Origin: a virus | Taxonomy: Duplodnaviria; Caudoviricetes | Direction: 5' to 3' (one strand) | IMG/VR virus record: IMGVR_UViG_3300025270_000009 | Coordinates: 37,853-101,852 of that record | Length of the DNA: 64,000 bases | Shown: piece by piece, positions 1 to 64,000 of the stretch | How the letters are laid out: each line of letters begins with the position of its first letter | Numbering within the stretch: the stretch's first letter is position 1 | The notes under the pieces: generated by a model | What the model saw: only the letters and a program-made list of their open reading frames with translations | Databases searched by the model: none | What the model was told of the DNA's origin: nothing | Position numbers and translations under genes: made by a program

Positions 1-472
1 GAAGCTTGGTCTGTCTTCTCGCCGGGAACTTCTGAGTTAACTGATTGGGTACGCCGAGATTGATTGTGGCGACATAGCTTTCCGAGTCCGAGCTAGCACT
101 TTTTACACTGAAGCGATAAAAGGCCGGCTTCATATCAGTTTCGTTGGCGTTGACCGTTGCTATTCTTACCTTGCTACCTTTCAACCCCTGGTACCGCTCA
201 AGGTAATTATTAAAGACAAGGTATGGGTCCGACATTGAGAGCGATACTTCAGGCAGCTCATTCTCTTTCTCATTAATGTTGAAATCGAAAGCGGCAGCTT
301 CATAAGTGTTTCCGTTTATCACAACCGGCTCGGAGTTTTTTACTGCTCGAATCGTTTGCTCAACGTCACCCGTTTCCTGGTCGATAATGTCCAGTTCCAC
401 AGCGAGAAGACACACTACGTCTGAATTCACCGCTGATTTGTTAATTGCTGCCGCTATCGATGTATTTTTCAT
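1..472 (-). CDS. minor tail protein (gpL/DUF1833-like), runs off window start
   Basis: Manually translated open frame MKNTSIAAAINKSAVNSDVVCLLAVEL...NQLTQKFPARRQTKL, with no stop before position 1; lies downstream of Dit. Confidence 0.65.
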   Translation of the reverse strand, partial: MKNTSIAAAINKSAVNSDVVCLLAVELDIIDQETGDVEQTIRAVKNSEPVVINGNTYEAAAFDFNINEKENELPEVSLSMSDPYLVFNNYLERYQGLKGSKVRIATVNANETDMKPAFYRFSVKSASSDSESYVATINLGVPNQLTQKFPARRQTKL

Positions 473-474
473 AA

Positions 475-494
475 CTATGTCAACACTGAGATAT
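475..494. promoter_or_regulatory. 20-bp palindromic operator copy
   Basis: ctatgtcaacactgagatat matches GTAT-N-TCA-N4-TGA-N-ATAC consensus. Confidence 0.75.
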
Positions 495-512
495 ATTTGT
501 TTCCATTATAAA

Positions 513-887
513 CTAGGCGGTCTTCAATTCAACTTTGATGTTATACCTCTTCGACTTTCCGAGGCCTTGATAAGTAACGTCTGGTTCTTTGGCAAACTTC
601 ACTTCCATGTTCTTTTCAAGTACCGGGTTGAACCAGGTGAATGTTTTGTACATACCGAACTCGTCCCACATTTGCTCGAATATGCTGTAGTGGTCTTGAT
701 CCAACATAGTGAAGCCTGTGGTGTAGACTTTTGGCGGTTTTCTGGTTGATCGTGGTCTTCCCCATGAGTAACCATCTTCTGTTTCTATCTCTACCGCATT
801 ACTTTGAAGCTTGACGCCATAAAGCGACTGGTCCTCTCCTTCGGACCAGCCCGTTGTTTCTTTGGGTGGAAAAACTGGATCTAACAT
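513..887 (-). CDS. distal tail protein (Dit/gpM-like)
   Basis: 124 aa, immediately after tape measure; ETEDGY..RPR and FTWFNP motifs. Confidence 0.7.
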   Translation of the reverse strand: MLDPVFPPKETTGWSEGEDQSLYGVKLQSNAVEIETEDGYSWGRPRSTRKPPKVYTTGFTMLDQDHYSIFEQMWDEFGMYKTFTWFNPVLEKNMEVKFAKEPDVTYQGLGKSKRYNIKVELKTA

Positions 888-3800
888 TACTTAATACCTC
901 TAATCGTTTCTCGGACCGGACCTGGCTTGCTGGCATTCTTGAGAAATACATCAATAATCATTTTCTCACCATCCAGTCGACTTCTTGATTCCGCCTTTTT
1001 CTCGTTGCCTTCGTTATATACATTCACCTGGACATCTTGCCCAACTGGTCTCTTGCTTGCAGCTTGTTCAGAATTTGTAACCGTTACCGGAATCGTTCTT
1101 CCGTCAGGTAGTGGCACGTATGCCTCTGGCATTCTTCCCTCGCCAAATAAAGCGAGTTGCGGTGAATTCGCTATTCCTCCATTGGCGTAAGCGTTAAGCG
1201 GTGCACGACCGTGATCTGTCATAATGCCACCCTTAGCGAATTTATTGGGTATAGCCGGCATATCAAAATTCATATTGCTAGCCTGACTTTGCACTCCGCC
1301 TGATATTTGACCGCCACCACCGGCTCCCCAACCAAAAGCGTTCATCATTGGTTGAATTACGTACTTCATTAAGATCATTTTTGCGATGACTTTGTTTAGC
1401 GATTTAAGGACACCTTTAGCCCAGTCATCCCATGAACCACTGCTTCCGGTTAGCATATTAGCCATAGAGTCGGCAAAGCTCTCCAGGCCATTAACCTGTA
1501 CTGACTTAATGTTTTTCTCAAAGTCTTTCCATGAATTTATCATCTGATGGAGCTCGTTTTGCTCCATCTTTTGAGCTTTAGCTAGGTCAGTATAAAGAGT
1601 TTTGGTCTTCTGAAGTCCTGTTATAATTCTCTCTTGTTGAGTGGATAGAAAACCTTTAACTCTAGCCTCTTCTTTAACTCTGGCTATAGCCTGGTCGATC
1701 ATGCCTATCTCTCGCGTGTATCTTTCGCCTGTCTCGCGTCCGACGTTATTTATCTGCTTTTGAAGCTTCTTGTTTTTGTCAGTGATAAGCTCAATGCTAT
1801 TAGCAAAATCAGCGCTGTACGCTTGCTCCTGCATATCTATTAGGTCTTGCAAGCTCACGCCCATGTCAACAAGACTTAAGCCGAGAGCGTCCGTTTCAGC
1901 CGCTACACCGGCGAATGAGCCTGACAAGTTCGAGGCGACCAGTTGAGACTTAAGCCCGGCTTTCTCCAGTCGGTCATTTATCTTCCCAAGATCCGCCTCA
2001 AAGGACTTCAGGTTTTTGTTGCTGAAAAAGTCATTGTCTAGGTTGGAAAGTGTATCTTCAGCCTTAAGACCTAAACGGTCGTACTTAACGCCTAACGTAC
2101 CAATTAAGTCGCCCGTTTTTTCGAGACCTCTTTGTGTCTTGTAAAGCTTTTCAGTATTTGCCATTTCAGCAAAGATTTTCTCAAGCTCTTCCAGAGACTC
2201 TTTCATGCGGTCGTTCTCACGGACAGATTCAGGTAGAGAGTTAACGTATGCCTGAAAAGGAGTGGCGTTTTCCATCTTAACCTGTAGCTCGTCTATATGA
2301 CCTCTTACGGTGCTAACCTTGCCCTCAACTTTTGACATATAGTTACTTAAGGTGTTTAGCGTTGGATCAACCGGCTCATCCATGTTCTGAAGACGCTCAC
2401 GTTCGTCGCCCATTCTCTCAAGCTCATCATTAAGCGCTTTGAGAACAGCTTCGTACTCTTCCTCATTCAGATCGCTTCTTCCGGCGTCGTATTCTTTTTT
2501 GAAGGTTTTAACTCGTTTTGTAAAAAGCTCCATCAAGCTTGCCTGACGCTCGATTTTTATAGCTTGAGAGGCGCCAAAAAATTCATCCTGAGTAATCTCA
2601 GAGCCGGGTGCGTTGTAAAGCTTGTTTAGCTCTTCAAGCGCCTCCGCAAAGCCGCTGCGAACCTTGTCAGTATTCGACTTGAAGTTATCCACTATTCTGC
2701 CTGACACCGACTCTGCTGAGCGCTCTATGGCAGAGTTTAAATTTGTATCGATTCTGTACTCAAGCTCTTTAATTGCTTGTTCTGCATTTGTTATGTTTTG
2801 CTCGAGCATTTCCCTGTGAGAGCCGTCCGTGTCGTACCCTTGAGTTACGCCGTTTTCAAATGTATCAAGCGCTTGCCTTGCCTTTTCAAGATTTATCTTT
2901 TCCTCTTCAAGCTGCTCCCTGGCCCTCTCTATTTCGTCCATTCCTATTAGGGCGTCCGGGTTTCTCAGAGTTTTAAGTAGGCGCTCCGTTTCTTTGTTGG
3001 CGGTTATCATTTTCTCGATATACATGATGATGCCGCTTATCGCAATGCCGCCCATTATTCCGCCGAACATTCTCATTGCGCCGCCCAGGGCTCTTTTGGC
3101 TACGGCCATTTTCTGAGTAGCCCGGCGTTGTCTTTCAATGACGGCTGCGCCCTGAGCCAACTGCTCGACATGAGCCCTTTGAGCTCTTGTAAGGGCTTGG
3201 GTTTTAGTCTTCATCGCGCCTATAGCGACCATGTGAGCTCGGTACCCTTTACTGGCAGCTGCCATGTGACGGTTGATTATGGCCTGATCTTTAATGGTCG
3301 TTTGAGACATGGCTTTCTTAGCTGCAGCCAGGCGTCTAACCGCGACAATCTGACGCTTTATTTTTTGAGTGGCAGACTGATAGCCAGACCCGACACTCTT
3401 TATGCCAGATGTCATCACGTTGAACACTTTCTTACCGGCGTACAACATGAATACGGTTTTTATAACCTCACCGTACTCATAAGCGGTCTGTGTCAGAGTA
3501 GACATTAACTTAATAACGCCTTCTAAAAACTGACCAAAGGTTCGGGCCCACTCTTTAGCCTCGCTACTCTCAAGAAACTCAAGAAACTCTCTCATTTCGC
3601 TTTTTAGAGTGTCGAAGTAACCGGCTTCATTCAACTCTTTCATTAGAATGGTGAACTGGGTTTTTATGCGTGACTTGAGACCGTCGTAGGTTGTCATCAG
3701 GGCATCGGCCGAACCTTCAGCGTCAATTATCATTTCTCTTGCCATTTCTTTCATGGCTGATTGAGCGGCAACTTTACCTTCAGAGACAAGTTTCACAAAT

Positions 3801-4456
3801 TCGGCATACGTCATGGATAATGAACGAGCTGCTAGTTTTGCAGCATTTGGCACTGCTTCACCAAGCTGCTGTCTCAGCTCCTCCATTGATATCACGCCTT
3901 TGCCTCCCATTTGCAGAATGGCAACTGAAGCACGTTTTAACATTTCCGAGCTGCCGCCAAACTGCGAAACGGACTCAGTAAGTCCTTTAAATAGAAGGTT
4001 CGCGTCTTTTCCGACGCCAGTGTTTAATTTTACCAAACTATCTTGAAGTGTATTGAACTCAAACGGCAGCTGCTTTGCTTTTTGGAGAAGTCCGTCCACC
4101 TGAGCTTTTGCATTTTCCATGCGCTCCATTCGGGTGGCGCCTTCACTGAAGTTCGACATGATTACTGTCGATCTTTCTAGCTCAGCATTGGTAGAGGCAA
4201 TTGCGTCATTCCACCCCCAGGTCATGTTAATCAGATCCGGCATGAAGTAACGGAATGAGGCGCCGATTACGGACACGTCTCTTAGCACTGAGAGCCAGGA
4301 CTTCTGAGTTCTGGTATTTCTCTTTACGGCTTTGTCCAGGCCATAAACAGACTCACTCATTTTGTCCGTGGTACGCTGAAAACGGCGGATCTTCGCCTCA
4401 CCGTTGTTATCGTCAAAGTCTAGGTCTAAAACCAACCGTTCCCGTGTCGTACTCAT
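887..4456 (-). CDS. tail tape measure protein
   Basis: 1189 aa, helical/coiled-coil; QMGGKGVISMEELRQQLGE motif; C-terminal FAKGG..GEGRMPEA motif. Confidence 0.95.
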   Translation of the reverse strand: MSTTRERLVLDLDFDDNNGEAKIRRFQRTTDKMSESVYGLDKAVKRNTRTQKSWLSVLRDVSVIGASFRYFMPDLINMTWGWNDAIASTNAELERSTVIMSNFSEGATRMERMENAKAQVDGLLQKAKQLPFEFNTLQDSLVKLNTGVGKDANLLFKGLTESVSQFGGSSEMLKRASVAILQMGGKGVISMEELRQQLGEAVPNAAKLAARSLSMTYAEFVKLVSEGKVAAQSAMKEMAREMIIDAEGSADALMTTYDGLKSRIKTQFTILMKELNEAGYFDTLKSEMREFLEFLESSEAKEWARTFGQFLEGVIKLMSTLTQTAYEYGEVIKTVFMLYAGKKVFNVMTSGIKSVGSGYQSATQKIKRQIVAVRRLAAAKKAMSQTTIKDQAIINRHMAAASKGYRAHMVAIGAMKTKTQALTRAQRAHVEQLAQGAAVIERQRRATQKMAVAKRALGGAMRMFGGIMGGIAISGIIMYIEKMITANKETERLLKTLRNPDALIGMDEIERAREQLEEEKINLEKARQALDTFENGVTQGYDTDGSHREMLEQNITNAEQAIKELEYRIDTNLNSAIERSAESVSGRIVDNFKSNTDKVRSGFAEALEELNKLYNAPGSEITQDEFFGASQAIKIERQASLMELFTKRVKTFKKEYDAGRSDLNEEEYEAVLKALNDELERMGDERERLQNMDEPVDPTLNTLSNYMSKVEGKVSTVRGHIDELQVKMENATPFQAYVNSLPESVRENDRMKESLEELEKIFAEMANTEKLYKTQRGLEKTGDLIGTLGVKYDRLGLKAEDTLSNLDNDFFSNKNLKSFEADLGKINDRLEKAGLKSQLVASNLSGSFAGVAAETDALGLSLVDMGVSLQDLIDMQEQAYSADFANSIELITDKNKKLQKQINNVGRETGERYTREIGMIDQAIARVKEEARVKGFLSTQQERIITGLQKTKTLYTDLAKAQKMEQNELHQMINSWKDFEKNIKSVQVNGLESFADSMANMLTGSSGSWDDWAKGVLKSLNKVIAKMILMKYVIQPMMNAFGWGAGGGGQISGGVQSQASNMNFDMPAIPNKFAKGGIMTDHGRAPLNAYANGGIANSPQLALFGEGRMPEAYVPLPDGRTIPVTVTNSEQAASKRPVGQDVQVNVYNEGNEKKAESRSRLDGEKMIIDVFLKNASKPGPVRETIRGIK

Positions 4457-4464
4457 CTATTACC

Positions 4465-5147
4465 TCACTGCAGTCTCTTAAGTCGCTCAATCGATTTCTT
4501 GCTGGTTTTTACGTGCTCGACAAACTCTTTCTCAATCACTCCACTCATAGAGCTCTCAAGCTCTTCTGAAATGGATTTGACGCCGTCTTGAGAGTGTACT
4601 GCTCCAGCTACCTTCAGCGCTCTCATATCTTCCTCAGCACGTACTGCGTCTATATGCTTGTTCATCGCCCAAAAAAGCTTGATTCTCATGTTCAGAATCT
4701 CTTCCGGAGAGACGCCGTAAAAACGACAAAAGCGAGAGAAGAGAAAGCCGAAACTTACCCGGCTAACTCTCCAACTCGCCTGTTGTTCTTCGTCAAGCTC
4801 TTCCGGGCTTACGGCTTTTCCGGCTCTTCACCTTCTTCAGCGGCAGAATTTGCTTGAGTCAGCCAAGTCATTAATGCAAACAGCTGCTTCGGCTTGAGCC
4901 CTTTCAGCTTCTCTTCGGGGCAAGTTGGAATTGAACGAGAAATTGCCTCAATCATCTTGAGCATCACTTCGTCCTCACCAATGTTTTCTTCTTCATTGGC
5001 TTTTGCCGCTTCTTTTTCTTCTCGAATCAATGTGATGTACTCACCAACACTTGACTCGACAACTGGGTATTCTTCGCCACCGATTTTCACGGCACGCTCT
5101 TCTTGCGCGATTTCGTCTAAGTCGAACAGGTCAACTTTGTTACTCAT
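4465..5147 (-). CDS. tail assembly chaperone, long -1 frameshift product (gpGT-like)
   Basis: -1 frame from slippery GGAAAAG (4821-4815) is open and in frame with ORF 4465..4689. Confidence 0.7.
4809..5147 (-). CDS. tail assembly chaperone (gpG-like)
   Basis: 112 aa acidic protein between tail tube and TMP. Confidence 0.8.
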   Translation of the reverse strand: MSNKVDLFDLDEIAQEERAVKIGGEEYPVVESSVGEYITLIREEKEAAKANEEENIGEDEVMLKMIEAISRSIPTCPEEKLKGLKPKQLFALMTWLTQANSAAEEGEEPEKP

Positions 5148-5178
5148 GCTTCACCTATTGCTGATTGATTAAAATAAT

Positions 5179-5204
5179 TAAGTGGCTACGTATGTAGCCA
5201 CTTA
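5179..5204 (-). terminator. hairpin after tail tube gene; overlaps a degenerate operator (5190-5209)
   Basis: taagtggctac-gtat-gtagccactta, 11-bp stem. Confidence 0.55.
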
Positions 5205-5213
5205 GATACTAAC

Positions 5214-5762
5214 TTAAGGAGTAGTTTCTGTTGCTGTTGGGTCACCAACGCTGAAGAGCTTGCCTTCGGCATTCGGATAACCTTTAAACTCAGCATTAAA
5301 CACTCGTTCGTCGTCTTTCTTGAAAGAGTATTCCATGCCACCCGGCGTTGACGCCTTAAAGATTGTAAAGTCTTGCGACTTATCTTCGTCAGGTAAGTCA
5401 ATTGGGTGCAGAGTTAATGGTTTAGCTGACTTAACCAAGTCCTTGCCAATGCCAGTGTCGACGTCAACACGTTTCTTGGTTTCGTCAGTTGCGTCAGTTA
5501 CCAAAGTAGCGCCTGGCATTAGCGCGACAAGGTTTTCCAAAGTGGTTTCGGCAAACCGAGCCGATACGCTCACGTTACGACCTTGAATGAACTCTTTAAC
5601 AACCGTGTCACCGTATTGGTCTACAGTTGTCTCACGAGTTGTGGTTGTCACGCTAACGTCTACACCACCAATCGTTAGACCCATATCATTGCCGTCGAGC
5701 ATTACCTTACAGGTGCCCAACTGAATGTTTTCAATGTTCCCGTTTTGTGTTCCTGTTGGCAT
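5214..5762 (-). CDS. major tail tube protein
   Basis: NIQLGTCKV..DMGLTIGGV..TVDQYG motifs; position in operon. Confidence 0.85.
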   Translation of the reverse strand: MPTGTQNGNIENIQLGTCKVMLDGNDMGLTIGGVDVSVTTTTRETTVDQYGDTVVKEFIQGRNVSVSARFAETTLENLVALMPGATLVTDATDETKKRVDVDTGIGKDLVKSAKPLTLHPIDLPDEDKSQDFTIFKASTPGGMEYSFKKDDERVFNAEFKGYPNAEGKLFSVGDPTATETTP

Positions 5763-5764
5763 TA

Positions 5765-6175
5765 TTACCCCCTGTTGACAAACACAATCTTAAAATTCGT
5801 ACTAAATTCATAAGCTGAACTTTTGTTCTTGCGGTACTGAACCGGCAAGTGCTTCGGCTTACACTTTTTAATAAGTACGTCTTCATTTCCCAAGTTCGCA
5901 AAATCAAGTGACTTAACGATCTTGTTAGCCAGCTCGTTACCGGGCTGGATTCTTTTTGAGGCGACTATTACTTGAACCTCTGTCTTGTAGTAACCCGGAA
6001 GCTCTTCATCGTGAGTTACCGGGTCCATGTCAGGCATAACTGCCACCACAGTTTCGCTATCACTTGGGATTTGAGGCAGTTGCCGCTCGAATACTTTTGG
6101 CAGACCGTTGTTCACGTTAAAAGAGGCGCATATACCCTCTGATACCAGTCTTTGAGAAATAATCTCTAAGTACAT
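5765..6175 (-). CDS. tail terminator protein
   Basis: 136 aa, upstream of tail tube; YEFSTNF C-terminus. Confidence 0.65.
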   Translation of the reverse strand: MYLEIISQRLVSEGICASFNVNNGLPKVFERQLPQIPSDSETVVAVMPDMDPVTHDEELPGYYKTEVQVIVASKRIQPGNELANKIVKSLDFANLGNEDVLIKKCKPKHLPVQYRKNKSSAYEFSTNFKIVFVNRG

Positions 6176-6630
6176 TAAAATGCCCCCTTAAGAATAGAGC
6201 GGACCCTGCTAACTATCTCTTCTCTCTGCCCTCTGTAGGCTCGATCCATAAATTTAGGGCCAACGTTCACCCCAAGCCTTTCCTGCTTCTCTTTTGACTT
6301 GGGACCAAGCTCGTAGTCTCTGTTCTCGTGAAGCCAAACTAGGTACTCGCCAACCATAGAGTCTTGTTTAAGCGCTATGTGAGTCTCATCGACAAATACC
6401 GAGTAAACGTTTCTTTTGAAAGGCGCTCTTTCAATGTGAACCTGAATGGCCTCTGTCATATCCCCGTCATCTACCGGGACGAACATTTGCGCTCTATCTC
6501 TTATTTGATAGATTCCGTTTTCCAGTTCGCGATTGATTTTCTGGCCTGTTTCTTTGTAGCCGTTCATGATGCGCTTGTTAAAGCGAGAAAGTTTCGCGCT
6601 GAAATTCGATACGTTTCTTACCCCTGCCAT
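6175..6630 (-). CDS. neck protein (HK97 gp10-like)
   Basis: AQMFVPVDDG and GPKFMDRAY motifs. Confidence 0.7.
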   Translation of the reverse strand: MAGVRNVSNFSAKLSRFNKRIMNGYKETGQKINRELENGIYQIRDRAQMFVPVDDGDMTEAIQVHIERAPFKRNVYSVFVDETHIALKQDSMVGEYLVWLHENRDYELGPKSKEKQERLGVNVGPKFMDRAYRGQREEIVSRVRSILKGAF

Positions 6631-6965
6631 AACTTACAGGTCGCCTCGTAATGGTCTATTTTTCCGCTTATATCTCTCATGGGTCGCATTTCAGCAACCT
6701 CATGCTTTTGAAACTCGCCTTCTATCTGAACTACCGAGTCAGGTCTAGCTTCGGTGCTTGGGCTTAATTGAACCAGGTACTCTCCGGTTTTTATCTCACC
6801 TCGACCTCTCGAGCTAGATGCGTCCGCTCTGATGGAGCTAATGCTCTTGCCAGATCTGCCGCTCAATGGCGTGCATATTTCTCCGCCTATCTTCACCAAT
6901 TCTTTCTCTGCATAACGATTCAAATCGTAAGAGTAGATAGTGATCGGTGTATTCCCCTTAAACAT
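6618..6965 (-). CDS. head closure protein
   Basis: 115 aa; position; DISGKIDHYE C-terminus. Confidence 0.6.
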   Translation of the reverse strand: MFKGNTPITIYSYDLNRYAEKELVKIGGEICTPLSGRSGKSISSIRADASSSRGRGEIKTGEYLVQLSPSTEARPDSVVQIEGEFQKHEVAEMRPMRDISGKIDHYEATCKLWQG

Positions 6966-6991
6966 AGCCTTATTTTCCTCTCTGGCGTTAT

Positions 6992-7011
6992 GTATGTCAA
7001 CGTTTAGATAT
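6992..7011. promoter_or_regulatory. operator copy
   Basis: gtatgtcaacgtttagatat. Confidence 0.65.
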
Positions 7012-7552
7012 ATGGAGAGAAAGAGGCGGACGTTCTTGGGTGATAAGCTCCATCGCTTTTCACAGAATCAATCAAACCGTTCAGTGTTTTTGCTCTGTAA
7101 ACCTCAGAACGTCCGTTGTGTCTTACTTCTACCGAGCCCTTGCCGAGCTCATAGGCGTAAGATATTTCGGCAAGATTGACAGCCTCCGACGCTACCAGTG
7201 CAATCATGTCTTCAAACAGCCGCTTGTTGCGACCGTCTGTCACTCTTCCGGTGAAACTGATTGAGCTTTCGGAGAAGTTTCTCTTGCTCATAGTGACAAA
7301 CAGTTCATTTGCCAGTTGCTTTACATACTTGCCCGACTCTCTAATGAAAAACTCTCTTTCTTTGCTGGCATCGTAACCGGGTAGTCTGCTAGAGACGATC
7401 AGGTCAAAAGCTGAAACTAAACTGAAAGACGCTGAGTCAGAAAGTTTTGATGAAAGAACCCGAAAATTCTTTTCACCTCTGTGCTTTGACAATGCCCCCA
7501 AGAAAGAAAGCCTAGTTGCGTATGCAATAGGCTTTATCTTTTCCGCTTTCAT
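7004..7552 (-). CDS. hypothetical virion morphogenesis protein
   Basis: 182 aa, translationally coupled within head-tail operon. Confidence 0.55.
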   Translation of the reverse strand: MKAEKIKPIAYATRLSFLGALSKHRGEKNFRVLSSKLSDSASFSLVSAFDLIVSSRLPGYDASKEREFFIRESGKYVKQLANELFVTMSKRNFSESSISFTGRVTDGRNKRLFEDMIALVASEAVNLAEISYAYELGKGSVEVRHNGRSEVYRAKTLNGLIDSVKSDGAYHPRTSASFSPYI

Positions 7553-8283
7553 CGCGTCACCACAACCGAGTTATCAATATATCGAGCTATGTAACGCCAA
7601 GCTCTTTTGTGGATCATGTTGTCCACCGGCTTCGAGCGAAAGAATGTCGTTGACGATTCACCAACTGTTTTCGAGAAAACCCCGGACTCTCGCAGCTCTT
7701 CATTAGGGTCTTCCTGCAAAAGAATGCTTGCCTGGATTAACTGAGCCTTTCTGAAGTCATCTATTACAACGTCGGGCACCACTTTCCAATCAACAAGGCT
7801 AGGAACGCTATGGCCAAATATGCCTTTGTTCAACGGGAATCGAGTTATCATGTCGTAACTCTCCATTAAAGCTGTAATTAGCTCGCCACGGTTTCCGTTG
7901 AAGTTTATCTTTGTCAGTCTAGGTATTAGCGACAACGCCTTGTTAAAGCTCATAAATGAGTTTGAAAAGGGCTGTAGCCGCTGCTCTCTGACAACAAAGT
8001 AGTAAACAGTGTTTCGGTAAGTGTTGCCGTCTACACCTGTCATAATGAGAGATACCGCTCTCACGGATGCACCGGCTGAATCTGACAGCGCGTTGTTTTC
8101 CGCATTGACGGTTAATTGTAGTGGCGATGAAAATTCAGAAACGGTGCCAGTTTGAAGAACCTGATCTTCGTCATCAGTAACCTCATACTCGGCACTAGCT
8201 ACATCGACAGGCTCACCCTCTTCGGTTTTAAAATCGATTTGAACGTGAACGTCATTGTTCTGCAAAAAGCTTTTCATCACCAC
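7549..8283 (-). CDS. head-tail adaptor
   Basis: C-terminal KAQLIQA..SKTVGESSTTF..AWRYI typical of connector proteins. Confidence 0.65.
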   Translation of the reverse strand: MVMKSFLQNNDVHVQIDFKTEEGEPVDVASAEYEVTDDEDQVLQTGTVSEFSSPLQLTVNAENNALSDSAGASVRAVSLIMTGVDGNTYRNTVYYFVVREQRLQPFSNSFMSFNKALSLIPRLTKINFNGNRGELITALMESYDMITRFPLNKGIFGHSVPSLVDWKVVPDVVIDDFRKAQLIQASILLQEDPNEELRESGVFSKTVGESSTTFFRSKPVDNMIHKRAWRYIARYIDNSVVVTR

Positions 8284-8290
8284 CTCTCAA

Positions 8291-8917
8291 TTAGACTTTG
8301 AGTAATTTTTCAATCAACTCTTCGATGCTCTTTGCAGAAACATCGTGCTTTTCACCGATTTCGCGTAGGCCTTTAATGCCACGGTCGTCAGCTACAGACT
8401 CAAGGTACTCGCGGGTGTACTTATCGCCGCCGTCTTCCGTACCTTCAATGCCTTCTACAGAAGAGCTATCTTCTGCACCTTCAGCACCGTCTTCCGGGTT
8501 CGCACCTTCCTGCTCGCCGTCTTCTGAGCCCGTTGGGTTGTTGGTTTCAGTTTTGTCTTCATCACCAACATCTGCGTCAGCTGAACTCAGGTCTTCAGAG
8601 TCTTCACCTTCAGGGGTATTATCTGAATCACCGCCACCAGGATTGTCGGAGTTGTCAGGGTTGCCGTCTTCACCTGATTCCGCGTCAGTTTTTTCTTTCG
8701 CTTGTGCTTCACGCTTGGCATGAGACTCGCGTGAATAATAAGTAACTGGCGAGATTTCGTTACCATCATCGTCAGTAATGGGCATTGAAGCGCCGATACG
8801 TATGGCTTCTTGAATGCTCATCAAGTCAACAGAGCGGCCTTCTTTGAACTCAACCATGCCAATCATGCCGGTGTATCGCTCTAAGCCTTTCTGTTTAATT
8901 CGAATATGTAGTGCCAT
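8291..8917 (-). CDS. acidic head-associated protein
   Basis: 208 aa with D/E-rich linker; follows capsid gene. Confidence 0.65.
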   Translation of the reverse strand: MALHIRIKQKGLERYTGMIGMVEFKEGRSVDLMSIQEAIRIGASMPITDDDGNEISPVTYYSRESHAKREAQAKEKTDAESGEDGNPDNSDNPGGGDSDNTPEGEDSEDLSSADADVGDEDKTETNNPTGSEDGEQEGANPEDGAEGAEDSSSVEGIEGTEDGGDKYTREYLESVADDRGIKGLREIGEKHDVSAKSIEELIEKLLKV

Positions 8918-8940
8918 TAAACACCTCCAGTAAAAACGGA

Positions 8941-8964
8941 AAAGTGGGGCAAAAGCCCCACTTT
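8941..8964 (-). terminator. intrinsic terminator after major capsid gene
   Basis: aaagtggggc-aaaa-gccccacttt. Confidence 0.75.
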
Positions 8965-8975
8965 AATGCCAGCTA

Positions 8976-9869
8976 TTAGCTAGCGATAACACCTTCAACC
9001 GCAGATACCGCTTTAGTGCTCTTAAGAGCCATGCCGCAGTACATTTTGATACGAGTACGAGTCGCATCGCGGTTTTGAACGGTACCAAGATCTTCCAGTA
9101 CGAAACCGGCTGTACCTTGACCACCATACAGACCGTGTAGGCCGCTAGCTTCGTCAAAGTTGACCGCGTAAAGCTTAGAAGTCTTGTCAGATGTACCTTT
9201 CGCTTCGGTTTCGATTTTGTCATTCACCATGATTGGAACACCGTCGTGAGAAGGCATTGTCAATCCGCTTGGCAACGTGACAAAGTCAGGAGTTGTGCCG
9301 CCCAGTGAGCGCAACAACGCCTTGTAAGCGCGGTACATATCTTTACGCATCAGGATTGCGTCAGCACCTAATTCACAAGCGTCAAGTAGCTCATCGAGCA
9401 TTGACAGTGAAAGTGCATTACCGTCCGCTGCTGTGGTGATGGTTTGTGCGCTAGGCACCAAGTTCTTCAGACCGTTGAACTGCTTGTTAGCGGTAGAACC
9501 GTTAACCAGTGCGTCACGGAACTGCATAGACATACCCTTCACCTTGGAGGCGATCTGGATAGCCTTCTGGCTGTTCGCATCAGACTGAACGTTGTTCAGG
9601 AATTTGTCGACGTCTACGTCACCGATCAAGATACGCAGTTTAGTAGTGATCTCGTCGAACGTGCTCGCGCTTTCGTTGACGTCCTGGTTAGGGTCTAACC
9701 AGTCACCTTGCGCCAAGGTTTTCTCACGGTTGTAAACGTAAGCTTTACCTTCTGTTTCCGCAAAAGGCAGCATTTCAAATAAGTTATCCGTCTGGATGAA
9801 CTCTTCGATTACGCCGCGAACCAAGTCGTTTTCTGACAGTTTCGCCGCTTCTTGTGCTAGTAATGGCAT
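8976..9869 (-). CDS. major capsid protein (SSU5-like)
   Basis: MPLL..AKLS..LPF..KAYVYNRE..LRILIGDVDVDKFL recognised as SSU5-type MCP. Confidence 0.92.
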   Translation of the reverse strand: MPLLAQEAAKLSENDLVRGVIEEFIQTDNLFEMLPFAETEGKAYVYNREKTLAQGDWLDPNQDVNESASTFDEITTKLRILIGDVDVDKFLNNVQSDANSQKAIQIASKVKGMSMQFRDALVNGSTANKQFNGLKNLVPSAQTITTAADGNALSLSMLDELLDACELGADAILMRKDMYRAYKALLRSLGGTTPDFVTLPSGLTMPSHDGVPIMVNDKIETEAKGTSDKTSKLYAVNFDEASGLHGLYGGQGTAGFVLEDLGTVQNRDATRTRIKMYCGMALKSTKAVSAVEGVIAS

Positions 9870-9896
9870 CTAACTTACCTCTTTATTAAAAGTGAA

Positions 9897-9920
9897 AGGT
9901 ATCTCAGCGATGAGATACCT
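9897..9920. promoter_or_regulatory. perfect operator copy upstream of capsid gene
   Basis: aggtatctca-gcga-tgagatacct, perfect 10-bp arms. Confidence 0.85.
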
Positions 9921-9939
9921 GTTTGCTCACAAAATTGGG

Positions 9940-10854
9940 TTAGCCGCCCTGACTGTCCAAGCCAGCTCGGATACGGTCAACCCCTTTACCAACGGTCTTC
10001 TTAGCTCGACCGTTACTCTCTTTGGAATCAGAGCCTTCTTTAACCTTTGAACGCAAGATTGTGTCTTTGTCCGGGTCCGCCTCAATGATGCGCTGCAGGG
10101 CAACGTCGAAAGAGGCAGGGTCGCCGTTCTTATCAACAATCTTCGTGCGGTCTTTGGCTCCTGATGGTTTGTCGTAAGCAACCATTTTTCCATCTTCACC
10201 GACCTCAAAGTGGTCACCGTAAATCTTCTGAGTCTTCTGAGGAGAAGGTACCAGGTTTTCACGGATGAACTGGCTTTGGCCAAACTGTGAATCAACAACA
10301 AGAGATTTAAGCTGTGTATCGCGATCACCAAGTTGAGACTGCAATTCTTCAATGGTGGATGTCAGCTCACTAATTTTCTCATTAGCTTCGCTCTCAACCT
10401 GCTCAACACGACTGTCAGCTTCAGCGCGAATTGTCTGTTCAAGCTCTTCATAGTTGCCTTCTTCAGCCAACTTACGCTTTTCACCTTCTTTCTGTTGAGA
10501 CATAAGCTCTTGATACTGCTCAAGGTCGATGCCTTCAAACTTGCTGTTCAGCTCTTCAAGCTTGCTTTCAAGTTCTTGACGCTGAGTGCTCGCTTCTTCT
10601 AGCTGACCGCTTAGCTCTTTAATCTTTTCCTTGCGAGACATCGACTCTTTTAGAAGCTGACGTTTTTCAGGGTCCATGCCCTTGTCGTCATCACCTTCTT
10701 TACCGCCGTTGTCACCGCCTTCGTTGCCGCTGCCGCCTTCATCGCCGCCGTCGCTGCCGTTATCTTGGCCACCACCACCGGCTCCGCCGCCTTCGGCTCC
10801 TACTTGATCTTGAACTAATGTGCGATTAGCCATAAGTTTCTGGAAAAATGTCAT
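9940..10854 (-). CDS. capsid scaffolding protein
   Basis: Gly-rich N-terminus, acidic coiled coil, directly upstream of MCP. Confidence 0.8.
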   Translation of the reverse strand: MTFFQKLMANRTLVQDQVGAEGGGAGGGGQDNGSDGGDEGGSGNEGGDNGGKEGDDDKGMDPEKRQLLKESMSRKEKIKELSGQLEEASTQRQELESKLEELNSKFEGIDLEQYQELMSQQKEGEKRKLAEEGNYEELEQTIRAEADSRVEQVESEANEKISELTSTIEELQSQLGDRDTQLKSLVVDSQFGQSQFIRENLVPSPQKTQKIYGDHFEVGEDGKMVAYDKPSGAKDRTKIVDKNGDPASFDVALQRIIEADPDKDTILRSKVKEGSDSKESNGRAKKTVGKGVDRIRAGLDSQGG

Positions 10855-10924
10855 TGCTACTTACTCCTTCCAACGGTTTCTTGTTGGGTTAAAAAAAATA
10901 AACGCCATTCTCTCGGCAAAACTA

Positions 10925-12526
10925 CTACTCATCTTCGAGTTGATCAGACTCTTGACTTTCGTCATCTTGGTTCTGCTGATTAGGTAATGAAGATTTCACT
11001 TCCTCACCCAAACCAGAAGACTTTTCAAATTTCTCCAGGGCATCTTCCATTTCATCGATTGCTTCCTGAAGTTCTTTGATTTCTTTCTGAGGTGCACCCT
11101 GATAAAGCTTATTAACAGCTCGCTTCAACTGATACTGTCGCAATTTAAGCGGTGTAGTAATCATTTCGTAGCGTGCTGACAGCTGAAGCTCATCTTGTGC
11201 ACCAATAACATCGTAATTCTCCGGGTACTTAACCAGAGGCTCGTCGATGTACTTCTCATCCCATTTATCGTGGTAGCGCAGAACAATCTCTATAAGCTTG
11301 TTTTCCGCCCACTCAAGGCTTTGACCTTTTGAAATAAGAAGAGAATTGACGCGCTCAAAGTCGAACGCCTTAGCAACGCCGGATGAATTGTCGATACCCA
11401 TAGCGTTATCTTGCTTGGTACGCTCACCGGCCATGCCAATGCAGTGATAAATTTCATTGATGATCTGCTGAACCACGTCAGTGATCAGGCTTGCCTGTTT
11501 TGGATCTGGAGACAGGAACATCGGCTCTCCGCCTTCAGAGTCGTAAAGAAACACACGTTTGGTGCCGACTTCCTGCATCTTTTTTCGAGCTTCTTCATCG
11601 CCAGTTTCGTCATCAACACTCATGTGCTCCTGGAACAATGAGGATTGAGCCGGCATAGCGAGCTGAGAAAAGGTTTGGTCCTGGATGATTGCATCCAGGT
11701 TTGACAGGTAGTTGGCAACGGCGCGGTCGAGATAGGCAATATCATCAATTAGCGACTGAGAAGAATACTCTTCATCCGAAATCTGATGATCAACCGGGAA
11801 CACCGGAACAACGCCCAAGTTGTGAGAGCCTTCTTCGATAAGTCTCGATGGATCTTTGGACGTCGACTTGGGTTCATCTATCGAGCCACCTAGCTCGAAA
11901 AGATACCAGTCCGTCTGAGTCCAGATTCGAATTCGATCAACTTCCTTTGTGTCACCAAAAGGATCGGAGTCATGTCGAGCTTTCTCAGCAAACATGATCC
12001 AAATAATGTTGCCGTCATCGTCGTAGGCAACGTCAAGCATATCCTGGGGTCTCTTCCAGTAGAAAAACGTCCGATAATCGGCACGCTTTTCATCTTCGAC
12101 TGACTTAATTTCACCTAGAGCTTTCGTTGCATCAACAACTGCCCAAATACGGCCGTAGATGGATGACCCTTTCGAAAGTGTTGGCATCATTTTCTCGATA
12201 GACCAACCATTTCGACGAGAGCGACGCCAAAAGCGTTTAATTTCTTCAGGCGCGTCCTGTGAACGCACCACCTTGCCGCATCGCCAAACATATTTGTTGA
12301 CGAGATCAACGACTTCTCTGGTGTGGTTGAATCGATAAGCCCGCTTCTTGCGCTCTTCAAATTCTGACTTAGACTCCTTCATGTATTTGAAGATGTGCTT
12401 GTCGAACCAAGCACGACCACCACGATACGTCTCATAGAGAAAATCCCAATGAGGCTTCATGTCTTTGTATTGCGGATGTCGGCGTATCGCCAACTTATCG
12501 ATCTTTTCTTTACTGAATCCAGTCAT
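10925..12526 (-). CDS. portal protein
   Basis: 533 aa after TerL; HNLGVVP and SGVAKAFDF motifs. Confidence 0.88.
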   Translation of the reverse strand: MTGFSKEKIDKLAIRRHPQYKDMKPHWDFLYETYRGGRAWFDKHIFKYMKESKSEFEERKKRAYRFNHTREVVDLVNKYVWRCGKVVRSQDAPEEIKRFWRRSRRNGWSIEKMMPTLSKGSSIYGRIWAVVDATKALGEIKSVEDEKRADYRTFFYWKRPQDMLDVAYDDDGNIIWIMFAEKARHDSDPFGDTKEVDRIRIWTQTDWYLFELGGSIDEPKSTSKDPSRLIEEGSHNLGVVPVFPVDHQISDEEYSSQSLIDDIAYLDRAVANYLSNLDAIIQDQTFSQLAMPAQSSLFQEHMSVDDETGDEEARKKMQEVGTKRVFLYDSEGGEPMFLSPDPKQASLITDVVQQIINEIYHCIGMAGERTKQDNAMGIDNSSGVAKAFDFERVNSLLISKGQSLEWAENKLIEIVLRYHDKWDEKYIDEPLVKYPENYDVIGAQDELQLSARYEMITTPLKLRQYQLKRAVNKLYQGAPQKEIKELQEAIDEMEDALEKFEKSSGLGEEVKSSLPNQQNQDDESQESDQLEDE

Positions 12527-12552
12527 ATTGTTAATTCTACTATTGTTCCTAA

Positions 12553-12572
12553 GTATGTCAACGCTGAGATAT
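12553..12572. promoter_or_regulatory. operator copy
   Basis: gtatgtcaacgctgagatat. Confidence 0.8.
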
Positions 12573-12580
12573 AATAGTTC

Positions 12581-13861
12581 CTAAAGATTTGTCCCGAGAA
12601 GCTTAACTTTCTTAATTGGGAACTTGTATTCAATAGGATAACCAACAGCATCAGTTGCGTGCTCCACTCCGCCTCGCTTGTCGACTTCGGGGGCACCCTC
12701 TTTAAATATCGTCTGTTCAAATGACTTGATCGTTTTCTTGCAAGAACGATCAATGAACAAACGAGCTTCGCCTTTTGCGTCAGAGAACATTCGGTTAACA
12801 GAGTTAATCCGGTCTGCGACAAGTGGCGCTTTCTTCTTGAAAATAATCTTCTTAAACCCGGCGTCGCGGAATATGTCAAAGCTTGTTTCACCACGAGCGT
12901 GCTGACGGTTATTGCCTGACGGGTCCGGGAAGATGCTGATTTTACTCTTGTGTCTCCAATACCGGCGCTCGAGTTCATTCGAAACATCGACTACTGAAGA
13001 GCGGTCGCGAATGATTTCATCGACAATCCAGACTTCGCCATTCTTCTGAGGCTGCATAACCACCGTTGACATTGGGTCAACGTTAAAGTCCTGGCCGACC
13101 CAAATTGGAAGGTCAGGGTTGAACTTGTAGTCCCCAACGTGCTTCTTGCGATCAAACGAGTGATAGACACGGCCTGATACAGACTCGAACGATGCTTCAA
13201 ATTCCTGTCTGAACGTTTTGTCGTCCATATCCTGCTTCGCCTGTTCAATCTCAGACGGCGGTATGAACGGACTCGATATTGTTGGAAACTGCCAACTTTG
13301 CCATTCAGGGTTATCTGACTGGCCATTAGTGTAAAGTTCATAAAGCAAGTTGTAAGATTTTGGTGTGCCTATCATCATGGCATCACCACCGGAGTCTACC
13401 AGTGTCGGACGAATTGCTTCGTACCAAACTTCCGGGGACATATCCTGGATCTCATCGAGTACGGCGTATTGAAGTGATACACCACGCAAAGAGTCAGGAT
13501 TGTCTGCTGATTTACACTGTATGATTGATCCGTTTTTCAGGATCAATCTCATTTCAGCTTCGTTTTTCTTTTTAACCCACTGTTTAGGGACTGACTTAAC
13601 CAAGCTCATCCACATGATTTGCTTGGCCATTTGGAAAGATGGAGCTATGTACCACACCATCTTGCCTTTATTTTTGGCCGCAAACTCTATCATTTGCGAC
13701 TTGGCTAACTCAGTTTTACCCCAACGGCGACCTGCAACAACAACCTTAAAACGGGCTCGCGTATTGCGAACCTCCATCTGTTTAGGATGTAGCTTGGTTA
13801 CCTGTCTGTTTCTCTGCCGGCTCGACCTGGTAACTCGGCCAGCTCTTGCTAGCTGGCTCAT
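12581..13861 (-). CDS. terL: terminase large subunit
   Basis: Walker A GRRWGKT, LRG, Walker B AVLDE, GTP coupling motif, nuclease GQDFN and HATDA. Confidence 0.96.
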   Translation of the reverse strand: MSQLARAGRVTRSSRQRNRQVTKLHPKQMEVRNTRARFKVVVAGRRWGKTELAKSQMIEFAAKNKGKMVWYIAPSFQMAKQIMWMSLVKSVPKQWVKKKNEAEMRLILKNGSIIQCKSADNPDSLRGVSLQYAVLDEIQDMSPEVWYEAIRPTLVDSGGDAMMIGTPKSYNLLYELYTNGQSDNPEWQSWQFPTISSPFIPPSEIEQAKQDMDDKTFRQEFEASFESVSGRVYHSFDRKKHVGDYKFNPDLPIWVGQDFNVDPMSTVVMQPQKNGEVWIVDEIIRDRSSVVDVSNELERRYWRHKSKISIFPDPSGNNRQHARGETSFDIFRDAGFKKIIFKKKAPLVADRINSVNRMFSDAKGEARLFIDRSCKKTIKSFEQTIFKEGAPEVDKRGGVEHATDAVGYPIEYKFPIKKVKLLGTNL

Positions 13862-14469
13862 CAGTCACCATCCTCGTCAATGTCTTCAACGTCAGCATCA
13901 ACTACTTCGCCACGGCTTTCCCGGTATTGAAGCTCCTGCTGTCTTCTTATCTGGCCAATGTCATCTTCAGACATTTCACCAACCAACAGATCCGGTAGAT
14001 CGTCGTCTTCCGTCTGGTCTTCACCAAAGAACTTGCTTGCAACATCCTGTATCGTTCTGAAAGACAGCGCCAAGCCTTGTAGAGCTTTTACGTCATCGCC
14101 AAGCAAAGCCAGAGAAGTAGCCTTCTCACCCTGATTCTTTTTAAGAATTCTTAGGTGAGAATTGACAAGCATTTGCAGCGCTGCGTGCTGCTGCATATCC
14201 CACTTCTCCAGGCGATCCTTTTTGATGCGCTCTTCTTCAGAAAGCTCTTCTTGCTCTTCCTGTTCTAGACGGCTCATTAGGCTTTCTTCGATGCGCTTTT
14301 TTAAAACGCCCTTCTCCCAACCATTCCGGCGAATGATCGAGTAAACTGTGTCACGTTTCAGATTCAGCGTTTCCGCAATATCATCGACGGTATGCTCACC
14401 TTCCTCCCACATGGATTTGATAGCATACTTGTCACCGGTCATGACTTTTGTGCGTGTTTTACTTGGCAT
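13861..14469 (-). CDS. terS: terminase small subunit (HTH)
   Basis: N-terminal HTH; coupled to terL. Confidence 0.7.
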   Translation of the reverse strand: MPSKTRTKVMTGDKYAIKSMWEEGEHTVDDIAETLNLKRDTVYSIIRRNGWEKGVLKKRIEESLMSRLEQEEQEELSEEERIKKDRLEKWDMQQHAALQMLVNSHLRILKKNQGEKATSLALLGDDVKALQGLALSFRTIQDVASKFFGEDQTEDDDLPDLLVGEMSEDDIGQIRRQQELQYRESRGEVVDADVEDIDEDGD

Positions 14470-14566
14470 TCAAAAACCCTAAAAATCGTTATCCCTAGAA
14501 ACAAGTGCCTACTCTAAAGCTCTTGATATCCGGGGCTTAGAGAGATATCCGGACTTGAGTTTTCAA

Positions 14567-14671
14567 TTTTTAGGGTCAAAACGTGTCTCTCTATATATAT
14601 ATTTATACTTTTTACTAATTATTTATTTATATATTTATAAACAAACGAAAAACCCGGATTGACCCTAAAAA
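14567..14671. repeat. 13-bp inverted repeat flanking AT-rich core
   Basis: tttttagggtcaa (14567-14579) / ttgaccctaaaaa (14659-14671) around TA-rich tract. Confidence 0.8.
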
Positions 14672-14683
14672 CTCTGCCTAAAA

Positions 14684-14947
14684 TTAACTCAAGTACAAAC
14701 TACCTTTGTCAGTGATAACCCATAAACACCGGCTAGCACCTCTACGTTTCTGATACCCGGATTTCTTAATCAAACCTTTTTCCTTTAAACTCCGGAGTGA
14801 AAACTGGATAGCCGGTTTAGTCACTTCGTAAGGAACTTTCTTAATGATCTGGTCCAGGTCCATGTGGCGTCCGGGGTGCTCTTTTTCGTAACTACCACCG
14901 GCTACCAATGTTTTTAGAATCATTCGCTGTTTTTTCGTTAAATTCAT
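14684..14947 (-). CDS. winged-HTH (MarR-like) regulator
   Basis: LTKKQRMIL..SLRSLKEKGLI..ITDKG pattern. Confidence 0.75.
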   Translation of the reverse strand: MNLTKKQRMILKTLVAGGSYEKEHPGRHMDLDQIIKKVPYEVTKPAIQFSLRSLKEKGLIKKSGYQKRRGASRCLWVITDKGSLYLS

Positions 14948-15002
14948 AAAACGCTCTCAAATCGTTTCTAAGCGGTTAAAATGTCTTACCCTTTACAATG
15001 TG

Positions 15003-15022
15003 ATATCTCAGCATTGAAATAC
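15003..15022. promoter_or_regulatory. operator copy
   Basis: atatctcagcattgaaatac. Confidence 0.8.
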
Positions 15023-15032
15023 TTATATGAGC

Positions 15033-15914
15033 TCAGTCAGCTTCGAGATCGTGCATCGACAGGGGGTCATTCAGCCCTTGTTTGTCAAATTCTCGAAGCT
15101 TTAGCTGTTTTGGCAGCTCTCGACCGTAGTCTGGATTTGTGTAAACACCATAAAGCAGTTGTGTGTGAATCAACTGATTGCAGTTTTTCAAAAGCTGCTT
15201 GTCGGTGTACTTGTCAGCCAGAGAATCTATCTTCTTGCCTAAATTCACACCCGTTTTGTCTTTGGTTGTGAACTTCCAATAGAACTCTTCAAAGTCCTGC
15301 CTAAGCATTTTCTTGATAGGCCCCGGCTTTGACTGCCACTCTTCATAGACCGCAACCCAGTCGTAAATGTTGCAATCAAAACGCTGAGACAAAAATTCAA
15401 TGCCGGCTTCATAGGCAAAAGAACGACTCGGAGGTGCATAAACGAATCCCGATTTTTTGGCAAACGGGTTAAATCGCATCATTGCCGATGTAATCTCGAT
15501 GTATTTACGCCCGGTCATGCGGCACGCTAAGTTCACCATGCGGTATGAGACGCCGGCTCCTCGAAAAATCGGGCTTGTCACTATGCGTGACGCACGTAAG
15601 AAGTTTTCATTGAGGAATTTAGCTCTCACTTGATTTGACGTTTTGGTCTCGGTACCCGTTGGCTTCAGTCTCGGAAACATTACATGACGCTCTTTCAAGA
15701 GCATCTGAGGGGTCGAGAAAACGATCACTCCGATCAATTCATCGCGCAACATACAACGATACATTGAGTGACGCGGCGGCATCGACTCGGCTTTGTAATG
15801 CAAGTGGTGCAACTTGTCCCAGTCTTCCAATGTAGCCGGCTCGACAACCATTTCATCTAAAAGTGAAAGTGCCGGGGAATCCGGCACGTTATTTTCAATG
15901 ACTTCTGGATTCAT
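15033..15914 (-). CDS. GNAT-fold (Mom-like) acyltransferase
   Basis: SRIVTSPIFRGAG acetyl-CoA motif A; NPFAKKSGF. Confidence 0.75.
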   Translation of the reverse strand: MNPEVIENNVPDSPALSLLDEMVVEPATLEDWDKLHHLHYKAESMPPRHSMYRCMLRDELIGVIVFSTPQMLLKERHVMFPRLKPTGTETKTSNQVRAKFLNENFLRASRIVTSPIFRGAGVSYRMVNLACRMTGRKYIEITSAMMRFNPFAKKSGFVYAPPSRSFAYEAGIEFLSQRFDCNIYDWVAVYEEWQSKPGPIKKMLRQDFEEFYWKFTTKDKTGVNLGKKIDSLADKYTDKQLLKNCNQLIHTQLLYGVYTNPDYGRELPKQLKLREFDKQGLNDPLSMHDLEAD

Positions 15915-16585
15915 CAGTAGACCTCCAGCTCGGCCGGGTCGGTTACCAACATTTTCTTCTCATGGGCGTACTTCTTAATAATCGTCTTATTAGCGCCCAG
16001 GTCACGCTGCAGGTCGCGATGAGTGGTTGCGGCCACTACTGCAATTTTGTGCTTCAATGAGACATTCCAGATGTGCCTGGCAAGCACTTTTGCAGTCTCT
16101 CTGTCCAAAATTGCACCAAATTCGTCGCAAATAATGACATCGACGTTCTTCTCAAGCAGCTTTGCAATTCGCAAACGGTATTTCTGACCGTCCGACAGCT
16201 GATTAGGCTTTCGGATGAATAGGTGTGCATCGTTCAAACCCGCCATGTTCAAAAGTTCGATAGCGTGATTGGTCGTCTCACCTAACTGGTCGACAAGCGG
16301 CTTATCTTCAATATCGACTTCGTCCAGATCACCAACTTTGAGACCGGCGTCGATGTAGTCTTGCTTCATCTGACGCAAAAGCTGAGTTTTTCCAGAGCCG
16401 GATTGCCCGGTTACATAGATACGCTCGCCTTTTTCAGTCTCAAAGTTAAAGTCTTCGTAGACAGTAAACGTGCTGTCCGCCATATCCATGCCGAACGCTT
16501 CACAGGCTTCAATAACCCGATCAGTCCGTTCGACCGAGATCGGGAATTTAATGTTAATGCTATGCTGAATGGGAAAATTAGACAT
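15914..16585 (-). CDS. ABC-type ATPase (no membrane partner)
   Basis: GQSGSGKT, LSDGQ, IICDE, H-loop TTH; likely start MSNFP at 16585. Confidence 0.88.
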   Translation of the reverse strand: MSNFPIQHSINIKFPISVERTDRVIEACEAFGMDMADSTFTVYEDFNFETEKGERIYVTGQSGSGKTQLLRQMKQDYIDAGLKVGDLDEVDIEDKPLVDQLGETTNHAIELLNMAGLNDAHLFIRKPNQLSDGQKYRLRIAKLLEKNVDVIICDEFGAILDRETAKVLARHIWNVSLKHKIAVVAATTHRDLQRDLGANKTIIKKYAHEKKMLVTDPAELEVY

Positions 16586-17279
16586 TGGCACTCTCCAACA
16601 ACGCAACAAAGGCCTCTGAACGTTGCTCGTCAGTGGCTTTAACCGGGTCATGGCCAAGCTCGTCTAGCTTAATGGCCATAAACTCACGTAATTTTCGTGC
16701 GTGTTTTTGAGTGACCGTCTTAAAGCCGACCGTTTTAGTCAGTGCAACCGTCTGATCGCCCTCGTCTTCAACTTCATCATCTTCGATCCCGGGATCTACC
16801 TCAGTCTCGTCTTCAATGTCATCCAGAGGCACTTCCATTTCACCTAAATCTTCAGTGAAAAGCTCCAAGTCACGAACTGAAAAGCCGGTCATTGCCGCCA
16901 AATCTTCTTCGCTAATGTCCTCATCAAGCTCTTTCATGATGACGTTCATTTCGAGCTTTTCCATTTCCGCATCGTACTCGGTCGATGTGGTTCGGTTCGC
17001 TGCCAGGCGTAAGCGACGCATTTGCGCTTTACTCAGGTCATCACGAACGTAGACAGGTATCTTTTTCCAGCCTAGCTTGTTTCTGCAGGTCATCCATCGA
17101 CCGTGACCGCTGATTATAGTGCCGTCAGGCTCGATATGAGGGTATTGCTCAAGCCCCTGGTCTTGAATTGACGCGGCGAGGCGCTCAAGGTGTTCATCCG
17201 GGTGCTTTTTGGGATTGTTTTCGTATGGCTTGAGATCATCAATATCAACAAGCTTCGGCTCTAAGATTACTTTATCCAT
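16578..17279 (-). CDS. ParB/Srx N-terminal domain protein
   Basis: LKPYENNPKKH..IISGHGR..LRLAANR. Confidence 0.88.
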   Translation of the reverse strand: MDKVILEPKLVDIDDLKPYENNPKKHPDEHLERLAASIQDQGLEQYPHIEPDGTIISGHGRWMTCRNKLGWKKIPVYVRDDLSKAQMRRLRLAANRTTSTEYDAEMEKLEMNVIMKELDEDISEEDLAAMTGFSVRDLELFTEDLGEMEVPLDDIEDETEVDPGIEDDEVEDEGDQTVALTKTVGFKTVTQKHARKLREFMAIKLDELGHDPVKATDEQRSEAFVALLESANV

Positions 17280-17928
17280 CGTGGTTCTCCAGGTACTCTC
17301 TCATGCACTCAGCCAAAGCTTCACCCCGGTTAATGGCATTATCGGAGTCGTCAAGCTCTAGCATATCGACGATTTTGTTCAGGTCGCGCTCAAAGTCTTC
17401 GTGAAAATCAATGCTCACTCGAACACGAACAGGCTTGTATAGCTTCAGATCGGTGGTTGTGTCTTTGCGATCAACTTCTGGCGGTGTCTCGTCGATGTCG
17501 TCCAGGTCATCAAGCGAAACGTCTGTAGCCCCCATAATCTCTTTCAGCTCGTCTTCATCGATTGGTAGAGTTTCTACCGCAACATCTTCAAGTTCACGAA
17601 GCAGTTCGTTCAGGGCGTACTGGTCGTCATAACCATAGCGTGAGTTATCAGCAATAGTGATTTGCTTAGCACGCTCGTCTGAGATATTTCCCAAGTTAAT
17701 GTACGGCGCTTCTTTACCGCGCTGGATGTAGTACTCACGACGATGGGCGCCGCCGAGAATTTCATGCGTACCGTCTTCTAACTCCCGGACTAGCAACGGT
17801 TTGAACTCGCCTTCGTCCATTGAAGCGAACAGCTTTTGTTCGTTCTCTGCACTCATCTGGTTCGGGTTCCAGTCGTTCGGAATGAGCTCTGACGGGTCCC
17901 CGTATTGGATAATTAGTTTGTCACTCAT
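17272..17928 (-). CDS. ParB/Srx N-terminal domain protein
   Basis: PNDWNPN..EILGGAHR..TIADN. Confidence 0.85.
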   Translation of the reverse strand: MSDKLIIQYGDPSELIPNDWNPNQMSAENEQKLFASMDEGEFKPLLVRELEDGTHEILGGAHRREYYIQRGKEAPYINLGNISDERAKQITIADNSRYGYDDQYALNELLRELEDVAVETLPIDEDELKEIMGATDVSLDDLDDIDETPPEVDRKDTTTDLKLYKPVRVRVSIDFHEDFERDLNKIVDMLELDDSDNAINRGEALAECMREYLENHDG

Positions 17929-17961
17929 TTGACCGCCTCAAAGTATAAGTATAAGATTCAT

Positions 17962-17981
17962 GTATCTCAATTATGACATAC
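17962..17981. promoter_or_regulatory. operator copy between divergent ParB and helicase genes
   Basis: gtatctcaattatgacatac. Confidence 0.85.
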
Positions 17982-18007
17982 ATTTTCCAAATATATAAGG
18001 AATCGAT

Positions 18008-19693
18008 ATGAGTGAAAGAGTCGTAATAGGCTCGGGAGCCGTCAAAGCCCAGGTCTTCGAGGGCTCGCGTGACGTTGAGCGCATCATAAATAAAGCGCTC
18101 AGCTACCACGTCTACGGCAGTGAGCACATGAACGAAAAAGGGGCTGCAACGGGATGGGACGGCATGAGCAGCTTTTACTCGTTCAGGAAGAAACAGTTTC
18201 CGGCCGGTTTTGCACGCTCGGTTGTGACGTCTTTGCGCAAGAAGGGTTACAACGTTATATGGAAGCAACGCCAAGCACCGGAGCCACTGGGCCCACTAAA
18301 ACCGAAAGTAGATGACTTTCCGGAAGATCCACGTTACAGCTATCAACCTGAAACGGTCAATCGCCTGGTGAAGTACCAAAAAATCATTGCGAAAGCAGCA
18401 ACCGGCGCTGGCAAGTCACGTATAGCACGTTTAGCGCATAAGCGCATCGGCAGAAAGACATTATTTCTAACGACTCGCGGCATTTTGATGCACCAGATGA
18501 AAGAAGGCTATGAAGAGTCCATCGGTGAAAAAGCGGGAATTGTTGGTGACGGCGAATGGGACGAAGTCAACGGCTTTAACGTTGGCATGGTGCAAACACT
18601 CGCTCAAGCACTGGAGCCGGCTGACCTCAAGAAAGAAACTGAGCGCTACTTCTCCAATAAAGAAGCCGAGCTCGACCGCGATGTTGAGCGAATCAAACGA
18701 GCTCGCAAGCGTCAGGGTTTTGCGCTTGGCAAAATCATGGACGAGATTGCTGACTATCGTGATAAATTCAATGAATCGCAACCAAGCTCTGAAGAAATAG
18801 AGAAAATAGTGCGTAAGCGCTATGAGCGCCAAAAAGAGCGTAATGAAAAAGCGCTCAAGTTCTTAGAGACCGTCGACCTTCTCATCTTAGAGGAGGCGCA
18901 CGAAACCGGGTCTGATAGCTATTACAAGGTTTGCAATGCGTGTAAAAACGCCATGTACCGCTTGGCACTAACCGGTACCGCCTTTCAGAAGTCTCAGGCA
19001 GAGGATAATATGCGCCTCATGGCCGTCAGCGGCCCAATTGGCATTATCATCAGCGAAAAACTGCTTATTGACCGGGGCATTTTGGCCACACCGAAGTTTA
19101 TGTTCCGTGATGTTACGGCGCCGACCAAGCTTTACCGCTCGACGGGTTACCAACGAGCTTACAAATTCGGCATTGTCGAGAACCAGTTGCGCAATGAAGA
19201 TGCGGTTATGCACGCCACACACCTCTCATCGTTCGGTCTGACCTCGATGATGCTTGTTGGCCAGAAGAATCACGGTAAGATCTTAAAGTCGATGCTTGAA
19301 GACGCCGGATTAAGGGCTGAGTTTATCCTGGGCGAAAACAGCCAGAAACAACGCCAGGCTGCGCTCAATAAACTTGGCCAGGGCAAAATCGATGTATTGA
19401 TTGGCACGACTATTCTGGATGTCGGTGTTGATGTTCCCAGTGTCGGCGCCGTCTTTCTTCTCGGTGGCGGTAAAGACGAGGTCAGTCACAGACAGCGTAT
19501 TGGTCGTGGACTGCGAGCCAAGAAGTCAGGGCCCAACATTTGCTTTGTGTTTGACTATCTCGACCGCAAGAACAAACACCTCAAAGAGCACGCGGCCACA
19601 CGCCTTAAAATCATTAAGGATACGCCAGGCTTCAGAGAGAACATTGTCGAAAACCTTGAGCCTGAAAAGTTTGGCTTTGAGAGGGCTGCGTAA
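18008..19693 (+). CDS. superfamily 2 helicase
   Basis: ATGAGKS, EEAH, LTGT, QRIGRGLR motifs. Confidence 0.92.
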   Translation: MSERVVIGSGAVKAQVFEGSRDVERIINKALSYHVYGSEHMNEKGAATGWDGMSSFYSFRKKQFPAGFARSVVTSLRKKGYNVIWKQRQAPEPLGPLKPKVDDFPEDPRYSYQPETVNRLVKYQKIIAKAATGAGKSRIARLAHKRIGRKTLFLTTRGILMHQMKEGYEESIGEKAGIVGDGEWDEVNGFNVGMVQTLAQALEPADLKKETERYFSNKEAELDRDVERIKRARKRQGFALGKIMDEIADYRDKFNESQPSSEEIEKIVRKRYERQKERNEKALKFLETVDLLILEEAHETGSDSYYKVCNACKNAMYRLALTGTAFQKSQAEDNMRLMAVSGPIGIIISEKLLIDRGILATPKFMFRDVTAPTKLYRSTGYQRAYKFGIVENQLRNEDAVMHATHLSSFGLTSMMLVGQKNHGKILKSMLEDAGLRAEFILGENSQKQRQAALNKLGQGKIDVLIGTTILDVGVDVPSVGAVFLLGGGKDEVSHRQRIGRGLRAKKSGPNICFVFDYLDRKNKHLKEHAATRLKIIKDTPGFRENIVENLEPEKFGFERAA

Positions 19694-20238
19694 TGGCTCT
19701 CAGATTTGGCAAAACAAAGAAAATCGACCTGAGCAAGCTGACAGCGAGAGAAATCACCTCTCGCTTTCACACCATTATCGGCCAAAAACACTACGAGTCG
19801 TGCTATCCAAACGTTGTTCTCGACGAATGGGGTGAGCTCGATATCCTGGCTTTTCGAAAGTCAGGTTTTGCTGATGAGTTTGAGGTGAAAATAAGCCGCT
19901 CCGACTTCAAGCAGGACTTCAAAAAGACCTGCCATTTCGAAAGGCGTGGAGACGACACGCGCAGAAAGCACAGAAACCCGGTTCGCGACAAACACGGCTG
20001 TCTTGAGGCCGGAGACTGTCTGCCCAACTATTTCTGGTTTGTGACTCCCAAGGGGCTCTTAAAACCCGAAGAGATTCCGGAATACGCCGGTCTTATCGAA
20101 GTCAGTGAGCTCGGCATCCCACACTTCATAAAGTCGGCGCCGAGACTGCACAGGCACAAGCTCGACCCGGAGAGACGGTACTACATTGCTCGAAAACTAA
20201 GCTTTCGGTACTGGGATATGATAAAAAAGAGTTTTTAG
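19693..20238 (+). CDS. PD-(D/E)XK nuclease (MmcB-like)
   Basis: ELDIL..EFEVKISRSDF..NYFWFV. Confidence 0.7.
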   Translation: MALRFGKTKKIDLSKLTAREITSRFHTIIGQKHYESCYPNVVLDEWGELDILAFRKSGFADEFEVKISRSDFKQDFKKTCHFERRGDDTRRKHRNPVRDKHGCLEAGDCLPNYFWFVTPKGLLKPEEIPEYAGLIEVSELGIPHFIKSAPRLHRHKLDPERRYYIARKLSFRYWDMIKKSF

Positions 20239-20241
20239 GGG

Positions 20242-20270
20242 TTTACACGGTATCTAAATGCTGAGATACT
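20242..20270 (+). promoter_or_regulatory. sigma70 promoter overlapped by operator (20250-20269)
   Basis: TTTACA-17-GATACT; operator gtatctaaatgctgagatac. Confidence 0.7.
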
Positions 20271-20276
20271 ATTTCC

Positions 20277-20430
20277 AGTTCAACAACATGACGACCTGTT
20301 GAGCCATTTGAATTCTCCACAATTCAGACGTATTACCAAGTCCTTTTGGTTAATTTTAAATCAGAGCCTTGCTTTGTGCACCGCGCACACTAGCTGAATG
20401 AAGCCCCTTTCGCCATGAGGGGCTTTTTTT
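20277..20430 (+). ncRNA. candidate multi-hairpin antisense sRNA (sRNA-1)
   Basis: Promoter, four small hairpins (three with anti-RBS-like loops), CCUUGCUU..GCUGAAUG boxes, terminator agcccc..ggggcttttttt. Confidence 0.7.
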
Positions 20431-20501
20431 ATTGCTGTCTATTGACCCCCTATCTATTTCATTTAGCATTGTCCGTGAATTCACAGAAACGGACTAACTG
20501 T

Positions 20502-20816
20502 ATGAAAAAACTACTATTTATTGGAACATTAACCCTGACACTGGCCGCTTGTGCAACTGGTCCACGACCAATGATGGCCAATGGTGAACGCTGCAAAGAA
20601 GACTACTACTCTCCGACCGGCGTACTCATGACCTGCGAACGTCAAAAGCGACAGGCCTCGATTGAAGCCAGTGAGAAGCTCAACCGTGAGCTCATTGAGT
20701 TTGCGAGACAACAAGTGCGAGAGACTAACGAACGAACAGGGTCCAGCTCTCGCGAGTGTGATGAGATTATTATTTCAAGTAGCGGTGAAGAGCTCTGCGT
20801 TATAAAGCAACGCTAG
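20502..20816 (+). CDS. lipoprotein
   Basis: MKKLLFIGTLTLTLAAC lipobox; true start 20502. Confidence 0.75.
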   Translation: MKKLLFIGTLTLTLAACATGPRPMMANGERCKEDYYSPTGVLMTCERQKRQASIEASEKLNRELIEFARQQVRETNERTGSSSRECDEIIISSSGEELCVIKQR

Positions 20817-21258
20817 TGAGTATGTAGGGGCTTTGCATAGTGGTGTGAACGTTTTTGCTTATTGAGAAGGCAACGGCCGATGTGTAAAGCTCCACAAAAT
20901 CCTGCTCAGACGTTGCGGCATCCTGAATAAACCCGACTATCATCTGCGCGACATCAAAGCTATCCCCTGGGAAGTTCAAGCACTCCCCTATTTTCTTGAA
21001 CGTCAGCTCCGCATGAGGCCCCTCAAACTGATGAAACTCAGAATGAAAGCCGGTGGTCTTGACGTGCAGCTGATAGGACAGCTCATCTTTCTCGATACCG
21101 CTAGCTTTGTTCATTTCTTTTATGAGCGGCAGCATGACTAATGCAGCCCGGTCATTACCGCTGAACGGATAGTCCTTGCTCTTGCTAACATAGCTGTTCA
21201 TAGCTGCTACGCCAATTGCCGATGGGTGTGTCATGTTGACGGCGACTTCTGGTGTCAT
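20800..21258 (-). CDS. hypothetical protein
   Basis: 152 aa ORF with AGGAG RBS. Confidence 0.7.
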   Translation of the reverse strand: MTPEVAVNMTHPSAIGVAAMNSYVSKSKDYPFSGNDRAALVMLPLIKEMNKASGIEKDELSYQLHVKTTGFHSEFHQFEGPHAELTFKKIGECLNFPGDSFDVAQMIVGFIQDAATSEQDFVELYTSAVAFSISKNVHTTMQSPYILTSVAL

Positions 21259-21690
21259 TTCACAATTACTCCTTCTGTCCTGTTGAGGCGAACTATATAA
21301 GAACGAGTTTTCAAATAAAACCCCTTGTTTTTTCTTTTAGAGCTTCAAAACCACGAATTTGCGCATTTTGTTGATAGATAACTGTCAATTTTCGGAATCT
21401 AAACCATTGATGGTAAAGGTGTTTTTAATTATTTCTGGAAAAGCGGCAATTTCTTGCCGAATGGGTATTTTTTAATCTGTTCGGGCTGTAACAAAATGTG
21501 ACAGTGCGAATTTTTGTTATCCGTACACGCCTAACGTTTTAACAATTATGCTCTATAAGTATTACTCCTATCATATCTACGTCTGTCTATAGGGATGAGT
21601 TGCAGCGAATTATCACACGGTTATTACCTAACATTTGTATATTGTGCATTTCTTTGTTTTTTAAGCGTCTTTTGGTGATTTCGGGTTAAA

Positions 21691-21730
21691 ACTCACTTAA
21701 GTGAGTGTTTCGTTGTAGTCACTTAAGTGA
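21691..21730. repeat. tandem palindromes TCACTTAAGTGA
   Basis: actcacttaagtgagt (21691-21706) and tcacttaagtga (21719-21730). Confidence 0.75.
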
Positions 21731-22091
21731 TTAGCCTGTTCTATAAGGGTTTTGGCGATTGTCTAACAAGTGCATTCATTAACTTTTCTTTTTTCTGACT
21801 TCGGCAATGGGTCAAGTAACGCTTCTCTGCAGCCCTTGTCAGTTCGTTCTGAGAGTCGGGTGGTCTGGTTCAAATTTATTGGTTAAGCGCCTTAAACTGG
21901 TGCAACCAGTTCTTTTCAAAACTTTACACTTTTGTGACTGCGGCCAATGCCACGAATTGACAGCCGGCTTTGAGCTTTTTGCTATACGGGTATAAGAGTC
22001 GATAACCTGGTGAGGCGGAAATTTGCCTAATTCCGTCGACCGGGTGATTTGGCTTGCTGTTTTGATTTGGCTGCTCGGGGAATTTTAGGCG

Positions 22092-22144
22092 TTTGGGTAT
22101 AAGGGTGAGTTTTCTGGTAGGCGGAAATTTGGGTATAAGGGTGA
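22092..22144 (+). repeat. 17-bp direct repeat tttgggtataagggtga
   Basis: Copies at 22092 and 22128; GGGTATAA core also at 21988, 27922 and 28020. Confidence 0.8.
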
Positions 22145-22247
22145 ATTTTTGATTGGCAGAAAATTTTGATTCCATCGGGGTCACGGCAGCTGAAAATCTC
22201 TAGGACTTTCAGTACCCGATTAAACTCTAATCATTCAATCGTTTTAA

Positions 22248-22379
22248 TCAATTCAGCATCATAATGCTATTACAAACAACAATCCCCGAAACGATCAAGC
22301 CGACAACGGATAATAAAGCGGCTTGTTTTAGTTGTTTATTGCGCTCTCTGCGCTTGATTCTCTTACTATAACGGCTCAT
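22248..22379 (-). CDS. small membrane peptide (43 aa)
   Basis: MSRYSKRIKRRERNKQLKQAALLSVVGLIVSGIVVCNSIMMLN; GGGAG RBS; ATGA overlap. Confidence 0.65.
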   Translation of the reverse strand: MSRYSKRIKRRERNKQLKQAALLSVVGLIVSGIVVCNSIMMLN

Positions 22380-22483
22380 AAAAACGCTCCCGATGACATA
22401 TAAGCTAGAGTAAAAGCAAACGGAACACCGACAACAACGAATAAAACGAATTGAGCGGCTTTCTTAGCGGTTTCTTTAATCAT
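22376..22483 (-). CDS. small membrane peptide (35 aa)
   Basis: MIKETAKKAAQFVLFVVVGVPFAFTLAYMSSGAFL; GGAG RBS. Confidence 0.65.
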   Translation of the reverse strand: MIKETAKKAAQFVLFVVVGVPFAFTLAYMSSGAFL

Positions 22484-22503
22484 TGCGAACACTCCGACCG
22501 ATG

Positions 22504-22533
22504 AAAAGAAAGAGCGGCACAGAATGCCGCTCT
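22504..22533 (-). terminator. intrinsic terminator
   Basis: agagcggca-cagaa-tgccgctct plus U-tract on minus strand. Confidence 0.65.
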
Positions 22534-22540
22534 GTTGCTC

Positions 22541-23218
22541 TTACTTGATATTGAATGCGGCTTTAAGCGTATTAAGCTTTTTAGTGTCCGCTGTCTCAGT
22601 CTCTAAAATACCGCCCCGACCGATCCAGTTGCCGAGCCCGATAAAAGCAAGTGACTTTAAAAACTCACGGCTTTGTGTCGCTGTCTTGTTGTCAATATGC
22701 TTTTGCAGCTTATCGACCGTGATCGCTTTCTTGTCGAAATTCTCTAAACAAAAACGGATCGCTTTTTCAAAGTTCGACAATTGCGGGTTGTATGTTTGCC
22801 CGTTCGCTTGTCGGGTTGTGTTCGCTTGATGTTTCGCTTTTTTCAGTGCGTTTTCTACGGTTTCACCGTGAAGAATGAAACATAAAGCGCTCATTTTTCC
22901 GTAGTTGTTGCGCTTTGCTTGCTCTGGATTTTTAGCGTGTTGTAATACGTCCGCTACTTTACCGGCAAAAGTGTAGTAGTTGTGTTGAGTAGCGGCTCGC
23001 TGTATAGCGTCAAAGTCGGCAGCGCTTTTGTCGGTTTCACTGATTTTTTGCGCTAGAGCTTCACGCTGCTTTGCTTGCTCTGTTGCAAACTCTGCAAAGC
23101 TCGGCTTTGTCTCTTCTGCTTTTTTCGCTGTCTGTTTGCGAGTAGCGGTTTTTTTCGCTGCTGCTTTTTTAGCGGTTTCTTTTGCTTGAGTTGCTTTAGT
23201 GTTTTTACGTTCTGACAT
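22541..23218 (-). CDS. hypothetical protein with K/A-rich N-terminus (putative pre-early DNA-binding protein)
   Basis: 225 aa; histone-like N-terminus; own operator-controlled promoter. Confidence 0.75.
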   Translation of the reverse strand: MSERKNTKATQAKETAKKAAAKKTATRKQTAKKAEETKPSFAEFATEQAKQREALAQKISETDKSAADFDAIQRAATQHNYYTFAGKVADVLQHAKNPEQAKRNNYGKMSALCFILHGETVENALKKAKHQANTTRQANGQTYNPQLSNFEKAIRFCLENFDKKAITVDKLQKHIDNKTATQSREFLKSLAFIGLGNWIGRGGILETETADTKKLNTLKAAFNIK

Positions 23219-23291
23219 AATAATTACTCTCTAAGTTTGATTGATTTTAAGCTGTATCGGCTCGGCTCTTTGTGCCGTGTCGATGATTCTT

Positions 23292-23319
23292 ATATTACAA
23301 CGCTGAGATATTCGATCAA
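23292..23319 (-). promoter_or_regulatory. promoter with operator (23292-23311)
   Basis: TTGATC..TG-TAATAT; operator atattacaacgctgagatat; AT-rich upstream region. Confidence 0.7.
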
Positions 23320-23539
23320 GTGCTTTTTATAGTTTTTTTTAATAAATTTGATTGTTTGATTACTTTTTAATCATTAGTATGTTTTTTAGTCATTCAGACA
23401 ATAAATATAAAGTTTTTGATTTTTTTCTATTGTATTTCAGCTAAAGCCGTGATAGTAACGCACGCACGTTAAATAAAAGTGCGAATCCTCGATGAGAACA
23501 CTCCTTATCCTCAACCACAGCCGTCACTTCTCTATACAG

Positions 23540-23810
23540 AATTCCAAGGACAAGCCCTCTCCCCTATGCTAATACAGCCTTTCCCTAACCCTGGCACAGC
23601 TCTCCCTGGCCATTCCTGTTGTCACAGCGCCAAGGTAACCAAGGCTGTTTTCTACAAATCCAAGGAAGCTCAGGTTTGCCCACGCTAACGCAGCCTTTCC
23701 CAAGTTTTACCAGGTCAGGCACTATATAGACCAAGGCAACCTTGGAGCCGGTGTGTGCTTACCAGTGGTCGGTCTATATCCCTACGCTAACGCAGCCATT
23801 CTTAAAATTT
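23540..23810. repeat. CCAAGG / CCTAYGCTAACGCAGCC motif cluster
   Basis: Motif copies at 23563, 23679 and 23781; ccaaggcaaccttgg at 23731. Confidence 0.75.
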
Positions 23811-23830
23811 GAGAGGATTGCCTGAAAAGG

Positions 23831-24026
23831 CGTGGCCGGCCAATGATAACGAAGATAACCAAAAGGACCGGCCGGCCACGATTGCCCGAAGGCAATTAGG
23901 GTTGGAGCGCTACTGAGTAAACTGAAGTAACAAAGAGAGAATGAAACCTCAGTAACGCCCCAAAAGTGGCGAGAAGGTGTAGACTGGACAGTAGTGCAAT
24001 GTGTGGGAAACTGTCTACACCTTCTC
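23831..24026 (-). ncRNA. structured RNA: three long-loop hairpins plus cUUCGg hairpin
   Basis: 11-, 16- and 14-bp stems with 28-30-nt loops; G-U wobbles and UUCG tetraloop only on minus strand. Confidence 0.7.
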
Positions 24027-24043
24027 TGAAAGAGTGACCACCA

Positions 24044-24292
24044 TCAGGCGGTCAAACGGGAATCTTGGGTAATTTTCAGCAAACCCTCATCCCTTTCAGC
24101 AGCAAGCATGAAATCAATAGCTTCAACCAGGGCCATGCTGAAAGTAAAGTAATGCTGCTCAGTTACTTTACGCTCCTGGTTAAGCGACGTTCTTAGCCTG
24201 AATTTATCCCCGACCTGTTTGATATGAGCAACCGCCTTATCACTGATATGCAGTTGCTCGCTCTCATCGGGGGTCTGGTAGACCCGCTTCAT
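24044..24292 (-). CDS. hypothetical protein
   Basis: 82 aa, GGAG RBS. Confidence 0.7.
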   Translation of the reverse strand: MKRVYQTPDESEQLHISDKAVAHIKQVGDKFRLRTSLNQERKVTEQHYFTFSMALVEAIDFMLAAERDEGLLKITQDSRLTA

Positions 24293-24293
24293 A

Positions 24294-24611
24294 TTAAGCG
24301 ACTCCGCTCACCACAGCCTGATAGCCTGTGAGCTTAGCGTTCTTTAAGCGCTCTTTTTGTGACACGAATGTACGGCTCTTAGTCAGCCCAAACAAACGTC
24401 TCTCACGCTCTGACAAGACACTGAACGGCTTAAGTCCTTCTTCTTGAAGAAACGCATAGCGTTGCTTATCCAACGTGAATGTCGCGCCATGCGAAAAGCC
24501 GTCTGACTTTAGTTGTTGTATCTGTTGAGCCGGTGTCATTGAAAGAAGAGCTTCCATGCTGACTGACAATTCCTTTTTGCTTTCACCGTTGCCAAAGATT
24601 GCTTGTTTCAT
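24294..24611 (-). CDS. hypothetical protein
   Basis: 105 aa, preceded by conserved leader. Confidence 0.75.
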   Translation of the reverse strand: MKQAIFGNGESKKELSVSMEALLSMTPAQQIQQLKSDGFSHGATFTLDKQRYAFLQEEGLKPFSVLSERERRLFGLTKSRTFVSQKERLKNAKLTGYQAVVSGVA

Positions 24612-24627
24612 TGTAAAATTCCTTCTG

Positions 24628-24715
24628 TTGCTTGCTTGTTTGCTGAATGTTGTTGAGCGATTTGCTGTCTCGCTTCAACGGTTTCTATATTACAGTGCTG
24701 AGATAGGGGAGCAAG
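24628..24715 (-). promoter_or_regulatory. leader/operator/promoter unit
   Basis: ttgcttgtttgctgaatg; operator 24687-24706. Confidence 0.75.
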
Positions 24716-24734
24716 CGAAGTTAAGAACTTAAAT

Positions 24735-24850
24735 CCCTACGCTTTCTAGCTCTACTCCAAGGACGCCTTGGTTTATACAGAACCAGTGGACGACAGGCAT
24801 TCCTACGCTAACGCAGCCAGTCCTAAAACCTGCCTTGGCAACCTTGAACC
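24735..24850. repeat. second CCAAGG-N3-CCTTGG / CCTACGCTAACGCAGCC cluster
   Basis: Copies at 24757 and 24802. Confidence 0.75.
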
Positions 24851-24916
24851 GGGTGAGAAACAAAAAAGGGCGACCGAAGCCGCCCAAACTTGCAGTGACA
24901 AGTTAAAAGACTCTGA

Positions 24917-25165
24917 TTAACGCTCGACCTCTGCGTAAACGTCCGAATCAACGTCCTGGCCAATTTCTTTCACAATATCGGTAGGAATAGGCATCAGAAA
25001 CTGAATTTTTCGTGAAATTCCGTCTTCAAACAAAACGTTTAAATGCTCTCCACCAACATATTTAATCTCCACCGGCTCCTGAGTAAACTGCTCTAACATT
25101 CGTCCGTCCACCAGATACGGTGTGGTGGTTTTCTTCATCACGTTTTTAAGGTGTTGTAGTTTCAT
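24917..25165 (-). CDS. hypothetical protein
   Basis: 82 aa; GAGG RBS; followed by UUCG terminator 24862-24885. Confidence 0.7.
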   Translation of the reverse strand: MKLQHLKNVMKKTTTPYLVDGRMLEQFTQEPVEIKYVGGEHLNVLFEDGISRKIQFLMPIPTDIVKEIGQDVDSDVYAEVER

Positions 25166-25172
25166 TCTTACC

Positions 25173-25505
25173 TCACAGTGTTATTTCTAAAAGTTCAAAT
25201 TCGAAGCTGTTGGGTGAAATGTGGTATTCAAAACCGAAGCTATCATCCAGTGCGTTTATCTCTAATGGCTTGAACACCTCCAAAGCGTTACGAGAAAACA
25301 TTGCCTTGATGTAACCCTTAAGCGTCAGCCCTGCGTCACCCGCTTCTTCACGCCAGTCTTTCTCCAGGTTTGGAGTGTGCTTCATAAGCCTTACCATAAG
25401 CTCGGGCAACGTATCTCTGTCATCGAGATCGGCAGAAAAGGTGTGCTTGTTCTCCGCATTTTCAATGTCTATCAAAACCAGCGTCTGTTGTGATTTAAGG
25501 TTCAT
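25173..25505 (-). CDS. hypothetical protein
   Basis: 110 aa; preceded by leader and operator 25540-25559. Confidence 0.75.
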   Translation of the reverse strand: MNLKSQQTLVLIDIENAENKHTFSADLDDRDTLPELMVRLMKHTPNLEKDWREEAGDAGLTLKGYIKAMFSRNALEVFKPLEINALDDSFGFEYHISPNSFEFELLEITL

Positions 25506-25691
25506 TACTCGTTCTCTCTTGCTTGCTGAATGTGAGTGTATATTACAACACTGAAATAGGCACTCAACAGCTTATCATAAACTATTTACCTCACAGCCGG
25601 CTTGGAATAGGAATAATTGTTTAGTCATTCGCTTGAACGCCTTTGTGTCAGTGTCATAATACACACTCATTCATAAAGAGAGAGAAAAACA

Positions 25692-25943
25692 ATGTCTGAA
25701 AAAGAGCCGAATTTCCTACGTGAAATCATGCAAGTGTTTATCCCGTCTACTCACAAATTTTATGAATTGAACGAGTTTGAGGACGGGAGCTTTAAAATTA
25801 CTGAGCAAACGATTGATGAAAAAATTGTAACAATTGAAGAAGCCGACCTTGTTGACTTCTACGGCGGCAAAACAATCAACTCTTACGAGAGTAAAGAAGA
25901 AGCTGTTGAGCAATTTAAGGAGCTGACATTCTCACAAATCTAA
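25692..25943 (+). CDS. hypothetical acidic protein
   Basis: 83 aa; TTGAAC..CATAAT promoter, AGAGAG RBS, UUCG terminator 25946-25972. Confidence 0.75.
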   Translation: MSEKEPNFLREIMQVFIPSTHKFYELNEFEDGSFKITEQTIDEKIVTIEEADLVDFYGGKTINSYESKEEAVEQFKELTFSQI

Positions 25944-26039
25944 GCAAGCGGCCTTCGGGCCGTTTCTTTTTTGTCAGCCGGCACCAAGGAAGCCTTGGTA
26001 TGAGTGGATTAAACAAAAAAGCGGCCGAAGCCGCCTTTC

Positions 26040-26261
26040 TCAGTCCGTTAATACATAGCAGTGCCAATAATCTCTCAAACTCACCTCTGCAATGCTCTGA
26101 TAACTTCTCATCATGGAAAAGTAATCATCCAGGTTATAAATAACGGCTTCAGGATGCTCAACCTCAACCGGCTCTTGGGTTAAGAAACTGGTTCCATCAA
26201 GCTCTTCTGCCTGTTCAAGCGTGTATTCGCTCTTAGGGAGTAATACAATTGTTGTTGCCAT
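26040..26261 (-). CDS. hypothetical protein
   Basis: 73 aa, last gene of operon, terminator 26015-26035. Confidence 0.65.
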   Translation of the reverse strand: MATTIVLLPKSEYTLEQAEELDGTSFLTQEPVEVEHPEAVIYNLDDYFSMMRSYQSIAEVSLRDYWHCYVLTD

Positions 26262-26263
26262 AA

Positions 26264-26515
26264 CTAATCCTTACCGATATTGACGTAAGTGACCCAAACC
26301 GTATCCAGGTCAATCGCCTCATCGTTACAGTCGTCCATAAACTGCGACAGAGTCATCACCTGAATATCGCAACACAGCGTATTACCTTCTTTGTTCACCG
26401 TCTCAGCAACCGCCTGAATGCTCTCAAACGGTCTGTCCTGGATTAGTTCGGCCACAGCCCGACCATCATTCACCCGAGCGGTTGGAATCAGTACTATATG
26501 CTTCTCAGACATCAC
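26264..26515 (-). CDS. hypothetical protein
   Basis: 83 aa, coupled; similar length and C-terminal W-x-x-YV to neighbour 26040..26261. Confidence 0.65.
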   Translation of the reverse strand: MMSEKHIVLIPTARVNDGRAVAELIQDRPFESIQAVAETVNKEGNTLCCDIQVMTLSQFMDDCNDEAIDLDTVWVTYVNIGKD

Positions 26516-26774
26516 GCTTCTCCTCTCTGGCCTTCACCCAACCGTAATGGTCGGCTATCGCCCTTAAAATGTTCAAAATCTCTTCTTCGCCTTTGAAAAA
26601 TCCAAAGATCGAATTGCCATGCTTAGATTGAATGTACCCCTCTAAAGCATTCACCCGATAAAAGCTGCCCTCCGGGTATTCCTCAGACAAAAACCGCCAA
26701 AAATCTGTCTCTACCATCGGAATGTTAGACGGATTGCCAGCCTTCATTTCTTCAAGAATTTTCTCTCTGTCCAT
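26505..26774 (-). CDS. hypothetical protein
   Basis: 89 aa, coupled. Confidence 0.65.
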   Translation of the reverse strand: MDREKILEEMKAGNPSNIPMVETDFWRFLSEEYPEGSFYRVNALEGYIQSKHGNSIFGFFKGEEEILNILRAIADHYGWVKAREEKRDV

Positions 26775-26777
26775 AGC

Positions 26778-27020
26778 CTACACCGCTGATAGTTCGTAAA
26801 TAACATGACCCTCACGCTCAGCCCAATCGACTAAGTGACGAGTCACCTCTGTCCAGTTCTTAGGAGCCGGTTTATCGCTTGGCCAACCGTCTCCTGCCCA
26901 AATCTCTTCCAGCTCTTCACCGTTATTCCAGTCACCGGCGATGAGAACGTTCGAGCTCTCATCCCAGTCACCAAAACAACTGATCCGGTGGCCACGATAG
27001 GTAATGACTGTTTTACTCAT
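26778..27020 (-). CDS. hypothetical protein
   Basis: 80 aa, GGAGG RBS. Confidence 0.7.
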   Translation of the reverse strand: MSKTVITYRGHRISCFGDWDESSNVLIAGDWNNGEELEEIWAGDGWPSDKPAPKNWTEVTRHLVDWAEREGHVIYELSAV

Positions 27021-27283
27021 GACGCCTCCGGATCGAAGTTAATGAACAGGTCGGCCACACTCTCGATAGCCACCCACATTTCATCAACGGTAAAGTCCTG
27101 GTAAGACTCAGCCGGTACCAAGTCACCGAAGTCGTTTGAACCATCGGGCATTTCATAAAGGGTCTTCAATGCCTGGTCAGCGGTTACCTCGTGCTCGGCA
27201 GGATTGTCACTGTCAGACACATTGTTGAAGAATAAAAGGAGTGAGCGCTTGTTGTAGGCTTCACGTATTTCATTGGCTGTCAT
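27017..27283 (-). CDS. hypothetical acidic protein
   Basis: Start reassigned to MTANE (27283), downstream of leader and operator 27319-27338. Confidence 0.7.
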   Translation of the reverse strand: MTANEIREAYNKRSLLLFFNNVSDSDNPAEHEVTADQALKTLYEMPDGSNDFGDLVPAESYQDFTVDEMWVAIESVADLFINFDPEAS

Positions 27284-27449
27284 AATAGACTCCACTTGCT
27301 GTTGCTGAATGTGCTTATATATTACATTGCTGAGATAGGCACGCAATAGCGACCGTTTATTCATATTCCTGCATAACTATCCACTATTTAAAACAAACCC
27401 TCGGGGATTTTTCTCGAAAACTGCATACCTACCCACACAAAGTGAATAA

Positions 27450-27780
27450 AACCCAAGGATTCCACGCATAAATACCCTATACAAACCCAAACCAACCAAG
27501 GACGCCTTGGATTAAACCCGACCTGCAGGTAACAGCCGGCCAAGGACTCTACATTCCTATGCTTTCATAGCCTTTCCCAAATTCTGACAGCCAAGGCTCT
27601 CTACAAACCTATGCTAACGCAACCAGTCCTGAATTCTGCTATAACTCCCTCACTCAATGTCGTTCCAAGAGCTTCACAGGCACGAGAACACGTCTAAAAG
27701 GGAAAACCTAAGCAACCATACCACCCAAGGGCTTACAATCGCTTACAGAGCGTGTCAGGCTTCCTTGGTTCAATCCCACA
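27450..27780. repeat. third CCAAGG / CCTATGCTAACGCA cluster
   Basis: ccaaggacgccttgg at 27496; motif copies at 27556 and 27608. Confidence 0.7.
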
Positions 27781-27844
27781 AGGGCTGGCAGTTATGTTTA
27801 TCACCGACTGTTGCTCACCACCGGCTGCGTGTTACTATAAACAC

Positions 27845-27920
27845 CGTCATGAAGAGCTGATTACTCTTTTTGATTATTTTAAGCTGTATTAGCCCTGGCC
27901 TCACGGTCGGGGCTTTTTTA
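27845..27920 (+). ncRNA. candidate antisense sRNA (sRNA-3) to leader of gene 22541..23218
   Basis: TTGCTC..TACTAT promoter; 8+7+14-nt identity blocks to 23223-23257; G-U-containing terminator plus U6. Confidence 0.72.
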
Positions 27921-28741
27921 TGGGTATAAGAAAAGACAGTTGGTAAATTTTTTTTGGAAATTTTGCGAGCGCCTGGTTTCCGGCTGTTTGTGCGTGTCCT
28001 GACTGGCCTGGGATTTTTTGGGTATAAAAGTTTGAGGGTCGCGCCCAATTTTTTTGTGAGGGAGCGCGTTCAACTAAACTCGTGCCTACTCCAATCACTC
28101 ACTATCTGCCTACTCTCTCAATCTCCTCTCTATACACTCGTGCCTACTCACATCATTCTCAATCGCCTACTTTCTCATTCAACAATCAATACACTCCTAT
28201 TCTACCTACTCACGCTCTCTCCCTTCATTCTCCCAATGTACACGTTATGCCTAATCACTCTCTCTATACACGTAAGCTCTCTTCTCTCCATAAGCATGAG
28301 CTCTCCCTGTACCTGTGTGAACGTTTGTTCTTCTCCGTGTGTTTCTTTGTTTTGTTTTATCGTTAGCTCCTTTACTCCTTATGATTGTTTGTTCATCCCT
28401 CCTAATGTTCGTTGTCCGTGTGAAATGTTTTTACTTTTATCGTTAGTTCCTGTCGGTCAGAACCGTTCTCCGGCTGTTACCTTTGATTGTTTTGTATTAT
28501 TGATAGCCGAGAGTTTTTGAAATTGTTTGAGGCATTTGTGTTTTGTGTAGCCTGGGTGTTTGTTGGACTTGTTTTGTGAACGGGTTATTCCTGTGTTTTG
28601 TATAGTGAGCCGGGTGTTTGCTTGTGTTTGTGAAGGGAATGCTGTGCTGAGCTTATGAGACGCTTATTTGCTTGGTTTTGTTTTGTGTTGTGAGTCAGAA
28701 TGAGAAAAGCCGACTCTAGGCCGGCTCTGTTAGGCTCTCAA

Positions 28742-28948
28742 TCATTCAAAGTCTCCCTCGAAAATAGCTCTTTTGTTGACTCTGTCCGTGACAATGTCTA
28801 CTCCGCCTGTGCTATACGGGTCGGCCTTGCATTTTTTGAAATATGATACTGCCTTCTTCTTGTCGGTCGTTCGACCGGCGTAAGTGCCTTGACCTCTTCC
28901 ATCGGCGCTTGAGCCGTCATAGAGTAGGTACCAGGTTTCTTCAATCAT
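28742..28948 (-). CDS. hypothetical protein
   Basis: 68 aa, GAGGTG RBS. Confidence 0.65.
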   Translation of the reverse strand: MIEETWYLLYDGSSADGRGQGTYAGRTTDKKKAVSYFKKCKADPYSTGGVDIVTDRVNKRAIFEGDFE

Positions 28949-29153
28949 TGTGCACCTCTAAAGCTTTCACTCTTTGACGTAGAGAGTTCACCTCTTTTAG
29001 TGCTTCATCACGCTCTTTCTCAAGCTTTGCCCTAAGCTCTTTGCAAAAATGAACGTGGCTGGCGTACTTGATGTACTTGCCTTGTTTGTGAATCTCCATA
29101 GACTCACCGTCAAAGCCTCTGATATCTCTCGATGTACAGTTAAAACGTTTCAT
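28941..29153 (-). CDS. hypothetical protein
   Basis: 70 aa, coupled. Confidence 0.6.
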   Translation of the reverse strand: MKRFNCTSRDIRGFDGESMEIHKQGKYIKYASHVHFCKELRAKLEKERDEALKEVNSLRQRVKALEVHND

Positions 29154-29165
29154 TGCCTATTCAAC

Positions 29166-29774
29166 TCACTGTCTAAAAAAGTTCACCGGATGGATCTGGT
29201 AAACGCCGCCAAACTTTTTCATGAACTCAATGGCGTCATCTTCGCAGAGAAAAGTCTCCATGACGTTACCCATATAGGTAACTTCATAGTAATGTTTTTG
29301 GTTGCGTAACTGCTCTAACTTATCTGACAACTCTTGAGTCTGTTCGGTGGAGGCGATTGTCTCACCCTTCTTTGAGAAGTTGTCTTTGAAGTATTCAGCG
29401 GCAACTAGCCACTGGTCTTCATGGTTTTTTGGATTGCGAGCGATCATGTCTCCGATTTTAGGAGAGCCCTTCAACTTGTCTTCGCTCGATATGCTGATAT
29501 TGGCAGCAAGCGTCTCGCCAGGCACGTAAGGTCGCATTTCGGCCACGTTTGTTCGGGTGTATTGTTCAAACTTACTTTCGAGAAGAACCCCTGCGTCGAT
29601 TAACTTTTGATGCGCCATTCTCTCGGACTGATCAACTCGACCGGCCTCCAACTGTCTCAAAGCGTCTTCTGGCGATTCTGGCTCCGAATAGGCGCCGTCT
29701 TTTGAGCTCATTACGCTCTTGGCGAATTCAAACGCCTCTTCCAACGTTGTATCTTTCCCTTCCATATCTATCAC
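29166..29774 (-). CDS. hypothetical phage protein
   Basis: 202 aa; GDMIARNPKNHEDQWLV motif. Confidence 0.7.
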   Translation of the reverse strand: MIDMEGKDTTLEEAFEFAKSVMSSKDGAYSEPESPEDALRQLEAGRVDQSERMAHQKLIDAGVLLESKFEQYTRTNVAEMRPYVPGETLAANISISSEDKLKGSPKIGDMIARNPKNHEDQWLVAAEYFKDNFSKKGETIASTEQTQELSDKLEQLRNQKHYYEVTYMGNVMETFLCEDDAIEFMKKFGGVYQIHPVNFFRQ

Positions 29775-29821
29775 TCTCTTTGAATGTTCTGAAACGAGGT
29801 TACTTAGGTCAGAAATGCCCT

Positions 29822-30133
29822 CTACTCACCCATACTTTCTAGCGCTTTACAGACTGCCTCGTAAGGTTCACAGCCCAAACCTTGCTTATGATGGGTTCTA
29901 CAGGCGTACTTGGCTTTTATGAGTGCTTGCTTCGTCTCTTCCGCCTGAGTCTCCAGCTCTTCAATCCGGCGCTGTTGCTCTTCGATGTGTTTGTCCACCA
30001 CCGATATACCGCCTATGTAAACGCCGTTGTCGCCTTCATCAATGGCGTATATGTGATCAGCTGCATTAAACTTCTTCATCAACTTGCTCCTTTGGCACTG
30101 ATAACTCCAACGTTCTGAACTCGTAAATTTCAT
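29822..30133 (-). CDS. hypothetical protein
   Basis: ORF track; start uncertain. Confidence 0.55.
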   Translation of the reverse strand: MKFTSSERWSYQCQRSKLMKKFNAADHIYAIDEGDNGVYIGGISVVDKHIEEQQRRIEELETQAEETKQALIKAKYACRTHHKQGLGCEPYEAVCKALESMGE

Positions 30134-30404
30134 TCTCAGTAATCTGCTCCGGCTCGATTAAGGCAGTTACGAGCAATTCAATTGCCTGGTTGAATCCGGC
30201 TCTTAACTTCTCTAAGTCCGAGCTTCTTTTACTGTAGGCAGAACTGAGCTCCTGGTTTTTCTTCTTCTCGATGACAACCTGCCGCTCTAACTCTTCAATG
30301 TCATTGGCCGCTTGGAGTAGTTTATCGGCTGAGCTTGTGCAACCACAATCTTCTTCAGTGGCGTGTTTTCTCAACTCTTCTGGTGTAATTCTGCTCATAC
30401 TCAC
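30066..30404 (-). CDS. hypothetical coiled-coil protein
   Basis: 112 aa. Confidence 0.6.
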   Translation of the reverse strand: MSMSRITPEELRKHATEEDCGCTSSADKLLQAANDIEELERQVVIEKKKNQELSSAYSKRSSDLEKLRAGFNQAIELLVTALIEPEQITENEIYEFRTLELSVPKEQVDEEV

Positions 30405-30607
30405 TCCATCGGTCTCAAAATGGTTGTTTGAAAGTGCGTGGTCTCCCGATCATTCTCGAAAGACCGCACTACCGCCTTCTTATCGCTTGGAATGTCTATT
30501 ACTTCTCCGAGAAAGAAGCGCTTAGCCTTAGAACCGGCGTGTATGGTATTAATGGTGTAGACGGTATCGCCTACACTCAAAGGGTTGCCGTGAATGTCAT
30601 TCATCAC
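30401..30607 (-). CDS. small SH3/KOW-like protein
   Basis: DIHGNPLSVGDTV motif. Confidence 0.6.
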   Translation of the reverse strand: MMNDIHGNPLSVGDTVYTINTIHAGSKAKRFFLGEVIDIPSDKKAVVRSFENDRETTHFQTTILRPME

Positions 30608-31076
30608 TGTTCACCAATTTTCTTATTTCTTCTTTAAGGTGTTCAACTTCAATCACGTCAAATGGGCCAGAGGCGCTTGCCTGGCCAATTGTTCTTGAGT
30701 GATTTTCAATAACGCTCTTGGCAAACTCCCGAACTGCCTCTTTCTTCACCTTTTCCAGAGAGAGCTCAGGTATAGAGCCGAGCACCTCATCCATTTCACC
30801 CTCAAAGTCGGCATTAAAATCGACACTTTGGTGATACTTAAAACAATCATCTATGTTTTTCAGATGAGCTTTGAGGCTGACTACCTCAAGCCTAGCCTCT
30901 TCAAGATGCTCCACCGGACGTTTGCCGTCTAAACGCCCGACCACAGTGTAGAATGAGCCGTAATTTGAACCGTAGTGTTGCTCCAGGTAATTCGGTGCAC
31001 CACTTTCAAGAAACGCCTCGAATAACAAGGCGGCTGCACTGTTGCGCTCTTCATCAGTGATCACTTCTTTAGCCAT
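30597..31076 (-). CDS. hypothetical protein
   Basis: Likely start MAKEV at 31076. Confidence 0.65.
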   Translation of the reverse strand: MAKEVITDEERNSAAALLFEAFLESGAPNYLEQHYGSNYGSFYTVVGRLDGKRPVEHLEEARLEVVSLKAHLKNIDDCFKYHQSVDFNADFEGEMDEVLGSIPELSLEKVKKEAVREFAKSVIENHSRTIGQASASGPFDVIEVEHLKEEIRKLVNSDE

Positions 31077-31755
31077 TGAGCGCCCCCTGACTTGAGCCGG
31101 ATACCTGTTTGTCCAGATTTGCGCTGCGACCTGCATTGACGCCCTTCATATAGGCACCGCTTTCTTGCATCGAAGGTTGACGATGACTGCGACTGAACGT
31201 TTTTAGCTTACCAAAGTGCTGCTCAATCATCTTTTGCTTCATTGGAATGAGCTCGGTACCTGTTTCGGTAACCATATCCTTCTCACGCTCACGCTTTATC
31301 TCCATAATGCGAGTGTTTATCTCGGTAGCGAAGCCTAAGCGGAAGAAGTTTCGCTCAGAAGCGCCTACTGCATCGGAAAGATTAACCTGACGCTCACACT
31401 CCTGAACTAAGTAGTCCATCGTGAGCTTGGCCACCACTGCATCTGATGTGAAACCCTGAAAGCGATACTCAACTTCAGGCCGGCTTGTAACCACTGATGT
31501 GCAATCGTTCAGCTGACCAACCGCTGATGCCAGGTAAAGCATCCATGTTTTGCGCTGTCTGGTCACTGAGTCAGCTTTCGTTTCAAGAAACTGGCTAAGC
31601 TCAGACTCCTGAATGTCTTCTTTAGAGAGTTGGTGTTTATCCATCAACTTGCGAGCCTTACGTGCGGCAATCATTGCCTCGTTCGGGCTGCTTGTGTCTT
31701 CCGCCATAGCCAGGAGCTTGCGGATTTTATCAATAACTTTGTCGTTATCACTCAT
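31069..31755 (-). CDS. DUF2786-domain protein
   Basis: KIRKLLAMA...NEA..AARKARKLMDKH. Confidence 0.8.
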   Translation of the reverse strand: MSDNDKVIDKIRKLLAMAEDTSSPNEAMIAARKARKLMDKHQLSKEDIQESELSQFLETKADSVTRQRKTWMLYLASAVGQLNDCTSVVTSRPEVEYRFQGFTSDAVVAKLTMDYLVQECERQVNLSDAVGASERNFFRLGFATEINTRIMEIKREREKDMVTETGTELIPMKQKMIEQHFGKLKTFSRSHRQPSMQESGAYMKGVNAGRSANLDKQVSGSSQGALNG

Positions 31756-31761
31756 AACTAT

Positions 31762-31840
31762 TACCTTGCTTTTTGCTGAATGTATTTCAATTATGACATA
31801 CGAAAATAGGCGCTCAAGAGCGCCCTTAATTTAATTGCCT
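31762..31840 (-). promoter_or_regulatory. cassette boundary unit
   Basis: Leader, operator 31782-31801, hairpin over -35, ttaattgcc. Confidence 0.85.
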
Positions 31841-32157
31841 TCGACAACATGAGTAACAGGCTTGCCAAGCATACTGATGGTTTTCAGTATCTCACCTGGT
31901 GTTGCGTACTGAAGCTGCTCAGACCGCCCCTCTCTAACGTATCGATAAACAGACATCGTCCGCCAATCCGGATGCTTTCTGTCACTGCAAAGCTTCCATT
32001 TGGCACTATTGTTTTCACGCCTGAACACATCTAGCCAAGCCGAGTTGTGACCGTTTATGTTGTAACAGGTTGAAGCTCTTATTTTCACCTGAGAGCCGTC
32101 TTCTCGGGTTATTAAAGCTTCAACCTCGCTTACCAACTTTTCTTGATCTTCACTCAT
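31831..32157 (-). CDS. hypothetical protein
   Basis: 108 aa. Confidence 0.65.
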   Translation of the reverse strand: MSEDQEKLVSEVEALITREDGSQVKIRASTCYNINGHNSAWLDVFRRENNSAKWKLCSDRKHPDWRTMSVYRYVREGRSEQLQYATPGEILKTISMLGKPVTHVVEGN

Positions 32158-32462
32158 GCCGTGTAATACCCCAACTTTTTATCGAAACGCCTAAGAAAAT
32201 CGGGTACCACCTCCAACGTGCCGGAATTCATTTTTTCAATGACCGAGTCAGACATACCCATCAGACAGTCGAGCACTTCTTCATCGCCAAAGGCTTCAAA
32301 GTTTTGATTGATTTTGGGCAAAATAGTCAGCGTCTCGTTGATATTGCAGCGAATCCAAATGCCTTTCATTATCTCACCAACAAAGGCGTGACAGCCTTCT
32401 TCATTGTCATAAGGCCCCATACAAACCTCCAAACTCTTCTTCGATTCCATGATAGTCAGCAA
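32154..32462 (-). CDS. hypothetical protein
   Basis: About 100 aa. Confidence 0.55.
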   Translation of the reverse strand: MLTIMESKKSLEVCMGPYDNEEGCHAFVGEIMKGIWIRCNINETLTILPKINQNFEAFGDEEVLDCLMGMSDSVIEKMNSGTLEVVPDFLRRFDKKLGYYTA

Positions 32463-32772
32463 ATTCCCATGAAGCTAAAGCGTTACCCTTAATCTCTTCG
32501 ACTTTCGGGTGGGCGCGTGACGCCTTTAGAAGTTCAATCATTGGCTCGGTCATAGGTAAGCGGCAACTTTTCTGAATTGAAAAGAAAAGACCCGTACACG
32601 GCTCGGGATTAACCACCTCGCCGGAGTGATCGTGCTCGCTTCTCATGTGACATGGGATAACCGTTTCTGCATTAATCGCGTGGCGGTATATACCTGGGTC
32701 GTTTCCACCAAAATAACCACTAGCAGATCCCTTTTGATAAGGGCATTCTTTGCATGGACTTTTGCAACTCAT
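32407..32772 (-). CDS. Cys-rich putative Zn-binding protein
   Basis: PCKECPY..PCH..PCTG. Confidence 0.65.
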   Translation of the reverse strand: MSCKSPCKECPYQKGSASGYFGGNDPGIYRHAINAETVIPCHMRSEHDHSGEVVNPEPCTGLFFSIQKSCRLPMTEPMIELLKASRAHPKVEEIKGNALASWEFADYHGIEEEFGGLYGAL

Positions 32773-33029
32773 AAATCCAACTCTCCCTCTAAAATAAGCT
32801 CGATTTTTTCAATCTCTTTCTGATCTGGTAAGTGATCGCACTCCATAACTGCGATACTCATAATCGGTGTATGGTAATGTTCGTGAAAACTCCAACCCTT
32901 CGGGTACTCAAGAGAGCTAAGGCGCTCAAAATCTGGATTATCAGCGCTTTCGAACTCTTTCTCTGGCTCCTCGGCTTCGTATGAGAACGGAACCCGAATG
33001 TAGCCACAAAATTCGGCATTTATGGACAT
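32769..33029 (-). CDS. hypothetical protein
   Basis: 86 aa. Confidence 0.6.
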   Translation of the reverse strand: MSINAEFCGYIRVPFSYEAEEPEKEFESADNPDFERLSSLEYPKGWSFHEHYHTPIMSIAVMECDHLPDQKEIEKIELILEGELDL

Positions 33030-33370
33030 AACTGCTCCTTCAGACTTGCCTCTATCTTTTCAAAACTAATCTCGCTAGGAGAACCGTAATAGCCTATGGA
33101 AAGTGACAGTCCGGCGTGTCCAAACAGTATGTCAACGTTCTCCAAAACATACCCTTCAGGCATACGGAGATCTCTTAGGTCGAGGTCGTGAGTCACCGAA
33201 ACTGCATCAAACAAAACCTCCACCTTGAGAGTCACGCTACCTCTATTCACTACTATCGACATCGTGTCACCCCAAAATCTCTCAGGTTTATGGCCACGTC
33301 TTCTCGCAAGTCGCAGCCTTTTAGAAAGGCTTTCAGCCACAGCGAACGACCCTCCGGATCGAATCGCCAT
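33020..33370 (-). CDS. hypothetical protein
   Basis: 116 aa. Confidence 0.55.
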   Translation of the reverse strand: MAIRSGGSFAVAESLSKRLRLARRRGHKPERFWGDTMSIVVNRGSVTLKVEVLFDAVSVTHDLDLRDLRMPEGYVLENVDILFGHAGLSLSIGYYGSPSEISFEKIEASLKEQLCP

Positions 33371-33409
33371 AACCAGCGAAACGCCTGATACCGGCTCATC
33401 GCTGTCACT

Positions 33410-33607
33410 TTAAGCATTGGAACCTCTGTCAGTGATAACGCACGAATCCAACTTGAAGCGCTCCTGCCAAACCGCCCCGCACTCCATGCACGAACACTCT
33501 TGGTGAGCTGCTATTTGAGAGACCTCAACGAATCCACCATCCACGCTTTCTTTGCCGCATACAGGGCAAACATCGGCATCGTTTCTTGCCACTTCTTGTT
33601 CTTTCAT
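33410..33607 (-). CDS. zinc-ribbon protein
   Basis: CPVCG..CMECG; leader and operator 33633-33652 upstream. Confidence 0.7.
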   Translation of the reverse strand: MKEQEVARNDADVCPVCGKESVDGGFVEVSQIAAHQECSCMECGAVWQERFKLDSCVITDRGSNA

Positions 33608-33695
33608 TTTAAACCTCGCTTGCTTGCTGAATGTATCTCAATTCTGACATATCGAGATAGGCACACAAGAGCTAATAAGCAATTAATTGCCTACA

Positions 33696-34214
33696 TTAAC
33701 CCTTGTGATTTTTCACTATTTTTAGTATCTCTTTCGCCTCAGATACCTGTTTGTCGAGCCGGTTGCGCTCTTCTCTCACTGAGTATAGTAATTCTCTGAG
33801 GTCGAGAGCGTTGTGCATGGCGTCGTGGTAGCTCGTGATGCTGTCAGCTCGGTATTGGAAAGAGAAGTTCTTGTAATTGTTCTGAGAGAAGGCCAGGCGC
33901 AACGCTATGCGCTTTTTCTTGACCGTTATATTGGTGGTGTCGGTGTTAACGATAATGCCGTAGGACTCTGGCAACTCGTAACCTAAAGACTCGATCAATT
34001 TGCCAAGCTCATTAATGCTGAGCTGATTGCTTGCTCTTTTCACCAACGAACTTTCTTTTTTGCCGCCCTCTAAAGGCTCCAGAAACTTCCATGATGAGCG
34101 ATGCGCTTGATTAAAGAGCGAATGCTCATCTACTAAGACCACGCCAGTGCAAACAACAACTGTCTCTCCGGTTGGTATGTGAATAAGCTTCTGCTCCAGT
34201 CGTCTGCCTCCCAT
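33696..34214 (-). CDS. hypothetical protein
   Basis: Start reassigned to MGGRR (34214), after leader at 34232. Confidence 0.65.
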   Translation of the reverse strand: MGGRRLEQKLIHIPTGETVVVCTGVVLVDEHSLFNQAHRSSWKFLEPLEGGKKESSLVKRASNQLSINELGKLIESLGYELPESYGIIVNTDTTNITVKKKRIALRLAFSQNNYKNFSFQYRADSITSYHDAMHNALDLRELLYSVREERNRLDKQVSEAKEILKIVKNHKG

Positions 34215-34304
34215 CCTTAGCCTCGCTATTTGCTGAATGATAATAAAAAAGCTTGAGTGCTTATTCTGACATTGCGAATAAGGCACTCAAGCTTTCGGGT
34301 TTAA

Positions 34305-34715
34305 TTAATTACCTTCAATCAAAAAGTCTTCGAGTTTATTTTGACCACTTTCGATGCTCTGCTTGATAACATCTGGAATACGACCCTGACCAGTCCAAGT
34401 CTGCCGGTCTCCATTAGAGTCTTTGTATTCGTATTTAGGCGGCAATTTCTGGCTCTGCTTTCTAACGCTTTTAGCTTCAACCAAGTCATCAACGGTAAGC
34501 CCTGCTGATTTCAATTGTTGATTGAATTCTTCTATCTTTTTAAGCTTTTCACGTTGGGCTTCGAGCTTCTGCTCATTCTCCACATGAATATCTGAGAAAC
34601 ATTCATTCACTTTGCTTTGCAATTGATCAAGGGCTTGTTCGTCCAATTGTCTCAAGTATTTCTTAAAACGATGCTTGTTGGAAATGATGCTTTCGAATTC
34701 TTCAAATTCCGACAT
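34305..34715 (-). CDS. hns: H-NS family nucleoid-associated protein
   Basis: Coiled-coil N-terminus; PKYEY..TWTGQGRIP DNA-binding motif; LEDFLI end. Confidence 0.9.
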   Translation of the reverse strand: MSEFEEFESIISNKHRFKKYLRQLDEQALDQLQSKVNECFSDIHVENEQKLEAQREKLKKIEEFNQQLKSAGLTVDDLVEAKSVRKQSQKLPPKYEYKDSNGDRQTWTGQGRIPDVIKQSIESGQNKLEDFLIEGN

Positions 34716-34766
34716 AAATGTTACCTATTTGTTGCTAGCTGAATAATCTAGGCCGTAGCCTATTTT

Positions 34767-35444
34767 TCAAAATACCACATCAAAAAGTTTCGGTCTCCCC
34801 CTGCTCTCAATATCCTTTTCAAAATAATATCGCTCAGAAGAAGGGGAATTTTGACAGGCTTTATACCACTCAACAGCATCCTCAAATTTTGCCATTATCA
34901 ATGAGGCTGAACTGTTCTTTATGCTCACTTCCTGGCCAGTATTTTCATACATCCAGTCCACAGCCATAGCCGGTGTCACTTGAGATATGTGATAAGTCTG
35001 GTAATCAAAGGAGCCTGAATACTCTTCAGATATTTCATTCATTGTATCTGCGAAGGCATTCAACACAATTTGGCAAGAATCTAATGCGGGATGGCCAGGT
35101 GTCGTTCTATCCATGAACTGATACATTCTTTCAATTACCTTTCGGCTAATCTCATGAAACAGATCACCATAAATGTGCTGACCCAAAGCACGAGCTATTC
35201 TTTGCTCAACAGTGGGACCTTCATCACTGTAATCATCCTCAATGAACTGAACAATAAAACGGATCTCTGCTTTTCTAACAATGTCCATTCTAATTGTTTG
35301 TTCACCAACATTTCTCGCATCCCTTGTTAGAAAAGCGGCAGTCTCACCTTCCGGCGCTCTTCTTTTCATACGTCTTTCATTGCAAACCTTTGCGTTTTGG
35401 GCGAGATTCATTAAAACGTTTGCAATACCGCTAGACTCTTTCAT
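34767..35444 (-). CDS. hypothetical protein
   Basis: 225 aa. Confidence 0.65.
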   Translation of the reverse strand: MKESSGIANVLMNLAQNAKVCNERRMKRRAPEGETAAFLTRDARNVGEQTIRMDIVRKAEIRFIVQFIEDDYSDEGPTVEQRIARALGQHIYGDLFHEISRKVIERMYQFMDRTTPGHPALDSCQIVLNAFADTMNEISEEYSGSFDYQTYHISQVTPAMAVDWMYENTGQEVSIKNSSASLIMAKFEDAVEWYKACQNSPSSERYYFEKDIESRGRPKLFDVVF

Positions 35445-35779
35445 TTTAAACGAAACCTTTTTGCTTTAATTACTTTGCCATTAGCCATAACTGAGAAAAC
35501 GATAGCACCCTCACTCTCGAAAACGTCAATATCCAATACTTCTTCGAGCAATTCAGCGAGCCCCTGCTTTTTCTCTTCTCGCTCACGCTCCTCAGCCAAC
35601 TCTTCTTCTCTGACTTCTTTTTGGCGCTGACGAATTCTAAACGCCTCTTCTCGATAAGCTTCTTCGTATGCTTCTTGAAGGTGAGACTGTTTGTATTTCA
35701 CCTCCGGATCAACTTCAGGGCACCCGTCAAGGCGCCCCTGTCTTCTTGCGTGTGAAGGGCTAGTCGGCATTGTCATCAC
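35441..35779 (-). CDS. hypothetical protein
   Basis: 112 aa. Confidence 0.6.
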   Translation of the reverse strand: MMTMPTSPSHARRQGRLDGCPEVDPEVKYKQSHLQEAYEEAYREEAFRIRQRQKEVREEELAEEREREEKKQGLAELLEEVLDIDVFESEGAIVFSVMANGKVIKAKRFRLK

Positions 35780-36581
35780 CGACAGATTCTTTCGAACTTT
35801 TTAGCGCCTGTTCGTAGACAGCTAAACCGACATTGGCATACAAGTCGCCATGCGCAGCCGCCTCTTTCATCACTTCAGGGTCAAACTTTTCAACATTGCG
35901 ATCAGACCCAACCACAAGCCAATGACTTTGAACGGTATTTGGTGAAATGAAGTGTGAAAACCTAGCGTTCTTTATCTTTTCAAGGTCAATGAGAAGATCA
36001 GCCGGCTCCAAGCTATCTGTTGGCCTTTCTTCCTTTCCTCTGTCGAGCTCATTAACGAAAATGAGTGGCATATAGTGCTGCATACTATTCAGGTCGTCTC
36101 GATTCATAATCTCAACCGCGTCCTCTGTTTGATCAACAGCAGCTTTCATGGCCAACTCAACTCTACTAACTTCTCTTTCCTGGCACCGCTTAAACAATTT
36201 ATCGAATGGTGTGTAGAAGAATAAGCAGCTGCGATGACCATAGAATTCGACATCCGGCCTGGCCTGAACGTAATGAACGTTGTAGAAGCTTAGGTTTTCA
36301 GATACCAGGTGACCAAAGTCGTCACAGGCAAAGTGGTGAACATCATCGATGTCCAAAATGACGAAAGTGCCATGCTTAGACTTAACGACAAAAAAGACAT
36401 TGCTGTCAGGGTTGTCATCAAAAAAGCTGTTCATTACACCAACCGCATCATTTTCGTTGGTTACATAAAACAACGGATTGGTATTTGGGTCTTCGATAAT
36501 CTCTGTGCACTCATGGTTAGTGTAATCCAGAATGCTCTTCTCCAAGTTAACGACTGCAAGTATTACTCGTGACATAATCAT
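35760..36581 (-). CDS. hypothetical protein
   Basis: Start after leader; operator 36603-36622. Confidence 0.7.
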   Translation of the reverse strand: MIMSRVILAVVNLEKSILDYTNHECTEIIEDPNTNPLFYVTNENDAVGVMNSFFDDNPDSNVFFVVKSKHGTFVILDIDDVHHFACDDFGHLVSENLSFYNVHYVQARPDVEFYGHRSCLFFYTPFDKLFKRCQEREVSRVELAMKAAVDQTEDAVEIMNRDDLNSMQHYMPLIFVNELDRGKEERPTDSLEPADLLIDLEKIKNARFSHFISPNTVQSHWLVVGSDRNVEKFDPEVMKEAAAHGDLYANVGLAVYEQALKSSKESVGDDNAD

Positions 36582-36666
36582 TTCCTGCTTTTTTTGCTGA
36601 ATGTATTTCAATTTTTACATACCGTAGAAGGCATACAAGCGGCGCCTCAATAAAGACGCCACTGAC

Positions 36667-36999
36667 TTAAAAGGCGTAAACGTCTTCGCTGTCCAGTTCG
36701 TAAGACTGAATGTCAGGCATTCGATCTCGAACAACTGCACCCCAGTCAACGTGGCAAAATATGTAGCCAGGAATCTCCACACCTTGCTCGTCGAGTTCCT
36801 CTTGAACCTTTTTCTTAAGAGCTTCATCGCCAACAACAAAGTACTCTTCGTGATAGCACTCGATCTCTTCCCAAAACCGCTTCACCTCTTCGTACTCATC
36901 ATCTTCTTCATCAAGCCAGTCTAAGAGAAGCTCCACATCCTTCTTGTTAAAAGAGCCGCCACTGGTCAAGTCACTGATACACTGAAAATCACCAAACAT
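36667..36999 (-). CDS. acidic protein, possible ArdA-like DNA mimic
   Basis: Very D/E-rich; IPGYIFCHVDWGAVVRD resembles ArdA C-terminal motif. Confidence 0.45.
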   Translation of the reverse strand: MFGDFQCISDLTSGGSFNKKDVELLLDWLDEEDDEYEEVKRFWEEIECYHEEYFVVGDEALKKKVQEELDEQGVEIPGYIFCHVDWGAVVRDRMPDIQSYELDSEDVYAF

Positions 37000-37002
37000 A
37001 AC

Positions 37003-37383
37003 TCACCCCACTGCGTAGAATTGATAACCGAAACACTCATAGCCTGAACTCGACTTCAAACCTGGCTCTTTCCTGAGCCGGTACTCATAAAAGTTAATGA
37101 GGTCGATAAGCTCCGCATCATCCTCATCCTCTTCATCAAGCCCGAGCCGGTTTAGCAGCTCATATTTGAAATGCTCTTCAATGGCCTCGACCGTAATGAA
37201 GCGCTCTCTACCGTCACTTTCAACCTTAGCCGTGATAGCTTCAGCTTCTTTGTACTCTTTATGGTCAACGCCAACGTCACCGGCTAACCAATGAAGTGCT
37301 TCTTTCATCTGAGACAGCGTAAACTTTGGCTGAGTCAGAACTTCGTCAAACGACATCGGTGGATTTGCTTCATCAAACGTCAT
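37003..37383 (-). CDS. acidic hypothetical protein
   Basis: Start MTFDE with GGAGG RBS. Confidence 0.6.
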   Translation of the reverse strand: MTFDEANPPMSFDEVLTQPKFTLSQMKEALHWLAGDVGVDHKEYKEAEAITAKVESDGRERFITVEAIEEHFKYELLNRLGLDEEDEDDAELIDLINFYEYRLRKEPGLKSSSGYECFGYQFYAVG

Positions 37384-37567
37384 CACGACCTCCGTACAGC
37401 TCCGTGTGCTGTTTTTCTTGCGACTGAGTGTCATTGGGTAGGGCTAGCTGACTTCTTCCCGCATTTTGCTTTGCCGCAATCACAGTGAGCTCGCCACGTC
37501 GAGACCCTTCAATCTGGCTACCGCCAAACATCGAGTCTATTTGCTTCTCCACATCGCTTAAGTTCAT
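37373..37567 (-). CDS. small protein resembling DnaB Walker-A region
   Basis: GSRRGELTVIAAKQNAGRS; leader and operator 37592-37611 upstream. Confidence 0.5.
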   Translation of the reverse strand: MNLSDVEKQIDSMFGGSQIEGSRRGELTVIAAKQNAGRSQLALPNDTQSQEKQHTELYGGRDDV

Positions 37568-37663
37568 CTAAAACCTCGTTTGCTGCTGAATGTATTTACA
37601 TAATGACATACAAAAATAGGCAAACAAGCGCTTTCAAACACTTATTTGCCTATGGTGGTGGAT

Positions 37664-38011
37664 TTACTTAACGGCTAAAACAAGAGTGTCTTTACCGTCA
37701 TCGACCATCTTCAACTCTTTGCCTTCAGTATTCTCCGGCGTTGGAATTGGAAGCTTCAGTTCGCCGCCCTGAGATTCGACCGCTAACTTCAACATATCAG
37801 CCAGGTTCTTTCGCTTGGCGTCTGCATCAGTCACCTTCTGTTCAAGGTCTGACTTTTGGCTGTCGAGCTCATTGAACTCTTTGGATACAAACTGAAACAT
37901 GGCGCCGACATTCAAAACACCGTCACCAGGCAAACCCAACATACTCACTGGAAGTGACACTTGAGACTGGCAAAGGTCTCGGATAATTGCGTAATTGTCT
38001 ACTCTACTCAA
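37664..38011 (-). CDS. hypothetical protein
   Basis: 115 aa. Confidence 0.65.
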   Translation of the reverse strand: MSRVDNYAIIRDLCQSQVSLPVSMLGLPGDGVLNVGAMFQFVSKEFNELDSQKSDLEQKVTDADAKRKNLADMLKLAVESQGGELKLPIPTPENTEGKELKMVDDGKDTLVLAVK

Positions 38012-38492
38012 CTTCTTCTCCTAAATTTACTGAGTTATAACGTGAAAGTCGCAAGGCGAATGTCATTTCTTCACCGAAACAAGCGTTCCCCATGACTTTC
38101 ATTGCTTCAATGATCTTGTTTACTTGTTCAATCGGAACATTCAATACCTTGTCTTCTATGAGATCGTCATCAATGGGCTCTTCGTAAACTTCATAGAAAG
38201 TGTCAATAGGTGCCACATCAAGAACCATTCCAGGTCTGCCCAAACCTTTCTTCACAAAGTCATCGAGAAGAATCCAGTCACTTTGCTTGGTCACCGGAGC
38301 CATTTGAAGCTCAGCGAACTTGGACATCATCGAGTCATTGAGAACAACCACCTTTTCGTAGTTGCTCTCTACGCACGACATACAACGACCTCGCTGAGAC
38401 AATTGCGCTGCTAGCTCGTCACACTGGTGGCAGCGCTTCATGTTGCTTGGTTCAAGATCGAACTCTCGGGCGGTGCTCATTAAAGACTCCAA
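38004..38492 (-). CDS. hypothetical protein with Zn ribbon
   Basis: CHQC..CMSC. Confidence 0.65.
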   Translation of the reverse strand: MESLMSTAREFDLEPSNMKRCHQCDELAAQLSQRGRCMSCVESNYEKVVVLNDSMMSKFAELQMAPVTKQSDWILLDDFVKKGLGRPGMVLDVAPIDTFYEVYEEPIDDDLIEDKVLNVPIEQVNKIIEAMKVMGNACFGEEMTFALRLSRYNSVNLGEEVE

Positions 38493-38794
38493 TTCATTTC
38501 TTCAAAGAATGATTTAGGCAACGAATAAACCGTGAAGCCGGTGGCGTCTCGGTCATAGCGCAACACAGAGATAGCCTTAGACACCTCTTCATGCTCAACA
38601 CCTTCCGGCACGAACAAAGTGAAGTGCATACCATCCGGCCCTGACAATTCTTCAGAGAAAGGGAAGTTGTTCGCCACCTCGCCCCAACGTGAAGCCCATT
38701 TGAATGCACTTTCGAGACCCAAGCGATTTTCTTCAATCAAATGACTTCCATCTAAAATCTTAGTTTTTGGCATTGCTTGGCACCCCCACATCAA
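38480..38794 (-). CDS. hypothetical protein
   Basis: About 100 aa. Confidence 0.6.
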   Translation of the reverse strand: MMWGCQAMPKTKILDGSHLIEENRLGLESAFKWASRWGEVANNFPFSEELSGPDGMHFTLFVPEGVEHEEVSKAISVLRYDRDATGFTVYSLPKSFFEEMNWSL

Positions 38795-39305
38795 TTAATT
38801 CTGCCGCTGTCTCTTCAGACACGGTGTTCATGGTCAGACAATTGTGGTCAAAGTCGCTTTCGGCAACGGTAGCCACCTCATCATAGAAAACCGCCAGAGC
38901 GTCATCGAACGAAAGCGCTTTAACAATGGCCACAACAGACTTTTCATCTTTCTGAGCCACGTAGTACTTCTTAAGCTCCTCAAGTCGGCGCTCATTGGCA
39001 GCTCGAATCAGATAGTGAATTTTAGCCCCGATAGGCTTCGGATAATCAAGCTCTCTTAGAACATCAACCAGTCGAGCCCGAATAACTATTCTGTTGCCTG
39101 ACTCGTCAGCAAGTCTTTCACTTTGAAAGAAGACAACTTTACCCAAGTCATCTTCGAGATAACGAAAGACATCCAGAACGTTTTTGTAGTCACTCAAGGA
39201 CAATCCGCTAGGCTCCATCAACACCGACATTTCAAGGTCGGCACTTGGCTCATAAATAGCGCTTTCTTCGTCCGCCACTAAGAGCGGTAAGTCAACTTTA
39301 TACAT
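38760..39305 (-). CDS. hypothetical protein
   Basis: 181 aa, GAGG RBS. Confidence 0.7.
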   Translation of the reverse strand: MYKVDLPLLVADEESAIYEPSADLEMSVLMEPSGLSLSDYKNVLDVFRYLEDDLGKVVFFQSERLADESGNRIVIRARLVDVLRELDYPKPIGAKIHYLIRAANERRLEELKKYYVAQKDEKSVVAIVKALSFDDALAVFYDEVATVAESDFDHNCLTMNTVSEETAAELIDVGVPSNAKN

Positions 39306-39326
39306 TTAAACCTCACTCTTAGCATT

Positions 39327-39860
39327 TCATTCGTAGAAAGGAACACCGGCTTCACGCTTGATATTGACAAGCTTGTCGCCTAGACCACACCAACTTAGCT
39401 CTAAACTAGATAGACTCTCCTGTGACGACGCAATGCCACACTCAAAAAGAGTCTTGCGAATAAAGTTGGCAGCTTCACCACCGGAGCTTGCTTTTACAAC
39501 GGCACACACTGGCGTGTTTCGGCCTTCAACGAGATAGTGGATTTTGAATGCGGCAGACTCTCTATCAAAGATGCCTTTTACCAAGCCAATAAAAGACTTC
39601 AGCGAGTTGTGAGGCTGTCCCCAGTATTCTTCGAGAAGATCTTGTACGTTGGCTCGATAAGTTACCCCATCGTAACCAGCCTCAACAAAAGCCTGTTTGT
39701 CGGCATAGTCAGAGAAGCGGTGAAATAACCCCTTGAACTCTTCAAGTGTGTCGATAGTGATTTCACCTTCTGCAACCACAGTTTCACCGCTTATGCTTTC
39801 AGAAGGGTTGTAAAGATCTAAATCGTTAGAGCAAATATAAATAGCTGAATCAATTCTCAT
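39327..39860 (-). CDS. hypothetical protein
   Basis: 177 aa; leader and operator 39886-39905. Confidence 0.7.
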   Translation of the reverse strand: MRIDSAIYICSNDLDLYNPSESISGETVVAEGEITIDTLEEFKGLFHRFSDYADKQAFVEAGYDGVTYRANVQDLLEEYWGQPHNSLKSFIGLVKGIFDRESAAFKIHYLVEGRNTPVCAVVKASSGGEAANFIRKTLFECGIASSQESLSSLELSWCGLGDKLVNIKREAGVPFYE

Positions 39861-39945
39861 GTTGTTACCTTGCTTGTTGCTGAATGTATTTCAATTTTGA
39901 CATACAGTTTTAGGCAGTCAATACCGAACAAGACAAAAATTGCCT
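39857..39945 (-). promoter_or_regulatory. cassette boundary unit
   Basis: 39857-39906 identical (50 bp) to 45853-45902. Confidence 0.9.
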
Positions 39946-40492
39946 ACGCAAAGTAGGTCGATTTGCCGCATTTAAGGTTCAGCTCCAATATATTGAAGGC
40001 TGTTACAGGGTCAAACTCGGTATAGTTTTGCGTTAATTGACTCACTCTATTTATGCTTTCGTCAATGGCGTCATCAGGTATTAGCATAACCATTTCGTTT
40101 GCCCTTATTTTGTCGATGACAGCCGAGCCGTTACCCATGTATGGCAAAATCTCTCGATCAGGGTCCAACCGGCTTTCGCTCACAGGCAGTCCCTTCATAA
40201 CCTCTGCATCAACATCAAATATCACCAGGCGGATGCCGGCCACGTAAAAGTTGCACAGCATATCCCTAACCGGCTGAGACAAGCGAATGTCGTTTGGCGC
40301 CTTGTCTTCGGAAATCTTCACCATAGTTTGAAATTCATCATTCTGTATCACAGCAATGCTTTCAGACGATCCTCTCTTGAAGTCCAAATCCGTCAGGTAA
40401 TCAATGTCAAAGGCTGATAGGTGCAACATCGACAAGGTTACGCATACGTTCGTTTCAAGTTGACGCTTGTAGGCTGCTTTTGTATCAATCAT
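39944..40492 (-). CDS. hypothetical protein (DUF5983-like)
   Basis: LSMLHL..LVIFDVDA..LP motifs. Confidence 0.55.
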   Translation of the reverse strand: MIDTKAAYKRQLETNVCVTLSMLHLSAFDIDYLTDLDFKRGSSESIAVIQNDEFQTMVKISEDKAPNDIRLSQPVRDMLCNFYVAGIRLVIFDVDAEVMKGLPVSESRLDPDREILPYMGNGSAVIDKIRANEMVMLIPDDAIDESINRVSQLTQNYTEFDPVTAFNILELNLKCGKSTYFA

Positions 40493-40859
40493 TGCTCTTC
40501 TCCCCTTGCTGCTCTTTTAAAGAATTTTCGATTGTTTTGGCCATGAAGTTCCAGGTGAACATCATCATATTCGTCGCCTGAGCTCGATGCTCTTCCGGAA
40601 TGTTGGTTATTCTAGCCTCAAGCTCTTTAGTGCTTTCAGGTGTCGCCCACATATCAACGGTCTTGAATGGCGACTCCACCGGCTTCATGTCGTTTATTTC
40701 TCTCTGAAGCTCGCCAACCGCTGTCTGCAAATCATCAATTTTGCCGAAGTAATGGTCTTTCTCTTCCTCATCCATGCAGTCCAAATCAACGTAAATGTCC
40801 TCGTTTGACATAACCCGAACATCGTCAATCAGGCGCTTCAATTTCTCTAACTTGCTCAT
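40485..40859 (-). CDS. hypothetical protein
   Basis: 124 aa; leader and operator 40886-40905. Confidence 0.7.
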   Translation of the reverse strand: MSKLEKLKRLIDDVRVMSNEDIYVDLDCMDEEEKDHYFGKIDDLQTAVGELQREINDMKPVESPFKTVDMWATPESTKELEARITNIPEEHRAQATNMMMFTWNFMAKTIENSLKEQQGEKSND

Positions 40860-40935
40860 TGCTTAACCTTTGTTGCTTGCTGAATGTATCTACATAGTGA
40901 CATACGAAAGAAGGCACGCAAGTGCGTGCCTCAAA

Positions 40936-41601
40936 TTAATTGCCAACCGGATTCCGAATGATCGGGAATCCCATAGGGTGCTCGTCGCTATTCATGTAAA
41001 CCATGAACTGCTCATCGAACACTGACAATCCAGGTGGATCGTTTTTCAGGAGATAATTAAGTTCATCCCGAACATCAAGCCAACTTTCTTTTTCTGTGTA
41101 GAAATAGGCTTCACTGTAAAACTTACCGCTTGGCTTGAAGTATTCAATCTGAACTCGGTATCTATTTCGCCAATTTTCATTTACAAAGGTTTGAACGCAA
41201 AACTCATCAGCTACACCGTGATGCCACATTGCAATGAATTTTCTCAGAAGAAGCTCAACCCAATTCCACTTCTGACTCCTTTGCAAGCTGCTGTCAGACA
41301 GTTTCTCAAGCAATTTTGGGTGAGTGAATATATTGGGTAAACACTCTCCCATCAAGTCCTCAAAAACGGTTCCTTCTGCCGGCTCTCCCTCGCAATCGAG
41401 ATAAGCTATCTCAACGGCTCTTTTAACAATCCGAGCTTTGGCATAGTTAATCGACATGAACCCCTCATCAAACTCTGACAATTGACCGATGTTTAATGCG
41501 GTCAGGGTTGTTCGATTCCGAGCAGTATAATCGCAAGTACCTTGCGCGAAATAGACTGCCGCCTGAACTAGCTCCATTGAATCTATCTGCTTAATGCTCA
41601 T
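40936..41601 (-). CDS. hypothetical protein
   Basis: 221 aa; YFKPSGKFYS motif. Confidence 0.7.
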   Translation of the reverse strand: MSIKQIDSMELVQAAVYFAQGTCDYTARNRTTLTALNIGQLSEFDEGFMSINYAKARIVKRAVEIAYLDCEGEPAEGTVFEDLMGECLPNIFTHPKLLEKLSDSSLQRSQKWNWVELLLRKFIAMWHHGVADEFCVQTFVNENWRNRYRVQIEYFKPSGKFYSEAYFYTEKESWLDVRDELNYLLKNDPPGLSVFDEQFMVYMNSDEHPMGFPIIRNPVGN

Positions 41602-42017
41602 AGTGGAATATCCTTCATGAATGGTTCGGCAATTTTCTGCGCTTCACTACGTTGCAATGGCGCACCGATGCGGTTGTCTACACCAACGTTGTATTTTTCC
41701 GCCAACAGCTGTGAAACAGCCAATGCTTGCTCGGGCTTTTCAAAGTCAGCCAGAACATTGTGAAAGCCCAATTGCGTCTTAACATAAACGGCATAGGTGC
41801 GCTTCTCATCCGGCTCCAAATCTTCAACCATATCGCTGAACCCAACGGCTCCGGCTTTCATCTGCTCGTAGCCTGACATTTCTCTGAGCTCTTCAATACT
41901 GTGCTCGATATCGCCACGCTCGATAAGTCGGATGGTCTCAATATCATCCATTTCAAACCAAATCTGAGCACACTGAATGCCGTGTACTTCTTTTGGTAAG
42001 ACTGGTGCTAAAATCAT
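41598..42017 (-). CDS. hypothetical protein
   Basis: Start MILAP after leader; operator 42042-42061. Confidence 0.7.
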   Translation of the reverse strand: MILAPVLPKEVHGIQCAQIWFEMDDIETIRLIERGDIEHSIEELREMSGYEQMKAGAVGFSDMVEDLEPDEKRTYAVYVKTQLGFHNVLADFEKPEQALAVSQLLAEKYNVGVDNRIGAPLQRSEAQKIAEPFMKDIPL

Positions 42018-42091
42018 AACAACCTCACTTGCTTGCTGAATGTATCTCAATTATGACAGAGTTGAATAGGCATAAAAGACAAGTCCAGTAT

Positions 42092-42211
42092 TTATTTGCC
42101 TAGCGACAATCGTATAGCTTGGGTAGCATCACCGAGCGATGAAAAATCACCAAGCCCATCAACCTTAAACCGTCTTTCATGCTCGTGAATGATGATTCGC
42201 CCAAAGTACAT
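42092..42211 (-). CDS. small hypothetical protein (39 aa)
   Basis: MYFGRIIIHEHERRFKVDGLGDFSSLGDATQAIRLSLGK fills the gap in the operon. Confidence 0.45.
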   Translation of the reverse strand: MYFGRIIIHEHERRFKVDGLGDFSSLGDATQAIRLSLGK

Positions 42212-42215
42212 TAGC

Positions 42216-42911
42216 CTAATCATCTTCATCCTCTATTTCGCTCTGTATGGCTTCGATGTCGTTCATCATGCCACCACTGAGCTCAAAATCATCCGGCGTT
42301 ACCTTTATATGCACTGAACACCCTTTGAACGTCTCAAGACCACCAAGCAAACCTGCTTCGTCAATAATCGCCTGGTAAGCTGATCGGGCTGAGTCGAATA
42401 CGGCATAAGCGGTATTCCAGTCTCCATAAAGCTGTTCAGCCTTAACCGCCCCTGCCTCCATGTAAGCTCTCGCTATTTCAGCAAACTCTTCAGCTTCAAC
42501 GGTTTCATCATTGAAAGTGGCAATGGAGTAGTCTATATCGTCATCGACTTGGCTTGGCTCGTCTGGTCGCTCAATAGCTTTAATCTTTCTGCCGTGTGGA
42601 TTTTCGGGATTGTGCCCTGACGCTTCAAAAAGCGATTGAAGGTCACTGGCAATGTGAGTGTAGCGACTATGAATGCCCTCATCCAACTCACCGGATAATC
42701 CACGAATCCACAGTACGCAACCTAGCGCTTCAAGCTCATCTTCAATAGTTCCGATGTTTGGCGTACCATTGACGTGCTCAACCAGATCGTGAGCAAACGT
42801 TAAAGCGTCATGGCTTGGATACGTTGATGACTCATAACAGGAGAGTGGAACAAGGCCAATCTCGCCCGTGTTCTGGTCACTAACAATGAATGTTCCCTGC
42901 CTATCAATCAT
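42216..42911 (-). CDS. acidic hypothetical protein
   Basis: Likely start MIDRQ; AHDLVEH motif. Confidence 0.65.
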   Translation of the reverse strand: MIDRQGTFIVSDQNTGEIGLVPLSCYESSTYPSHDALTFAHDLVEHVNGTPNIGTIEDELEALGCVLWIRGLSGELDEGIHSRYTHIASDLQSLFEASGHNPENPHGRKIKAIERPDEPSQVDDDIDYSIATFNDETVEAEEFAEIARAYMEAGAVKAEQLYGDWNTAYAVFDSARSAYQAIIDEAGLLGGLETFKGCSVHIKVTPDDFELSGGMMNDIEAIQSEIEDEDD

Positions 42912-43350
42912 CAGCTTGCCCTCCGAACATACAAATTTCAGAAGAAATGTACTCAGCCAGGTTCTTAACTCGCCACTGAATGTCGGCAGCTTGCCATTTT
43001 TCACCTTCAGTAAAGTAAACTCCGGCAAAGTCACCTTCATCCTGGCCAAGATAATCTTGAACTCTAGCAAGTGCCGCTGTGAAAATTACTTGCTGAGGAT
43101 GCTCTTCAAAGGCGTACTCCATTCTTACGATGACGTAAGTGAGGTTGAAAATGTTGTGGTTCATACCGCACTCAAGAAAGAATGCGTCCAAAGCCTGAAA
43201 CGGACACTGACAACAATAAACCTCTCTCGTATCGTCAGTTTCGTTGTCCCCAGTATTAACCGGAACCTCGAACTTCTTGTCCACTTCATCAAATAAAATC
43301 GAGACCGTTTCACCGTCTTCACGTTTTCTTGAGATAACTTCAATACTCAT
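42904..43350 (-). CDS. hypothetical protein
   Basis: Start MSIEV after leader; operator 43377-43396. Confidence 0.7.
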   Translation of the reverse strand: MSIEVISRKREDGETVSILFDEVDKKFEVPVNTGDNETDDTREVYCCQCPFQALDAFFLECGMNHNIFNLTYVIVRMEYAFEEHPQQVIFTAALARVQDYLGQDEGDFAGVYFTEGEKWQAADIQWRVKNLAEYISSEICMFGGQADD

Positions 43351-43357
43351 TATCTTC

Positions 43358-43435
43358 ACCTTGCTTGTTGCTGAATGTATTTCAATTTTGACATACAAAA
43401 AGAGGCACGCAAGTGCGTGCCTCAAATTAATTGCC
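43358..43435 (-). promoter_or_regulatory. cassette boundary unit
   Basis: 49 bp identical to 45863-45911; 33 bp identical to 40912-40944. Confidence 0.9.
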
Positions 43436-43809
43436 TAAATAACATGATGAGTCTTTATGTCGAAGTGGCGAGACAGTTGGTAGTTCGTCTCAAAACCCAT
43501 CACCTTCTTCATGTAGCTCTTTGTCGGTCTAACATAAACCCTAAAGCGGTTATTTACATTCAGCTTTTGTATCAATTGCCGAACGTTTGAGAGCTTAACA
43601 CTGGTAAGAAGAACATAGTCTTCCGGCTCCAATTCTTCCCTAATTTCTTCAGCCTTAACCAAAAATACTGTGTCATAAAAAAGAACGTCAAATCTGGCAT
43701 TTTCGAGAAGACTGAGGTTACTATCTTCAAAGTCTGCCGATATAAACCAGAACCCCTCTTCAGGTTCAAACTTGTCTATCGCTTCTTTTAATATATCTGC
43801 ATTGCTCAT
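43435..43809 (-). CDS. hypothetical protein
   Basis: Start MSNAD, GAGGTG RBS. Confidence 0.65.
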   Translation of the reverse strand: MSNADILKEAIDKFEPEEGFWFISADFEDSNLSLLENARFDVLFYDTVFLVKAEEIREELEPEDYVLLTSVKLSNVRQLIQKLNVNNRFRVYVRPTKSYMKKVMGFETNYQLSRHFDIKTHHVI

Positions 43810-43816
43810 AGTCACC

Positions 43817-44479
43817 TCACGCCGCAAATCGTTTGGACAGTTCAATGGCCAACCGGCACTGCTCTTCATCAAACATGGCAATGTGACAAGCCGCAACCGG
43901 AATTCCCATCGAGTCTGCAAGCCACGCATACGCATCAGAACGGCTTAAGCCTTCTCGCTTCCATATCCGGTCGAATGCTTCATGGCATTGCTTTCTGAGC
44001 TTTCTCAGTGGCGCTCTGGCCACAGTTCCTAACGGCATTCTCGTCTTGTCATGAGAACCCACGTAAGCAAGACACTTCGGGCATCGGTACATGATTTTTC
44101 GCTGCAAGTCAGGGCGACCGCTGTAAAGCATTGCACCACTGATAATTTCAGTGTCTACATTGCAGTAGTGACAATCGAGTCTCGGCACGCCTAGCAACTG
44201 ATGAAGCCCCGCCTGAGCTTTTGCAATTGCACCTTCAGCATGACCTCGATAAATCATGGCACCGCCAGAGTCAGCCAGTGCATAGTCGCCGTTGTACTTC
44301 ATGTATGAAAGCGTGAGCCCAGGTCGAGGTCCCAATATCTCTCGGCCTGGTATCTCCAGGTGAGGCCCGACACCAGTGTTTTGAACAACTTCGCAAGGAA
44401 CACGCTTCATGATGTCCTTCAAAGCAAACATAGCCGGATTCGCTATCTCTCCGGCTGTTGGCTGTCTAAATTGGTTCAT
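43817..44479 (-). CDS. DUF3268-like zinc-finger protein
   Basis: CHYC..CPKCLAYVGSH..PLGT..HEAFD..AYAWLA..CHIAMF. Confidence 0.8.
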   Translation of the reverse strand: MNQFRQPTAGEIANPAMFALKDIMKRVPCEVVQNTGVGPHLEIPGREILGPRPGLTLSYMKYNGDYALADSGGAMIYRGHAEGAIAKAQAGLHQLLGVPRLDCHYCNVDTEIISGAMLYSGRPDLQRKIMYRCPKCLAYVGSHDKTRMPLGTVARAPLRKLRKQCHEAFDRIWKREGLSRSDAYAWLADSMGIPVAACHIAMFDEEQCRLAIELSKRFAA

Positions 44480-45182
44480 GCTCAACCTCTCCATGCTTCA
44501 CTTCAAGCTTTTCAAAAAGCTCTTTCATTAGAGAGCTCATCTTGGTGCTACCTTTAGAAGCTCTGGCACTCGAAAAAGTGTATGAGCCGTTTCGGACTGC
44601 ATTGAGGTTATTTTTAATCCATCCCAACGTTCTCAGTGGCACCTTTATTTCGTGACGCTTAAGCAAGCCTTCAAAATCATCACCACCAATGAATGAGCCG
44701 TTGTAGTAATCAAGCTCCGCCTTGTCGAGACGCTCTTCTGCTGCCTTTTGTTCGGCAAGCTCTATCTGCTTTTTCTCTTCAGCTTCCTTCTTCTTCTTTT
44801 CGTTGGTCAGCTGCCAGAATTCTTTCTCGGCCTCTTCGTACTCACCAAGCCGGTCGAAGGCAATAGCCCAGTGTTTCGGCACCATGAAACACTGACCTCT
44901 TTTTGCCTTTTCTAACTCATCAGAGACACGCTTGTTCATCATGGCAAAAATGTCTTCACCTTTTTCAACCAACTCTTTCAAGCGATAAAGGCTTTTTGGG
45001 TTAATGATCTGAGTGATAACACCGCTTGGCGTTTCAATCAGAACACCGTCCGACCATTCGTCGTCCGCCCACTTATCAAGCTGATATAGTTTGTATTCAC
45101 CATGCTCGTTTTTAAGGGTTTCAAGCGGTGTAACCCGAGCGTTTTGAAAGCCACTGACAGCCAAAAGTATCTCTTTAATCAT
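44466..45182 (-). CDS. hypothetical protein
   Basis: 238 aa. Confidence 0.7.
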   Translation of the reverse strand: MIKEILLAVSGFQNARVTPLETLKNEHGEYKLYQLDKWADDEWSDGVLIETPSGVITQIINPKSLYRLKELVEKGEDIFAMMNKRVSDELEKAKRGQCFMVPKHWAIAFDRLGEYEEAEKEFWQLTNEKKKKEAEEKKQIELAEQKAAEERLDKAELDYYNGSFIGGDDFEGLLKRHEIKVPLRTLGWIKNNLNAVRNGSYTFSSARASKGSTKMSSLMKELFEKLEVKHGEVEHEPI

Positions 45183-45856
45183 TATTTGCTCTCCTCGATG
45201 AATTCAGAAAGGTTTAATTCGTTGAAGTCTTCAGGCAGCTTCATATTCACTGCTGCATCGACCAGTGCGGTTTGAGCTTCCAGAAGAATGCTGTCGATAA
45301 ATTTGAGCTTTTCTTTCATCTGCTCCTGCATAACGCTGAACAGGGATTGATGGTCGTTGCTGAAAATCCGATATTCCTCAGTAAGCATTGGCAGCGTTAC
45401 GTTGAAGCCGGAATCCAATTCATCCTCTATGAATAGGTCGGTGTAAATCTGAACACACTTGCCTTTGTAGAAGTCCTTACCGAACATTTCTTTGATGACT
45501 TCTTTAAGAGCCAATGTTTCTTTCACACCGAACTTTGGTAAGTCGGCTATGTATGGAAAGTAGGATTCGCATGAGAGATCCGGCGCCAACCCGTTTATCT
45601 TTTCGATAATGTCTCGGTCACGCTCTTCAAGGATAATGAGGTTAGACTCAACGTGATTCTCAATGAGATCTCGCAAATCTCCAATGTCAGCGGCGCAATG
45701 CTCGCTCTTAAAGGCGATAAGCAGACTGTCCTCTGAAATATCACCATTCGCACAGGCGTGTATCGCACGATAAGCCTCAAGTGTGCCACCTGGATAAGTC
45801 GTCTCGATAATGAAGTGTTTCATTGCCATTTTGATAGCGGCATCTAAATTAGTCAT
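45182..45856 (-). CDS. hypothetical protein
   Basis: 224 aa; leader and operator 45882-45901. Confidence 0.7.
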   Translation of the reverse strand: MTNLDAAIKMAMKHFIIETTYPGGTLEAYRAIHACANGDISEDSLLIAFKSEHCAADIGDLRDLIENHVESNLIILEERDRDIIEKINGLAPDLSCESYFPYIADLPKFGVKETLALKEVIKEMFGKDFYKGKCVQIYTDLFIEDELDSGFNVTLPMLTEEYRIFSNDHQSLFSVMQEQMKEKLKFIDSILLEAQTALVDAAVNMKLPEDFNELNLSEFIEESK

Positions 45857-45953
45857 GTTGTTACCTTGCTTGTTGCTGAATGTATTTCAATTTTGACATA
45901 CAAAAAGAGGCGGTCAATGCCGCCTCTTTAAATAATTGCCAAGTTATTATTTT

Positions 45954-46493
45954 CTAACCAGGTTTTTCTTCAACCGTAATAGGTTCAACGTTTAGGTTTA
46001 ATGGTTGGTCGCTAATGAACGCCTTCAAATCTTTCAAGCTTAATAGTGCATTGCTATTGGCATCGAAAAAGTAATCTTTATTGCAAACACCATTTCCGGC
46101 GTTGTAGAGCCCATTTAGGCTTGGAGCTGTTCGCACCACATCACTATGAATACCTGACTCATCAATCTTGTCAGGTGGCGTCATGTTGTTGCAGATATTC
46201 ACCGGCGGACCCTTAGAAACAAAGTACCCAATGGCGTTGCCATTATCAGCCAGTACGTAGATATAGAACAGCTTGTTAGGCTGATCCATCCGCTTCATGT
46301 ATTCGGCTACCACCTGTCGAGTAACAAAGTTATTAACGTCAGGCACCGGCACTGCATGATTAGCCTTTGATGAAATTTGAGCTCTTTGTCGCTCTTGCTG
46401 TTGAGACGTCGACTCTTTGGCGTCACAACCGGCTAAGGCCAATGCCATGCCCAATCCGGCAATAGCGCTAACTACAACTTCTAATTTGCGCAA
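45954..46493 (-). CDS. lipoprotein
   Basis: LALAGC lipobox. Confidence 0.75.
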   Translation of the reverse strand: MRKLEVVVSAIAGLGMALALAGCDAKESTSQQQERQRAQISSKANHAVPVPDVNNFVTRQVVAEYMKRMDQPNKLFYIYVLADNGNAIGYFVSKGPPVNICNNMTPPDKIDESGIHSDVVRTAPSLNGLYNAGNGVCNKDYFFDANSNALLSLKDLKAFISDQPLNLNVEPITVEEKPG

Positions 46494-46909
46494 TGTGTTT
46501 CTCCTTCCACTTTAAGTTTTTCTGGTAAACGGTCGTCAAAAAAGCGACCTGATGTATAGCTCTTGCGAGCCTCGTTGTTGTACCGCATAACGTCTCCTGC
46601 AACCTGGGACTCCAATGCGGCAATGTTCGTGTAAATTCGAGAGAGGTCTTCTTCATCAGTCGTGACTTTTGCCAGCCTTTTCTGAGCCTTGAGAGACGCC
46701 TTTTTCTCGACCACTGTTGAGCACATATCGAAAAATTGCTCATAGCGTTGAATCCGGCTTTCCGCTGACTCAATTTGAACCTCTGCATTCACACGACCCG
46801 TCACTTCTGCCGTAAAATACCGCCAAGCCAAATGAGCAGCGGCAATCAACAAGATTAACCCGACAAAAACAACAAGAATCTTTGCCAATGCACGCTTTTC
46901 ACCTTTCAT
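46481..46909 (-). CDS. membrane-anchored coiled-coil protein
   Basis: N-terminal TM helix; operator 46987-47006 upstream. Confidence 0.7.
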   Translation of the reverse strand: MKGEKRALAKILVVFVGLILLIAAAHLAWRYFTAEVTGRVNAEVQIESAESRIQRYEQFFDMCSTVVEKKASLKAQKRLAKVTTDEEDLSRIYTNIAALESQVAGDVMRYNNEARKSYTSGRFFDDRLPEKLKVEGETHCAN

Positions 46910-47029
46910 TTCATACTTACCTCGCTGAATGTTAATGATTAAAAATAATCGTTGAAAAGAGCTTATACTTTGACGCTTGCCTGAGTATATGTCAACACTG
47001 AAATACTAATAAGCTCAAAAGTTAATTCC

Positions 47030-47098
47030 TCAAATGGCGAATATCAAAGCCAAAACGACAACGACAACAACAATCTTCAACTTCTCTTCCGCATCCAT
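47030..47098 (-). CDS. 22-aa membrane peptide
   Basis: MDAEEKLKIVVVVVVLALIFAI. Confidence 0.4.
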   Translation of the reverse strand: MDAEEKLKIVVVVVVLALIFAI

Positions 47099-47298
47099 AA
47101 ATCCGCCTAGTTTTTAACCAATAAAAGTATAAGAGTTAGACCCCTCGTTTGACCACATCGTAAAATGGAACATTTTACCACCCGTCTATTCCGAGAAGTC
47201 TTGATATATAAGGGTTGTAGGCAAACTGACGGCTGCTAAAATTTTGCAAACACCGCCTACGCTTGCCCACATTCTGCCCACATTTCGCACACAAAAAA

Positions 47299-47838
47299 TC
47301 AGAGCTCGTTGACAGGCACCGCCGCCATACCACAAACAAACAAATCAGCGCCCTTTTCACCCTTTTCAAAGAGCTCAAGTGCCCTTTCTTTTGTTGTAGC
47401 CACAAACGAATTAATCTCTTCGTCAAAGCGAATGCAGTAACCCTGCGCTCGCAACTTGGGACCAACCGTTTTAGTAACCGGCAGCACCTCGTTTGGCATC
47501 TGAGCTATGATCCGCTCAAAATCTGCTGAGGTCAGCTGTAAATGACCCTTTCGAGCCCTAACCAGTTTTTCAGCCAGTGCTCCGGTGACGGATTCGCTTT
47601 CTGACTCCATTCGAGACATCATAAGCTCAAGCTCTTTGTTCAGGTTCAACGCTTTGAACACCTTGAACAGCGTCTTTAACCGAACAGCCTCAGCTCGCTC
47701 AATAGCGGCAATTGACGGCTGTGACAGCCCAGTCATCGCCGCCAATTCTTTTTGTGACAGTCCGGCGCTTTTCCGCCGCTTTTGTATAAACGTGGCCAGA
47801 GCCTCAGAAAATTCTTCAAATTCCATGTTATCAACCAA
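47299..47838 (-). CDS. XRE-family HTH regulator
   Basis: RRKSAGLSQKELAAMTGLSQPSIAAIER. Confidence 0.85.
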   Translation of the reverse strand: MVDNMEFEEFSEALATFIQKRRKSAGLSQKELAAMTGLSQPSIAAIERAEAVRLKTLFKVFKALNLNKELELMMSRMESESESVTGALAEKLVRARKGHLQLTSADFERIIAQMPNEVLPVTKTVGPKLRAQGYCIRFDEEINSFVATTKERALELFEKGEKGADLFVCGMAAVPVNEL

Positions 47839-48364
47839 TGCTAGTTAAAAATTCAGAAGACATATTTGCCTTCAGTTTACTACCATCTAGCACCGCAATG
47901 CCAAGAGCCGGCATCAATTTTCTCATTTGAGTGGCTTGAGAATTCGCTGTACTCTGCTTCAGCCCTTTCTCCAAGTACACTTCAATAAGCTCTTTACGCT
48001 CAAATTCTTTTTTCTCTTTGAGGTGTTCAAGGGCAATCAATGTGTATCGAGACAAAGGTTTTCCGGCCTGAAGCGCTGCAATAGCGTTTTTCGCCTTGTC
48101 CTGGACTTTCTTGGGTAGGGACTCAATGTCGTAAGAGCCGGTTGAAACAGGCGCTTTCTTTGCGCTCTTTTTCTTTTCCGTCTCAGGCTTGGATTCGGCT
48201 TTCGCCTTTTTAGCCTGGCTTTTGGCACGAGCTTCATCAGCCTTCTTTTTTGTTTCGGCTTTCTTCTCTTGAAGCTTAGCTTCGTCTTCCGGTTTAGTGG
48301 TGGGCTTCGACGCTCCAATTTCTTCCTGAAGCTTGTCGATTTCTGCTAATAGATCGTCTGACAT
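47831..48364 (-). CDS. Lys-rich hypothetical protein
   Basis: 177 aa; leader and operator 48394-48413. Confidence 0.7.
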   Translation of the reverse strand: MSDDLLAEIDKLQEEIGASKPTTKPEDEAKLQEKKAETKKKADEARAKSQAKKAKAESKPETEKKKSAKKAPVSTGSYDIESLPKKVQDKAKNAIAALQAGKPLSRYTLIALEHLKEKKEFERKELIEVYLEKGLKQSTANSQATQMRKLMPALGIAVLDGSKLKANMSSEFLTSIG

Positions 48365-48464
48365 GATACACCTCTTGCTTTTGCTGAATGTTTGTATTTC
48401 GATGCTGATATACTAAACGATCCGAGTAGGCAATCAAGCGGTTTTTGATTTTGTTTTTTCCAAT

Positions 48465-48553
48465 AAAAAACCGCCTTCCCAAGCAAAAGAAAGGCGGTCT
48501 ACATTCAGCAATAGCAAGCAAGGTTTTACAAGAAGTGCAAAATCACGCTTACT
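48465..48553 (-). ncRNA. candidate master antisense sRNA (sRNA-4) complementary to conserved early leader
   Basis: TTGTCG-17-TGTAAT promoter; 25-nt seed at 48524-48500; terminator ACCGCCUU..AAGGCGGU plus U-tract. Confidence 0.75.
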
Positions 48554-48617
48554 TTGCTCATTACAGCATAAACCCTGGGCTGCGACAAGTTTTAATGCTT
48601 AATGCTGAATATCGGCT

Positions 48618-49058
48618 CTATTCCTTCTTAGCCTTTCGCTCTTTGTAAGACCGATAAAGCTCTTTTGCCTTTTCCGTTCCGCCCTGAAGCAATGGCTTGC
48701 TAAAGTAAAAAGGAACAATCCAGACCAGAATCGAGTTAATGTTTTTATCCACGATCTCCTGCAAGTCCTTCACAAAGTCAGCGTCAAATACAGCACCACC
48801 GGCTAAGAACAATACACAGACCAACCAAGCAAAAATCACAGCCACTACAATCGCTCGCCTTGAGACGTTCTGCCCCTCAGTGTTCTTCATGTACTTACCC
48901 AGGCTGTCGATAAACTGCCGGTTCGCCTCTACCCGCTCTTGATCGCCAAAATGAAGCTTGTCCATTCCTGATGAAACAGTGTCAAAGACGCCCTTCGTTG
49001 ACTCAGGTGTTCCGAACATAGTACCGAATACGTGTTTAATGCCATTCCACAAACTCAT
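48618..49058 (-). CDS. holin-like membrane protein
   Basis: Amphipathic N-terminus, 2 TM segments, basic C-terminus; operator 49102-49121 upstream. Confidence 0.55.
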   Translation of the reverse strand: MSLWNGIKHVFGTMFGTPESTKGVFDTVSSGMDKLHFGDQERVEANRQFIDSLGKYMKNTEGQNVSRRAIVVAVIFAWLVCVLFLAGGAVFDADFVKDLQEIVDKNINSILVWIVPFYFSKPLLQGGTEKAKELYRSYKERKAKKE

Positions 49059-49121
49059 AAAAAAATACCCCTGTTAATGAATAACAGAGGCATTTTATCA
49101 ACTATCTCAGTATTGAGATAC

Positions 49122-49364
49122 CTAAGTGTAACGAGAAATCTTCTGGTGCGACTTCAATACCAACTCCCAGGCGGTCATTAAAATCAACCAAATGCCGCAA
49201 GCAATCGAGAACAAGCCGAACAGAAGCGAATATCTGGCCAATAGCTCAAAAACATAACCATACCCGCCAAACGCTTCTTCGTTCCACTGGCCAAACACGC
49301 CCAAAGGTATGCTTGCCAGTGTAAACATGACACCAAATAACGTGAGCTTTATTGCGTCTCGCAT
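49122..49364 (-). CDS. membrane protein
   Basis: 2 hydrophobic segments. Confidence 0.55.
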   Translation of the reverse strand: MRDAIKLTLFGVMFTLASIPLGVFGQWNEEAFGGYGYVFELLARYSLLFGLFSIACGIWLILMTAWELVLKSHQKISRYT

Positions 49365-49927
49365 GAAAGTTCCTCCAAGTCTAACTTAAAATAGCCTTTC
49401 TTAAGGCCGTAAATGAGAGCGTCCATCATTTTCTCGGTATCGTACCAAGCTCGGTGAGCGCTAACCTCATCAAAATCTATCCGACACGCCCGACAAAGCT
49501 CAGCCAGTTTTGGCACCTTGCCGTTAGGAGTAGCCCATCTGCCGTTTTGCATCGTACAGAAGATCTCAATATCCGGCATTTCGAGTTTCACTTTGTTCAT
49601 CATGTGGTACATGAACGGCGCATCGAAATTGGCATTGTGAGCCACAAAAACGTCACAACCGTTAATTATTGACTTCACTTTGGGCGCAATCTCATGCCAC
49701 TCCGGAGCACCCTTTACCATGTCCGGTGTGATACCTGTTATCTCCTGAACCTTTTGCGGTATGCTGCGCTTCGGATCAACAAGTGTCGACCACTTCTTTC
49801 GGTCAACGGCCTCCATTGTCTCGGTGTCGAGTTTGACAATGCTTATGGCAATCTCAGTTACCATGTGACCGTCATCTGCATCGAAACCTGTGGTCTCTAA
49901 ATCCGTTCCGAATAATTTAAGTATCAT
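49349..49927 (-). CDS. DEDDh 3'-5' exonuclease (DnaQ-like)
   Basis: DLETTG, AHNANFD, HRAWYD. Confidence 0.92.
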   Translation of the reverse strand: MILKLFGTDLETTGFDADDGHMVTEIAISIVKLDTETMEAVDRKKWSTLVDPKRSIPQKVQEITGITPDMVKGAPEWHEIAPKVKSIINGCDVFVAHNANFDAPFMYHMMNKVKLEMPDIEIFCTMQNGRWATPNGKVPKLAELCRACRIDFDEVSAHRAWYDTEKMMDALIYGLKKGYFKLDLEELSCETQ

Positions 49928-50363
49928 ATTTTTCCCTCAACTTTTTGACCACGTTTTTAAAGCGCTTACAGGCGTCACTGGAATCGCTTATGTTGATTGA
50001 CTTCACCGGCTCCGAGATCAAAATGCGCATTTCGCTCGGAATGTAGTTTATGTGGTATGGGCCAGCCCTAACGGTGTCCGTTGATTGACCCACAACCTCT
50101 TTATTAAACTCGTGAAGCACGTTAATCAAAAAGTCGTCCTTGTCGTATCCGTTCAATACCGAATACAGTGCGTGAATAGCTTCATAACCGGCGTTGGTGG
50201 ACATATTGCCAGCCTCAACAGCCAGGCAAATGTTCTCAATCTGTCCGGTTATCTTTCTCTGAATGCCGTCCTGAAACTGTTCGAAGTCTTCTTCAGCGAT
50301 TTTAAGGCGCTCTCTCAACCTCTCTATTTCAGTGATTGACTCCAGTTCTTTCATGTCACTCAT
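49917..50363 (-). CDS. hypothetical protein
   Basis: 148 aa; leader 50371-50391; operator 50402-50421. Confidence 0.7.
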   Translation of the reverse strand: MSDMKELESITEIERLRERLKIAEEDFEQFQDGIQRKITGQIENICLAVEAGNMSTNAGYEAIHALYSVLNGYDKDDFLINVLHEFNKEVVGQSTDTVRAGPYHINYIPSEMRILISEPVKSINISDSSDACKRFKNVVKKLREKYDT

Positions 50364-50424
50364 TGCTCTTACCTTGCTTGCTATTGCTGAACGACTTAAT
50401 ACTATCTCAGCAATGAAATACTAA

Positions 50425-51084
50425 TCAAGCAACAAAAGCACGCCGAGTTAGAAAATAATCCCTCTCCAAGTTGTGCACCATCATGATTGCACGTCTATGA
50501 ATGGATGCGCTTGGAATTAATCGACCCATTTGCTCACTGGATAGCGGTGCGCCTGTCACTGACTGATAAAGACCGACCATCATTGCGTGTATGGCAAGCT
50601 GAGCGGCTTTTGACGGCTTACCCTTGCCCTCGACTGCACTGGTGTACTCCAATGGCTCACAGACGTACACACGAAAGAATGGGCTAAACTTCTTGTAGAA
50701 TTCGGCACAAGTCTCAAGCATGGTTGTGAATACATGGTCTGCATACACTCTTTCGTTTTGTCGAACGTTGGCCACCGTACCAATGTCAAACATCATCGCT
50801 GTGTAAGCCAGATAGTCCAGAGGCGAACGGTCGGCTACATAAATTGTTTGGTTGCCGTCCTGCAAAAGCTCGATGTACTTTTCCATCGCTATGTAGAAAA
50901 TATGCTTCTGACGCTCAATAACTTCAGAGAAGTCGTTGGTGTGCATATCAAAACCGGCACCCTCGATCATTTCTCCGGTATTCATGTATAACGGCTGTGC
51001 ATTGTTCAGCATTGGTGCTAAGTTTTCAGCCAGTGTGGTTTTCCCTGAGCGGTGAGCTCCCGCTAAAAATATAATCTTTGACAT
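50425..51084 (-). CDS. P-loop nucleotide kinase (AAA_28-like)
   Basis: GAHRSGKTT; DRSPLDYLAY. Confidence 0.8.
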   Translation of the reverse strand: MSKIIFLAGAHRSGKTTLAENLAPMLNNAQPLYMNTGEMIEGAGFDMHTNDFSEVIERQKHIFYIAMEKYIELLQDGNQTIYVADRSPLDYLAYTAMMFDIGTVANVRQNERVYADHVFTTMLETCAEFYKKFSPFFRVYVCEPLEYTSAVEGKGKPSKAAQLAIHAMMVGLYQSVTGAPLSSEQMGRLIPSASIHRRAIMMVHNLERDYFLTRRAFVA

Positions 51085-51145
51085 AGTTGTTACCTCAAAC
51101 AGCAAAAAGGGGCACGAATGCCCCGACATTAACTTGTTTAAACGA

Positions 51146-52090
51146 TTAGCCTTCCATCACACGGTAAGCTTCGTGGGTGCATAGCTTGTCGAATGCTTTT
51201 TCAAAAGCAATCTGCTCACCAAGCTCCTGATCGAAGTCATCAGGGTTCACGCACGAAGAGTCGCCTTCAACAGCAAAGCCTGACGGCATTTTAATGACAC
51301 AAATTGTCATCGTGGTTTCAGGCACAATAGTGTACTCAACACTGGCAATGCGAGACTTAAGCTCATCAACATCAATTGCCTTGTTACGACCATCGTTGTC
51401 GTTAACCTGGTCTTGACCGGCTACCTTCGCATCGTAGTATTCGAGCAAGCCTTTCTTAATAAACTCTAAAGGCTCTTCTTCTAAGGCGATTGTCTCAGCC
51501 ATTCTGCCGACAAAATCAACCATGACTTCGTTGTCTTCCTGGCCGTTCCAGATTTTGCGGTACTCACCTTCTTTGTAGCCACGCTCCTGACGAACAAAGT
51601 TTAGGGCGTTTTTACCCATATACATTGAATAGAAGGTCTCAAAATCACCGTAAAAATCCATCACCATGTCGAACAATATAATATAGAAATTAAAGGTCGG
51701 CACTCCAACCGTAAAATGCTCGGTTAACTCAGCCTTGCCATAAGAAATAGAGCCCTGATTAGGCACCGTTTCTGACCATGCTTGAGAAATTGCTCCCGCC
51801 AGATAATCAAGGGCTTCATCAAAAGACTTGTAGCCTTTCATTTCATGTTCAATGCTTGCAGACATTGCAAAGTGGAATATATCGACCAACTCCATTGCTG
51901 CCTGATCCAAGTCCGGTGTCTGATTCTTCCACCACTTGTAACCCATGTGGTCGTGAAACTCACCAAACTCTACGTTAATGGCTACTGCATCTTCACGCTT
52001 AACTTTTGGGTTAATTGGCCAATCCTTGTCAATTTTTTGGTTAAACAAGGTTTGAAGCTCTAACATTTTGCGGAACTGCTTCTTGTGCAT
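51146..52090 (-). CDS. dimeric (all-alpha) dUTPase fused to Gp49/66-like domain
   Basis: EFGE..KWWK..MELVDIFHF..KNALNFVRQ..GY; C-terminal SSCVNPDDFDQELG. Confidence 0.85.
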   Translation of the reverse strand: MHKKQFRKMLELQTLFNQKIDKDWPINPKVKREDAVAINVEFGEFHDHMGYKWWKNQTPDLDQAAMELVDIFHFAMSASIEHEMKGYKSFDEALDYLAGAISQAWSETVPNQGSISYGKAELTEHFTVGVPTFNFYIILFDMVMDFYGDFETFYSMYMGKNALNFVRQERGYKEGEYRKIWNGQEDNEVMVDFVGRMAETIALEEEPLEFIKKGLLEYYDAKVAGQDQVNDNDGRNKAIDVDELKSRIASVEYTIVPETTMTICVIKMPSGFAVEGDSSCVNPDDFDQELGEQIAFEKAFDKLCTHEAYRVMEG

Positions 52091-52098
52091 AATTGCCT

Positions 52099-52707
52099 CT
52101 ATTGCTGTAATGTTTTTGTTTGCTGTTTTGGGTAATCTTTCCCTGCTTCAATCACGGCATCAATCGACTGCTCGTAATTGTCGTGGTACTCAATTGCGTA
52201 AATGGCGTGAGAGAACTCATCAAAGTCCGCCACGTCACAGGGAATCATATCGAACGCCACTGTCGAGAAATGGTCAAGGTTCTGATAACGAACTTCATCC
52301 GGTGACCCAGTGCTTTTGTAGTCCACCGATGATGCGTGTACCGCCTCAACTCTTCCCGATCTAAATGCTGCATCCCAGGCACCCGGTCCACCGATGACAA
52401 ACCACTGCTTATCAAGCCAACGGTTCATATTGGTGAAAGCCTCCAGGCTTTCTGCATAAATGACGGTTTCGCCATTCTCCTGCACCTCAGTGATACCGTC
52501 AAAGCCACTGGAAAGAACGACATTGATACGGTTTGGCAAAGGAAATTTTGGTAACCCCATGAAAGTGCCTTTGCCCATAATGACAACCTGGTTCTTCGTT
52601 GTCTCTTTGAAAAGCTTCAGCTCTTCAGAAATGTGCCAGGGTAGGCGGTCACCTACCCCAACAACATATTCCTCACCGAAAGCCATTATGACTCTCAACC
52701 CCTTCAT
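52099..52707 (-). CDS. folA: dihydrofolate reductase
   Basis: [28 protein letters not shown]. Confidence 0.9.
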
Positions 52708-53567
52708 ACAGAGATTTCTCCTTTAATAGCTGAGTGAGGTTTATAACCAACAAGCTCCACCATATCCGGCGTCAGATTGTCGATGGTTGCTTCAGAATCT
52801 AACTTCACTGAAGGCAAGCTCTTAGGCTTGCGACCTAATTGCTTCTTAACCTGGTCTACGTGATTCAGGTATATGTGAGCGTCACCAATCGTATGAATGA
52901 ACTCGCTAGCAACGTGACCTGTCATGTTCGCCACCAATTGCAGCAGAAGCGCATAGCTTGCGATATTGAACGGAACCCCCAAAAACAGATCTGCGCTGCG
53001 TTGGTACAGCTGCAACGATAAGTGACGGGCACCATCAATTTCATAGCTCTTAAACTGAAACAGCGTGTGGCATGGCGGTAACGCCTGATTGCCTTTCTCT
53101 GCATTCTCAGAAGGAGACATTGAGGTGTCCGGTAGTAAGGCCGGGTTCCAACCGCTTACGATGATGCGGCGGCTGTCAGGCTCTTCTTTCAGCTGACGGA
53201 TCACTTCACGCAATTGGTCGAAGCGCAAATCCATTGTATTCATGCCGTGATCGATCTTGTGCGGCCAACTGCGCCACATTTTCCCGTAGATAGGGCCTAG
53301 CTCCCCATCTTCAGTCGCCCAGTCATCCCAAATTTTTGCACCAAGCTCGTTCAGTCGCTTAGCGTTGGTACTTCCTTCTAAAAACCAACAAAGCTCCGCC
53401 ACGATAGCGTCAAAGTTCACTTTCTTGGTGGTCACCAAAGGAAAGCCTTCTTTCAAGTCGTACCGAGACTGAGTGCCAAACAAGCTGATGGTGCCGGTGC
53501 CTGTTCGGTCGCCGGTCTCAACGCCTTCTGTTAGCACCTTGTCCAATAAATCATGGTACTGCTTCAT
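52704..53567 (-). CDS. thyA: thymidylate synthase
   Basis: [30 protein letters not shown]; start MKQYH with GGAGG RBS. Confidence 0.97.
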
Positions 53568-53580
53568 ACTTCCTCCTACG

Positions 53581-53886
53581 TTATATGTAGGGAATGACTG
53601 TTTCACTTTCAGCTATCTCAGTGAACAACAGGTAGCTACCATGAGCTCTCATGTCGTCCTTGAAATAGCCCTTCTGAGCGATGTCTTCAGAAACGCCTTT
53701 CAACGTTCTCATAAAACACTGAACTAACGTTGGGTGAGACTTTAAAAGGCCTGTTAAAAAGCCCTGCTTCACCTCTTCGTCGTAGCCCATTATGTTTATC
53801 GACTCCAACAGTCTTCCTACTTGTTTTTCAACGTCTTCAGTTACTTTTTGTTTTTGCTTGTGAAGATTTAAGCCTTCTTTATCCAT
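53581..53886 (-). CDS. hypothetical protein
   Basis: 101 aa; leader and operator 53913-53932. Confidence 0.7.
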
Positions 53887-53970
53887 GTTGATTACCTTGC
53901 TCGTTGCTGAATGTATTTCAATTCTGACATACTGAACAAGGCAATCAACTAGACCTAAAACAAAAACCCC

Positions 53971-54189
53971 TTACATTTTTACCTCGACCTTGAGAGGCTC
54001 TATTTCATCTGACCTGATTTTGACAGGTGTTTTATCCTTCCCATAATAAGTATGGTTGGCAAGGACAATGAATACTCCCAAGTAAAAAAGGAGAAATGCC
54101 ACTCCAACTATGCGCCACTTCCTTCTATACAAATAAGCAAGCACAGCCTTTCCCAAATTCTGCGAGGTCAGTCGAAAATCGAAACCCAT
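53971..54189 (-). CDS. small membrane protein
   Basis: 1 TM segment. Confidence 0.5.
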   Translation of the reverse strand: MGFDFRLTSQNLGKAVLAYLYRRKWRIVGVAFLLFYLGVFIVLANHTYYGKDKTPVKIRSDEIEPLKVEVKM

Positions 54190-54416
54190 AAGCCTTTATT
54201 GTCCCACATCTTTCGCGAACGATGCTCAAGCCTGATCTTCTTAAAGTTGTCCCAGGCCACAATAACGCCCATTAAAATGAGAACCGTCGATAACAGCATA
54301 CCGGCTGCCATTTCCAGCCCCTTATCACTACTTGAGGACAGATAAAAGGCTAATAGCCCTGATGTAGCGGTCATAACGCCACAAATTAAAATTACAAACA
54401 GTCGAAACATAACCAC
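54168..54416 (-). CDS. small membrane protein
   Basis: 2 TM segments. Confidence 0.55.
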   Translation of the reverse strand: MVMFRLFVILICGVMTATSGLLAFYLSSSSDKGLEMAAGMLLSTVLILMGVIVAWDNFKKIRLEHRSRKMWDNKGLWVSIFD

Positions 54417-54453
54417 CTCTATACAAAAATAAGCAAGAACAGCCTTTCCCTAA

Positions 54454-55449
54454 TTACCACTCGGCCATGTCATCGTAAGTGTCACGCTCTGACTCAAAGA
54501 AGTTTGTTTCAAAGGCGACATCATCAGCACGCTCTTCAACAAACGGAGCCGGATCTTTTGTAACACCGGGGTAGATTTCACCCAGGCCTAGCGCTTTCGA
54601 GTATTGGTTGGTCAGATACTCGATGTAGGTCTCCATGAGCTCGTTCGATAAGCCCATAATGCCGTCACCGATGATGTGATTGCCCCACTGCTTTTCAAGC
54701 TCAGCCGTGTTCTTCAGAATGTCCTTAGCACGCTCACGGAATTCCGGAGTGTCTACTTCAGGGTTTTCAGCCAACACGTCTTTAAACATGGCATTGAACA
54801 GGCGCAAATGGTTATTTTCATCGCGGTGGATGTAACGAATTTGCTTAGCCGATTCGGGCATTTTTTTGTTTTCTGCCAAAGCGTAGAAAAACAAAAATCC
54901 AGACTGGAACATAATGCCTTCTAGCGCCTGGTTTGCGACTGTGGCCAAAGCAAAGTTCTCGGTCGAGAAACCTTCCGGCATCAACACGTTCATCACGCGA
55001 ACGTACTTGTTCTTTTCGTGAAGAAGGTCGTCAGTCATGAACATATTGTAAGTTTCGATAGGGTCAAAGCCCATTGTCTCGATCATTAAGCTGTACGCCA
55101 TGACGTGCATGGACTCATCAAAAATCTGACGACTCAACGCCATGCGGTACCAGGGCGAAGTCACATGAGAGTTAACCACGTTCAAGTTGTTCAGCTGAAG
55201 ACCGTCCAGATTTGACAAGAACGCCAGGGCTTTTTGGTAACCGCGTTGCTCAGCCTCAGTTAGAGAGGACCACTGTTGAACGTCACGGCTCATGTCCACA
55301 GAAGACTCATTCCAATGGTCTTCACGCATCTTGTCGTAAATCGCCATTGCAGCCGGGTGCTTGGCCGGTTTGATCTGCATTAACCCATTGTCAGGGCCAT
55401 TAATTACACGATAATCGTCTAAGTTGATGATTTCTTTATCAGATTTCAC
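54454..55449 (-). CDS. nrdB: ribonucleotide reductase class Ia beta subunit
   Basis: NLDG, ESMH..Y, EG..F..GF, DENNH, NFFE. Confidence 0.93.
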   Translation of the reverse strand: MKSDKEIINLDDYRVINGPDNGLMQIKPAKHPAAMAIYDKMREDHWNESSVDMSRDVQQWSSLTEAEQRGYQKALAFLSNLDGLQLNNLNVVNSHVTSPWYRMALSRQIFDESMHVMAYSLMIETMGFDPIETYNMFMTDDLLHEKNKYVRVMNVLMPEGFSTENFALATVANQALEGIMFQSGFLFFYALAENKKMPESAKQIRYIHRDENNHLRLFNAMFKDVLAENPEVDTPEFRERAKDILKNTAELEKQWGNHIIGDGIMGLSNELMETYIEYLTNQYSKALGLGEIYPGVTKDPAPFVEERADDVAFETNFFESERDTYDDMAEW

Positions 55450-55506
55450 GTCTATTCTCCGCTACTAATTACAAAATGAGAGGGACAATAAGTCCCTCAA
55501 CAACAA

Positions 55507-55866
55507 TCACTGACACGCTTCGCAAGCAATCTCTTCGTCAGCGTCATAGTCGGTCGCTTCAGCAAGCTCAAAGACTACTCGCTCGATGCGACTCTCATCG
55601 TCACCAGTAACCCGGTTTTCTTCCATGCCATAGGCAAAGGTCATTACCGTTGGTGCCGAGCGGATATTGCGCAGATGCAAAAAGCCGTTATCCACGTCTT
55701 TAATGTCGATTTTGATAAAGTCGATACTCTGATGAGTTTCTTCTAACTTTTTCAACGTGCGCTCTGCACTTTGGCAGGGTGCACAGTTTGTAGCGCAAAT
55801 CATGAGGACCGTAGGACGGCCCTCTGTTAAACGCTGTACCATTTTTTTGTGATCTAACTGTTGCAT
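55507..55866 (-). CDS. thioredoxin-like protein with extra C-terminal CEAC tail
   Basis: CAPC active site, cis-Pro APT, ends DYDADEEIACEACQ. Confidence 0.85.
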   Translation of the reverse strand: MQQLDHKKMVQRLTEGRPTVLMICATNCAPCQSAERTLKKLEETHQSIDFIKIDIKDVDNGFLHLRNIRSAPTVMTFAYGMEENRVTGDDESRIERVVFELAEATDYDADEEIACEACQ

Positions 55867-55868
55867 GA

Positions 55869-58061
55869 TTAAGCTCCTACTTTTTTAGCTGCTGAAGAGG
55901 TTTTTTGCTTCTTCAGGTAATAAGTTGATTTCAAACCTAAGCGCCAAGCCAGGTCGTAAATTGCAGCGACTTCTCGCCCTTTTGTGTCCGCCTTGCAATA
56001 GATATTCAGACTTTGAGACTGATCTACCCATTTCTGGCGAACCGCAGCCGGACGAATCTGCCACTCCGGAGATATTTCATAAGCCGTCTTCGTTATTTCA
56101 GGCCGGTTGTATTGCTGACACGGCTCTACAACACGGTATAAACCGCCTATGTTTTCTTTCTTGAATACACGGTGCTCACTTGCTTCAGTACAAGGCGTGG
56201 TACCGGCTATGTTGGCGATGGTTGCCGTTGGTGCGACCGCCATTAGGTTGCAGTTGCGCATACCTTGTTTAGCCAGTTCGCGAACACGGTCCCAAGCCTC
56301 AGCTGAGTACACGTTTGTTTCACGGTTGCGAGCGGTATCAATTGGCAAAATGCCCTGAGACCACAAGCTACCTTCAAACGACTCGTACCGGCCTCGAGTT
56401 CGAGCCAACACGCTTGAGCTAACGATTGAGTGATATGAAATAACCTCAAACACTTCGTCTGCCCATTTCAGGTGCTCTTCTGACTCATAATCGATGCCAC
56501 ATTGAACAAGTGCTTCTGCGTAGCCCATGACACCAAGACCGATTGGGCGATGACGCATATTCGAGCGGCGAGACTCATCGCTTGGGTAGTAATTGAGGTC
56601 AATTACGTTATCCAACATTTCGATAGCGTCAGAAACCGCCTGGCCAAGCAGGTCAAAGTCAATTTTTCCGTCAACAACCATACGGCTCAGGTTGATAGAG
56701 CCTAAGTTACACACGAACGTCTCATTAGTGCTGTTGTTCAGCGAGATTTCAGTGCACAAGTTCGAGTTGTGAATCATTCCGTCGTGCGACTGAGGATTAC
56801 GGCGATTATGCTCGTCCTTAAACGTCAGCCACGGCGCACCTGTTGTCATGACGCTCAGAACGATTTTCTGCCAAAGCTCAGCTGCATTAATCTGGTGACG
56901 CGCTTTACCGGCCTTCTCAGCTTCAATGTAAAGGCGCTCAAACTCTGCACCGTAGCTCTCAACAAGCTCGGGGCACTCGTCAGGGTCAAAGAACGACCAG
57001 ATTGCTTCCGGATCTTCTTTACGCTTCATGAATAAATCGTTCATGAAGAAAACAGGGAAAATGTCATGAGTTCGGCGGCGCTCATCGCCTGTCTTCTTCT
57101 TCAGATCGATAAAGGCTAGAGCGTCTGCGTGCCACGGCTCAAGATAAGCCGCAAAAGCTCCCTTTCTCTTACCTCCCTGGTTAACAGCTACAGAGGTGTC
57201 GTTATAAACTTTCAGGAACGGCACAATCCCTGAGCTTCTTCCATTCGTTGCGCGAATGTGTCCACCCATCGACCGTACACCTGTCCAGCACGTTCCAATC
57301 CCCCCGGCATACTTCGACAGAGCGGCGCACTCGGTCATCTTTGGGTAGATACCGCCCTCATCAATCAAGCTGTCACCAACAAAGTTGCCGTAACATGAGC
57401 TCATTTGGCTGAAGTTGGTGCCTGAGTTAAACAAGGTCGGTGTCGAGCTCACAAACTCCAGGCTGCTCAGCCGGTCGTAGTAACGAATTGCTGCTTCAGT
57501 GCGCTCTTCTTCACTGTCAAAGTTCAGGCTTAAGCCCATTGCGACACGCATCCAGAAGTGCTGAGGCAGCTCAAACAAACGACCCACTTTTTCATCACGC
57601 AAAGGTTCTTTACGCATCAAATATCTTTCTGTCAGTGTTGACATACCGACAAAGTCAAATAAAGAATCACGCTCCTGAACGATAGCGTCATTAAGGTCGT
57701 CCATGTTGAAGCGCAGCATACGCTTGTCAAAACGGTTCTCTTCGATACCAGTAATGATTGTCTCTTCAAGGCCTGGGTACCGTAAAGAGCCGCCGGTCAC
57801 TTCTTTGAAGTTGTTCATCATCATCAGACGCGCTGCCACAAACGTGTAGTTACGCTCTTCTGATACTTTCTGTGCTGCCGAGATAATCAAGGCATTTTGA
57901 ATGTCAGACGTTGGGATGCCGTCAAAGAATTTAAGCGTTGTGCTCATTACAACGTCATCCGGTGAAACGTTTTCCAGGTCACGGCACGCGAATTTTGCAG
58001 CGGCGGTGATCTTGTCGATGTTCAACTCTTCAAGAGAGCCGTTCTTTTTAGTGACTTGCAT
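55869..58061 (-). CDS. nrdA: ribonucleotide reductase class Ia alpha subunit
   Basis: ATP cone, TPTLFN, SSC, SNLCTEI, VCNLGS, APTA, STYY; operator 58115-58134 upstream. Confidence 0.96.
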   Translation of the reverse strand: MQVTKKNGSLEELNIDKITAAAKFACRDLENVSPDDVVMSTTLKFFDGIPTSDIQNALIISAAQKVSEERNYTFVAARLMMMNNFKEVTGGSLRYPGLEETIITGIEENRFDKRMLRFNMDDLNDAIVQERDSLFDFVGMSTLTERYLMRKEPLRDEKVGRLFELPQHFWMRVAMGLSLNFDSEEERTEAAIRYYDRLSSLEFVSSTPTLFNSGTNFSQMSSCYGNFVGDSLIDEGGIYPKMTECAALSKYAGGIGTCWTGVRSMGGHIRATNGRSSGIVPFLKVYNDTSVAVNQGGKRKGAFAAYLEPWHADALAFIDLKKKTGDERRRTHDIFPVFFMNDLFMKRKEDPEAIWSFFDPDECPELVESYGAEFERLYIEAEKAGKARHQINAAELWQKIVLSVMTTGAPWLTFKDEHNRRNPQSHDGMIHNSNLCTEISLNNSTNETFVCNLGSINLSRMVVDGKIDFDLLGQAVSDAIEMLDNVIDLNYYPSDESRRSNMRHRPIGLGVMGYAEALVQCGIDYESEEHLKWADEVFEVISYHSIVSSSVLARTRGRYESFEGSLWSQGILPIDTARNRETNVYSAEAWDRVRELAKQGMRNCNLMAVAPTATIANIAGTTPCTEASEHRVFKKENIGGLYRVVEPCQQYNRPEITKTAYEISPEWQIRPAAVRQKWVDQSQSLNIYCKADTKGREVAAIYDLAWRLGLKSTYYLKKQKTSSAAKKVGA

Positions 58062-58156
58062 ACTACCTCTAGTGTTATTTCTTATATCGAGTTACTAAAT
58101 GTTGGGGTTTCGTAGTATCTCAGCGTTGAAATACACAATCAACCCCAAAAAACGAA

Positions 58157-58549
58157 TTACAATCTGCTAATTTTTAACAGGTGCGAATAAAACGCAACAA
58201 ACGGATAAGCAATGGCCGCGTTTATCAACGCATAAGCTGGCAGATAAACCGGGTCGAGCGTTTCTATAAAGACCAACCCTAATGGCCAGGCAATGACTGC
58301 CACCGCCATATTCACGAAGATCCAGCGAACAAGGTTCCACGATCTGCGAGCCATATAAACATTGCGGTAATTTTCCGATGCTTTTGCAAGCGCATAGTCT
58401 GTCGCTTTTCTGGTGCCAAGAAACAGGTCGCGCATAAAAACAGACAGGGCAACGTAAAACGGAACAAACCAGTACGGGTTCATTTCGTGCTCAGTCTGAC
58501 AATATACCGGCAGTAGCATCATCAACACGATTATAGCGAAAACCTGCAT
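58157..58549 (-). CDS. membrane protein
   Basis: 3-4 TM segments. Confidence 0.6.
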   Translation of the reverse strand: MQVFAIIVLMMLLPVYCQTEHEMNPYWFVPFYVALSVFMRDLFLGTRKATDYALAKASENYRNVYMARRSWNLVRWIFVNMAVAVIAWPLGLVFIETLDPVYLPAYALINAAIAYPFVAFYSHLLKISRL

Positions 58550-58551
58550 GA

Positions 58552-59145
58552 TTACGCTCCTATCGCCATTTTCAGCGCATTTCTGAAATAGTTAAACTCT
58601 TCGGTTTCCAGGCCGGCTTGAATCGCTGCAATAGCGTCTGCGGCGTGCTCATTGAAGCCTTCTGTGAAAACCATTTCACCGTTTTTCTTGTGCTTCTTCC
58701 ACGGTGCATTAGGATGCACTTCGCGCACTGCATCAATCATGGTTTGCTTGGTTATAGCGCCTTTAAGACCCATAGCCTTTTTGTTTTCAGCTTCACTCAG
58801 TTGAAATACCGGCAGACCTGTCTCGTTTGATACAGCGGCCAATACAGTAATGCACATGGCATAGCTCAACTGGGAGCTAGCGTTTTGCGAGCCGTGTGGC
58901 ATTTCGACGAACAATGCTTTCGGCTTGTGCTCGTCAATAGAGGCCATAACCTGTTTGTGCAGATACTTGGCTCGGTCAAAGTTCTGAGAGCTTTTGCGCA
59001 CCTGCTTTTTCTTGGACTTATCCAGTTTATTTTTAATGACGTCGATATGAGTCACTTCAAATTCCAGATCTTCAATGTCGAGGTTGGCTACCGCCAAACC
59101 CCAGTTAGTCATGCTAGGGTCATAACCCATCACTACTTGCTGCAT
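58552..59145 (-). CDS. RuvC-like Holliday junction resolvase
   Basis: GYDPSMTNWG, FVE, EHAADAIAA; start MQQVV. Confidence 0.8.
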   Translation of the reverse strand: MQQVVMGYDPSMTNWGLAVANLDIEDLEFEVTHIDVIKNKLDKSKKKQVRKSSQNFDRAKYLHKQVMASIDEHKPKALFVEMPHGSQNASSQLSYAMCITVLAAVSNETGLPVFQLSEAENKKAMGLKGAITKQTMIDAVREVHPNAPWKKHKKNGEMVFTEGFNEHAADAIAAIQAGLETEEFNYFRNALKMAIGA

Positions 59146-59146
59146 T

Positions 59147-59596
59147 TTATACTCCGTATTTTCCCCAACTTGGAATGCGCTCTCGCATTTCTTCGTTTTC
59201 ACCACGCTTGTAAAGCTCAACTGTGCTTTCAAGCTCCTTTTCGACAATCTGCTCAAACTGAACAAATTGCTCGACCGTTGCTGAATAACCGAGCTCATTA
59301 ATAATGCACTCTGCTATTTCAACGTTTTCCGGTTTCTCCAGGTTCGCTCTTATGCGTCGAGTTCGTATCTTGCCTTCGACATAAAGAGTGCCGTTCTCAT
59401 CGACAAGCCTCGGACTTCTAATGACGGCGCCTGGGCCAACTGTTGACTCCTGGTAACCATGCTTTTCTCTGAAGTCCACCAACAGCTGAGCCGCATTAAC
59501 GTCTAGCTTGCCTAGCGACTCAACTTTTACCCCCCAGTCATCAATAAGGGCTCTCAGAACTATCGGCTTCAACCTTAACCTCCTTTGCCTTAACAA
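59147..59596 (-). CDS. hypothetical protein (start uncertain)
   Basis: Fills operon gap. Confidence 0.55.
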   Translation of the reverse strand: MLRQRRLRLKPIVLRALIDDWGVKVESLGKLDVNAAQLLVDFREKHGYQESTVGPGAVIRSPRLVDENGTLYVEGKIRTRRIRANLEKPENVEIAECIINELGYSATVEQFVQFEQIVEKELESTVELYKRGENEEMRERIPSWGKYGV

Positions 59597-60065
59597 CCTC
59601 TACATCATTCAAATCAACAATTCCGGCTATACCCTCCTCGTCAATCATTTCTTGAGCTATGGCGGCATAACCTCCCCTCAAAAACGCATCATCCCGAGCA
59701 CAGGCATTGTTAATTCGAACCTTTACGGTCACCTCAAGATGCTGTGTTTCATTGCAGTGCGGTCTAAACTGCTCGCAGTTTTTCTCTGCACGATCTTGCT
59801 CATTAAGCCAGTAGAAGACCTTGTCTTTGCTCTGCTCATCCGGGTCTTCTACGACTTCACTGCCTGGCACCAACTGGATCTCACTAACTTCGTCATCAGG
59901 AATCCCGAATCTCGACTTAAGTGGCCAAAAAGATGTTCCGTTTGGAAGGCACCACTTAACGACCTCACCCTTCTTGGTTTTTATGTTGTAGAGGTCTTTG
60001 TAACGAAAGCCGGTGTACTCGACCCAACGTCCAAAGTCATCGTATCTATGGTTTACTTCGTTCAT
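59541..60065 (-). CDS. hypothetical protein
   Basis: 174 aa, coupled to SbcC-like gene. Confidence 0.65.
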   Translation of the reverse strand: MNEVNHRYDDFGRWVEYTGFRYKDLYNIKTKKGEVVKWCLPNGTSFWPLKSRFGIPDDEVSEIQLVPGSEVVEDPDEQSKDKVFYWLNEQDRAEKNCEQFRPHCNETQHLEVTVKVRINNACARDDAFLRGGYAAIAQEMIDEEGIAGIVDLNDVEVVKAKEVKVEADSSESPY

Positions 60066-61990
60066 TACTCCACCAATGTTGCTTGACCGTCACGTTTGAC
60101 GACCGTTACTTGTTGACGAATCCAGTCTCTAAGCTCGTTATGACTGATTACCAGTACTGTTCCGTGTGTACGTGCACGTTCATCAAGTACATTCATCAAT
60201 CGCTCAAGGCCGGCTGTATCGAGTGCATGGTCTATCTCATCACCGATATACAGATCGATGTTTTTAACAGCTCGGGTAGACACCAGATCTTGCAATGCCA
60301 AGTTTGTTGACAAGCGAACCTTGCGCTTCTCGCCGCCTGACAGCGCCTTGAATGAGTTGCCGCCTGTCTGAGATTCCACATCAATCGTGAACTTCTCAGT
60401 CAGCTCGCCGTTGGCCTTTTTGCTTAGTGTTTGCCATGTCGCCGTAATGTTGCCGTCTGACAGCGCTGACAAGTACTCCGCCGTTCTCTGGTTAAGATAA
60501 GGCGTTACCGTGTCGAGAATATGAGCACGAACACCCGAATTCCCGTAAACTTCTGCAACTTCCTTCATCACCTCAACAGTCTCAGCTTGCTCTTCAAGAT
60601 CACTTATGACCTTTTCATAGCTCTTCTTCTGGTCAGCCAAACGCTTCTCAAGACGCTCAATACTCTGCTTGTGAGGGTTAGACTCATCACTTTTGGCGTG
60701 CTCGAGCTGTATCTTTTTAGAGTCAATTGACTCCTTTTCGCGCTTAAGGTTATCAACCGCTCGTTGATATTCGTTTCGCTGATTGAAAAGCGCCACGATC
60801 TCAGAATCATCGAACTCCGGCGCCTCTCTTCTGGCCACATTCAATTCTGTTTGAGCATCGTCAAGCTGCTTCTCAAGGTCGGCAAGCTTTGGCTTCTCCT
60901 GCTTTATCTCGGCCATTAACTCGTCAAGGCGCTTCTTGCGGACTTCAATGACATCAGCCATGTCATGCTCCGAGTAAGGCTTGCCACACTCGCGACAATC
61001 AGTGCCAATTAGCGACTCACTGTTGTCTATTTCACCCTTGAGCTTTCTCGCTTCATTGGCCAACTGACTCAGCTCAGCCCGAACCTTGCTGTGCTCAGCC
61101 TGGACTGCAGAAAGGTTTGCCTGTTTCTGAGCCTCATAAGCTTTGTGCGCTGCTTTGGCTTCTGTTCGAGACTCTTCAATTTCCTTTATCTTGTCTTCAA
61201 TTGAATCGTCTTTCTTACCCTTCAGCTCGGCTGCTTTTTCTCTAACAGAAGCGGCCTTTTCTTCAATTTCTCGCTCAAGGTCTGCCACAACCTGCTTTTG
61301 GCGCTCTTCGTGCTCTTTAGCCTGAGACTTGGCTTGCTCCAAATCTTCTTTTGTTGTCTGCAAGCTGCGAGCTTCAAACTCCTTGCTTTGAGAAAGTGTT
61401 TCGTAATCCCGCTTTGCATCCTTCAGCTTGTCTTTGGCCAACTTATAGGCGTTTTGCAGTCGAGTGATTCCGGCTGCTTCTTCAACAATGGTCTTTAGCT
61501 CTTTATCGGTCATGGCGGGTAAGTCCACCTGAGCCTCTTGAGCGCTATACACGGACGCATTGAAGATTTCTTGACTGCAACCTAAGACTTCTACAATTTT
61601 CGCCTGAGTGAGCTTGTCTGTGCCGCCTGTGAGCGATTCTTCTTTGCCGTCAGCAATACGAACAAGCTGAACCGAATTTTTGAACTCTTTGTGCTTGCGA
61701 TACCGGGTTACCACGTACTTGTCGTCACCGTCGATGATCTCTACCGACACCGAGCAATTTTTCTTGGCTTTTCGGTTAACAATGTCGGTAGGTGAAATGC
61801 CCCGAGCTGTCACGCCAAACAGACACCAACTTATTGCATCAGCAATAGTTGATTTACCGGCTCCGTTTGAGTTCTGACTTTCGTCATGCTCGTTCTCGCC
61901 CTGTATCAACAGAAGCCCTCGTTGCTGAAGGTTAATCGATGCTTCACCGATTGCCATGAAGTTAATGATATTTACGTCGCCAAAGTGCAT
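60065..61990 (-). CDS. SbcC/Rad50-like ATPase
   Basis: NGAGKST, CRECG zinc hook, LSGGE, DE, SH. Confidence 0.93.
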   Translation of the reverse strand: MHFGDVNIINFMAIGEASINLQQRGLLLIQGENEHDESQNSNGAGKSTIADAISWCLFGVTARGISPTDIVNRKAKKNCSVSVEIIDGDDKYVVTRYRKHKEFKNSVQLVRIADGKEESLTGGTDKLTQAKIVEVLGCSQEIFNASVYSAQEAQVDLPAMTDKELKTIVEEAAGITRLQNAYKLAKDKLKDAKRDYETLSQSKEFEARSLQTTKEDLEQAKSQAKEHEERQKQVVADLEREIEEKAASVREKAAELKGKKDDSIEDKIKEIEESRTEAKAAHKAYEAQKQANLSAVQAEHSKVRAELSQLANEARKLKGEIDNSESLIGTDCRECGKPYSEHDMADVIEVRKKRLDELMAEIKQEKPKLADLEKQLDDAQTELNVARREAPEFDDSEIVALFNQRNEYQRAVDNLKREKESIDSKKIQLEHAKSDESNPHKQSIERLEKRLADQKKSYEKVISDLEEQAETVEVMKEVAEVYGNSGVRAHILDTVTPYLNQRTAEYLSALSDGNITATWQTLSKKANGELTEKFTIDVESQTGGNSFKALSGGEKRKVRLSTNLALQDLVSTRAVKNIDLYIGDEIDHALDTAGLERLMNVLDERARTHGTVLVISHNELRDWIRQQVTVVKRDGQATLVE

Positions 61991-61992
61991 GA

Positions 61993-63066
61993 TTAAGCCT
62001 CCACTTCCTGCAGCACTGCCAGTGCTTCTTTCACAACACGGTTCTTGCGAATAGAATCGCGTGATTCAACATAGCTCTCAATTGAGCCCTCTAGCGTCTC
62101 TGACTTTTCAGTATCAACACTGTCCTTGCGCTCAGTGACGTTGGTCTTCGGTGTAGCAACAATTGACACACCAAGTGCGCCCCTCTCTTTCATGTCGTTT
62201 TTCAGAGAGCTTGATTCTTCAATGCTTAGCTCAGAAGCACGAACACGAACGAAATTACCGGGTACGTGGTAAACAGCGTCTTCGTAATCTTCCTCTTCGC
62301 TTATCAAGTCCATGTTCACGTCTACGAATTTAGGCGCCTGAGTTTCAAAGTGCTTGACGCTGTCACCTTCAACCAGTATGAATCCGGCTCTGGAGCTAAT
62401 ATCGCCAAAGTTCTGATGTGTTAACGCACCAACAGACACAACCGACTTGTCATCGTCTATGTCAAACACTTTGTGATTGTGGTAATGACCAAAGTAGAAG
62501 CGCTTGGCTTTATACTTCGCAAGCTCTTCGTATGAGAAGCCGTGATCGGGTATGCCGCTAATCACGCCGTTCAATTGCGCGTGCAGGTGAACATGAGCGT
62601 TTCCGTTACTATCATCCAACTGATTGCTAAGCTCTTCACGCAAGTCATCCAGGTTTGCAAACCAGGGCATTAATAGCGTTTCTTCGTCAATCCAGGTTGG
62701 TTCTGTCACAACATTGACACCGACACCCTGAAGCGCTGAACTGGCGTTAGACACCCACTCTGAGTCACGACCTTCTAAGTCATGGTTGCCGGCTATCATG
62801 TGAATGCCGTCTTCAAACTTACCTTCGTACTCTTTGTACAGGTTTAGTACCGGGTTCAAAACGCTCGGAATGATTTTTCCGCGAACATGAAAGCAATCGC
62901 CGTCATGGATAACTCGGGTAGCACCCTCTTTCAGAGCGTGCTCAAACGCTTCTCGGGTTGCCTCTATGATATGCAAAAGTCGGCTGTTAACGCCGTCCAC
63001 AGTTGTGCTGAATTGGTCGAAATTGTGATAGTGAGTGTCACTTATCAAGCAATCGAATCTGTTCAT
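61993..63066 (-). CDS. SbcD/Mre11-like nuclease
   Basis: SDTH, GD, GNHD, GHYH; leader and operator 63094-63113. Confidence 0.93.
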   Translation of the reverse strand: MNRFDCLISDTHYHNFDQFSTTVDGVNSRLLHIIEATREAFEHALKEGATRVIHDGDCFHVRGKIIPSVLNPVLNLYKEYEGKFEDGIHMIAGNHDLEGRDSEWVSNASSALQGVGVNVVTEPTWIDEETLLMPWFANLDDLREELSNQLDDSNGNAHVHLHAQLNGVISGIPDHGFSYEELAKYKAKRFYFGHYHNHKVFDIDDDKSVVSVGALTHQNFGDISSRAGFILVEGDSVKHFETQAPKFVDVNMDLISEEEDYEDAVYHVPGNFVRVRASELSIEESSSLKNDMKERGALGVSIVATPKTNVTERKDSVDTEKSETLEGSIESYVESRDSIRKNRVVKEALAVLQEVEA

Positions 63067-63114
63067 CTTTTAATCTCGCTTGTCTTGCTGAATGTATTTC
63101 AATACTTACATAAA

Positions 63115-63567
63115 TTAAGCTCGGGTTAAATAGATAGCCGTTAATTTGTTTGACTTTAAAACCCAATTCTTTCCATAACTTTTCACCAGTGCATCAAAAA
63201 CAACCGGCACAAAGTGCTCATCTTGGTTGGCCAGGGCCATGTGATTTCTCTCGCCGTGTTCTAAAAGAACATTGTCGAAATCACCGGCTATCGTCATCAC
63301 AACGGCGCAATCTAACCGCTCACCCTTGCATTCCAGTGTAATGATGTCACCCGGCTTTAATCGCTTATGCCATGCACTGTGAAGCCGCATTGTGTTGAAT
63401 ATCTTTTGATCGGTTCCGTCCAACCATTTTATCGGCAATATCGGTCTCATTTCCTGACACATTTGAACGTCACCTCGAAACTCGCAGTTTAAAGAGCATT
63501 CACTGCAAAGCGTTTCCGTCGATGACGTTTGAAAACCTGCTTCCATGCGTTTTAGAACTCTCATCAC
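63115..63567 (-). CDS. hypothetical protein (possible ASCH/PUA-like)
   Basis: NTMRL..LKPGDIITL. Confidence 0.5.
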   Translation of the reverse strand: MMRVLKRMEAGFQTSSTETLCSECSLNCEFRGDVQMCQEMRPILPIKWLDGTDQKIFNTMRLHSAWHKRLKPGDIITLECKGERLDCAVVMTIAGDFDNVLLEHGERNHMALANQDEHFVPVVFDALVKSYGKNWVLKSNKLTAIYLTRA

Positions 63568-63648
63568 TTCTCCCGTAGATATAAAAAATGCGACACCGTT
63601 AGTGTCGCATTTAATTAAAGGTAATCAATACCGATTGTATCTATTTAA

Positions 63649-64000
63649 CTAGATATTTTCCTTAAGATGCTTGATGACATCGCCGGTTAGGTCGTTGTCG
63701 TCAATATGCTTAATCAACGTTGCGCGAGGGTAAGTTTTCCCGTCAATAAACTTGATTCGATTACCGGCTCTCTCCAGAAAACCGTTCTCCTTCATGTAAT
63801 CGACAAGCGCCCCGGTTGTGTCGATACGACCGATTGACTTCTGACCGGCTCCGCTGCGCTCATACGCAATGTTCCACTTAACTTTTTCACCGACCGACTG
63901 CGTCACTTTGTTCTTAATGATTTTCGCCGTGATTTCATGCTCATGCACGCGACCCTCTTCCGACTTCACCTTCTTGCCGAGAGAGATACGCACTGAAGCG
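63649..64000 (-). CDS. recA: RecA-like recombinase, C-terminal part
   Basis: RISL..ITAKIIKNKV..ID..LERAG; terminator 63583-63612 downstream. Confidence 0.7.
   Translation of the reverse strand, partial: ASVRISLGKKVKSEEGRVHEHEITAKIIKNKVTQSVGEKVKWNIAYERSGAGQKSIGRIDTTGALVDYMKENGFLERAGNRIKFIDGKTYPRATLIKHIDDNDLTGDVIKHLKENI

Follow-up and report, generated by a model that had tools for sequence, protein, structure and literature searches.

Why should so many genes of an uncultured phage-plasmid begin with the same untranslated leader, and does its genome (101,852 bp, ~102 kb) encode small RNAs directed against that leader? A preliminary description of the window analysed here, a stretch of 64,000 nucleotides of this genome, proposed a network of trans-acting antisense RNAs aimed at a leader shared by about 19 minus-strand genes and layered on a repressor regulon. 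Our reading of the sequence is narrower: it points to one plausible multi-target anti-leader RNA (sRNA-4) and one plausible gene-specific antisense RNA (sRNA-3), not to a proven network.

The shared leader is part of a promoter cassette

Leader-like sequence followed by a Shine-Dalgarno (SD) site and ATG is present at all 19 of the positions proposed, so that the claim of a shared leader holds. The sequence TACATTCAGCAA, with up to two mismatches, has 23 matches in the window compared with 7.6 expected, a count matched by none of 100 shuffles, and a count of the core CATTCAGCA over all 101,852 bp of the genome gives 25 minus-strand copies and a single plus-strand one. Three of the 19 positions, 34738 (hns), 46924 and 50386, carry diverged versions of the leader. 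The leader was also said to be copied with each gene cassette, and it does belong to a longer repeat of ~100 nt, for which nhmmer returned 10 strong and 7 weaker copies. This cassette comprises a terminator-like hairpin, an extended -10 sigma70 promoter, an 18-bp palindromic operator and the 5' UTR, which starts with (A)CATTCAGCAA (Table 1). Promoters of the form TTGACy-16-CAAAAT with TG, together with overlapping terminator hairpins, were called in the cassettes by a promoter and terminator scan, and in at least 10 of them the hairpin overlaps the -35. In both promoter classes, A and B, CATTCAGCAA starts exactly 8 nt past the -10 hexamer, and it is thus with the transcript start, and not with the operator, that the leader keeps register. 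Some 30 palindromes TATYTCA-N4-TGARATA (0-1 mismatch) are found genome-wide at or near promoter -10 regions, including one in every class A cassette, in agreement with the proposed repressor regulon.

Conservation of the leader may have other causes, for instance the context of the start site or a C/A-rich enhancer of translation. An Rfam search of the window gave no family matches. The cassettes are recombination-prone repeats at which assemblies break, and the genes between them are mosaic when compared with those of a relative, genome C.

Table 1. Positions of the predicted RNAs, their targets, and the cassettes and leaders in the window
Feature	Position	Strand	Remarks
Unit-1, promoter-terminator unit without ORF	20277-20433	+	Split anti-leader: CCUUGCUU 20367-20374, CUAGCUGAAU 20390-20399
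Operator palindrome over unit-1 promoter	20251-20268	+	1 mismatch
225-aa gene, Lys/Ala-rich N-terminus	22541-23218	-	
5' UTR of 225-aa gene, candidate sRNA-3 target	23219-23264	-	14-, 7- and 8-nt blocks reaching SD and AUG
Hairpin array	23831-24026	-	Structure conserved
sRNA-3 promoter-like site TTGCTC-16-TACTAT, without operator	27811-27838	+	
sRNA-3, predicted RNA of ~77 nt	27846-27922	+	5' hairpin, A/U-rich single-stranded seed, terminator with G-U pairs
sRNA-3 seed AUUUUAAGCUGUAU	27876-27889	+	Same exact 14-mer on plus strand, 23244-23257
177-aa Lys-rich gene and XRE/HTH_3 repressor candidate (47299-47838)	47299-48364	-	Directly downstream of sRNA-4
sRNA-4, predicted RNA of ~92 nt	48462-48553	-	5' hairpin, single-stranded seed AUUGCUGAAUGUA, terminator
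sRNA-4 intrinsic terminator	48468-48500	-	13 pairs and U run; one strand only
sRNA-4 anti-leader, 24-nt leader reverse complement	48500-48523	-	Directly before terminator
sRNA-4 -10-like hexamer TGTAAT	48560-48565	-	TGc before it
sRNA-4 -35-like hexamer TTGTCG	48583-48588	-	
Operon: 148-aa gene, RNase T-like exonuclease, 80-aa gene, 146-aa gene	48618-50363	-	sRNA-4 at 3' end
Class A cassette example	45873-45929	-	Hairpin 45929-45904, TTGACC-16-TGn-CAAAAT 45917-45890, operator TATGTCAAAATTGAAATA, leader 45884-45873
Leader core	24640-24651	-	Class B promoter
Leader core	25523-25534	-	Class B
Leader core	27302-27313	-	Class B
Leader core	31773-31784	-	Class A
Leader core	33624-33635	-	Class A
Leader core	34230-34241	-	Variant
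hns leader variant AUUCAGCUAG	34735-34746	-	
Leader core	36594-36605	-	Class A
Leader core	37583-37594	-	Class A
Leader core	39877-39888	-	Class A
Leader core	40877-40888	-	Class A
Leader core	42033-42044	-	Class A
Leader core	43368-43379	-	Class A
Leader core	46922-46933	-	Diverged
Leader core	48381-48392	-	177-aa/repressor operon
Leader of 148-aa gene operon	50372-50391	-	Best sRNA-4 target, 20-21 contiguous pairs including ATAG insertion
Leader core	53904-53915	-	Class A
Leader core	63085-63096	-	Before SbcD-like gene

A candidate anti-leader RNA at the end of an operon

The unit at 48553-48465, described earlier as a promoter-to-terminator unit complementary to the common leader, carries a 24-nt reverse complement of the leader (48523-48500) followed by a 13-bp terminator, and this is the only inverted leader copy in the 102-kb genome. 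The terminator also stands as described, whereas the unit's own promoter is less secure: TGTAAT is a non-canonical -10, since position 2 is G where A is normally invariant, and a consensus promoter scan did not call it as a promoter. The predicted fold of sRNA-4 has an energy of -33.4 kcal/mol (z -4.9). When the genome was scanned for duplexes with sRNA-4, each of the 13 best non-overlapping minus-strand windows proved to be a leader; their energies run from -40.8 to -29.1 kcal/mol, and the background is -11.6 +/- 3.8 kcal/mol. The leader just downstream (48392-48370) is likewise complementary, at -29.3 kcal/mol; it precedes the operon of the repressor candidate, which matches Pfam HTH_3 (7e-12) and the PHROG transcriptional regulator and repressor families.

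The position of sRNA-4, its flanking hexamers, exposed seed and terminator are kept at 61-76% protein identity, in a comparison that comprises essentially one diverged full-length relative plus fragments. The orthologue in genome C (L024, 11165-11236) has the same architecture, and is retained there although a mazEF pair has been inserted just upstream of it. The -35-like hexamer is TTGCCG in L024 and TTGCGG in L025, at the same 17-nt distance from TGTAAT, which is invariant across three lineages. Between the orthologues TTGnnG-17-TGTAAT, seed and terminator show little or no change, in contrast to the diverged spacer and 5' body. The predicted folds agree: in both RNAs a 5' hairpin containing G-U pairs is followed by an unpaired seed and then by the terminator. 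The terminator is kept in L024 and L163; in the third lineage hexamers and terminator persist, and the assembly broke exactly at the anti-leader. An ATAG insertion is present in the window in both sRNA-4 and the leader of the 148-aa gene, and in genome C in neither, with cognate duplexes stronger than non-cognate ones. Gene conversion between repeat copies could mimic such co-variation. The operon of the 148-aa gene is syntenic with CYRAN_76-77 of the E. coli phage Cyrano, a distant relative whose own shared RBS leader differs from that of the phage-plasmid and has no inverted copy in 42 kb.

Does the anti-leader act in trans, or solely on the message that carries it? Because sRNA-4 ends the operon whose leader it matches best, a fold-back of that mRNA's 3' end onto its own leader, in the manner of fbi/tac, remains a rival. 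Alternatively, read-through transcription would mask the leader of the 177-aa gene and repressor; in either case no free small RNA would act on other early genes. Cis action is as compatible with the data as trans action, since the unit lies at an operon's 3' end and ~110 nt upstream of another leader; the match to the operon's own leader is by far the best (21/21, ATAG insertion included), the ATAG indel co-varies with that leader alone, and the unusual -10-like hexamer and the complementary downstream leader fit the same picture. We nevertheless regard an exclusively cis role as unlikely. TTGnnG-17-TGTAAT is conserved in three lineages around a variable spacer, mazEF was inserted exactly upstream of an otherwise intact block, and in both orthologues the predicted primary transcript has a paired 5' end and a free seed, the layout of a stable, stand-alone small RNA. 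Even a terminated or processed 3' fragment would be free to pair in trans through its perfect 12-nt seed matches. In genome C the complement spans only +1 to +16, short of the SD, so that a block of translation is not guaranteed; binding at the very 5' end might make the mRNAs more stable instead.

A candidate antisense RNA for a single gene

sRNA-3 is the best case among the candidate units. The proposal that the unit at 27845-27920 is complementary to the leader of the gene at 23218 is borne out by an exact 14-nt match and further blocks of 7 and 8 nt; since the same 14-mer occurs on the plus strand at 23244-23257, the seed is complementary to the minus-strand mRNA. In a genome-wide duplex scan this leader ranks first after the sRNA-3 locus itself (-35.0 kcal/mol, z -6.1). 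The predicted fold has an energy of -27 kcal/mol (z -4.5), and the terminator would work only as plus-strand RNA because it needs G-U pairs; the -35 is weak (3/6). L167 has an orthologue on its minus strand (~5138-5214), behind a promoter-like TTGCGT-17-TACTAT. Both hairpins are 100% identical between the window and genome C, and only the single-stranded seed differs, its change being matched by a complementary change in the leader of the 225-aa gene: seed and leader pair over 14 bp in the window (AUUUUAAGCUGUAU/AUACAGCUUAAAAU) and over 16 bp in genome C (UGAUUGAUUUUAGCGA/UCGCUAAAAUCAAUCA), with duplex energies of -39.6 and -36.0 kcal/mol for cognate and -23.5 and -32.0 kcal/mol for non-cognate pairs. 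For both candidate RNAs, sequence, predicted fold, conservation and co-variation of seed and target are matters of observation. The 225-aa protein has homologues at 71, 49 and 32% identity; it gave no Pfam or PHROG hit and has no recognisable Rep domain. sRNA-3 itself lies within a 1.4-kb ORF-free stretch rich in iteron-like repeats and CCAAGG palindromes, motifs that also precede the 225-aa gene. Both sRNA-3 and sRNA-4 survive amid many protein genes that are without a homologue in the readable parts of genome C.

The matching blocks might instead be DNA sites, the leader core and its copies at 48500, 27876 and 20390 being bound by a phage protein and changing together as that protein changes. 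The leader core does adjoin the operator in class A cassettes, and the repeats and palindromes around sRNA-3 recur before its target gene. We consider this highly improbable: the core keeps a constant distance from the -10 and start site but not from the operator; each copy has promoter-like hexamers on one side and a one-directional terminator on the other, placed on the strand from which antisense RNA would result; the G-U pairs of the stems exist only in the RNA of that strand; and the sRNA-3 complementarity extends in blocks over the whole 5' UTR to the AUG.

Unit-1 and the hairpin array

The remaining proposals fare less well. The unit at 20277-20430 was described as complementary to the common and hns leaders; its anti-leader is split by 16 nt (CCTTGCTT + GCTGAATG) and it has a 10-nt match to the hns leader, but common leaders are not among its top matches in a duplex scan. 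Its promoter, TTTACA-17-GATACT, was called by the promoter scan. L167 has a shorter orthologue on its minus strand (~12310-12440), and a promoter-terminator unit under operator control is thus conserved, but only a 6-8-nt anti-leader core persists and the hns match is lost. For the hairpin array the fold is upheld (z -7.3, with 8 compensatory pairs relative to L167), whereas its supposed anti-RBS loops are unsupported, since the best targets of the loops lie inside coding regions and none is an outlier.

Such cases raise the question of whether cassette recombination has simply left all the units behind, as inverted or duplicated pieces of leader that lie beside ordinary terminators and regulate nothing, with the leader kept only because the copied cassette supplies a good start site and translation enhancer. 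The recombination-prone cassettes, with their assembly breaks and mosaic gene content, the short core left in unit-1 and the targetless loops of the array are all in keeping with this. It is nonetheless a very unlikely account of the whole, given that sRNA-3 and sRNA-4 have kept their seeds and scaffolds between genomes at 61-76% protein identity, where the non-coding DNA beside them has diverged, and that the sole variable part of sRNA-3 has changed so as to compensate for a change in its target.

Only sRNA-4, and weakly unit-1, are directed at the common leader, sRNA-3 being specific to one gene, and the proposed network aimed at that leader thus shrinks to one good candidate.

A model for the two RNAs

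sRNA-4 and sRNA-3, as conserved, leader-complementary units, are probably antisense regulators. The explanation that we favour, with somewhat more confidence than doubt, is that of a distant SSU5-like phage-plasmid in which an operator and cassette regulon is joined by at least two small non-coding RNAs that pair with leaders. Most promoters would carry the palindromic 18-bp operator, to which the XRE repressor from 47299-47838 presumably binds, and copies of one cassette would drive the ~19 minus-strand genes. With the start site set by the cassette, every one of these mRNAs would open with (A)CAUUCAGCAA, then a C/A-rich stretch and then the SD. sRNA-4 would expose UUGCUGAAUGU between its 5' hairpin and strong terminator, pairing with the first 11-24 nt both of the leader of its own upstream operon (21-24 bp) and of ~17 other leaders (12 bp + 9 bp), which would keep ribosomes off or provide RNase III with a substrate. 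The target of sRNA-3, 4.6 kb distant, would be the 225-aa gene, with pairing over its 5' UTR, SD and AUG. We infer that both units are transcribed, act in trans and repress, and that sRNA-4 may provide a second, titratable layer of immunity beside the repressor; the direction of regulation and its timing, in the lysogen or on induction, are purely conjectural.

Comparison with known systems

As in the hok mRNA of plasmid R1, with its fbi/tac fold-back, the 3' end of an mRNA here complements the 5' leader of the same message, which it can close. The two ends are, however, 1.9 kb apart, and the sRNA-4 element, flanked by conserved promoter-like hexamers and a terminator, matches many other leaders as well. 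Plasmid rep genes are controlled by antisense RNAs such as CopA of R1 and RNAI of ColE2, which sRNA-3 resembles in being short, apparently operator-free and terminator-ended, and in its predicted pairing with the leader and SD of a gene near iteron-like repeats. It differs in being encoded 4.6 kb away rather than opposite its target, which lacks a recognisable Rep domain. Multi-target RNAs of the GcvB type reportedly pair with C/A-rich elements upstream of ribosome-binding sites, much as one G/U-rich region of sRNA-4 (CCUUGCUUGCU...UUGCUGAAUGU) would pair with many C/A-rich leaders, at the SD or immediately before it. The sites recognised by GcvB, a chromosomal RNA, evolved independently, whereas that of the phage-plasmid is copied as a cassette and begins with the mRNA's first nucleotide.

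The promoter-early stem-loops (PeSLs) of T4-like phages are small terminator/promoter composites that recur in front of variable early genes and mark where related phages have exchanged genes (PMC2839356, PMC4122927). The phage-plasmid shares with them hairpins overlapping the -35 in at least 10 cassettes and a gene content between cassettes that is mosaic relative to genome C; its cassette adds a repressor operator and a conserved 5' UTR, and the element that carries it is temperate and SSU5-like. We know of no antisense partner described for PeSLs.

A further parallel in design is the immI (c4) system of P1/P7, c4 being a processed 77-base RNA that lies upstream of its target sites in one transcript. 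The P1 repressor C1 has 22 operators scattered over the genome (PMC8546580), and the passage on c4 in the same source, citing Citron and Schuster 1992, describes a short trans-acting antisense RNA from its target's operon region that blocks synthesis of a regulatory protein. Both systems thus combine a phage living as a plasmid with dispersed repressor operators and an added antisense RNA, without any relation in sequence or structure between c4 and the units described here. The operator is palindromic in the phage-plasmid and asymmetric in P1, and sRNA-4, unlike c4, lies downstream of its target, may have its own promoter, and faces a target sequence copied into ~19 transcripts.

The shared leader and its promoter cassette

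The preliminary description reported that many minus-strand genes begin with the same 5' leader. This claim holds, and the repeat is larger than described. TACATTCAGCAA (≤2 mismatches) occurs in 23 copies against 7.6 expected, and over the whole genome the core CATTCAGCA has 25 matches on the minus strand and a single one on the plus strand. Alignment of the flanks extends the repeat to a cassette of about 100 nt, of which nhmmer detects 10 strong and 7 weaker copies. The 5' part of the cassette is a G+C hairpin that scores as a terminator and overlaps the −35; then comes TTGnnn-16-TGn-CAnAAT, scored as a promoter with an extended −10. TACATT was also considered as the true −10 and rejected, the −35 spacing being suited to the TGn-CAnAAT element called by the promoter scan. 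The 3' part comprises TGAAA, then TACATTCAGCAA(c)AAGCAAGG, 5-9 nt and the ATG. Genes with a second class of promoter (TGTAATATA) carry a leader identical to that of the first, class A. In both classes CATTCAGCAA starts 8 nt past the −10 hexamer, and the conserved block is thus the first 10-25 nt of the predicted transcripts. Between 31000 and 46000 of the window, most class A cassettes open with GGCAA(T/A)TAA just 5' of the terminator hairpin, and in at least one case the upstream gene takes its final two codons (Gly-Asn) and its stop from this edge.

A second dispersed element accompanies these promoters. The palindrome TATYTCA-N4-TGARATA has about 30 sites with 0-1 mismatch genome-wide, which coincide with promoter −10 regions or lie close to them. 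The class A form is TATGTCAAAATTGAAATA, spanning −10 to +1, and a site also overlies the promoter of unit-1, the promoter-terminator unit at 20 kb. The XRE HTH_3 protein encoded in the 177-aa/repressor operon is the obvious candidate to bind this operator. The arrangement, with one operator dispersed in many copies at promoters across the genome, is like the C1 regulon of P1, which has 22 C1 operators (PMC8546580).

Coordinates of the features discussed (window positions unless another record is named)
Feature	Position	Strand
Unit-1	20277-20433	+
225-aa gene (predicted target of sRNA-3)	22541-23218	-
AT-rich stretch	23330-23440	
Direct repeats	23530-23811, 24769-24832, 27548-27638	
Intergenic CCWWGG clusters	within 23544-27768	
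CCAAGG-N3-CCTTGG palindromes	23731, 24757, 25984, 27496	
Hairpin array	23831-24026	-
83-aa ORF	25692-25965	+
Promoter-like site of the 83-aa ORF	25633-25660	
Terminator of the 83-aa ORF	25946-25965	
ORF-free stretch	27365-28740	
ORF-free stretch in genome C	L167 4526-5669	
sRNA-3 (predicted RNA)	27846-27922	+
58-nt tandem repeat	28070-28196	
Cassette edge with Gly-Asn-stop	31831-31846	
177-aa/repressor operon	47299-48364	-
XRE HTH_3 protein	47299-47838	
Protein just downstream of sRNA-4	47831-48364	
sRNA-4 (predicted RNA)	48553-48462	-
Anti-leader segment of sRNA-4	48523-48500	-
148-aa gene operon	48618-50363	-
Leader of the 148-aa gene operon	50391-50372	-
mazE/pemK pair in genome C	L024 10540-11120	
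RNR large subunit with insertion, lineage A	L021 1136-4495	
Part of Escherichia phage Cyrano examined	L169 44646-86559	

The element and its relatives

An IMG/VR virus record of 101,852 bp, rated complete by CheckV, contains the window as bases 37853-101852. The element occurs in JGI metagenome 3300009603 and in the Logan runs SRR31273177, SRR5468483 and SRR25400339. Its gene content includes SbcCD, class I ribonucleotide reductase (RNR), thymidylate synthase, DHFR, MazG/dUTPase-like, RNase T-like exonuclease and helicase genes, and a ParA-like start and a DnaE-like segment were seen in the sequence contexts around leader-core matches. Gene order matches that of Escherichia phage Cyrano, with SbcCD, RNR and exonuclease syntenic, and the SbcC-like protein is ∼38-43% identical to homologues from SSU5-type phage-plasmids (Aeromonas, Acinetobacter, Escherichia) and from large Rhizobium and Pseudomonas phages. 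We read the element, from its gene content and order, as a distant uncultured SSU5-like phage-plasmid. Phage-plasmids of the SSU5 type are widespread among Enterobacterales, Aeromonas and Acinetobacter; to our knowledge hardly any work exists on how their lysis-lysogeny decision and plasmid maintenance are controlled, and we found no publication on sRNAs in them.

No DNA-level relatives were present in phage or plasmid collections. Pattern searches for the cassette and the sRNAs in viral, metagenome and species-genome collections returned chance matches only, none with both a −35-like site and a T-run, and protein-seeded locus searches of viral and species-genome collections found nothing. Relatives came solely from protein look-ups in Logan and ENA assemblies, and fall into three lineages. 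Lineage A comprises the window together with records at 99% identity, which are uninformative (L021, L164-166); B consists of the ENA contigs L025 and L163, at 79-83% amino acid identity; and C, at 61-76%, is the Logan contig SRR25400339_31008 (read as L024 and L167). The comparison of seeds with their targets draws on one diverged full-length relative, genome C.

Two side observations concern these relatives. In L021 the RNR large subunit is 1119 aa long with a LAGLIDADG (intein-like) insertion, the window copy being 730 aa. Cyrano has its own shared RBS context, AAAGGAAAAACAC-ATG, preceding many genes, together with a recurring palindrome-like ATAGGTAAnnnCTTAYCTAT near promoters; the 42 kb examined hold no inverted copy of its shared RBS leader.

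A probable anti-leader RNA element at 48.5 kb

The sole inverted copy of the leader lies within the predicted RNA sRNA-4, directly 5' of a 13-bp terminator predicted to work on a single strand only. When this anti-leader segment was scanned for duplexes genome-wide, the 13 best sites were all leaders: that of the 148-aa gene came first at −40.8 kcal/mol and the others ranged from −38 to −29, on a background of −11.6 ± 3.8 kcal/mol. Across lineages the 5' body has diverged, while TTGnnG, a 17-nt spacer of variable sequence, TGcTGTAAT, the terminator and the seed TTGCTGAATGT have been retained. Both orthologues are predicted to fold alike (z ∼−4.9 each): the RNA starts with GUAAG, which pairs with CUUGC via G-U pairs in a 5' hairpin, and a free seed and the terminator come after it. 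The seed is invariant, and it stays unpaired in either minimum-energy fold. An ATAG insertion is common to sRNA-4 and the 148-aa gene leader in the window and absent from both in genome C, and cognate duplexes are better than swapped ones. The lineage B assembly ends exactly at the anti-leader and restarts in the terminator loop. In genome C a mazEF pair is inserted just upstream, with the sRNA-4 unit intact; this mazE/pemK toxin-antitoxin pair lies between the 146-aa gene homologue and the unit, and the window site has no such pair. We judge it quite likely that the 48.5-kb unit functions, in one way or another, as an anti-leader RNA element.

Does this element act in trans or in cis? That it works in trans on many cassette leaders we rate at slightly short of an even chance. 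A role in cis only, by hok-like fold-back or by masking in read-through transcripts, we judge quite unlikely; it stays a serious rival because of three features. The −10-like hexamer, TGTAAT, carries a G at the almost invariant A position and is not called as a promoter by the consensus scan; the unit lies at the 3' end of the very operon whose leader matches best; and the leader of the 177-aa/repressor operon lies 110 nt downstream. The anti-leader and the 148-aa gene leader could form 20-21 contiguous pairs (15 in genome C), so that the 3' end of a putative operon mRNA would complement its own 5' leader, as in the fbi/tac fold-back of hok-type mRNAs. However made, a fragment ending at the sRNA-4 terminator would expose a 12-nt perfect match to every class A mRNA 5' end. 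The likelihoods given for this and the other units attach to separate, partly nested claims. A sigma54-type spacing upstream of sRNA-4, considered by eye, does not fit.

sRNA-3 and its probable target

The second predicted RNA, sRNA-3, has the promoter-like sequence TTGCTC-16-TACTAT. Its 5' hairpin is separated by a single-stranded, A/U-rich stretch from a U-tailed terminator that exists in the plus-strand RNA only, because it needs G-U pairs. Its −35 agrees with the consensus at 3/6 positions; the promoter-like hexamers are conserved, and the consensus scan calls no promoter. Its own locus apart, its best duplex genome-wide (−35.0 kcal/mol, z −6.1) is with the 5' UTR of the 225-aa gene, at a distance of 4.6 kb; the runner-up has −28.5 kcal/mol. 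The pairing blocks span from about −40 to the AUG.

In genome C both sRNA-3 hairpins are base-for-base identical, and the sole diverged segment is the seed, which neither orthologue pairs in its minimum-energy fold. In the window AUUUUAAGCUGUAU pairs with AUACAGCUUAAAAU, and in genome C UGAUUGAUUUUAGCGA pairs with UCGCUAAAAUCAAUCA, the seed being altered to fit the altered leader; at least four positions are compensatory, and swapped pairs cost 4-16 kcal/mol. The preliminary description had proposed co-variation of seed and leader as a check on its sRNA network, and for sRNA-3 the seed does track the changed leader in this one diverged full-length relative. sRNA-3 probably functions as an antisense RNA that regulates the 225-aa gene, and it is the strongest case among the units. 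The natural compensatory variation present in two genomes makes the sRNA-3/leader pair a compact test case.

The 225-aa protein belongs to no recognisable family. Iteron-like repeats and CCAAGG-N3-CCTTGG palindromes flank both its gene and sRNA-3, a context that suggests, without showing, that an antisense RNA may control a module for replication or partition here.

Several other features of this region were observed. The window has fewer CCWWGG sites than expected (21 vs 38), and 18 of the 21 fall in four intergenic clusters that include four 15-bp palindromes of the CCAAGG-N3-CCTTGG type; a CCAAGG cluster also lies upstream of the 225-aa gene homologue in the distant relative L170. These clusters may serve as a centromere, as iterons or as a set of regulator sites. 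Direct repeats 39-58 nt long have a common core CCTACGCTAACGCAGCC (5 copies), and with an AT-rich stretch upstream of the 225-aa gene they give a layout resembling a replication origin. sRNA-3 and a 58-nt tandem repeat (2.2 copies) occupy a 1.4-kb ORF-free stretch that is conserved as non-coding in genome C. The 225-aa protein has the same layout as the product of the gene directly downstream of sRNA-4: in each, an N-terminal half that is rich in Lys, Ala and Glu and resembles a histone tail precedes a small C-terminal domain, and the two may be related DNA-binding proteins. A lone plus-strand ORF of 83 aa, with a promoter-like site and a terminator, stands among the minus-strand genes.

Unit-1, the hairpin array and other searches

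Unit-1 is the only one of the three units for which the scan calls a promoter (TTTACA-17-GATACT with TG); its terminator is called too, and the terminators of all three are clear. The proposal that its RNA is aimed at the common and hns leaders fared less well than the promoter-terminator unit itself, which stands. The pairing with the hns leader, a 10-nt match in the window, was rejected as a conserved feature, the site being missing in the genome C hns leader, and the common leaders are not among the top duplexes of unit-1 in the genome-wide scan. Genome C keeps the promoter, operator and terminator around a shorter, unrelated body. The pre-terminator stretch is UAGCUGAAUGAAG in the window vs AUUGCUGAAAAAG in genome C, so that only GCUGAA is common to both, and the second half-site CCUUGCUU is absent in genome C. 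Unit-1 is probably a small transcription unit, and unlikely to be an anti-leader RNA.

The hairpin array has a fold z of −7.3 and 8 compensatory pairs relative to genome C. Its loops, previously suggested to be anti-RBS elements, differ between the two genomes and yield no outlier targets, and that role is rejected; the array is a conserved structure and is not counted in the antisense network. Rfam 15 at gathering threshold gave 0 matches over the whole window, including the P1/P7 c4 RNA family, and a tRNA scan found nothing.

Discussion

How might leader pairing act? The default reading is repression, by occlusion of the ribosome-binding region or by RNase III cleavage. Pairing may alternatively stabilise the mRNA against 5'-end-dependent decay, which is conceivable because the mRNA would be paired from its very first nucleotide and, in genome C, not as far as the SD. 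The position of the 48.5-kb unit beside the repressor gene, together with its lack of an operator, suggests that its RNA could be expressed in the plasmid state as a second layer of immunity.

The first layer would then be the repressor acting on its ∼30 operators, and the second one small RNA, encoded beside the repressor gene, reading an 'address tag' at the 5' end of ∼19 early mRNAs, where a mobile promoter cassette would have placed it. The sRNA would sequester leaky early transcripts as a group, and the lysis switch would fire only once their sum exceeded the sRNA pool. In a separate circuit, the trans-antisense sRNA-3 would set the level of the iteron-flanked 225-aa protein in a copy-number-dependent manner. 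Taken jointly, these two layers and the separate circuit form a scheme that we hold tentatively, as on balance rather doubtful. If true, a single sRNA addressing a whole early regulon through a cassette-copied leader would be a new regulatory design, in which a gene recombining into the cassette gains repressor and sRNA control together. The phage antisense RNAs that we know of (P1 c4, P4 CI, P22 sar, lambda OOP) have no more than one or two target sites apiece.

Each component is of a familiar type (phage-plasmid antisense RNAs, PeSL-like cassettes, multi-target sRNAs); a single sRNA reading a copied 5' tag would combine them in a new variant. PeSLs, described by Krisch and colleagues in T4-like phages, are composite terminator/promoter repeats preceding variable early genes (PMC2839356, PMC4122927). 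The present cassette likewise repeats a composite stem-loop terminator and early sigma70 promoter ahead of variable genes, in a genome that is SSU5-like, in contrast to the T4-like myoviruses. Many early genes have no homologue in the readable parts of genome C, gene content being mosaic, and the short-read assemblies of the relatives break at cassettes, both of which are consistent with a PeSL-type reading.

The candidate RNAs themselves were compared with the trans-encoded base-pairing sRNAs of enterobacteria. Their promoter-like hexamers are conserved, if non-canonical (sRNA-4) or weak (sRNA-3). Their seeds, single-stranded in the predicted folds, are complementary to leaders at or near the ribosome-binding site, with leaders as the top duplexes, and in the one diverged full-length relative seed and target are conserved together or co-vary.

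Follow-up and report, generated by a model that had tools for sequence, protein, structure and literature searches.

We judge it moderately probable that the segment at 20277-20432 on the plus strand of this temperate phage-plasmid is the gene for a trans-acting, base-pairing small RNA (sRNA) of ~155 nt. The original prediction, made from the DNA letters, had described an operator-controlled RNA of about this length with a split anti-leader seed in its 3' part, and this core reading is consistent with all the sequence tests that we ran. The evidence was observed in the anatomy of the unit, the operator and leader families, a fold specific to one strand, the statistics of complementarity and a partial conservation.

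The window, the whole stretch of 64,000 nucleotides that was analysed, forms the final 64 kb of an IMG/VR virus record of 101,852 bp, and the virus is a distant relative of the SSU5/pHCM2 phage-plasmids. Its helicase shares 42-45% identity with the helicases of Pseudomonas phage nickie, of Rhizobium phages and of the SSU5/pHCM2 group, and the gene order (ABC-ATPase, ParB, ParB on the minus strand, helicase on the plus strand, small gene, lipoprotein gene) is that of SSU5. The candidate RNA lies in a non-coding gap of 263 bp (20239-20501), which separates an MmcB-like nuclease gene (181 aa, 19693-20238, plus strand; PHROG 2776/5429, with PF06319 in some homologues) from a lipoprotein-like gene (104 aa, 20502-20816, plus strand) that is syntenic with the lipoprotein gene of SSU5. 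The nuclease gene is the last one of the helicase operon (18008-20238, plus strand).

Promoter, operator and fold of the candidate RNA

The promoter that had been proposed, TTTACA-17-GATACT overlapped by an operator, was recovered by a consensus scan with its -35 (TTTACA) at 20242-20247, a 17-nt spacer and its -10 (GATACT) at 20265-20270 on the plus strand. A TG at 20262-20263 gives an extended -10, TGaGATACT (20262-20270), and the promoter consensus places the presumed transcript start near A20277. The operator is a 20-bp palindrome, GTATCTAA-atgc-TGAGATAC (20250-20269), which covers the spacer and the -10 and differs at one position from the consensus of a genome-wide family, GTATCTCA-N4-TGAGATAC. 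This family comprises 26 sites at no more than three mismatches (0.47 expected from shuffles) and 45 sites at no more than four (4.3 expected), and the palindrome was also found in the distant relatives L014, L016 and L020. Judging from the spacing, from which both the classes and the start sites are read, three promoter arrangements seem to exist among the operator sites. One is the class of the candidate RNA, in which the palindrome fills the spacer and its final bases form the -10 (GATACT or GATAGT), as at the sites 58134, 50421 and 49121 (minus strand). The second comprises ~15 "early cassette" promoters, where the palindrome spans the extended -10 (TGTCAAAAT) and the start site, and in the third the palindrome precedes TAATAT or TACTAT. 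The obvious candidate for the operator-binding protein is a product of 179 aa (47299-47838, minus strand), which is the only Xre-type HTH protein detected.

All four hairpins of the original prediction, with their loops, were reproduced by RNAfold on the plus strand. Hairpin 1 (20278-20304) has an 8-bp stem with one G-U pair and an 11-nt loop, ACAUGACGACC, and its 5' arm resembles the sense leader (AGUUCAACAAC versus CAUUCAGCAAC). Hairpin 2 (20307-20328) likewise has an 8-bp stem with one G-U pair, closing on the loop CUCCAC, and hairpin 3 (20335-20350) pairs ACCAAG with UUUGGU around UCCU, the loop becoming GUCCUU once the G-U closing pair is opened. These are followed by an A/U-rich single-stranded linker (20351-20366), of which UUAAUUUUAAAUCAGAG is unpaired in both the MFE and the centroid folds, by the first seed half, CCUUGCUU (20367-20374), by hairpin 4, UGUGC-ACCGC-GCACA (20375-20389), and by the second seed half, CUAGCUGAAUG (20390-20400), which abuts the terminator. 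The intrinsic terminator, a GCCCCU/AGGGGC stem followed by U7 (20401-20432), had been placed at 20401-20430; the consensus scan called it at 20400-20426 followed by T7, as a strong terminator with a 10-bp stem.

The fold is specific to the plus strand. The segment 20277-20432 folds at -43.4 kcal/mol (z = -4.08), and none of 200 shuffles was as good, whereas the opposite strand gives a z of only -0.75. Three of the stems contain G-U pairs, where the other strand would have C-A mismatches; for this reason, and for its weak z and poor T-run, an RNA read from the minus strand was rejected. The seed is not wholly free in the MFE fold, where its AGC pairs with hairpin 4 and its UGAA with the U-tail. 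The unit has the architecture of Hfq-type sRNAs, namely a Rho-independent terminator with a U-tail and an A/U-rich single-stranded region beside a hairpin, and at the sequence level it is independent, with its own promoter, its own terminator and no conserved ORF. The ORFs inside it (a 4-codon frame and a 32-codon TTG frame on the plus strand, a 12-codon frame on the minus strand) are not kept in the diverged relative L006, so that a protein-coding reading was set aside for both strands. The search for tRNA and tmRNA gave no match. The Rfam comparison that had been proposed as a check returned no family at gathering thresholds in the whole window; the best sub-threshold scores on 20200-20520 were 13-21 bits versus cut-offs of 38-65, those inside the RNA (20356-20432) covering its 3' end and terminator and the remainder falling on the promoter region.

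A leader shared by phage mRNAs and its complement

The 3' part of the candidate RNA reads CCUUGCUU-[UGUGC ACCGC GCACA]-CUAGCUGAAUG-terminator, and both seed halves are complementary to a leader, AUUCAGCAACAAGCAAGG, that is common to many phage genes and has the reverse complement CCUUGCUUGUUGCUGAAU. Where 1.7 copies are expected, the core of this leader, ATTCAGCA, has 33 on the minus (coding) strand and two on the plus strand, and ~27 copies sit 10-35 nt upstream of start codons. The full leader of the cassette class is AUUCAGCAACAAGCAAGGUAA(N4-6)AUG. At the class-B cassette start at 45857-45901 (minus strand), for example, the operator GTATGTCA-aaat-TGAAATAC is followed by the leader AUUCAGCAACAAGCAAGGUAACAACAUG, and AAGCAAGG is the part of class-B leaders proximal to the Shine-Dalgarno (SD) sequence. 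The motif is also present at internal ribosome-binding sites that have no promoter, such as that of the H-NS-like gene (leader AUUCAGCUAGCAACAAAUAGG...AUG, 34716-34744, minus strand; Pfam Histone_HNS_N and Histone_HNS) and that of a gene starting MKVIAIINPKGGVG, which we read from its sequence as ParA-like. In front of the Hfq-like gene described below, the likely start site is placed some 20-30 nt upstream of it. These internal copies and the position at the Hfq-like gene imply that the motif is an element of the mRNA and not merely the +1 region of a promoter. Before the Hfq-like gene of L020, whose protein is 56% identical, ACATTCAGCAATAAA is kept despite differing flanks.

The claimed split seed is supported by cofolding, in which both halves pair with a ddG of about -18 kcal/mol. 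With the cassette leader at 45857-45901 (ddG -18.0 kcal/mol), GCUGAAUG pairs with CAUUCAGC and CCUUGCUUU with AAGCAAGG; the complementarity of the first seed half to AAGCAAGG was seen in a duplex scan as well. The structure is a three-way junction in which hairpin 4 is retained and extruded. The leader at 33607 gave -19.6 and the H-NS-like leader -18.1. The 10-nt complement of the hns leader was also found as described: CTAGCTGAAT is exact at 34735-34744, 20 nt upstream of the ATG of the H-NS-like gene, and CUAGCUGAAU of the RNA pairs with it at 10 of 10 positions.

When the RNA was cofolded with TIRs at 137 crude gene starts and with 250 controls from coding interiors, 10 of the 137 lay at or below the 1% percentile of the controls, and 21 did so for the 5% percentile (Mann-Whitney p 1e-4), although the leader copies are repeats and the many "targets" thus represent one complementarity rather than independent matches. 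Nearly all of the best 21 TIRs have the leader motif, and they pair with the 3' part of the RNA up to ~20400. The duplex energy between the body and a 30-nt leader was reached by 7 of 2000 dinucleotide shuffles. Together with the TIR enrichment and the same placement of the complementarity in two lineages (see below), this puts the complementarity of the seed beyond chance. By plain duplex energy, the locus ranks only ~4th-5th in the genome once sites that merely lie opposite a leader copy are set aside.

What rises above chance is thus the operator family, the plus-strand fold and the complementarity to the shared leader, and not the individual targets. Elsewhere, ~52 matches of at least 10 nt were counted versus ~41 expected from an estimate based on sequence lengths, which is the chance level. 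The loop of hairpin 1 had been matched to the start of gene 37383 at 10 of 11 positions; the match is present, but its ddG of -11.1 falls short of the 5% control cut-off of -12.6. A 13-mer, GTCCTTTTGGTTA, had been noted in an array near 23.8 kb, and it does occur on the opposite strand at 23856-23868, but it is one of three 13-mers where ~0.6 would be expected by estimate, so near to chance, and is not conserved. Both were therefore discarded as single targets, being at chance level and not conserved.

A second candidate anti-leader RNA, sRNA-4, lies at 48465-48612 on the minus strand, with an operator-free promoter (TTGTCG-17-TGTAAT), a seed and a terminator. Its seed is a contiguous 22-nt anti-leader, CCUUGCUUGCUAUUGCUGAAUG, immediately before the terminator, and it forms the leader's best non-trivial duplex in the genome (-32.5 kcal/mol). 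The phage also appears, from structure modelling, to encode an Hfq-fold protein of 89 aa, whose ORF lies outside the window (genome 20187-20456, minus strand; L018:1435-1704) and is preceded by the leader motif. Its own Pfam scores are below threshold (LSM 18.2 bits versus 23.4, Hfq 16 versus 27), and 16 of 46 homologues have a Pfam Hfq match, the best with an E-value of 2.8e-7. The AlphaFold (AF2) model has a pLDDT of 84 and the elements of the Sm fold, a helix (H31-37) and five strands; in Foldseek, among the matches listed (28 distinct entries), all were Hfq, with TM-scores of 0.7-0.8 by target. The genome yielded no ProQ/FinO protein.

Conservation and competing explanations

Relatives were obtained by exact-protein look-ups and comprise near-identical copies (L005, L007, L008) and a diverged lineage (L004, L006, L017); the collections searched held two sequence types of the RNA. 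The whole unit differs from that of L005 by one T indel, in the linker, and such copies are uninformative because 28% of the 195-nt segments compared between L005 and the window differ at no more than one position. In the diverged lineage the nuclease is 86% identical at the amino acid level, the helicase 84% and the lipoprotein 54%, and the coding DNA about 76%. This lineage keeps the junction of stop codon and promoter, the -35, the -10 and the operator (GTATCTCA-aaac-TGAAATAC), 26 of 31 promoter/operator positions being identical, while the RNA body, ~95 nt long with large indels, is largely unalignable. Since hairpin 1 (a 22-nt gap) and the block of CCUUGCUU and hairpin 4 (a 39-nt gap) are absent from it, hairpin 1, hairpin 4 and the CCUUGCUU half-seed are not core features of the unit.

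In the diverged RNA UCUUUUG is kept, and so is the terminator, with a change from U-A to C-G as the one compensatory pair seen across the two sequence types. A CCAC loop recurs at the place aligned with hairpin 2, but its stem is ACGU/ACGU, where the window has GAAUU/AAUUC. Directly 5' of this terminator stands UUGCUGAA(U/A), an exact complement of the leader core; the block there, UUGCUGAAU, is closer to the leader complement than the corresponding block of the window. The leaders of this lineage have the same AUUCAGCA motif. For the diverged body (type B) against the 12-nt core, 4 of 2000 shuffles reached the observed duplex energy, and against its own leaders the RNA gives a weak to modest ddG of -5 to -10. 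Its MFE fold has the seed bound by a leader-like segment, UCAGCGA, in the 5' part of the same RNA. The suggestion that the hairpin loops are anti-RBS elements stays conjectural: the loops are present, but loop 1 is specific to one lineage and only CCAC recurs, on the other stem. What the two lineages share is only the presence of C/U-rich loops (CUCCAC and UCCU; CCUC and CCAC), and the idea is weak overall.

Further out, L016 has only a terminator at the same position and SSU5 a 60-nt gap, and the 17.7 kb of L016 that was examined contains no coding-strand ATTCAGCA. Therefore the unit and the leader tag appear, as far as these sequences indicate, together in one sub-lineage, judged from very few genomes. 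The sequence of L014 (helicase 69% identical) ends before the sRNA region. Searching the DNA of the region against phage and plasmid collections gave nothing closer than ~67%, a value reached in the helicase gene. In exact-pattern scans, neither the seed/terminator nor the conserved stop-promoter junction turned up in viral or metagenome contigs. Scanning viral and genome contigs from protein seeds brought up no syntenic region, and the distant nuclease homologues P0002 and P0004 stand in unrelated contexts.

These comparisons bear on the explanation that best survives beside the sRNA, although we consider it unlikely: the segment would be the 3' UTR and terminator of the helicase/nuclease operon combined with what is left of a decayed early-gene cassette (a promoter whose 5' end is leader-like, plus a piece of the leader in inverted orientation), and any transcript would have no trans-acting function. 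The operator may then be just another repressor site, or a roadblock insulating a constitutive lipoprotein gene. There is indeed no terminator between the nuclease stop at 20238 and the sRNA promoter, the ancestral layout has no more at this position than a terminator (L016) or a gap of 60 nt (SSU5), and the body evolves fast, with large indels. The 5' end of the RNA is leader-like, and CAACAACATGAC recurs at real gene starts, which suggests descent from a cassette; the seed itself may be a relic of an inverted leader duplication. A mere remnant, however, does not readily account for a -35, a -10 and an operator that are conserved while the body is not, for the unusual structure of the plus strand, or for an anti-leader block, UUGCUGAAU, kept in a lineage that lost or never had the other parts. 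The layout of a seed followed by a terminator is moreover found twice, the second time in sRNA-4 on the other strand, which argues against a random relic.

It is improbable that the RNA serves instead as a decoy or sponge, which would titrate a leader-recognising factor or the Hfq-like protein, or would sponge the RNA of 48465-48612, by means of its leader-like 5' end and U-rich parts. The mimicry of the sense leader by AGUUCAACAAC, the pairing of UCAGCGA with the RNA's own seed in the diverged relative, the Hfq-fold protein encoded by the phage and the 22-nt anti-leader of the second RNA would all fit such a role. The mimic is imperfect, though (about 11 of 14 positions), and is locked in hairpin 1 in the window lineage, and the best-conserved element of the body is the antisense block, not the sense block.

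Least probable of all is an attenuator or 5' leader of the lipoprotein gene, in which transcription would stop mostly at 20430 with regulated read-through during lytic growth: promoter, structured 150-nt leader, terminator and gene do share one orientation, with the terminator 72 nt before the ATG, and 20356-20432 weakly resembles Rfam Thr/Phe leader terminators, but far below threshold (19-20 bits versus cut-offs of 55), the terminator is strong (10 bp, U7) and neither the MFE nor the centroid fold shows antiterminator pairing, a conserved promoter belonging to the lipoprotein gene itself lies between terminator and ATG (TTGACC-16-TAGCAT, 20442-20469, plus strand, found by consensus scan, without an operator and with its -35 kept in relatives), and the anti-leader complementarity is left unexplained.

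Proposed regulation and comparison with known systems

If the segment encodes an sRNA as we propose, the RNA would be transcribed from its own sigma-70-type promoter, with the operator over the spacer and the -10. The same operator is predicted to act on the promoters of about 25-45 phage transcription units, and because it is common to the early-gene promoters, a single dimeric DNA-binding protein would switch the RNA along with the early genes. Read-through of the helicase/nuclease operon could also yield the RNA, as a 3'-UTR form, and an RNA derived in this way would not contradict the sRNA reading. The functional core would be the single-stranded stretch directly 5' of the terminator, in which GCUGAAUG would pair with the CAUUCAGC core of the leader common to ~25 phage mRNAs. 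In the window lineage the second block, CCUUGCUU, would pair with AAGCAAGG beside or over the SD sequence, and the extruded hairpin 4 would make up the third arm of the resulting three-way junction.

The most likely outcome would be translational repression and destabilisation of early and maintenance mRNAs, that is, a delayed negative feedback or an early shut-off. Repression is favoured in the window lineage because the second half-seed covers the AAGG/GAGG SD region; protection of the mRNA 5' end is the alternative direction of effect. The targets would include the mRNAs of the H-NS-like gene, the ParA-like gene and the phage's own Hfq-like gene, and pairing would probably be helped by host Hfq and/or the phage Hfq-fold protein. 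Since the promoter is wired like the early promoters, we infer an incoherent feed-forward loop, in which derepression would fire the early genes and the RNA alike and the RNA would then limit the translation or stability of the leader-tagged mRNAs. A wider proposal can be offered only tentatively, and we regard it as rather doubtful: the leader tag AUUCAGCA on ~25 mRNAs, the two anti-leader sRNAs and the leader-tagged Hfq-fold chaperone may form a self-contained regulon that sets the timing or dosage of early and maintenance functions.

In gammaproteobacterial trans-encoded sRNAs of the Hfq type, such as SgrS, the seed is located just 5' of the Rho-independent terminator. The candidate RNA resembles these and phage sRNAs in having its own promoter and a size within ~60-230 nt, and it shares with the Hfq type the stem-loops, the A/U-rich linker, the single-stranded seed, the intrinsic terminator with a U-tail, and the short imperfect pairing at or near ribosome-binding sites. 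It differs from them in that it has no sequence or Rfam relationship to them, in that its predicted targets are the element's own ~25 mRNAs, reached via one leader, and not host genes, and in its hairpin-split seed, its promoter under a phage operator and the phage's own Hfq-fold protein.

Another likeness concerns P1/P7, a phage-plasmid with repressor operators at many places in its genome. The c4 antisense RNA of its immI region was reportedly described by Citron and Schuster in 1990. Two short, separated complementary blocks of c4 pair with an mRNA leader and block the ribosome-binding site; c4, which acts on one operon (icd-ant), is released by processing from the very transcript under its control. 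The element studied here is likewise a phage-plasmid with scattered operators and a small RNA carrying two separated leader-complementary blocks, whereas the RNA has its own promoter, many dispersed targets and no sequence similarity to c4. The CI RNA of P4 is said, after Forti et al. in 1995, to be the immunity factor of that phage-plasmid. P4 CI is cut from a leader transcript and causes premature transcription termination at two sites within one operon. It too is a small phage-plasmid RNA complementary to repeated leader sites and controls early genes (CI is stable), but in the window there are ~25 separate leaders, the pairing would be beside SD sequences, and no homology was found. In T4, the proteins RegB (a nuclease) and RegA (a repressor) shut off early mRNAs post-transcriptionally. 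The likeness is a functional analogy only, one factor recognising a short motif common to many early TIRs; here the factor would be an RNA.

The known phage sRNAs act, to our knowledge, on one operon (P1 c4, P4 CI, P22 sar) or on a few host genes, and we know of no phage in which an RNA "master switch" acts genome-wide on top of a repressor/operator network. Examples of phage-encoded sRNAs are LPR1/PreS of lambda (bioRxiv 10.1101/2024.10.31.621285), the prophage RNA HnrS (PMC13502914) and DicF (PMC5069750). HnrS is reported to target hha, the mRNA of an H-NS-family silencer (PMC13502914), and the predicted targets of the window RNA similarly include an H-NS-family mRNA. LPR1/PreS, HnrS, DicF, c4 and CI are unrelated in sequence to the RNA described here, and none of them, as far as these sources go, addresses a leader shared by a whole set of genes.

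The mapping of phage-encoded sRNAs is only now under way, and our analysis defines an operator and its promoter classes in a poorly studied marine branch of the SSU5-like phage-plasmids. What is predicted for this branch is that one short RNA addresses a tag on ~25 phage transcripts while sharing an operator with its targets. If this is true, it would constitute an RNA-level master control of phage early genes and would show how a large temperate element coordinates its early gene output post-transcriptionally. The system, with its single seed, single leader motif and pair of sRNAs, would also be compact and easily testable, and would lend itself to work on feed-forward control, on three-way junctions formed by split seeds, and on Sm/Hfq chaperones encoded by viruses.

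Predicted targets and a second candidate anti-leader unit

The seed of the predicted sRNA (20277-20432, + strand), which lies directly 5' of its terminator, finds a perfect 10-nt match in the leader of a phage-encoded H-NS-like protein gene (34305-34715, - strand; Pfam Histone_HNS_N and Histone_HNS), or 11 nt when a G-U pair is counted. The second-best predicted target, with a cofold energy gain (ddG) of -19.5 kcal/mol, is a 229-aa gene outside the window (genome 12615-13304, - strand) that starts MKVIAIINPKGGVG and appears by eye to be ParA-like; the core of the leader common to about 25 phage mRNAs immediately adjoins its SD.

The best non-trivial partner of the leader in the genome, at -32.5 kcal/mol, is a second promoter-to-terminator unit (48465-48612, - strand; promoter TTGTCG-17-TGTAAT). 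This unit carries a contiguous 22-nt anti-leader, CCUUGCUUGCUAUUGCUGAAUG, immediately followed by a terminator, and the layout is identical to that of the sRNA. No operator was seen at its promoter.

A putative Hfq-like protein

An 89-aa ORF located outside the window (genome 20187-20456, - strand; 1435-1704 of L018, also - strand) immediately precedes the gene for a DnaB-like helicase of 441 aa and is predicted to adopt an Hfq/Sm fold. The model has a pLDDT of 84 and all of the top Foldseek matches listed (28 distinct entries) are Hfq; the Pfam LSM and Hfq matches are both sub-threshold. As modeled, the product is a putative phage-encoded Hfq-like protein. The leader of this ORF itself contains ACATTCAGCAATAAA.

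Neighbors of the predicted sRNA and early-gene cassettes

Downstream of the sRNA lies a lipoprotein-like gene (20442-20816 including its promoter, + strand; lipobox LAAC), which is syntenic with a lipoprotein gene of the distantly related phage-plasmid SSU5. Its own promoter lacks the operator and is kept in relatives. The lysogen likely expresses this gene, whose role could for instance be exclusion. The region of about 8 kb at 21260-29100 contains few long ORFs and several operator-like sites on the + strand (23292, 24687 and 27319).

In the early-gene cassettes (about 31.7-54 kb, - strand), the -35 element (TTGCGT/TTGACC) is located within the 3' arm or the loop of the preceding terminator hairpin, as at 43377-43423 and 45882-45927 (both - strand), and therefore each terminator also serves as the next promoter.

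Operator family and candidate repressor

The palindromic operator GTATnTCA-N4-TGAnATAC occurs at 26 sites in the whole genome with up to 3 mismatches, versus 0.5 expected (for example 9899-9918, 17962-17981, 45882-45901 and 58115-58134). It takes three different positions relative to the -35/-10 elements, stands in front of structural genes too, and is kept in L016, a distant relative whose helicase is only 52% identical. The sole Xre/HTH_3 protein found in the genome, of 179 aa, is encoded by the second gene (47299-47838, - strand) of an operon that has the operator and the leader motif at its start (48394-48413), and it is a candidate autoregulated repressor of the operator family.

Follow-up and report, generated by a model that had tools for sequence, protein, structure and literature searches.

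About two dozen mRNAs of a marine phage-plasmid carry the same short sequence just upstream of their ribosome-binding sites, which raises the question of whether this sequence is the address of small RNAs encoded kilobases away. The window, that is, the whole stretch of 64,000 nucleotides analyzed here, comes from a genome of 101.9 kb that encodes virion genes, RepA and ParA, and shows homology and synteny with SSU5, nickie and elements of Klebsiella, Aeromonas and Acinetobacter; it is thus an SSU5/nickie-like phage-plasmid. Its H-NS and MazF proteins find their best matches (35-55% identical) in assorted proteobacteria, mainly gammaproteobacteria. From the complementarity, predicted folds and covariation set out below, we estimate a probability of roughly three in four that the RNAs are trans-acting, translation-repressing sRNAs, which operate in a GcvB-like mode on the phage's own regulon. 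The phage-plasmid probably controls its early genes by an RNA layer placed over a protein repressor.

The protein layer is marked by an 18-bp palindromic operator, TAT[CGT]TCA-N4-TGA[GAC]ATA, which overlaps early and late promoters between positions 476 and 63112; genome-wide there are 32 sites with at most one mismatch as against 0.1 expected. Two candidates for the repressor, 48364 and 47826, are encoded in one operator-controlled, tagged operon (47299..48412, minus strand). The first is a winged-helix protein conserved across SSU5/nickie-like phages, and the second, which is clade-specific, is the sole Cro/C1-type HTH protein of the genome. Whichever protein is the repressor, it would occupy the operator at about 30 promoters.

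The tag itself, ACAUUCAGCAA..AAGCAAGG, lies upstream of the ribosome-binding site in 19 genes of the window and about six outside it. Within the window the tagged leaders (24612..63095, minus strand) precede the gene starts 24611, 25505, 27283, 31755, 33607, 34214, 34715 (a variant), 36575, 37567, 39860, 40859, 42017, 43350, 45856, 46909, 48364, 50363, 53886 and 63066, with cores at the positions that an earlier note on this DNA had listed. The hns copy (34735-34744) is the variant ATTCAGCTAG, and dut (52090) is preceded by a degenerate copy. Beyond the window the tagged genes are cobS-like, parA, a 446-aa gene, a DNA ligase and two small genes. The tagging of parA, although this gene is presumably required in the plasmid state, counts against the reading we prefer. 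A 12-mer search with up to two mismatches gave 23 matches in the window versus 7.6 expected, a number reached by none of the shuffles. Exact ATTCAGC is present in 24 of 130 translation-initiation windows, which cover about 4% of the strand and account for 24 of the 39 occurrences on it. The distance from tag to AUG is near-fixed (18-39 nt, mostly 26-31); that from tag to operator varies from 0 to 56 nt, and the tag is also seen in unrelated promoter contexts. Virion-gene promoters have the operator without the tag, and the RNA layer would therefore cover early and auxiliary genes.

The longest plus-strand copy of the tag (48500-48524) forms the seed of a candidate sRNA of about 88 nt (48465..48552, minus strand). 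This unit, reported earlier as 48553-48465, is indeed a promoter-to-terminator unit complementary to the common leader. Its promoter (48560..48588, minus strand, TTGTCG-17-TGTAAT) is free of the operator, and its extended -10 element, TGCTGTAAT, is invariant in four phages. In the predicted fold the 5' GUAAG pairs with CUUGC in a hairpin, and an 11-nt toehold is exposed ahead of an intrinsic terminator. The most invariant part of the leaders is the exact complement of this predicted single-stranded toehold, with four deviations across 23 leaders, all of them A-to-G. The variants favor G-U wobble by 17:2, but with p 0.06 and among copies that are not independent. Best matched, over 22-23 bp, is the leader at 50364..50394 (minus strand) of gene 50363-49917 (148 aa), which in the window shares a 6-nt insertion with the seed. 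The 33607 leader scores equal to it in the window and several leaders score above its homologue in phage B, a relative; ordering tagged leaders by their fit to the seed is, however, in part circular, and one of the starts in the tagged set is probably internal to the cobS-like gene. Duplex energies calculated without accessibility are uninformative.

Two other roles for this locus were rejected. On inspection, a plus-strand mini-gene with the inverted tag as its leader would have no promoter in the window and neither SD nor start in phage B. A CsrB-like protein decoy is rejected because the RNA holds the complement of the tag and not a copy of it.

Comparison with relatives ties the seed to the leaders. 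Promoter, 5' stem, exposed seed and terminator of the 48552 unit are kept in three divergent relatives, with loops that are not conserved; the adjacent wHTH protein of relatives carrying the unit is 36-64% identical to that of the window, and outgroup loci have neither tag nor unit. In the window, phage B and a further relative, phage C, the leader of the 50363 homologue tracks its own phage's seed: cognate pairs score -21.9, -15.5 and -14.7, respectively, and non-cognate pairs -9.2 to -14.3, though the phage B seed on the phage C target (-14.3) comes close to the cognate -14.7, which counts against specificity. In phage C, CAUU is missing from the leaders and the matching AUG from the seed, and the tag consensus shifts with the seed. 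Seeds and leaders thus change together, as the earlier note had held they should. Its idea of one seed addressing many leaders on top of an operator regulon survives the comparison. The covariation rests on few events because four divergent lineages are available for this unit and two for the other RNA-leader pairs; a search of viral, metagenome and genome collections for additional relatives returned none that were usable. Among sequencing runs, no RNA run containing this DNA was listed, and DNA runs with a low share of it yielded just short, scattered contigs.

Altogether three promoter-terminator units had been described in the window, and all three exist in that form (folding z -6.1, -4.2 and -2.8). 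One of these, at 27844..27920 on the plus strand, has an operator-free promoter (27811-27838) and a terminator (27891-27919), and is a candidate antisense sRNA for gene 23218 (22541..23260 with its leader, minus strand), 4.6 kb away, where it would cover leader and SD. The 225-aa product has a K/A-rich N-terminus and, weakly, a winged-helix-like C-terminus. The complementarity claimed for this pair takes the form of perfect helices of 14 bp in the window and 16 bp in phage B, with p<0.001 in each phage and the top rank among 130 and 54 start regions, respectively. From one phage to the other an indel in the RNA is matched by one in the leader, and two substitutions are compensatory; a positional homologue of the unit is found in phage C.

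The hairpin array at 23831..24026 (minus strand), downstream of the 24611-24044 operon, has three long stems with loops of 26-30 nt, which had been described as anti-RBS-like. In phage B one loop pairs over 18+3 bp with the SD of the 21258 homologue, ranking best of 54 start regions (0 of 60 shuffles), and the pairing is strongly supported there. Support is moderate in the window, where loop 1 (~23986-24013) pairs with the leader of gene 21258 (20800..21290 with its leader, minus strand, 152 aa) with p 0.007, third of 130, in a test made after the phage B result had been seen. Cross pairs between the two phages are weaker than cognate ones. Loop 1 of the window thus has a candidate target in its own genome; loops 2 and 3, for which none was found, and loop 1 of phage B paired with phage start regions no better than shuffled sequences do. 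Two loops had zero exact matches in viral contigs.

The remaining unit, at 20277..20430 on the plus strand (seeds 20367-20374 and 20390-20401, terminator 20400-20430), is an operator-controlled sRNA candidate: its promoter (20242..20270, TTTACA-17-GATACT) is overlapped by an operator at 20251-20268, and both are kept in phage B. Three loops have anti-SD-like sequence, and the seeds face the hns leader and the tag core. A 13-mer of the unit recurs in loop 3 of the hairpin array. Of the matches proposed earlier, that to the hns leader (34305..34745 with the H-NS gene, minus strand) has modest support (p 0.013 and 0.033; rank 7 in the window by accessibility-corrected energy), and that to the common leader is made only through two seeds of 8-9 nt. 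As a target hns is only moderately supported, and a role of the unit in silencing the entire early regulon is, at -8 to -12 kcal/mol, weakly supported. The three 5' loops likewise failed to outscore shuffled sequences on phage start regions, and no operator was found at the hns promoter. The network looks like one broad sRNA (48552) and three mostly single-target RNAs, directed at hns, 23218 and 21258, rather than a set of several broad sRNAs.

The same complementarities might be read in other ways. The RNAs could be true antisense partners that stabilize or activate their targets, for instance by shielding 5' ends from decay. In the commonest class of cassettes the tag begins close to the predicted +1, as judged from the -10 position, and the duplex would therefore cover the mRNA 5' end. 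However, tag position in the other cassettes follows the AUG and not +1, the duplexes abut or enter the SD, and the A-rich leaders have, by inspection, no obvious inhibitory fold to relieve; we regard activation as unlikely. Somewhat less credible is that the tag is an element of the DNA, either the site of a second regulator or what recombination among promoter cassettes has left behind; its inverted or repeated copies would then be conversion tracts or sites on the DNA and not RNA seeds. In favor of this, eleven of the cassettes are clearly copies related by homology, CATTCAG bears a loose likeness to half of the operator, and the 27845 seed and 23218 leader are direct repeats, gene 23218 possibly encoding a DNA-binding protein. 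Against this, the tag keeps its distance to the AUG before unrelated promoters too, every complementary copy is found within a promoter-terminator unit that has no ORF, in the exposed part of a conserved fold, and the same logic recurs in four separate pairs.

The tag might, lastly, be mainly a C/A-rich translation enhancer or a protein-binding site, with an sRNA that has one or a few real targets such as 50363 and matches the rest incidentally. C/A-rich elements upstream of the SD do enhance translation unaided (PMC3879156), and it is the leader of the 50363 homologue that tracks the seed in three phages. Yet the near-invariance of the toehold complement, the joint shift of tag consensus and seed in phage C, and the equal or higher scores of leaders other than 50363 make this the least probable of these alternatives; an enhancer could, moreover, also serve as an sRNA target, as with GcvB. 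Repression by trans-acting sRNAs is hence the reading we retain: the units have their own promoter and intrinsic terminator without a conserved ORF and, in few lineages, an exposed seed complementary to distant initiation regions with which it co-changes.

P22 sar, lambda OOP and aQ, and BTP1 STnc6030 are cis-encoded. They too are phage RNAs that lower phage-gene expression and affect lysogeny or superinfection, but each acts on one phage gene, whereas the RNAs described here lie kilobases from most targets (PMC12197685). VP882 VpdS and lambda PreS are phage-encoded and trans-acting, but are described as using Hfq to act on RNAs of both host and phage, and no common tag in phage leaders is described for them (PMC12197685). 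C4 of P1/P7 is likewise an antisense RNA of a phage-plasmid, found beside a many-operator repressor, that masks a ribosome-binding site; it is a processed 77-nt RNA with three stems and two loops, from the icd-ant operon under its control (PMC5320573, PMC8198154). The 48552 RNA, in contrast, has its own promoter and terminator, about 24 dispersed targets, and a predicted fold with a single 5' stem and a linear seed or toehold. No ant or icd homologue was recognized downstream of its unit, and no Rfam model, C4 included, approached its gathering score in the window or relatives. The closest parallel is with GcvB and similar enteric multi-target trans sRNAs, in which a U/G-rich seed meets a C/A-rich element that many mRNAs carry just ahead of the SD, and in which hairpin, seed and terminator are laid out alike (PMC3879156). 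GcvB, however, belongs to the host and serves amino-acid genes, whereas here the RNA and all targets found are phage-encoded and the tag, an 11-mer of near-invariant sequence, sits within repeated cassettes; no Rfam or sequence similarity to GcvB was detected. Our literature search, which covered few subscription papers, found no such system described; the phage antisense RNAs it returned act on one phage gene or operon each.

Control would then run in two layers, the repressor at its operator and, separately, the operator-free sRNA 48552-48465. In about 24 phage mRNAs the toehold of this sRNA is predicted to dock on the ACAUUCAGCAA tag, close to the 5' end of the message, after which the 5' stem of the sRNA would unfold, and pairing would extend to the Shine-Dalgarno sequence and block translation initiation. 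Its likely use is as a threshold: in the plasmid state it would silence leaky early transcripts or those of an incoming phage, upon induction it would be titrated as about 20 promoters fire, and it may afterwards switch off early translation. RNA 27845, RNA 20277 and the array would each be aimed at one gene (23218, hns and 21258, respectively), two of which likely encode DNA-binding proteins; searches of Atlas, Pfam and PHROG returned no function for 23218, 50363 or 21258. More tentatively, and with rather less than even confidence, we suggest that the constitutive sRNA gives the whole early regulon repressor-independent silencing and superinfection immunity with a switch set by titration, and that the array is a lytic element with fast-changing anti-start-site loops, some directed against competing phages or genes of the host. 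An sRNA that reads a built-in tag on about two dozen phage mRNAs would mean that translation is a level at which temperate phages can control an entire early program. It would offer a means of shutting off early genes in a phage that has the one operator at both its early and its late promoters, and would add a second layer of immunity, made of RNA.

An analysis based solely on the window had listed 19 gene leaders that carry a short shared element, the tag, upstream of the SD; all were recovered in the window, and about 6 more tagged leaders lie outside it. The strand carries 39 exact ATTCAGC copies, of which 24 fall in start regions although these span only ~4% of it; 24 of the 130 start regions have the motif. 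The distance between tag and AUG is 18-39 nt, in most cases 26-31, but that between tag and operator varies from 0 to 56 nt. Tagged genes also include parA, ligase and others whose promoters are unrelated, and the tag therefore behaves as an mRNA element. It is absent at the operator-controlled promoters of the virion region, both those for capsid, portal and tail fibre and those of the other operons there.

The 18-bp palindromic operator itself has 32 sites at ≤1 mismatch (0.1 expected), which overlap the -35 or the -10/+1 at promoters for early, replication and virion genes, a placement that fits a global repressor such as P1 C1 (PMC8198154). Candidates for the operator-binding protein are the products of genes 48364, with a C-terminal winged helix (Z 8-10), and 47826, the only Cro/C1-type HTH of the genome, both in a single operator-controlled operon. 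The 389-bp gap 3' of the HTH gene (46910-47298) contains short repeats and is partly conserved in phages B, C and D.

The window extends from base 37853 to base 101852 of a virus record of 101,852 bp whose ends overlap by 168 bp and whose DNA occurs in marine metagenomes. Two of its proteins, the helicase and one of 304 aa from the head region, have matches in nickie, RHEph10, SSU5 and phage-plasmids of Klebsiella, Aeromonas and Acinetobacter; it shares with these elements the gene order around the exonuclease, and it encodes both RepA and ParA; on this combination of sequence features we classify it as an SSU5/nickie-like phage-plasmid. The H-NS points to a host that is probably a marine gammaproteobacterium. 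Protein homologues led to a close strain (L004, L010) and to phages B (L005, L011), C (L012, L019) and D (L015), which keep a similar operator, with tagged leaders in B and C. Neither the tag nor unit 48552 was found in the examined stretches of the more distant nickie, Klebsiella, Aeromonas, L021 and L023 loci. The Klebsiella phage-plasmid pJN2-26 (L018:19100-29110) has a different palindrome-like repeat, AAACAA-N-TTGTTT, before many early genes, which is likely its own operator.

The candidate broad anti-tag sRNA, unit 48552-48465, retains in all four lineages an invariant extended -10, a 5' GUAAG that pairs with CUUGC in a stem enclosing a variable hairpin, and an exposed UUGCUGA(AUGU) segment followed by a terminator of variable sequence. 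This segment is complementary to the stretch of the tag that varies least, with only 4 deviations, all A-to-G, across 23 leaders. When the window's 129 start regions are ranked by the seed, a partly circular test, the first 23 places include 22 of the 24 tagged leaders; the same specificity was seen in phages B and C. Seed and leaders change in concert: phage C leaders read ACAGCAAGCAAGG, lacking CAUU, and the corresponding AUG is missing from the phage C seed; in the window, a 6-nt insertion is common to the seed and the 50363 leader. Scores for cognate seed-leader pairs are -21.9 (window), -15.5 (B) and -14.7 (C); cross pairs between these phages range from -9.2 to -14.3. The unit's promoter has no operator; no terminator is evident between it and gene 49058, which lies upstream under operator control, and read-through RNA may therefore be added on induction. 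In phage B a MazEF-type toxin-antitoxin pair is inserted directly upstream of the sRNA promoter (L011:9207-9787), leaving it undisturbed.

Unit 27845 pairs with the leader of gene 23218, reaching the SD, through a perfect helix that each phage has in its own version (14 bp in the window, 16 bp in phage B). The two loci, which lie 4.6 kb apart, have changed in step between the phages (one matched indel of a single base and two substitutions that are compensatory), and the pairing ranks top in both (p<0.001). Phage C has in the same place a promoter-hairpin-terminator unit of different sequence, whose target lies beyond the contig end. Weak indications suggest that the product of gene 23218 probably has a winged helix at its end and that the gene may be distantly paralogous to gene 48364. 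The intergenic gaps of a 4-kb block (23544-27768) contain clustered CCAAGG/CCTTGG sites, often as spaced palindromes, and a 17-nt repeat in five copies, both also present in the matching region of B and C. Genome-wide, GGGTATAA occurs only in two clusters of the same orientation (21988-22139 and 27922-28028), also found in phage B, which flank a ~5.8-kb block holding gene 23218, the hairpin array and unit 27845; these clusters may mark boundaries for packaging, injection or a terminal repeat. A low-complexity, strand-biased, ORF-poor stretch (27950-28720) has its equivalent at the same position in phage C.

The hairpin array (23831-24026) has three long stems with loops of 26-30 nt in the window and two with unrelated loops in phage B; a stem change seen in the close strain leaves the base pair intact. 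Phage B loop 2 pairs over 18+3 bp across the SD of its 21258 homologue, ranking first of 54 and exceeding each of 60 shuffles. For loop 1 of the window, a post hoc test gave pairing with the window's own 21258 leader (p 0.007, rank 3 of 130); cross-phage pairs are weaker. CAU is found in all five array loops (~0.3 expected per loop); no target was found for the remaining loops. A 13-nt sequence is common to the window's loop 3 and one loop in unit 20277. Loop 1 of phage B (L005:9404-9437) has a 13-nt complement at the start of the window's ParB-like gene 17279 (17267-17279) and none in B's own homologue, which is either a coincidence or the sign of a guide targeting a related phage.

For unit 20277 the earlier note proposed pairing with both hns and the common leader, and thereby shut-off of all early genes. 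Phage B keeps its promoter, operator and terminator around a shorter, different body, and in both phages the bases directly 5' of the terminator complement the tag core. The hns leader is the best or tied-best local match in both, via different sequences (p 0.013 and 0.033); as hns had been named from the window alone, phage B provides a fair but modest confirmation. Pairing with the common leader is weak, so the shut-off of the whole early regulon by this unit is not well supported. The terminator loop CGCCAU (20413-20418), kept in both phages, complements the hns start codon region in B.

Tag, operators, units, complementarity and concerted change are all evident in the sequences compared. 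The units would be transcribed as RNAs, with pairing starting at a toehold, after which the sRNA 5' stem would open; translation initiation would then be blocked, as suggested by the example of GcvB, whose pairing sites are C/A-rich enhancers immediately 5' of the SD (PMC3879156). The literature searched yielded no account of a phage regulon addressed through a tag, and part of a 2025 review describes phage RNAs with single phage targets or host targets (PMC12197685). The units match no Rfam family. The system is real and, as judged from a small number of lineages, probably functional. Its main use may be to set a lysogen threshold or immunity (a probability of roughly 0.45); late shut-off of early genes is a somewhat less probable main use, with the remainder falling to both equally or to another use. 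With a predicted multi-target mode like that of GcvB, the system would fill a C4-like place beside a many-operator repressor, albeit without the C4 fold (PMC5320573).
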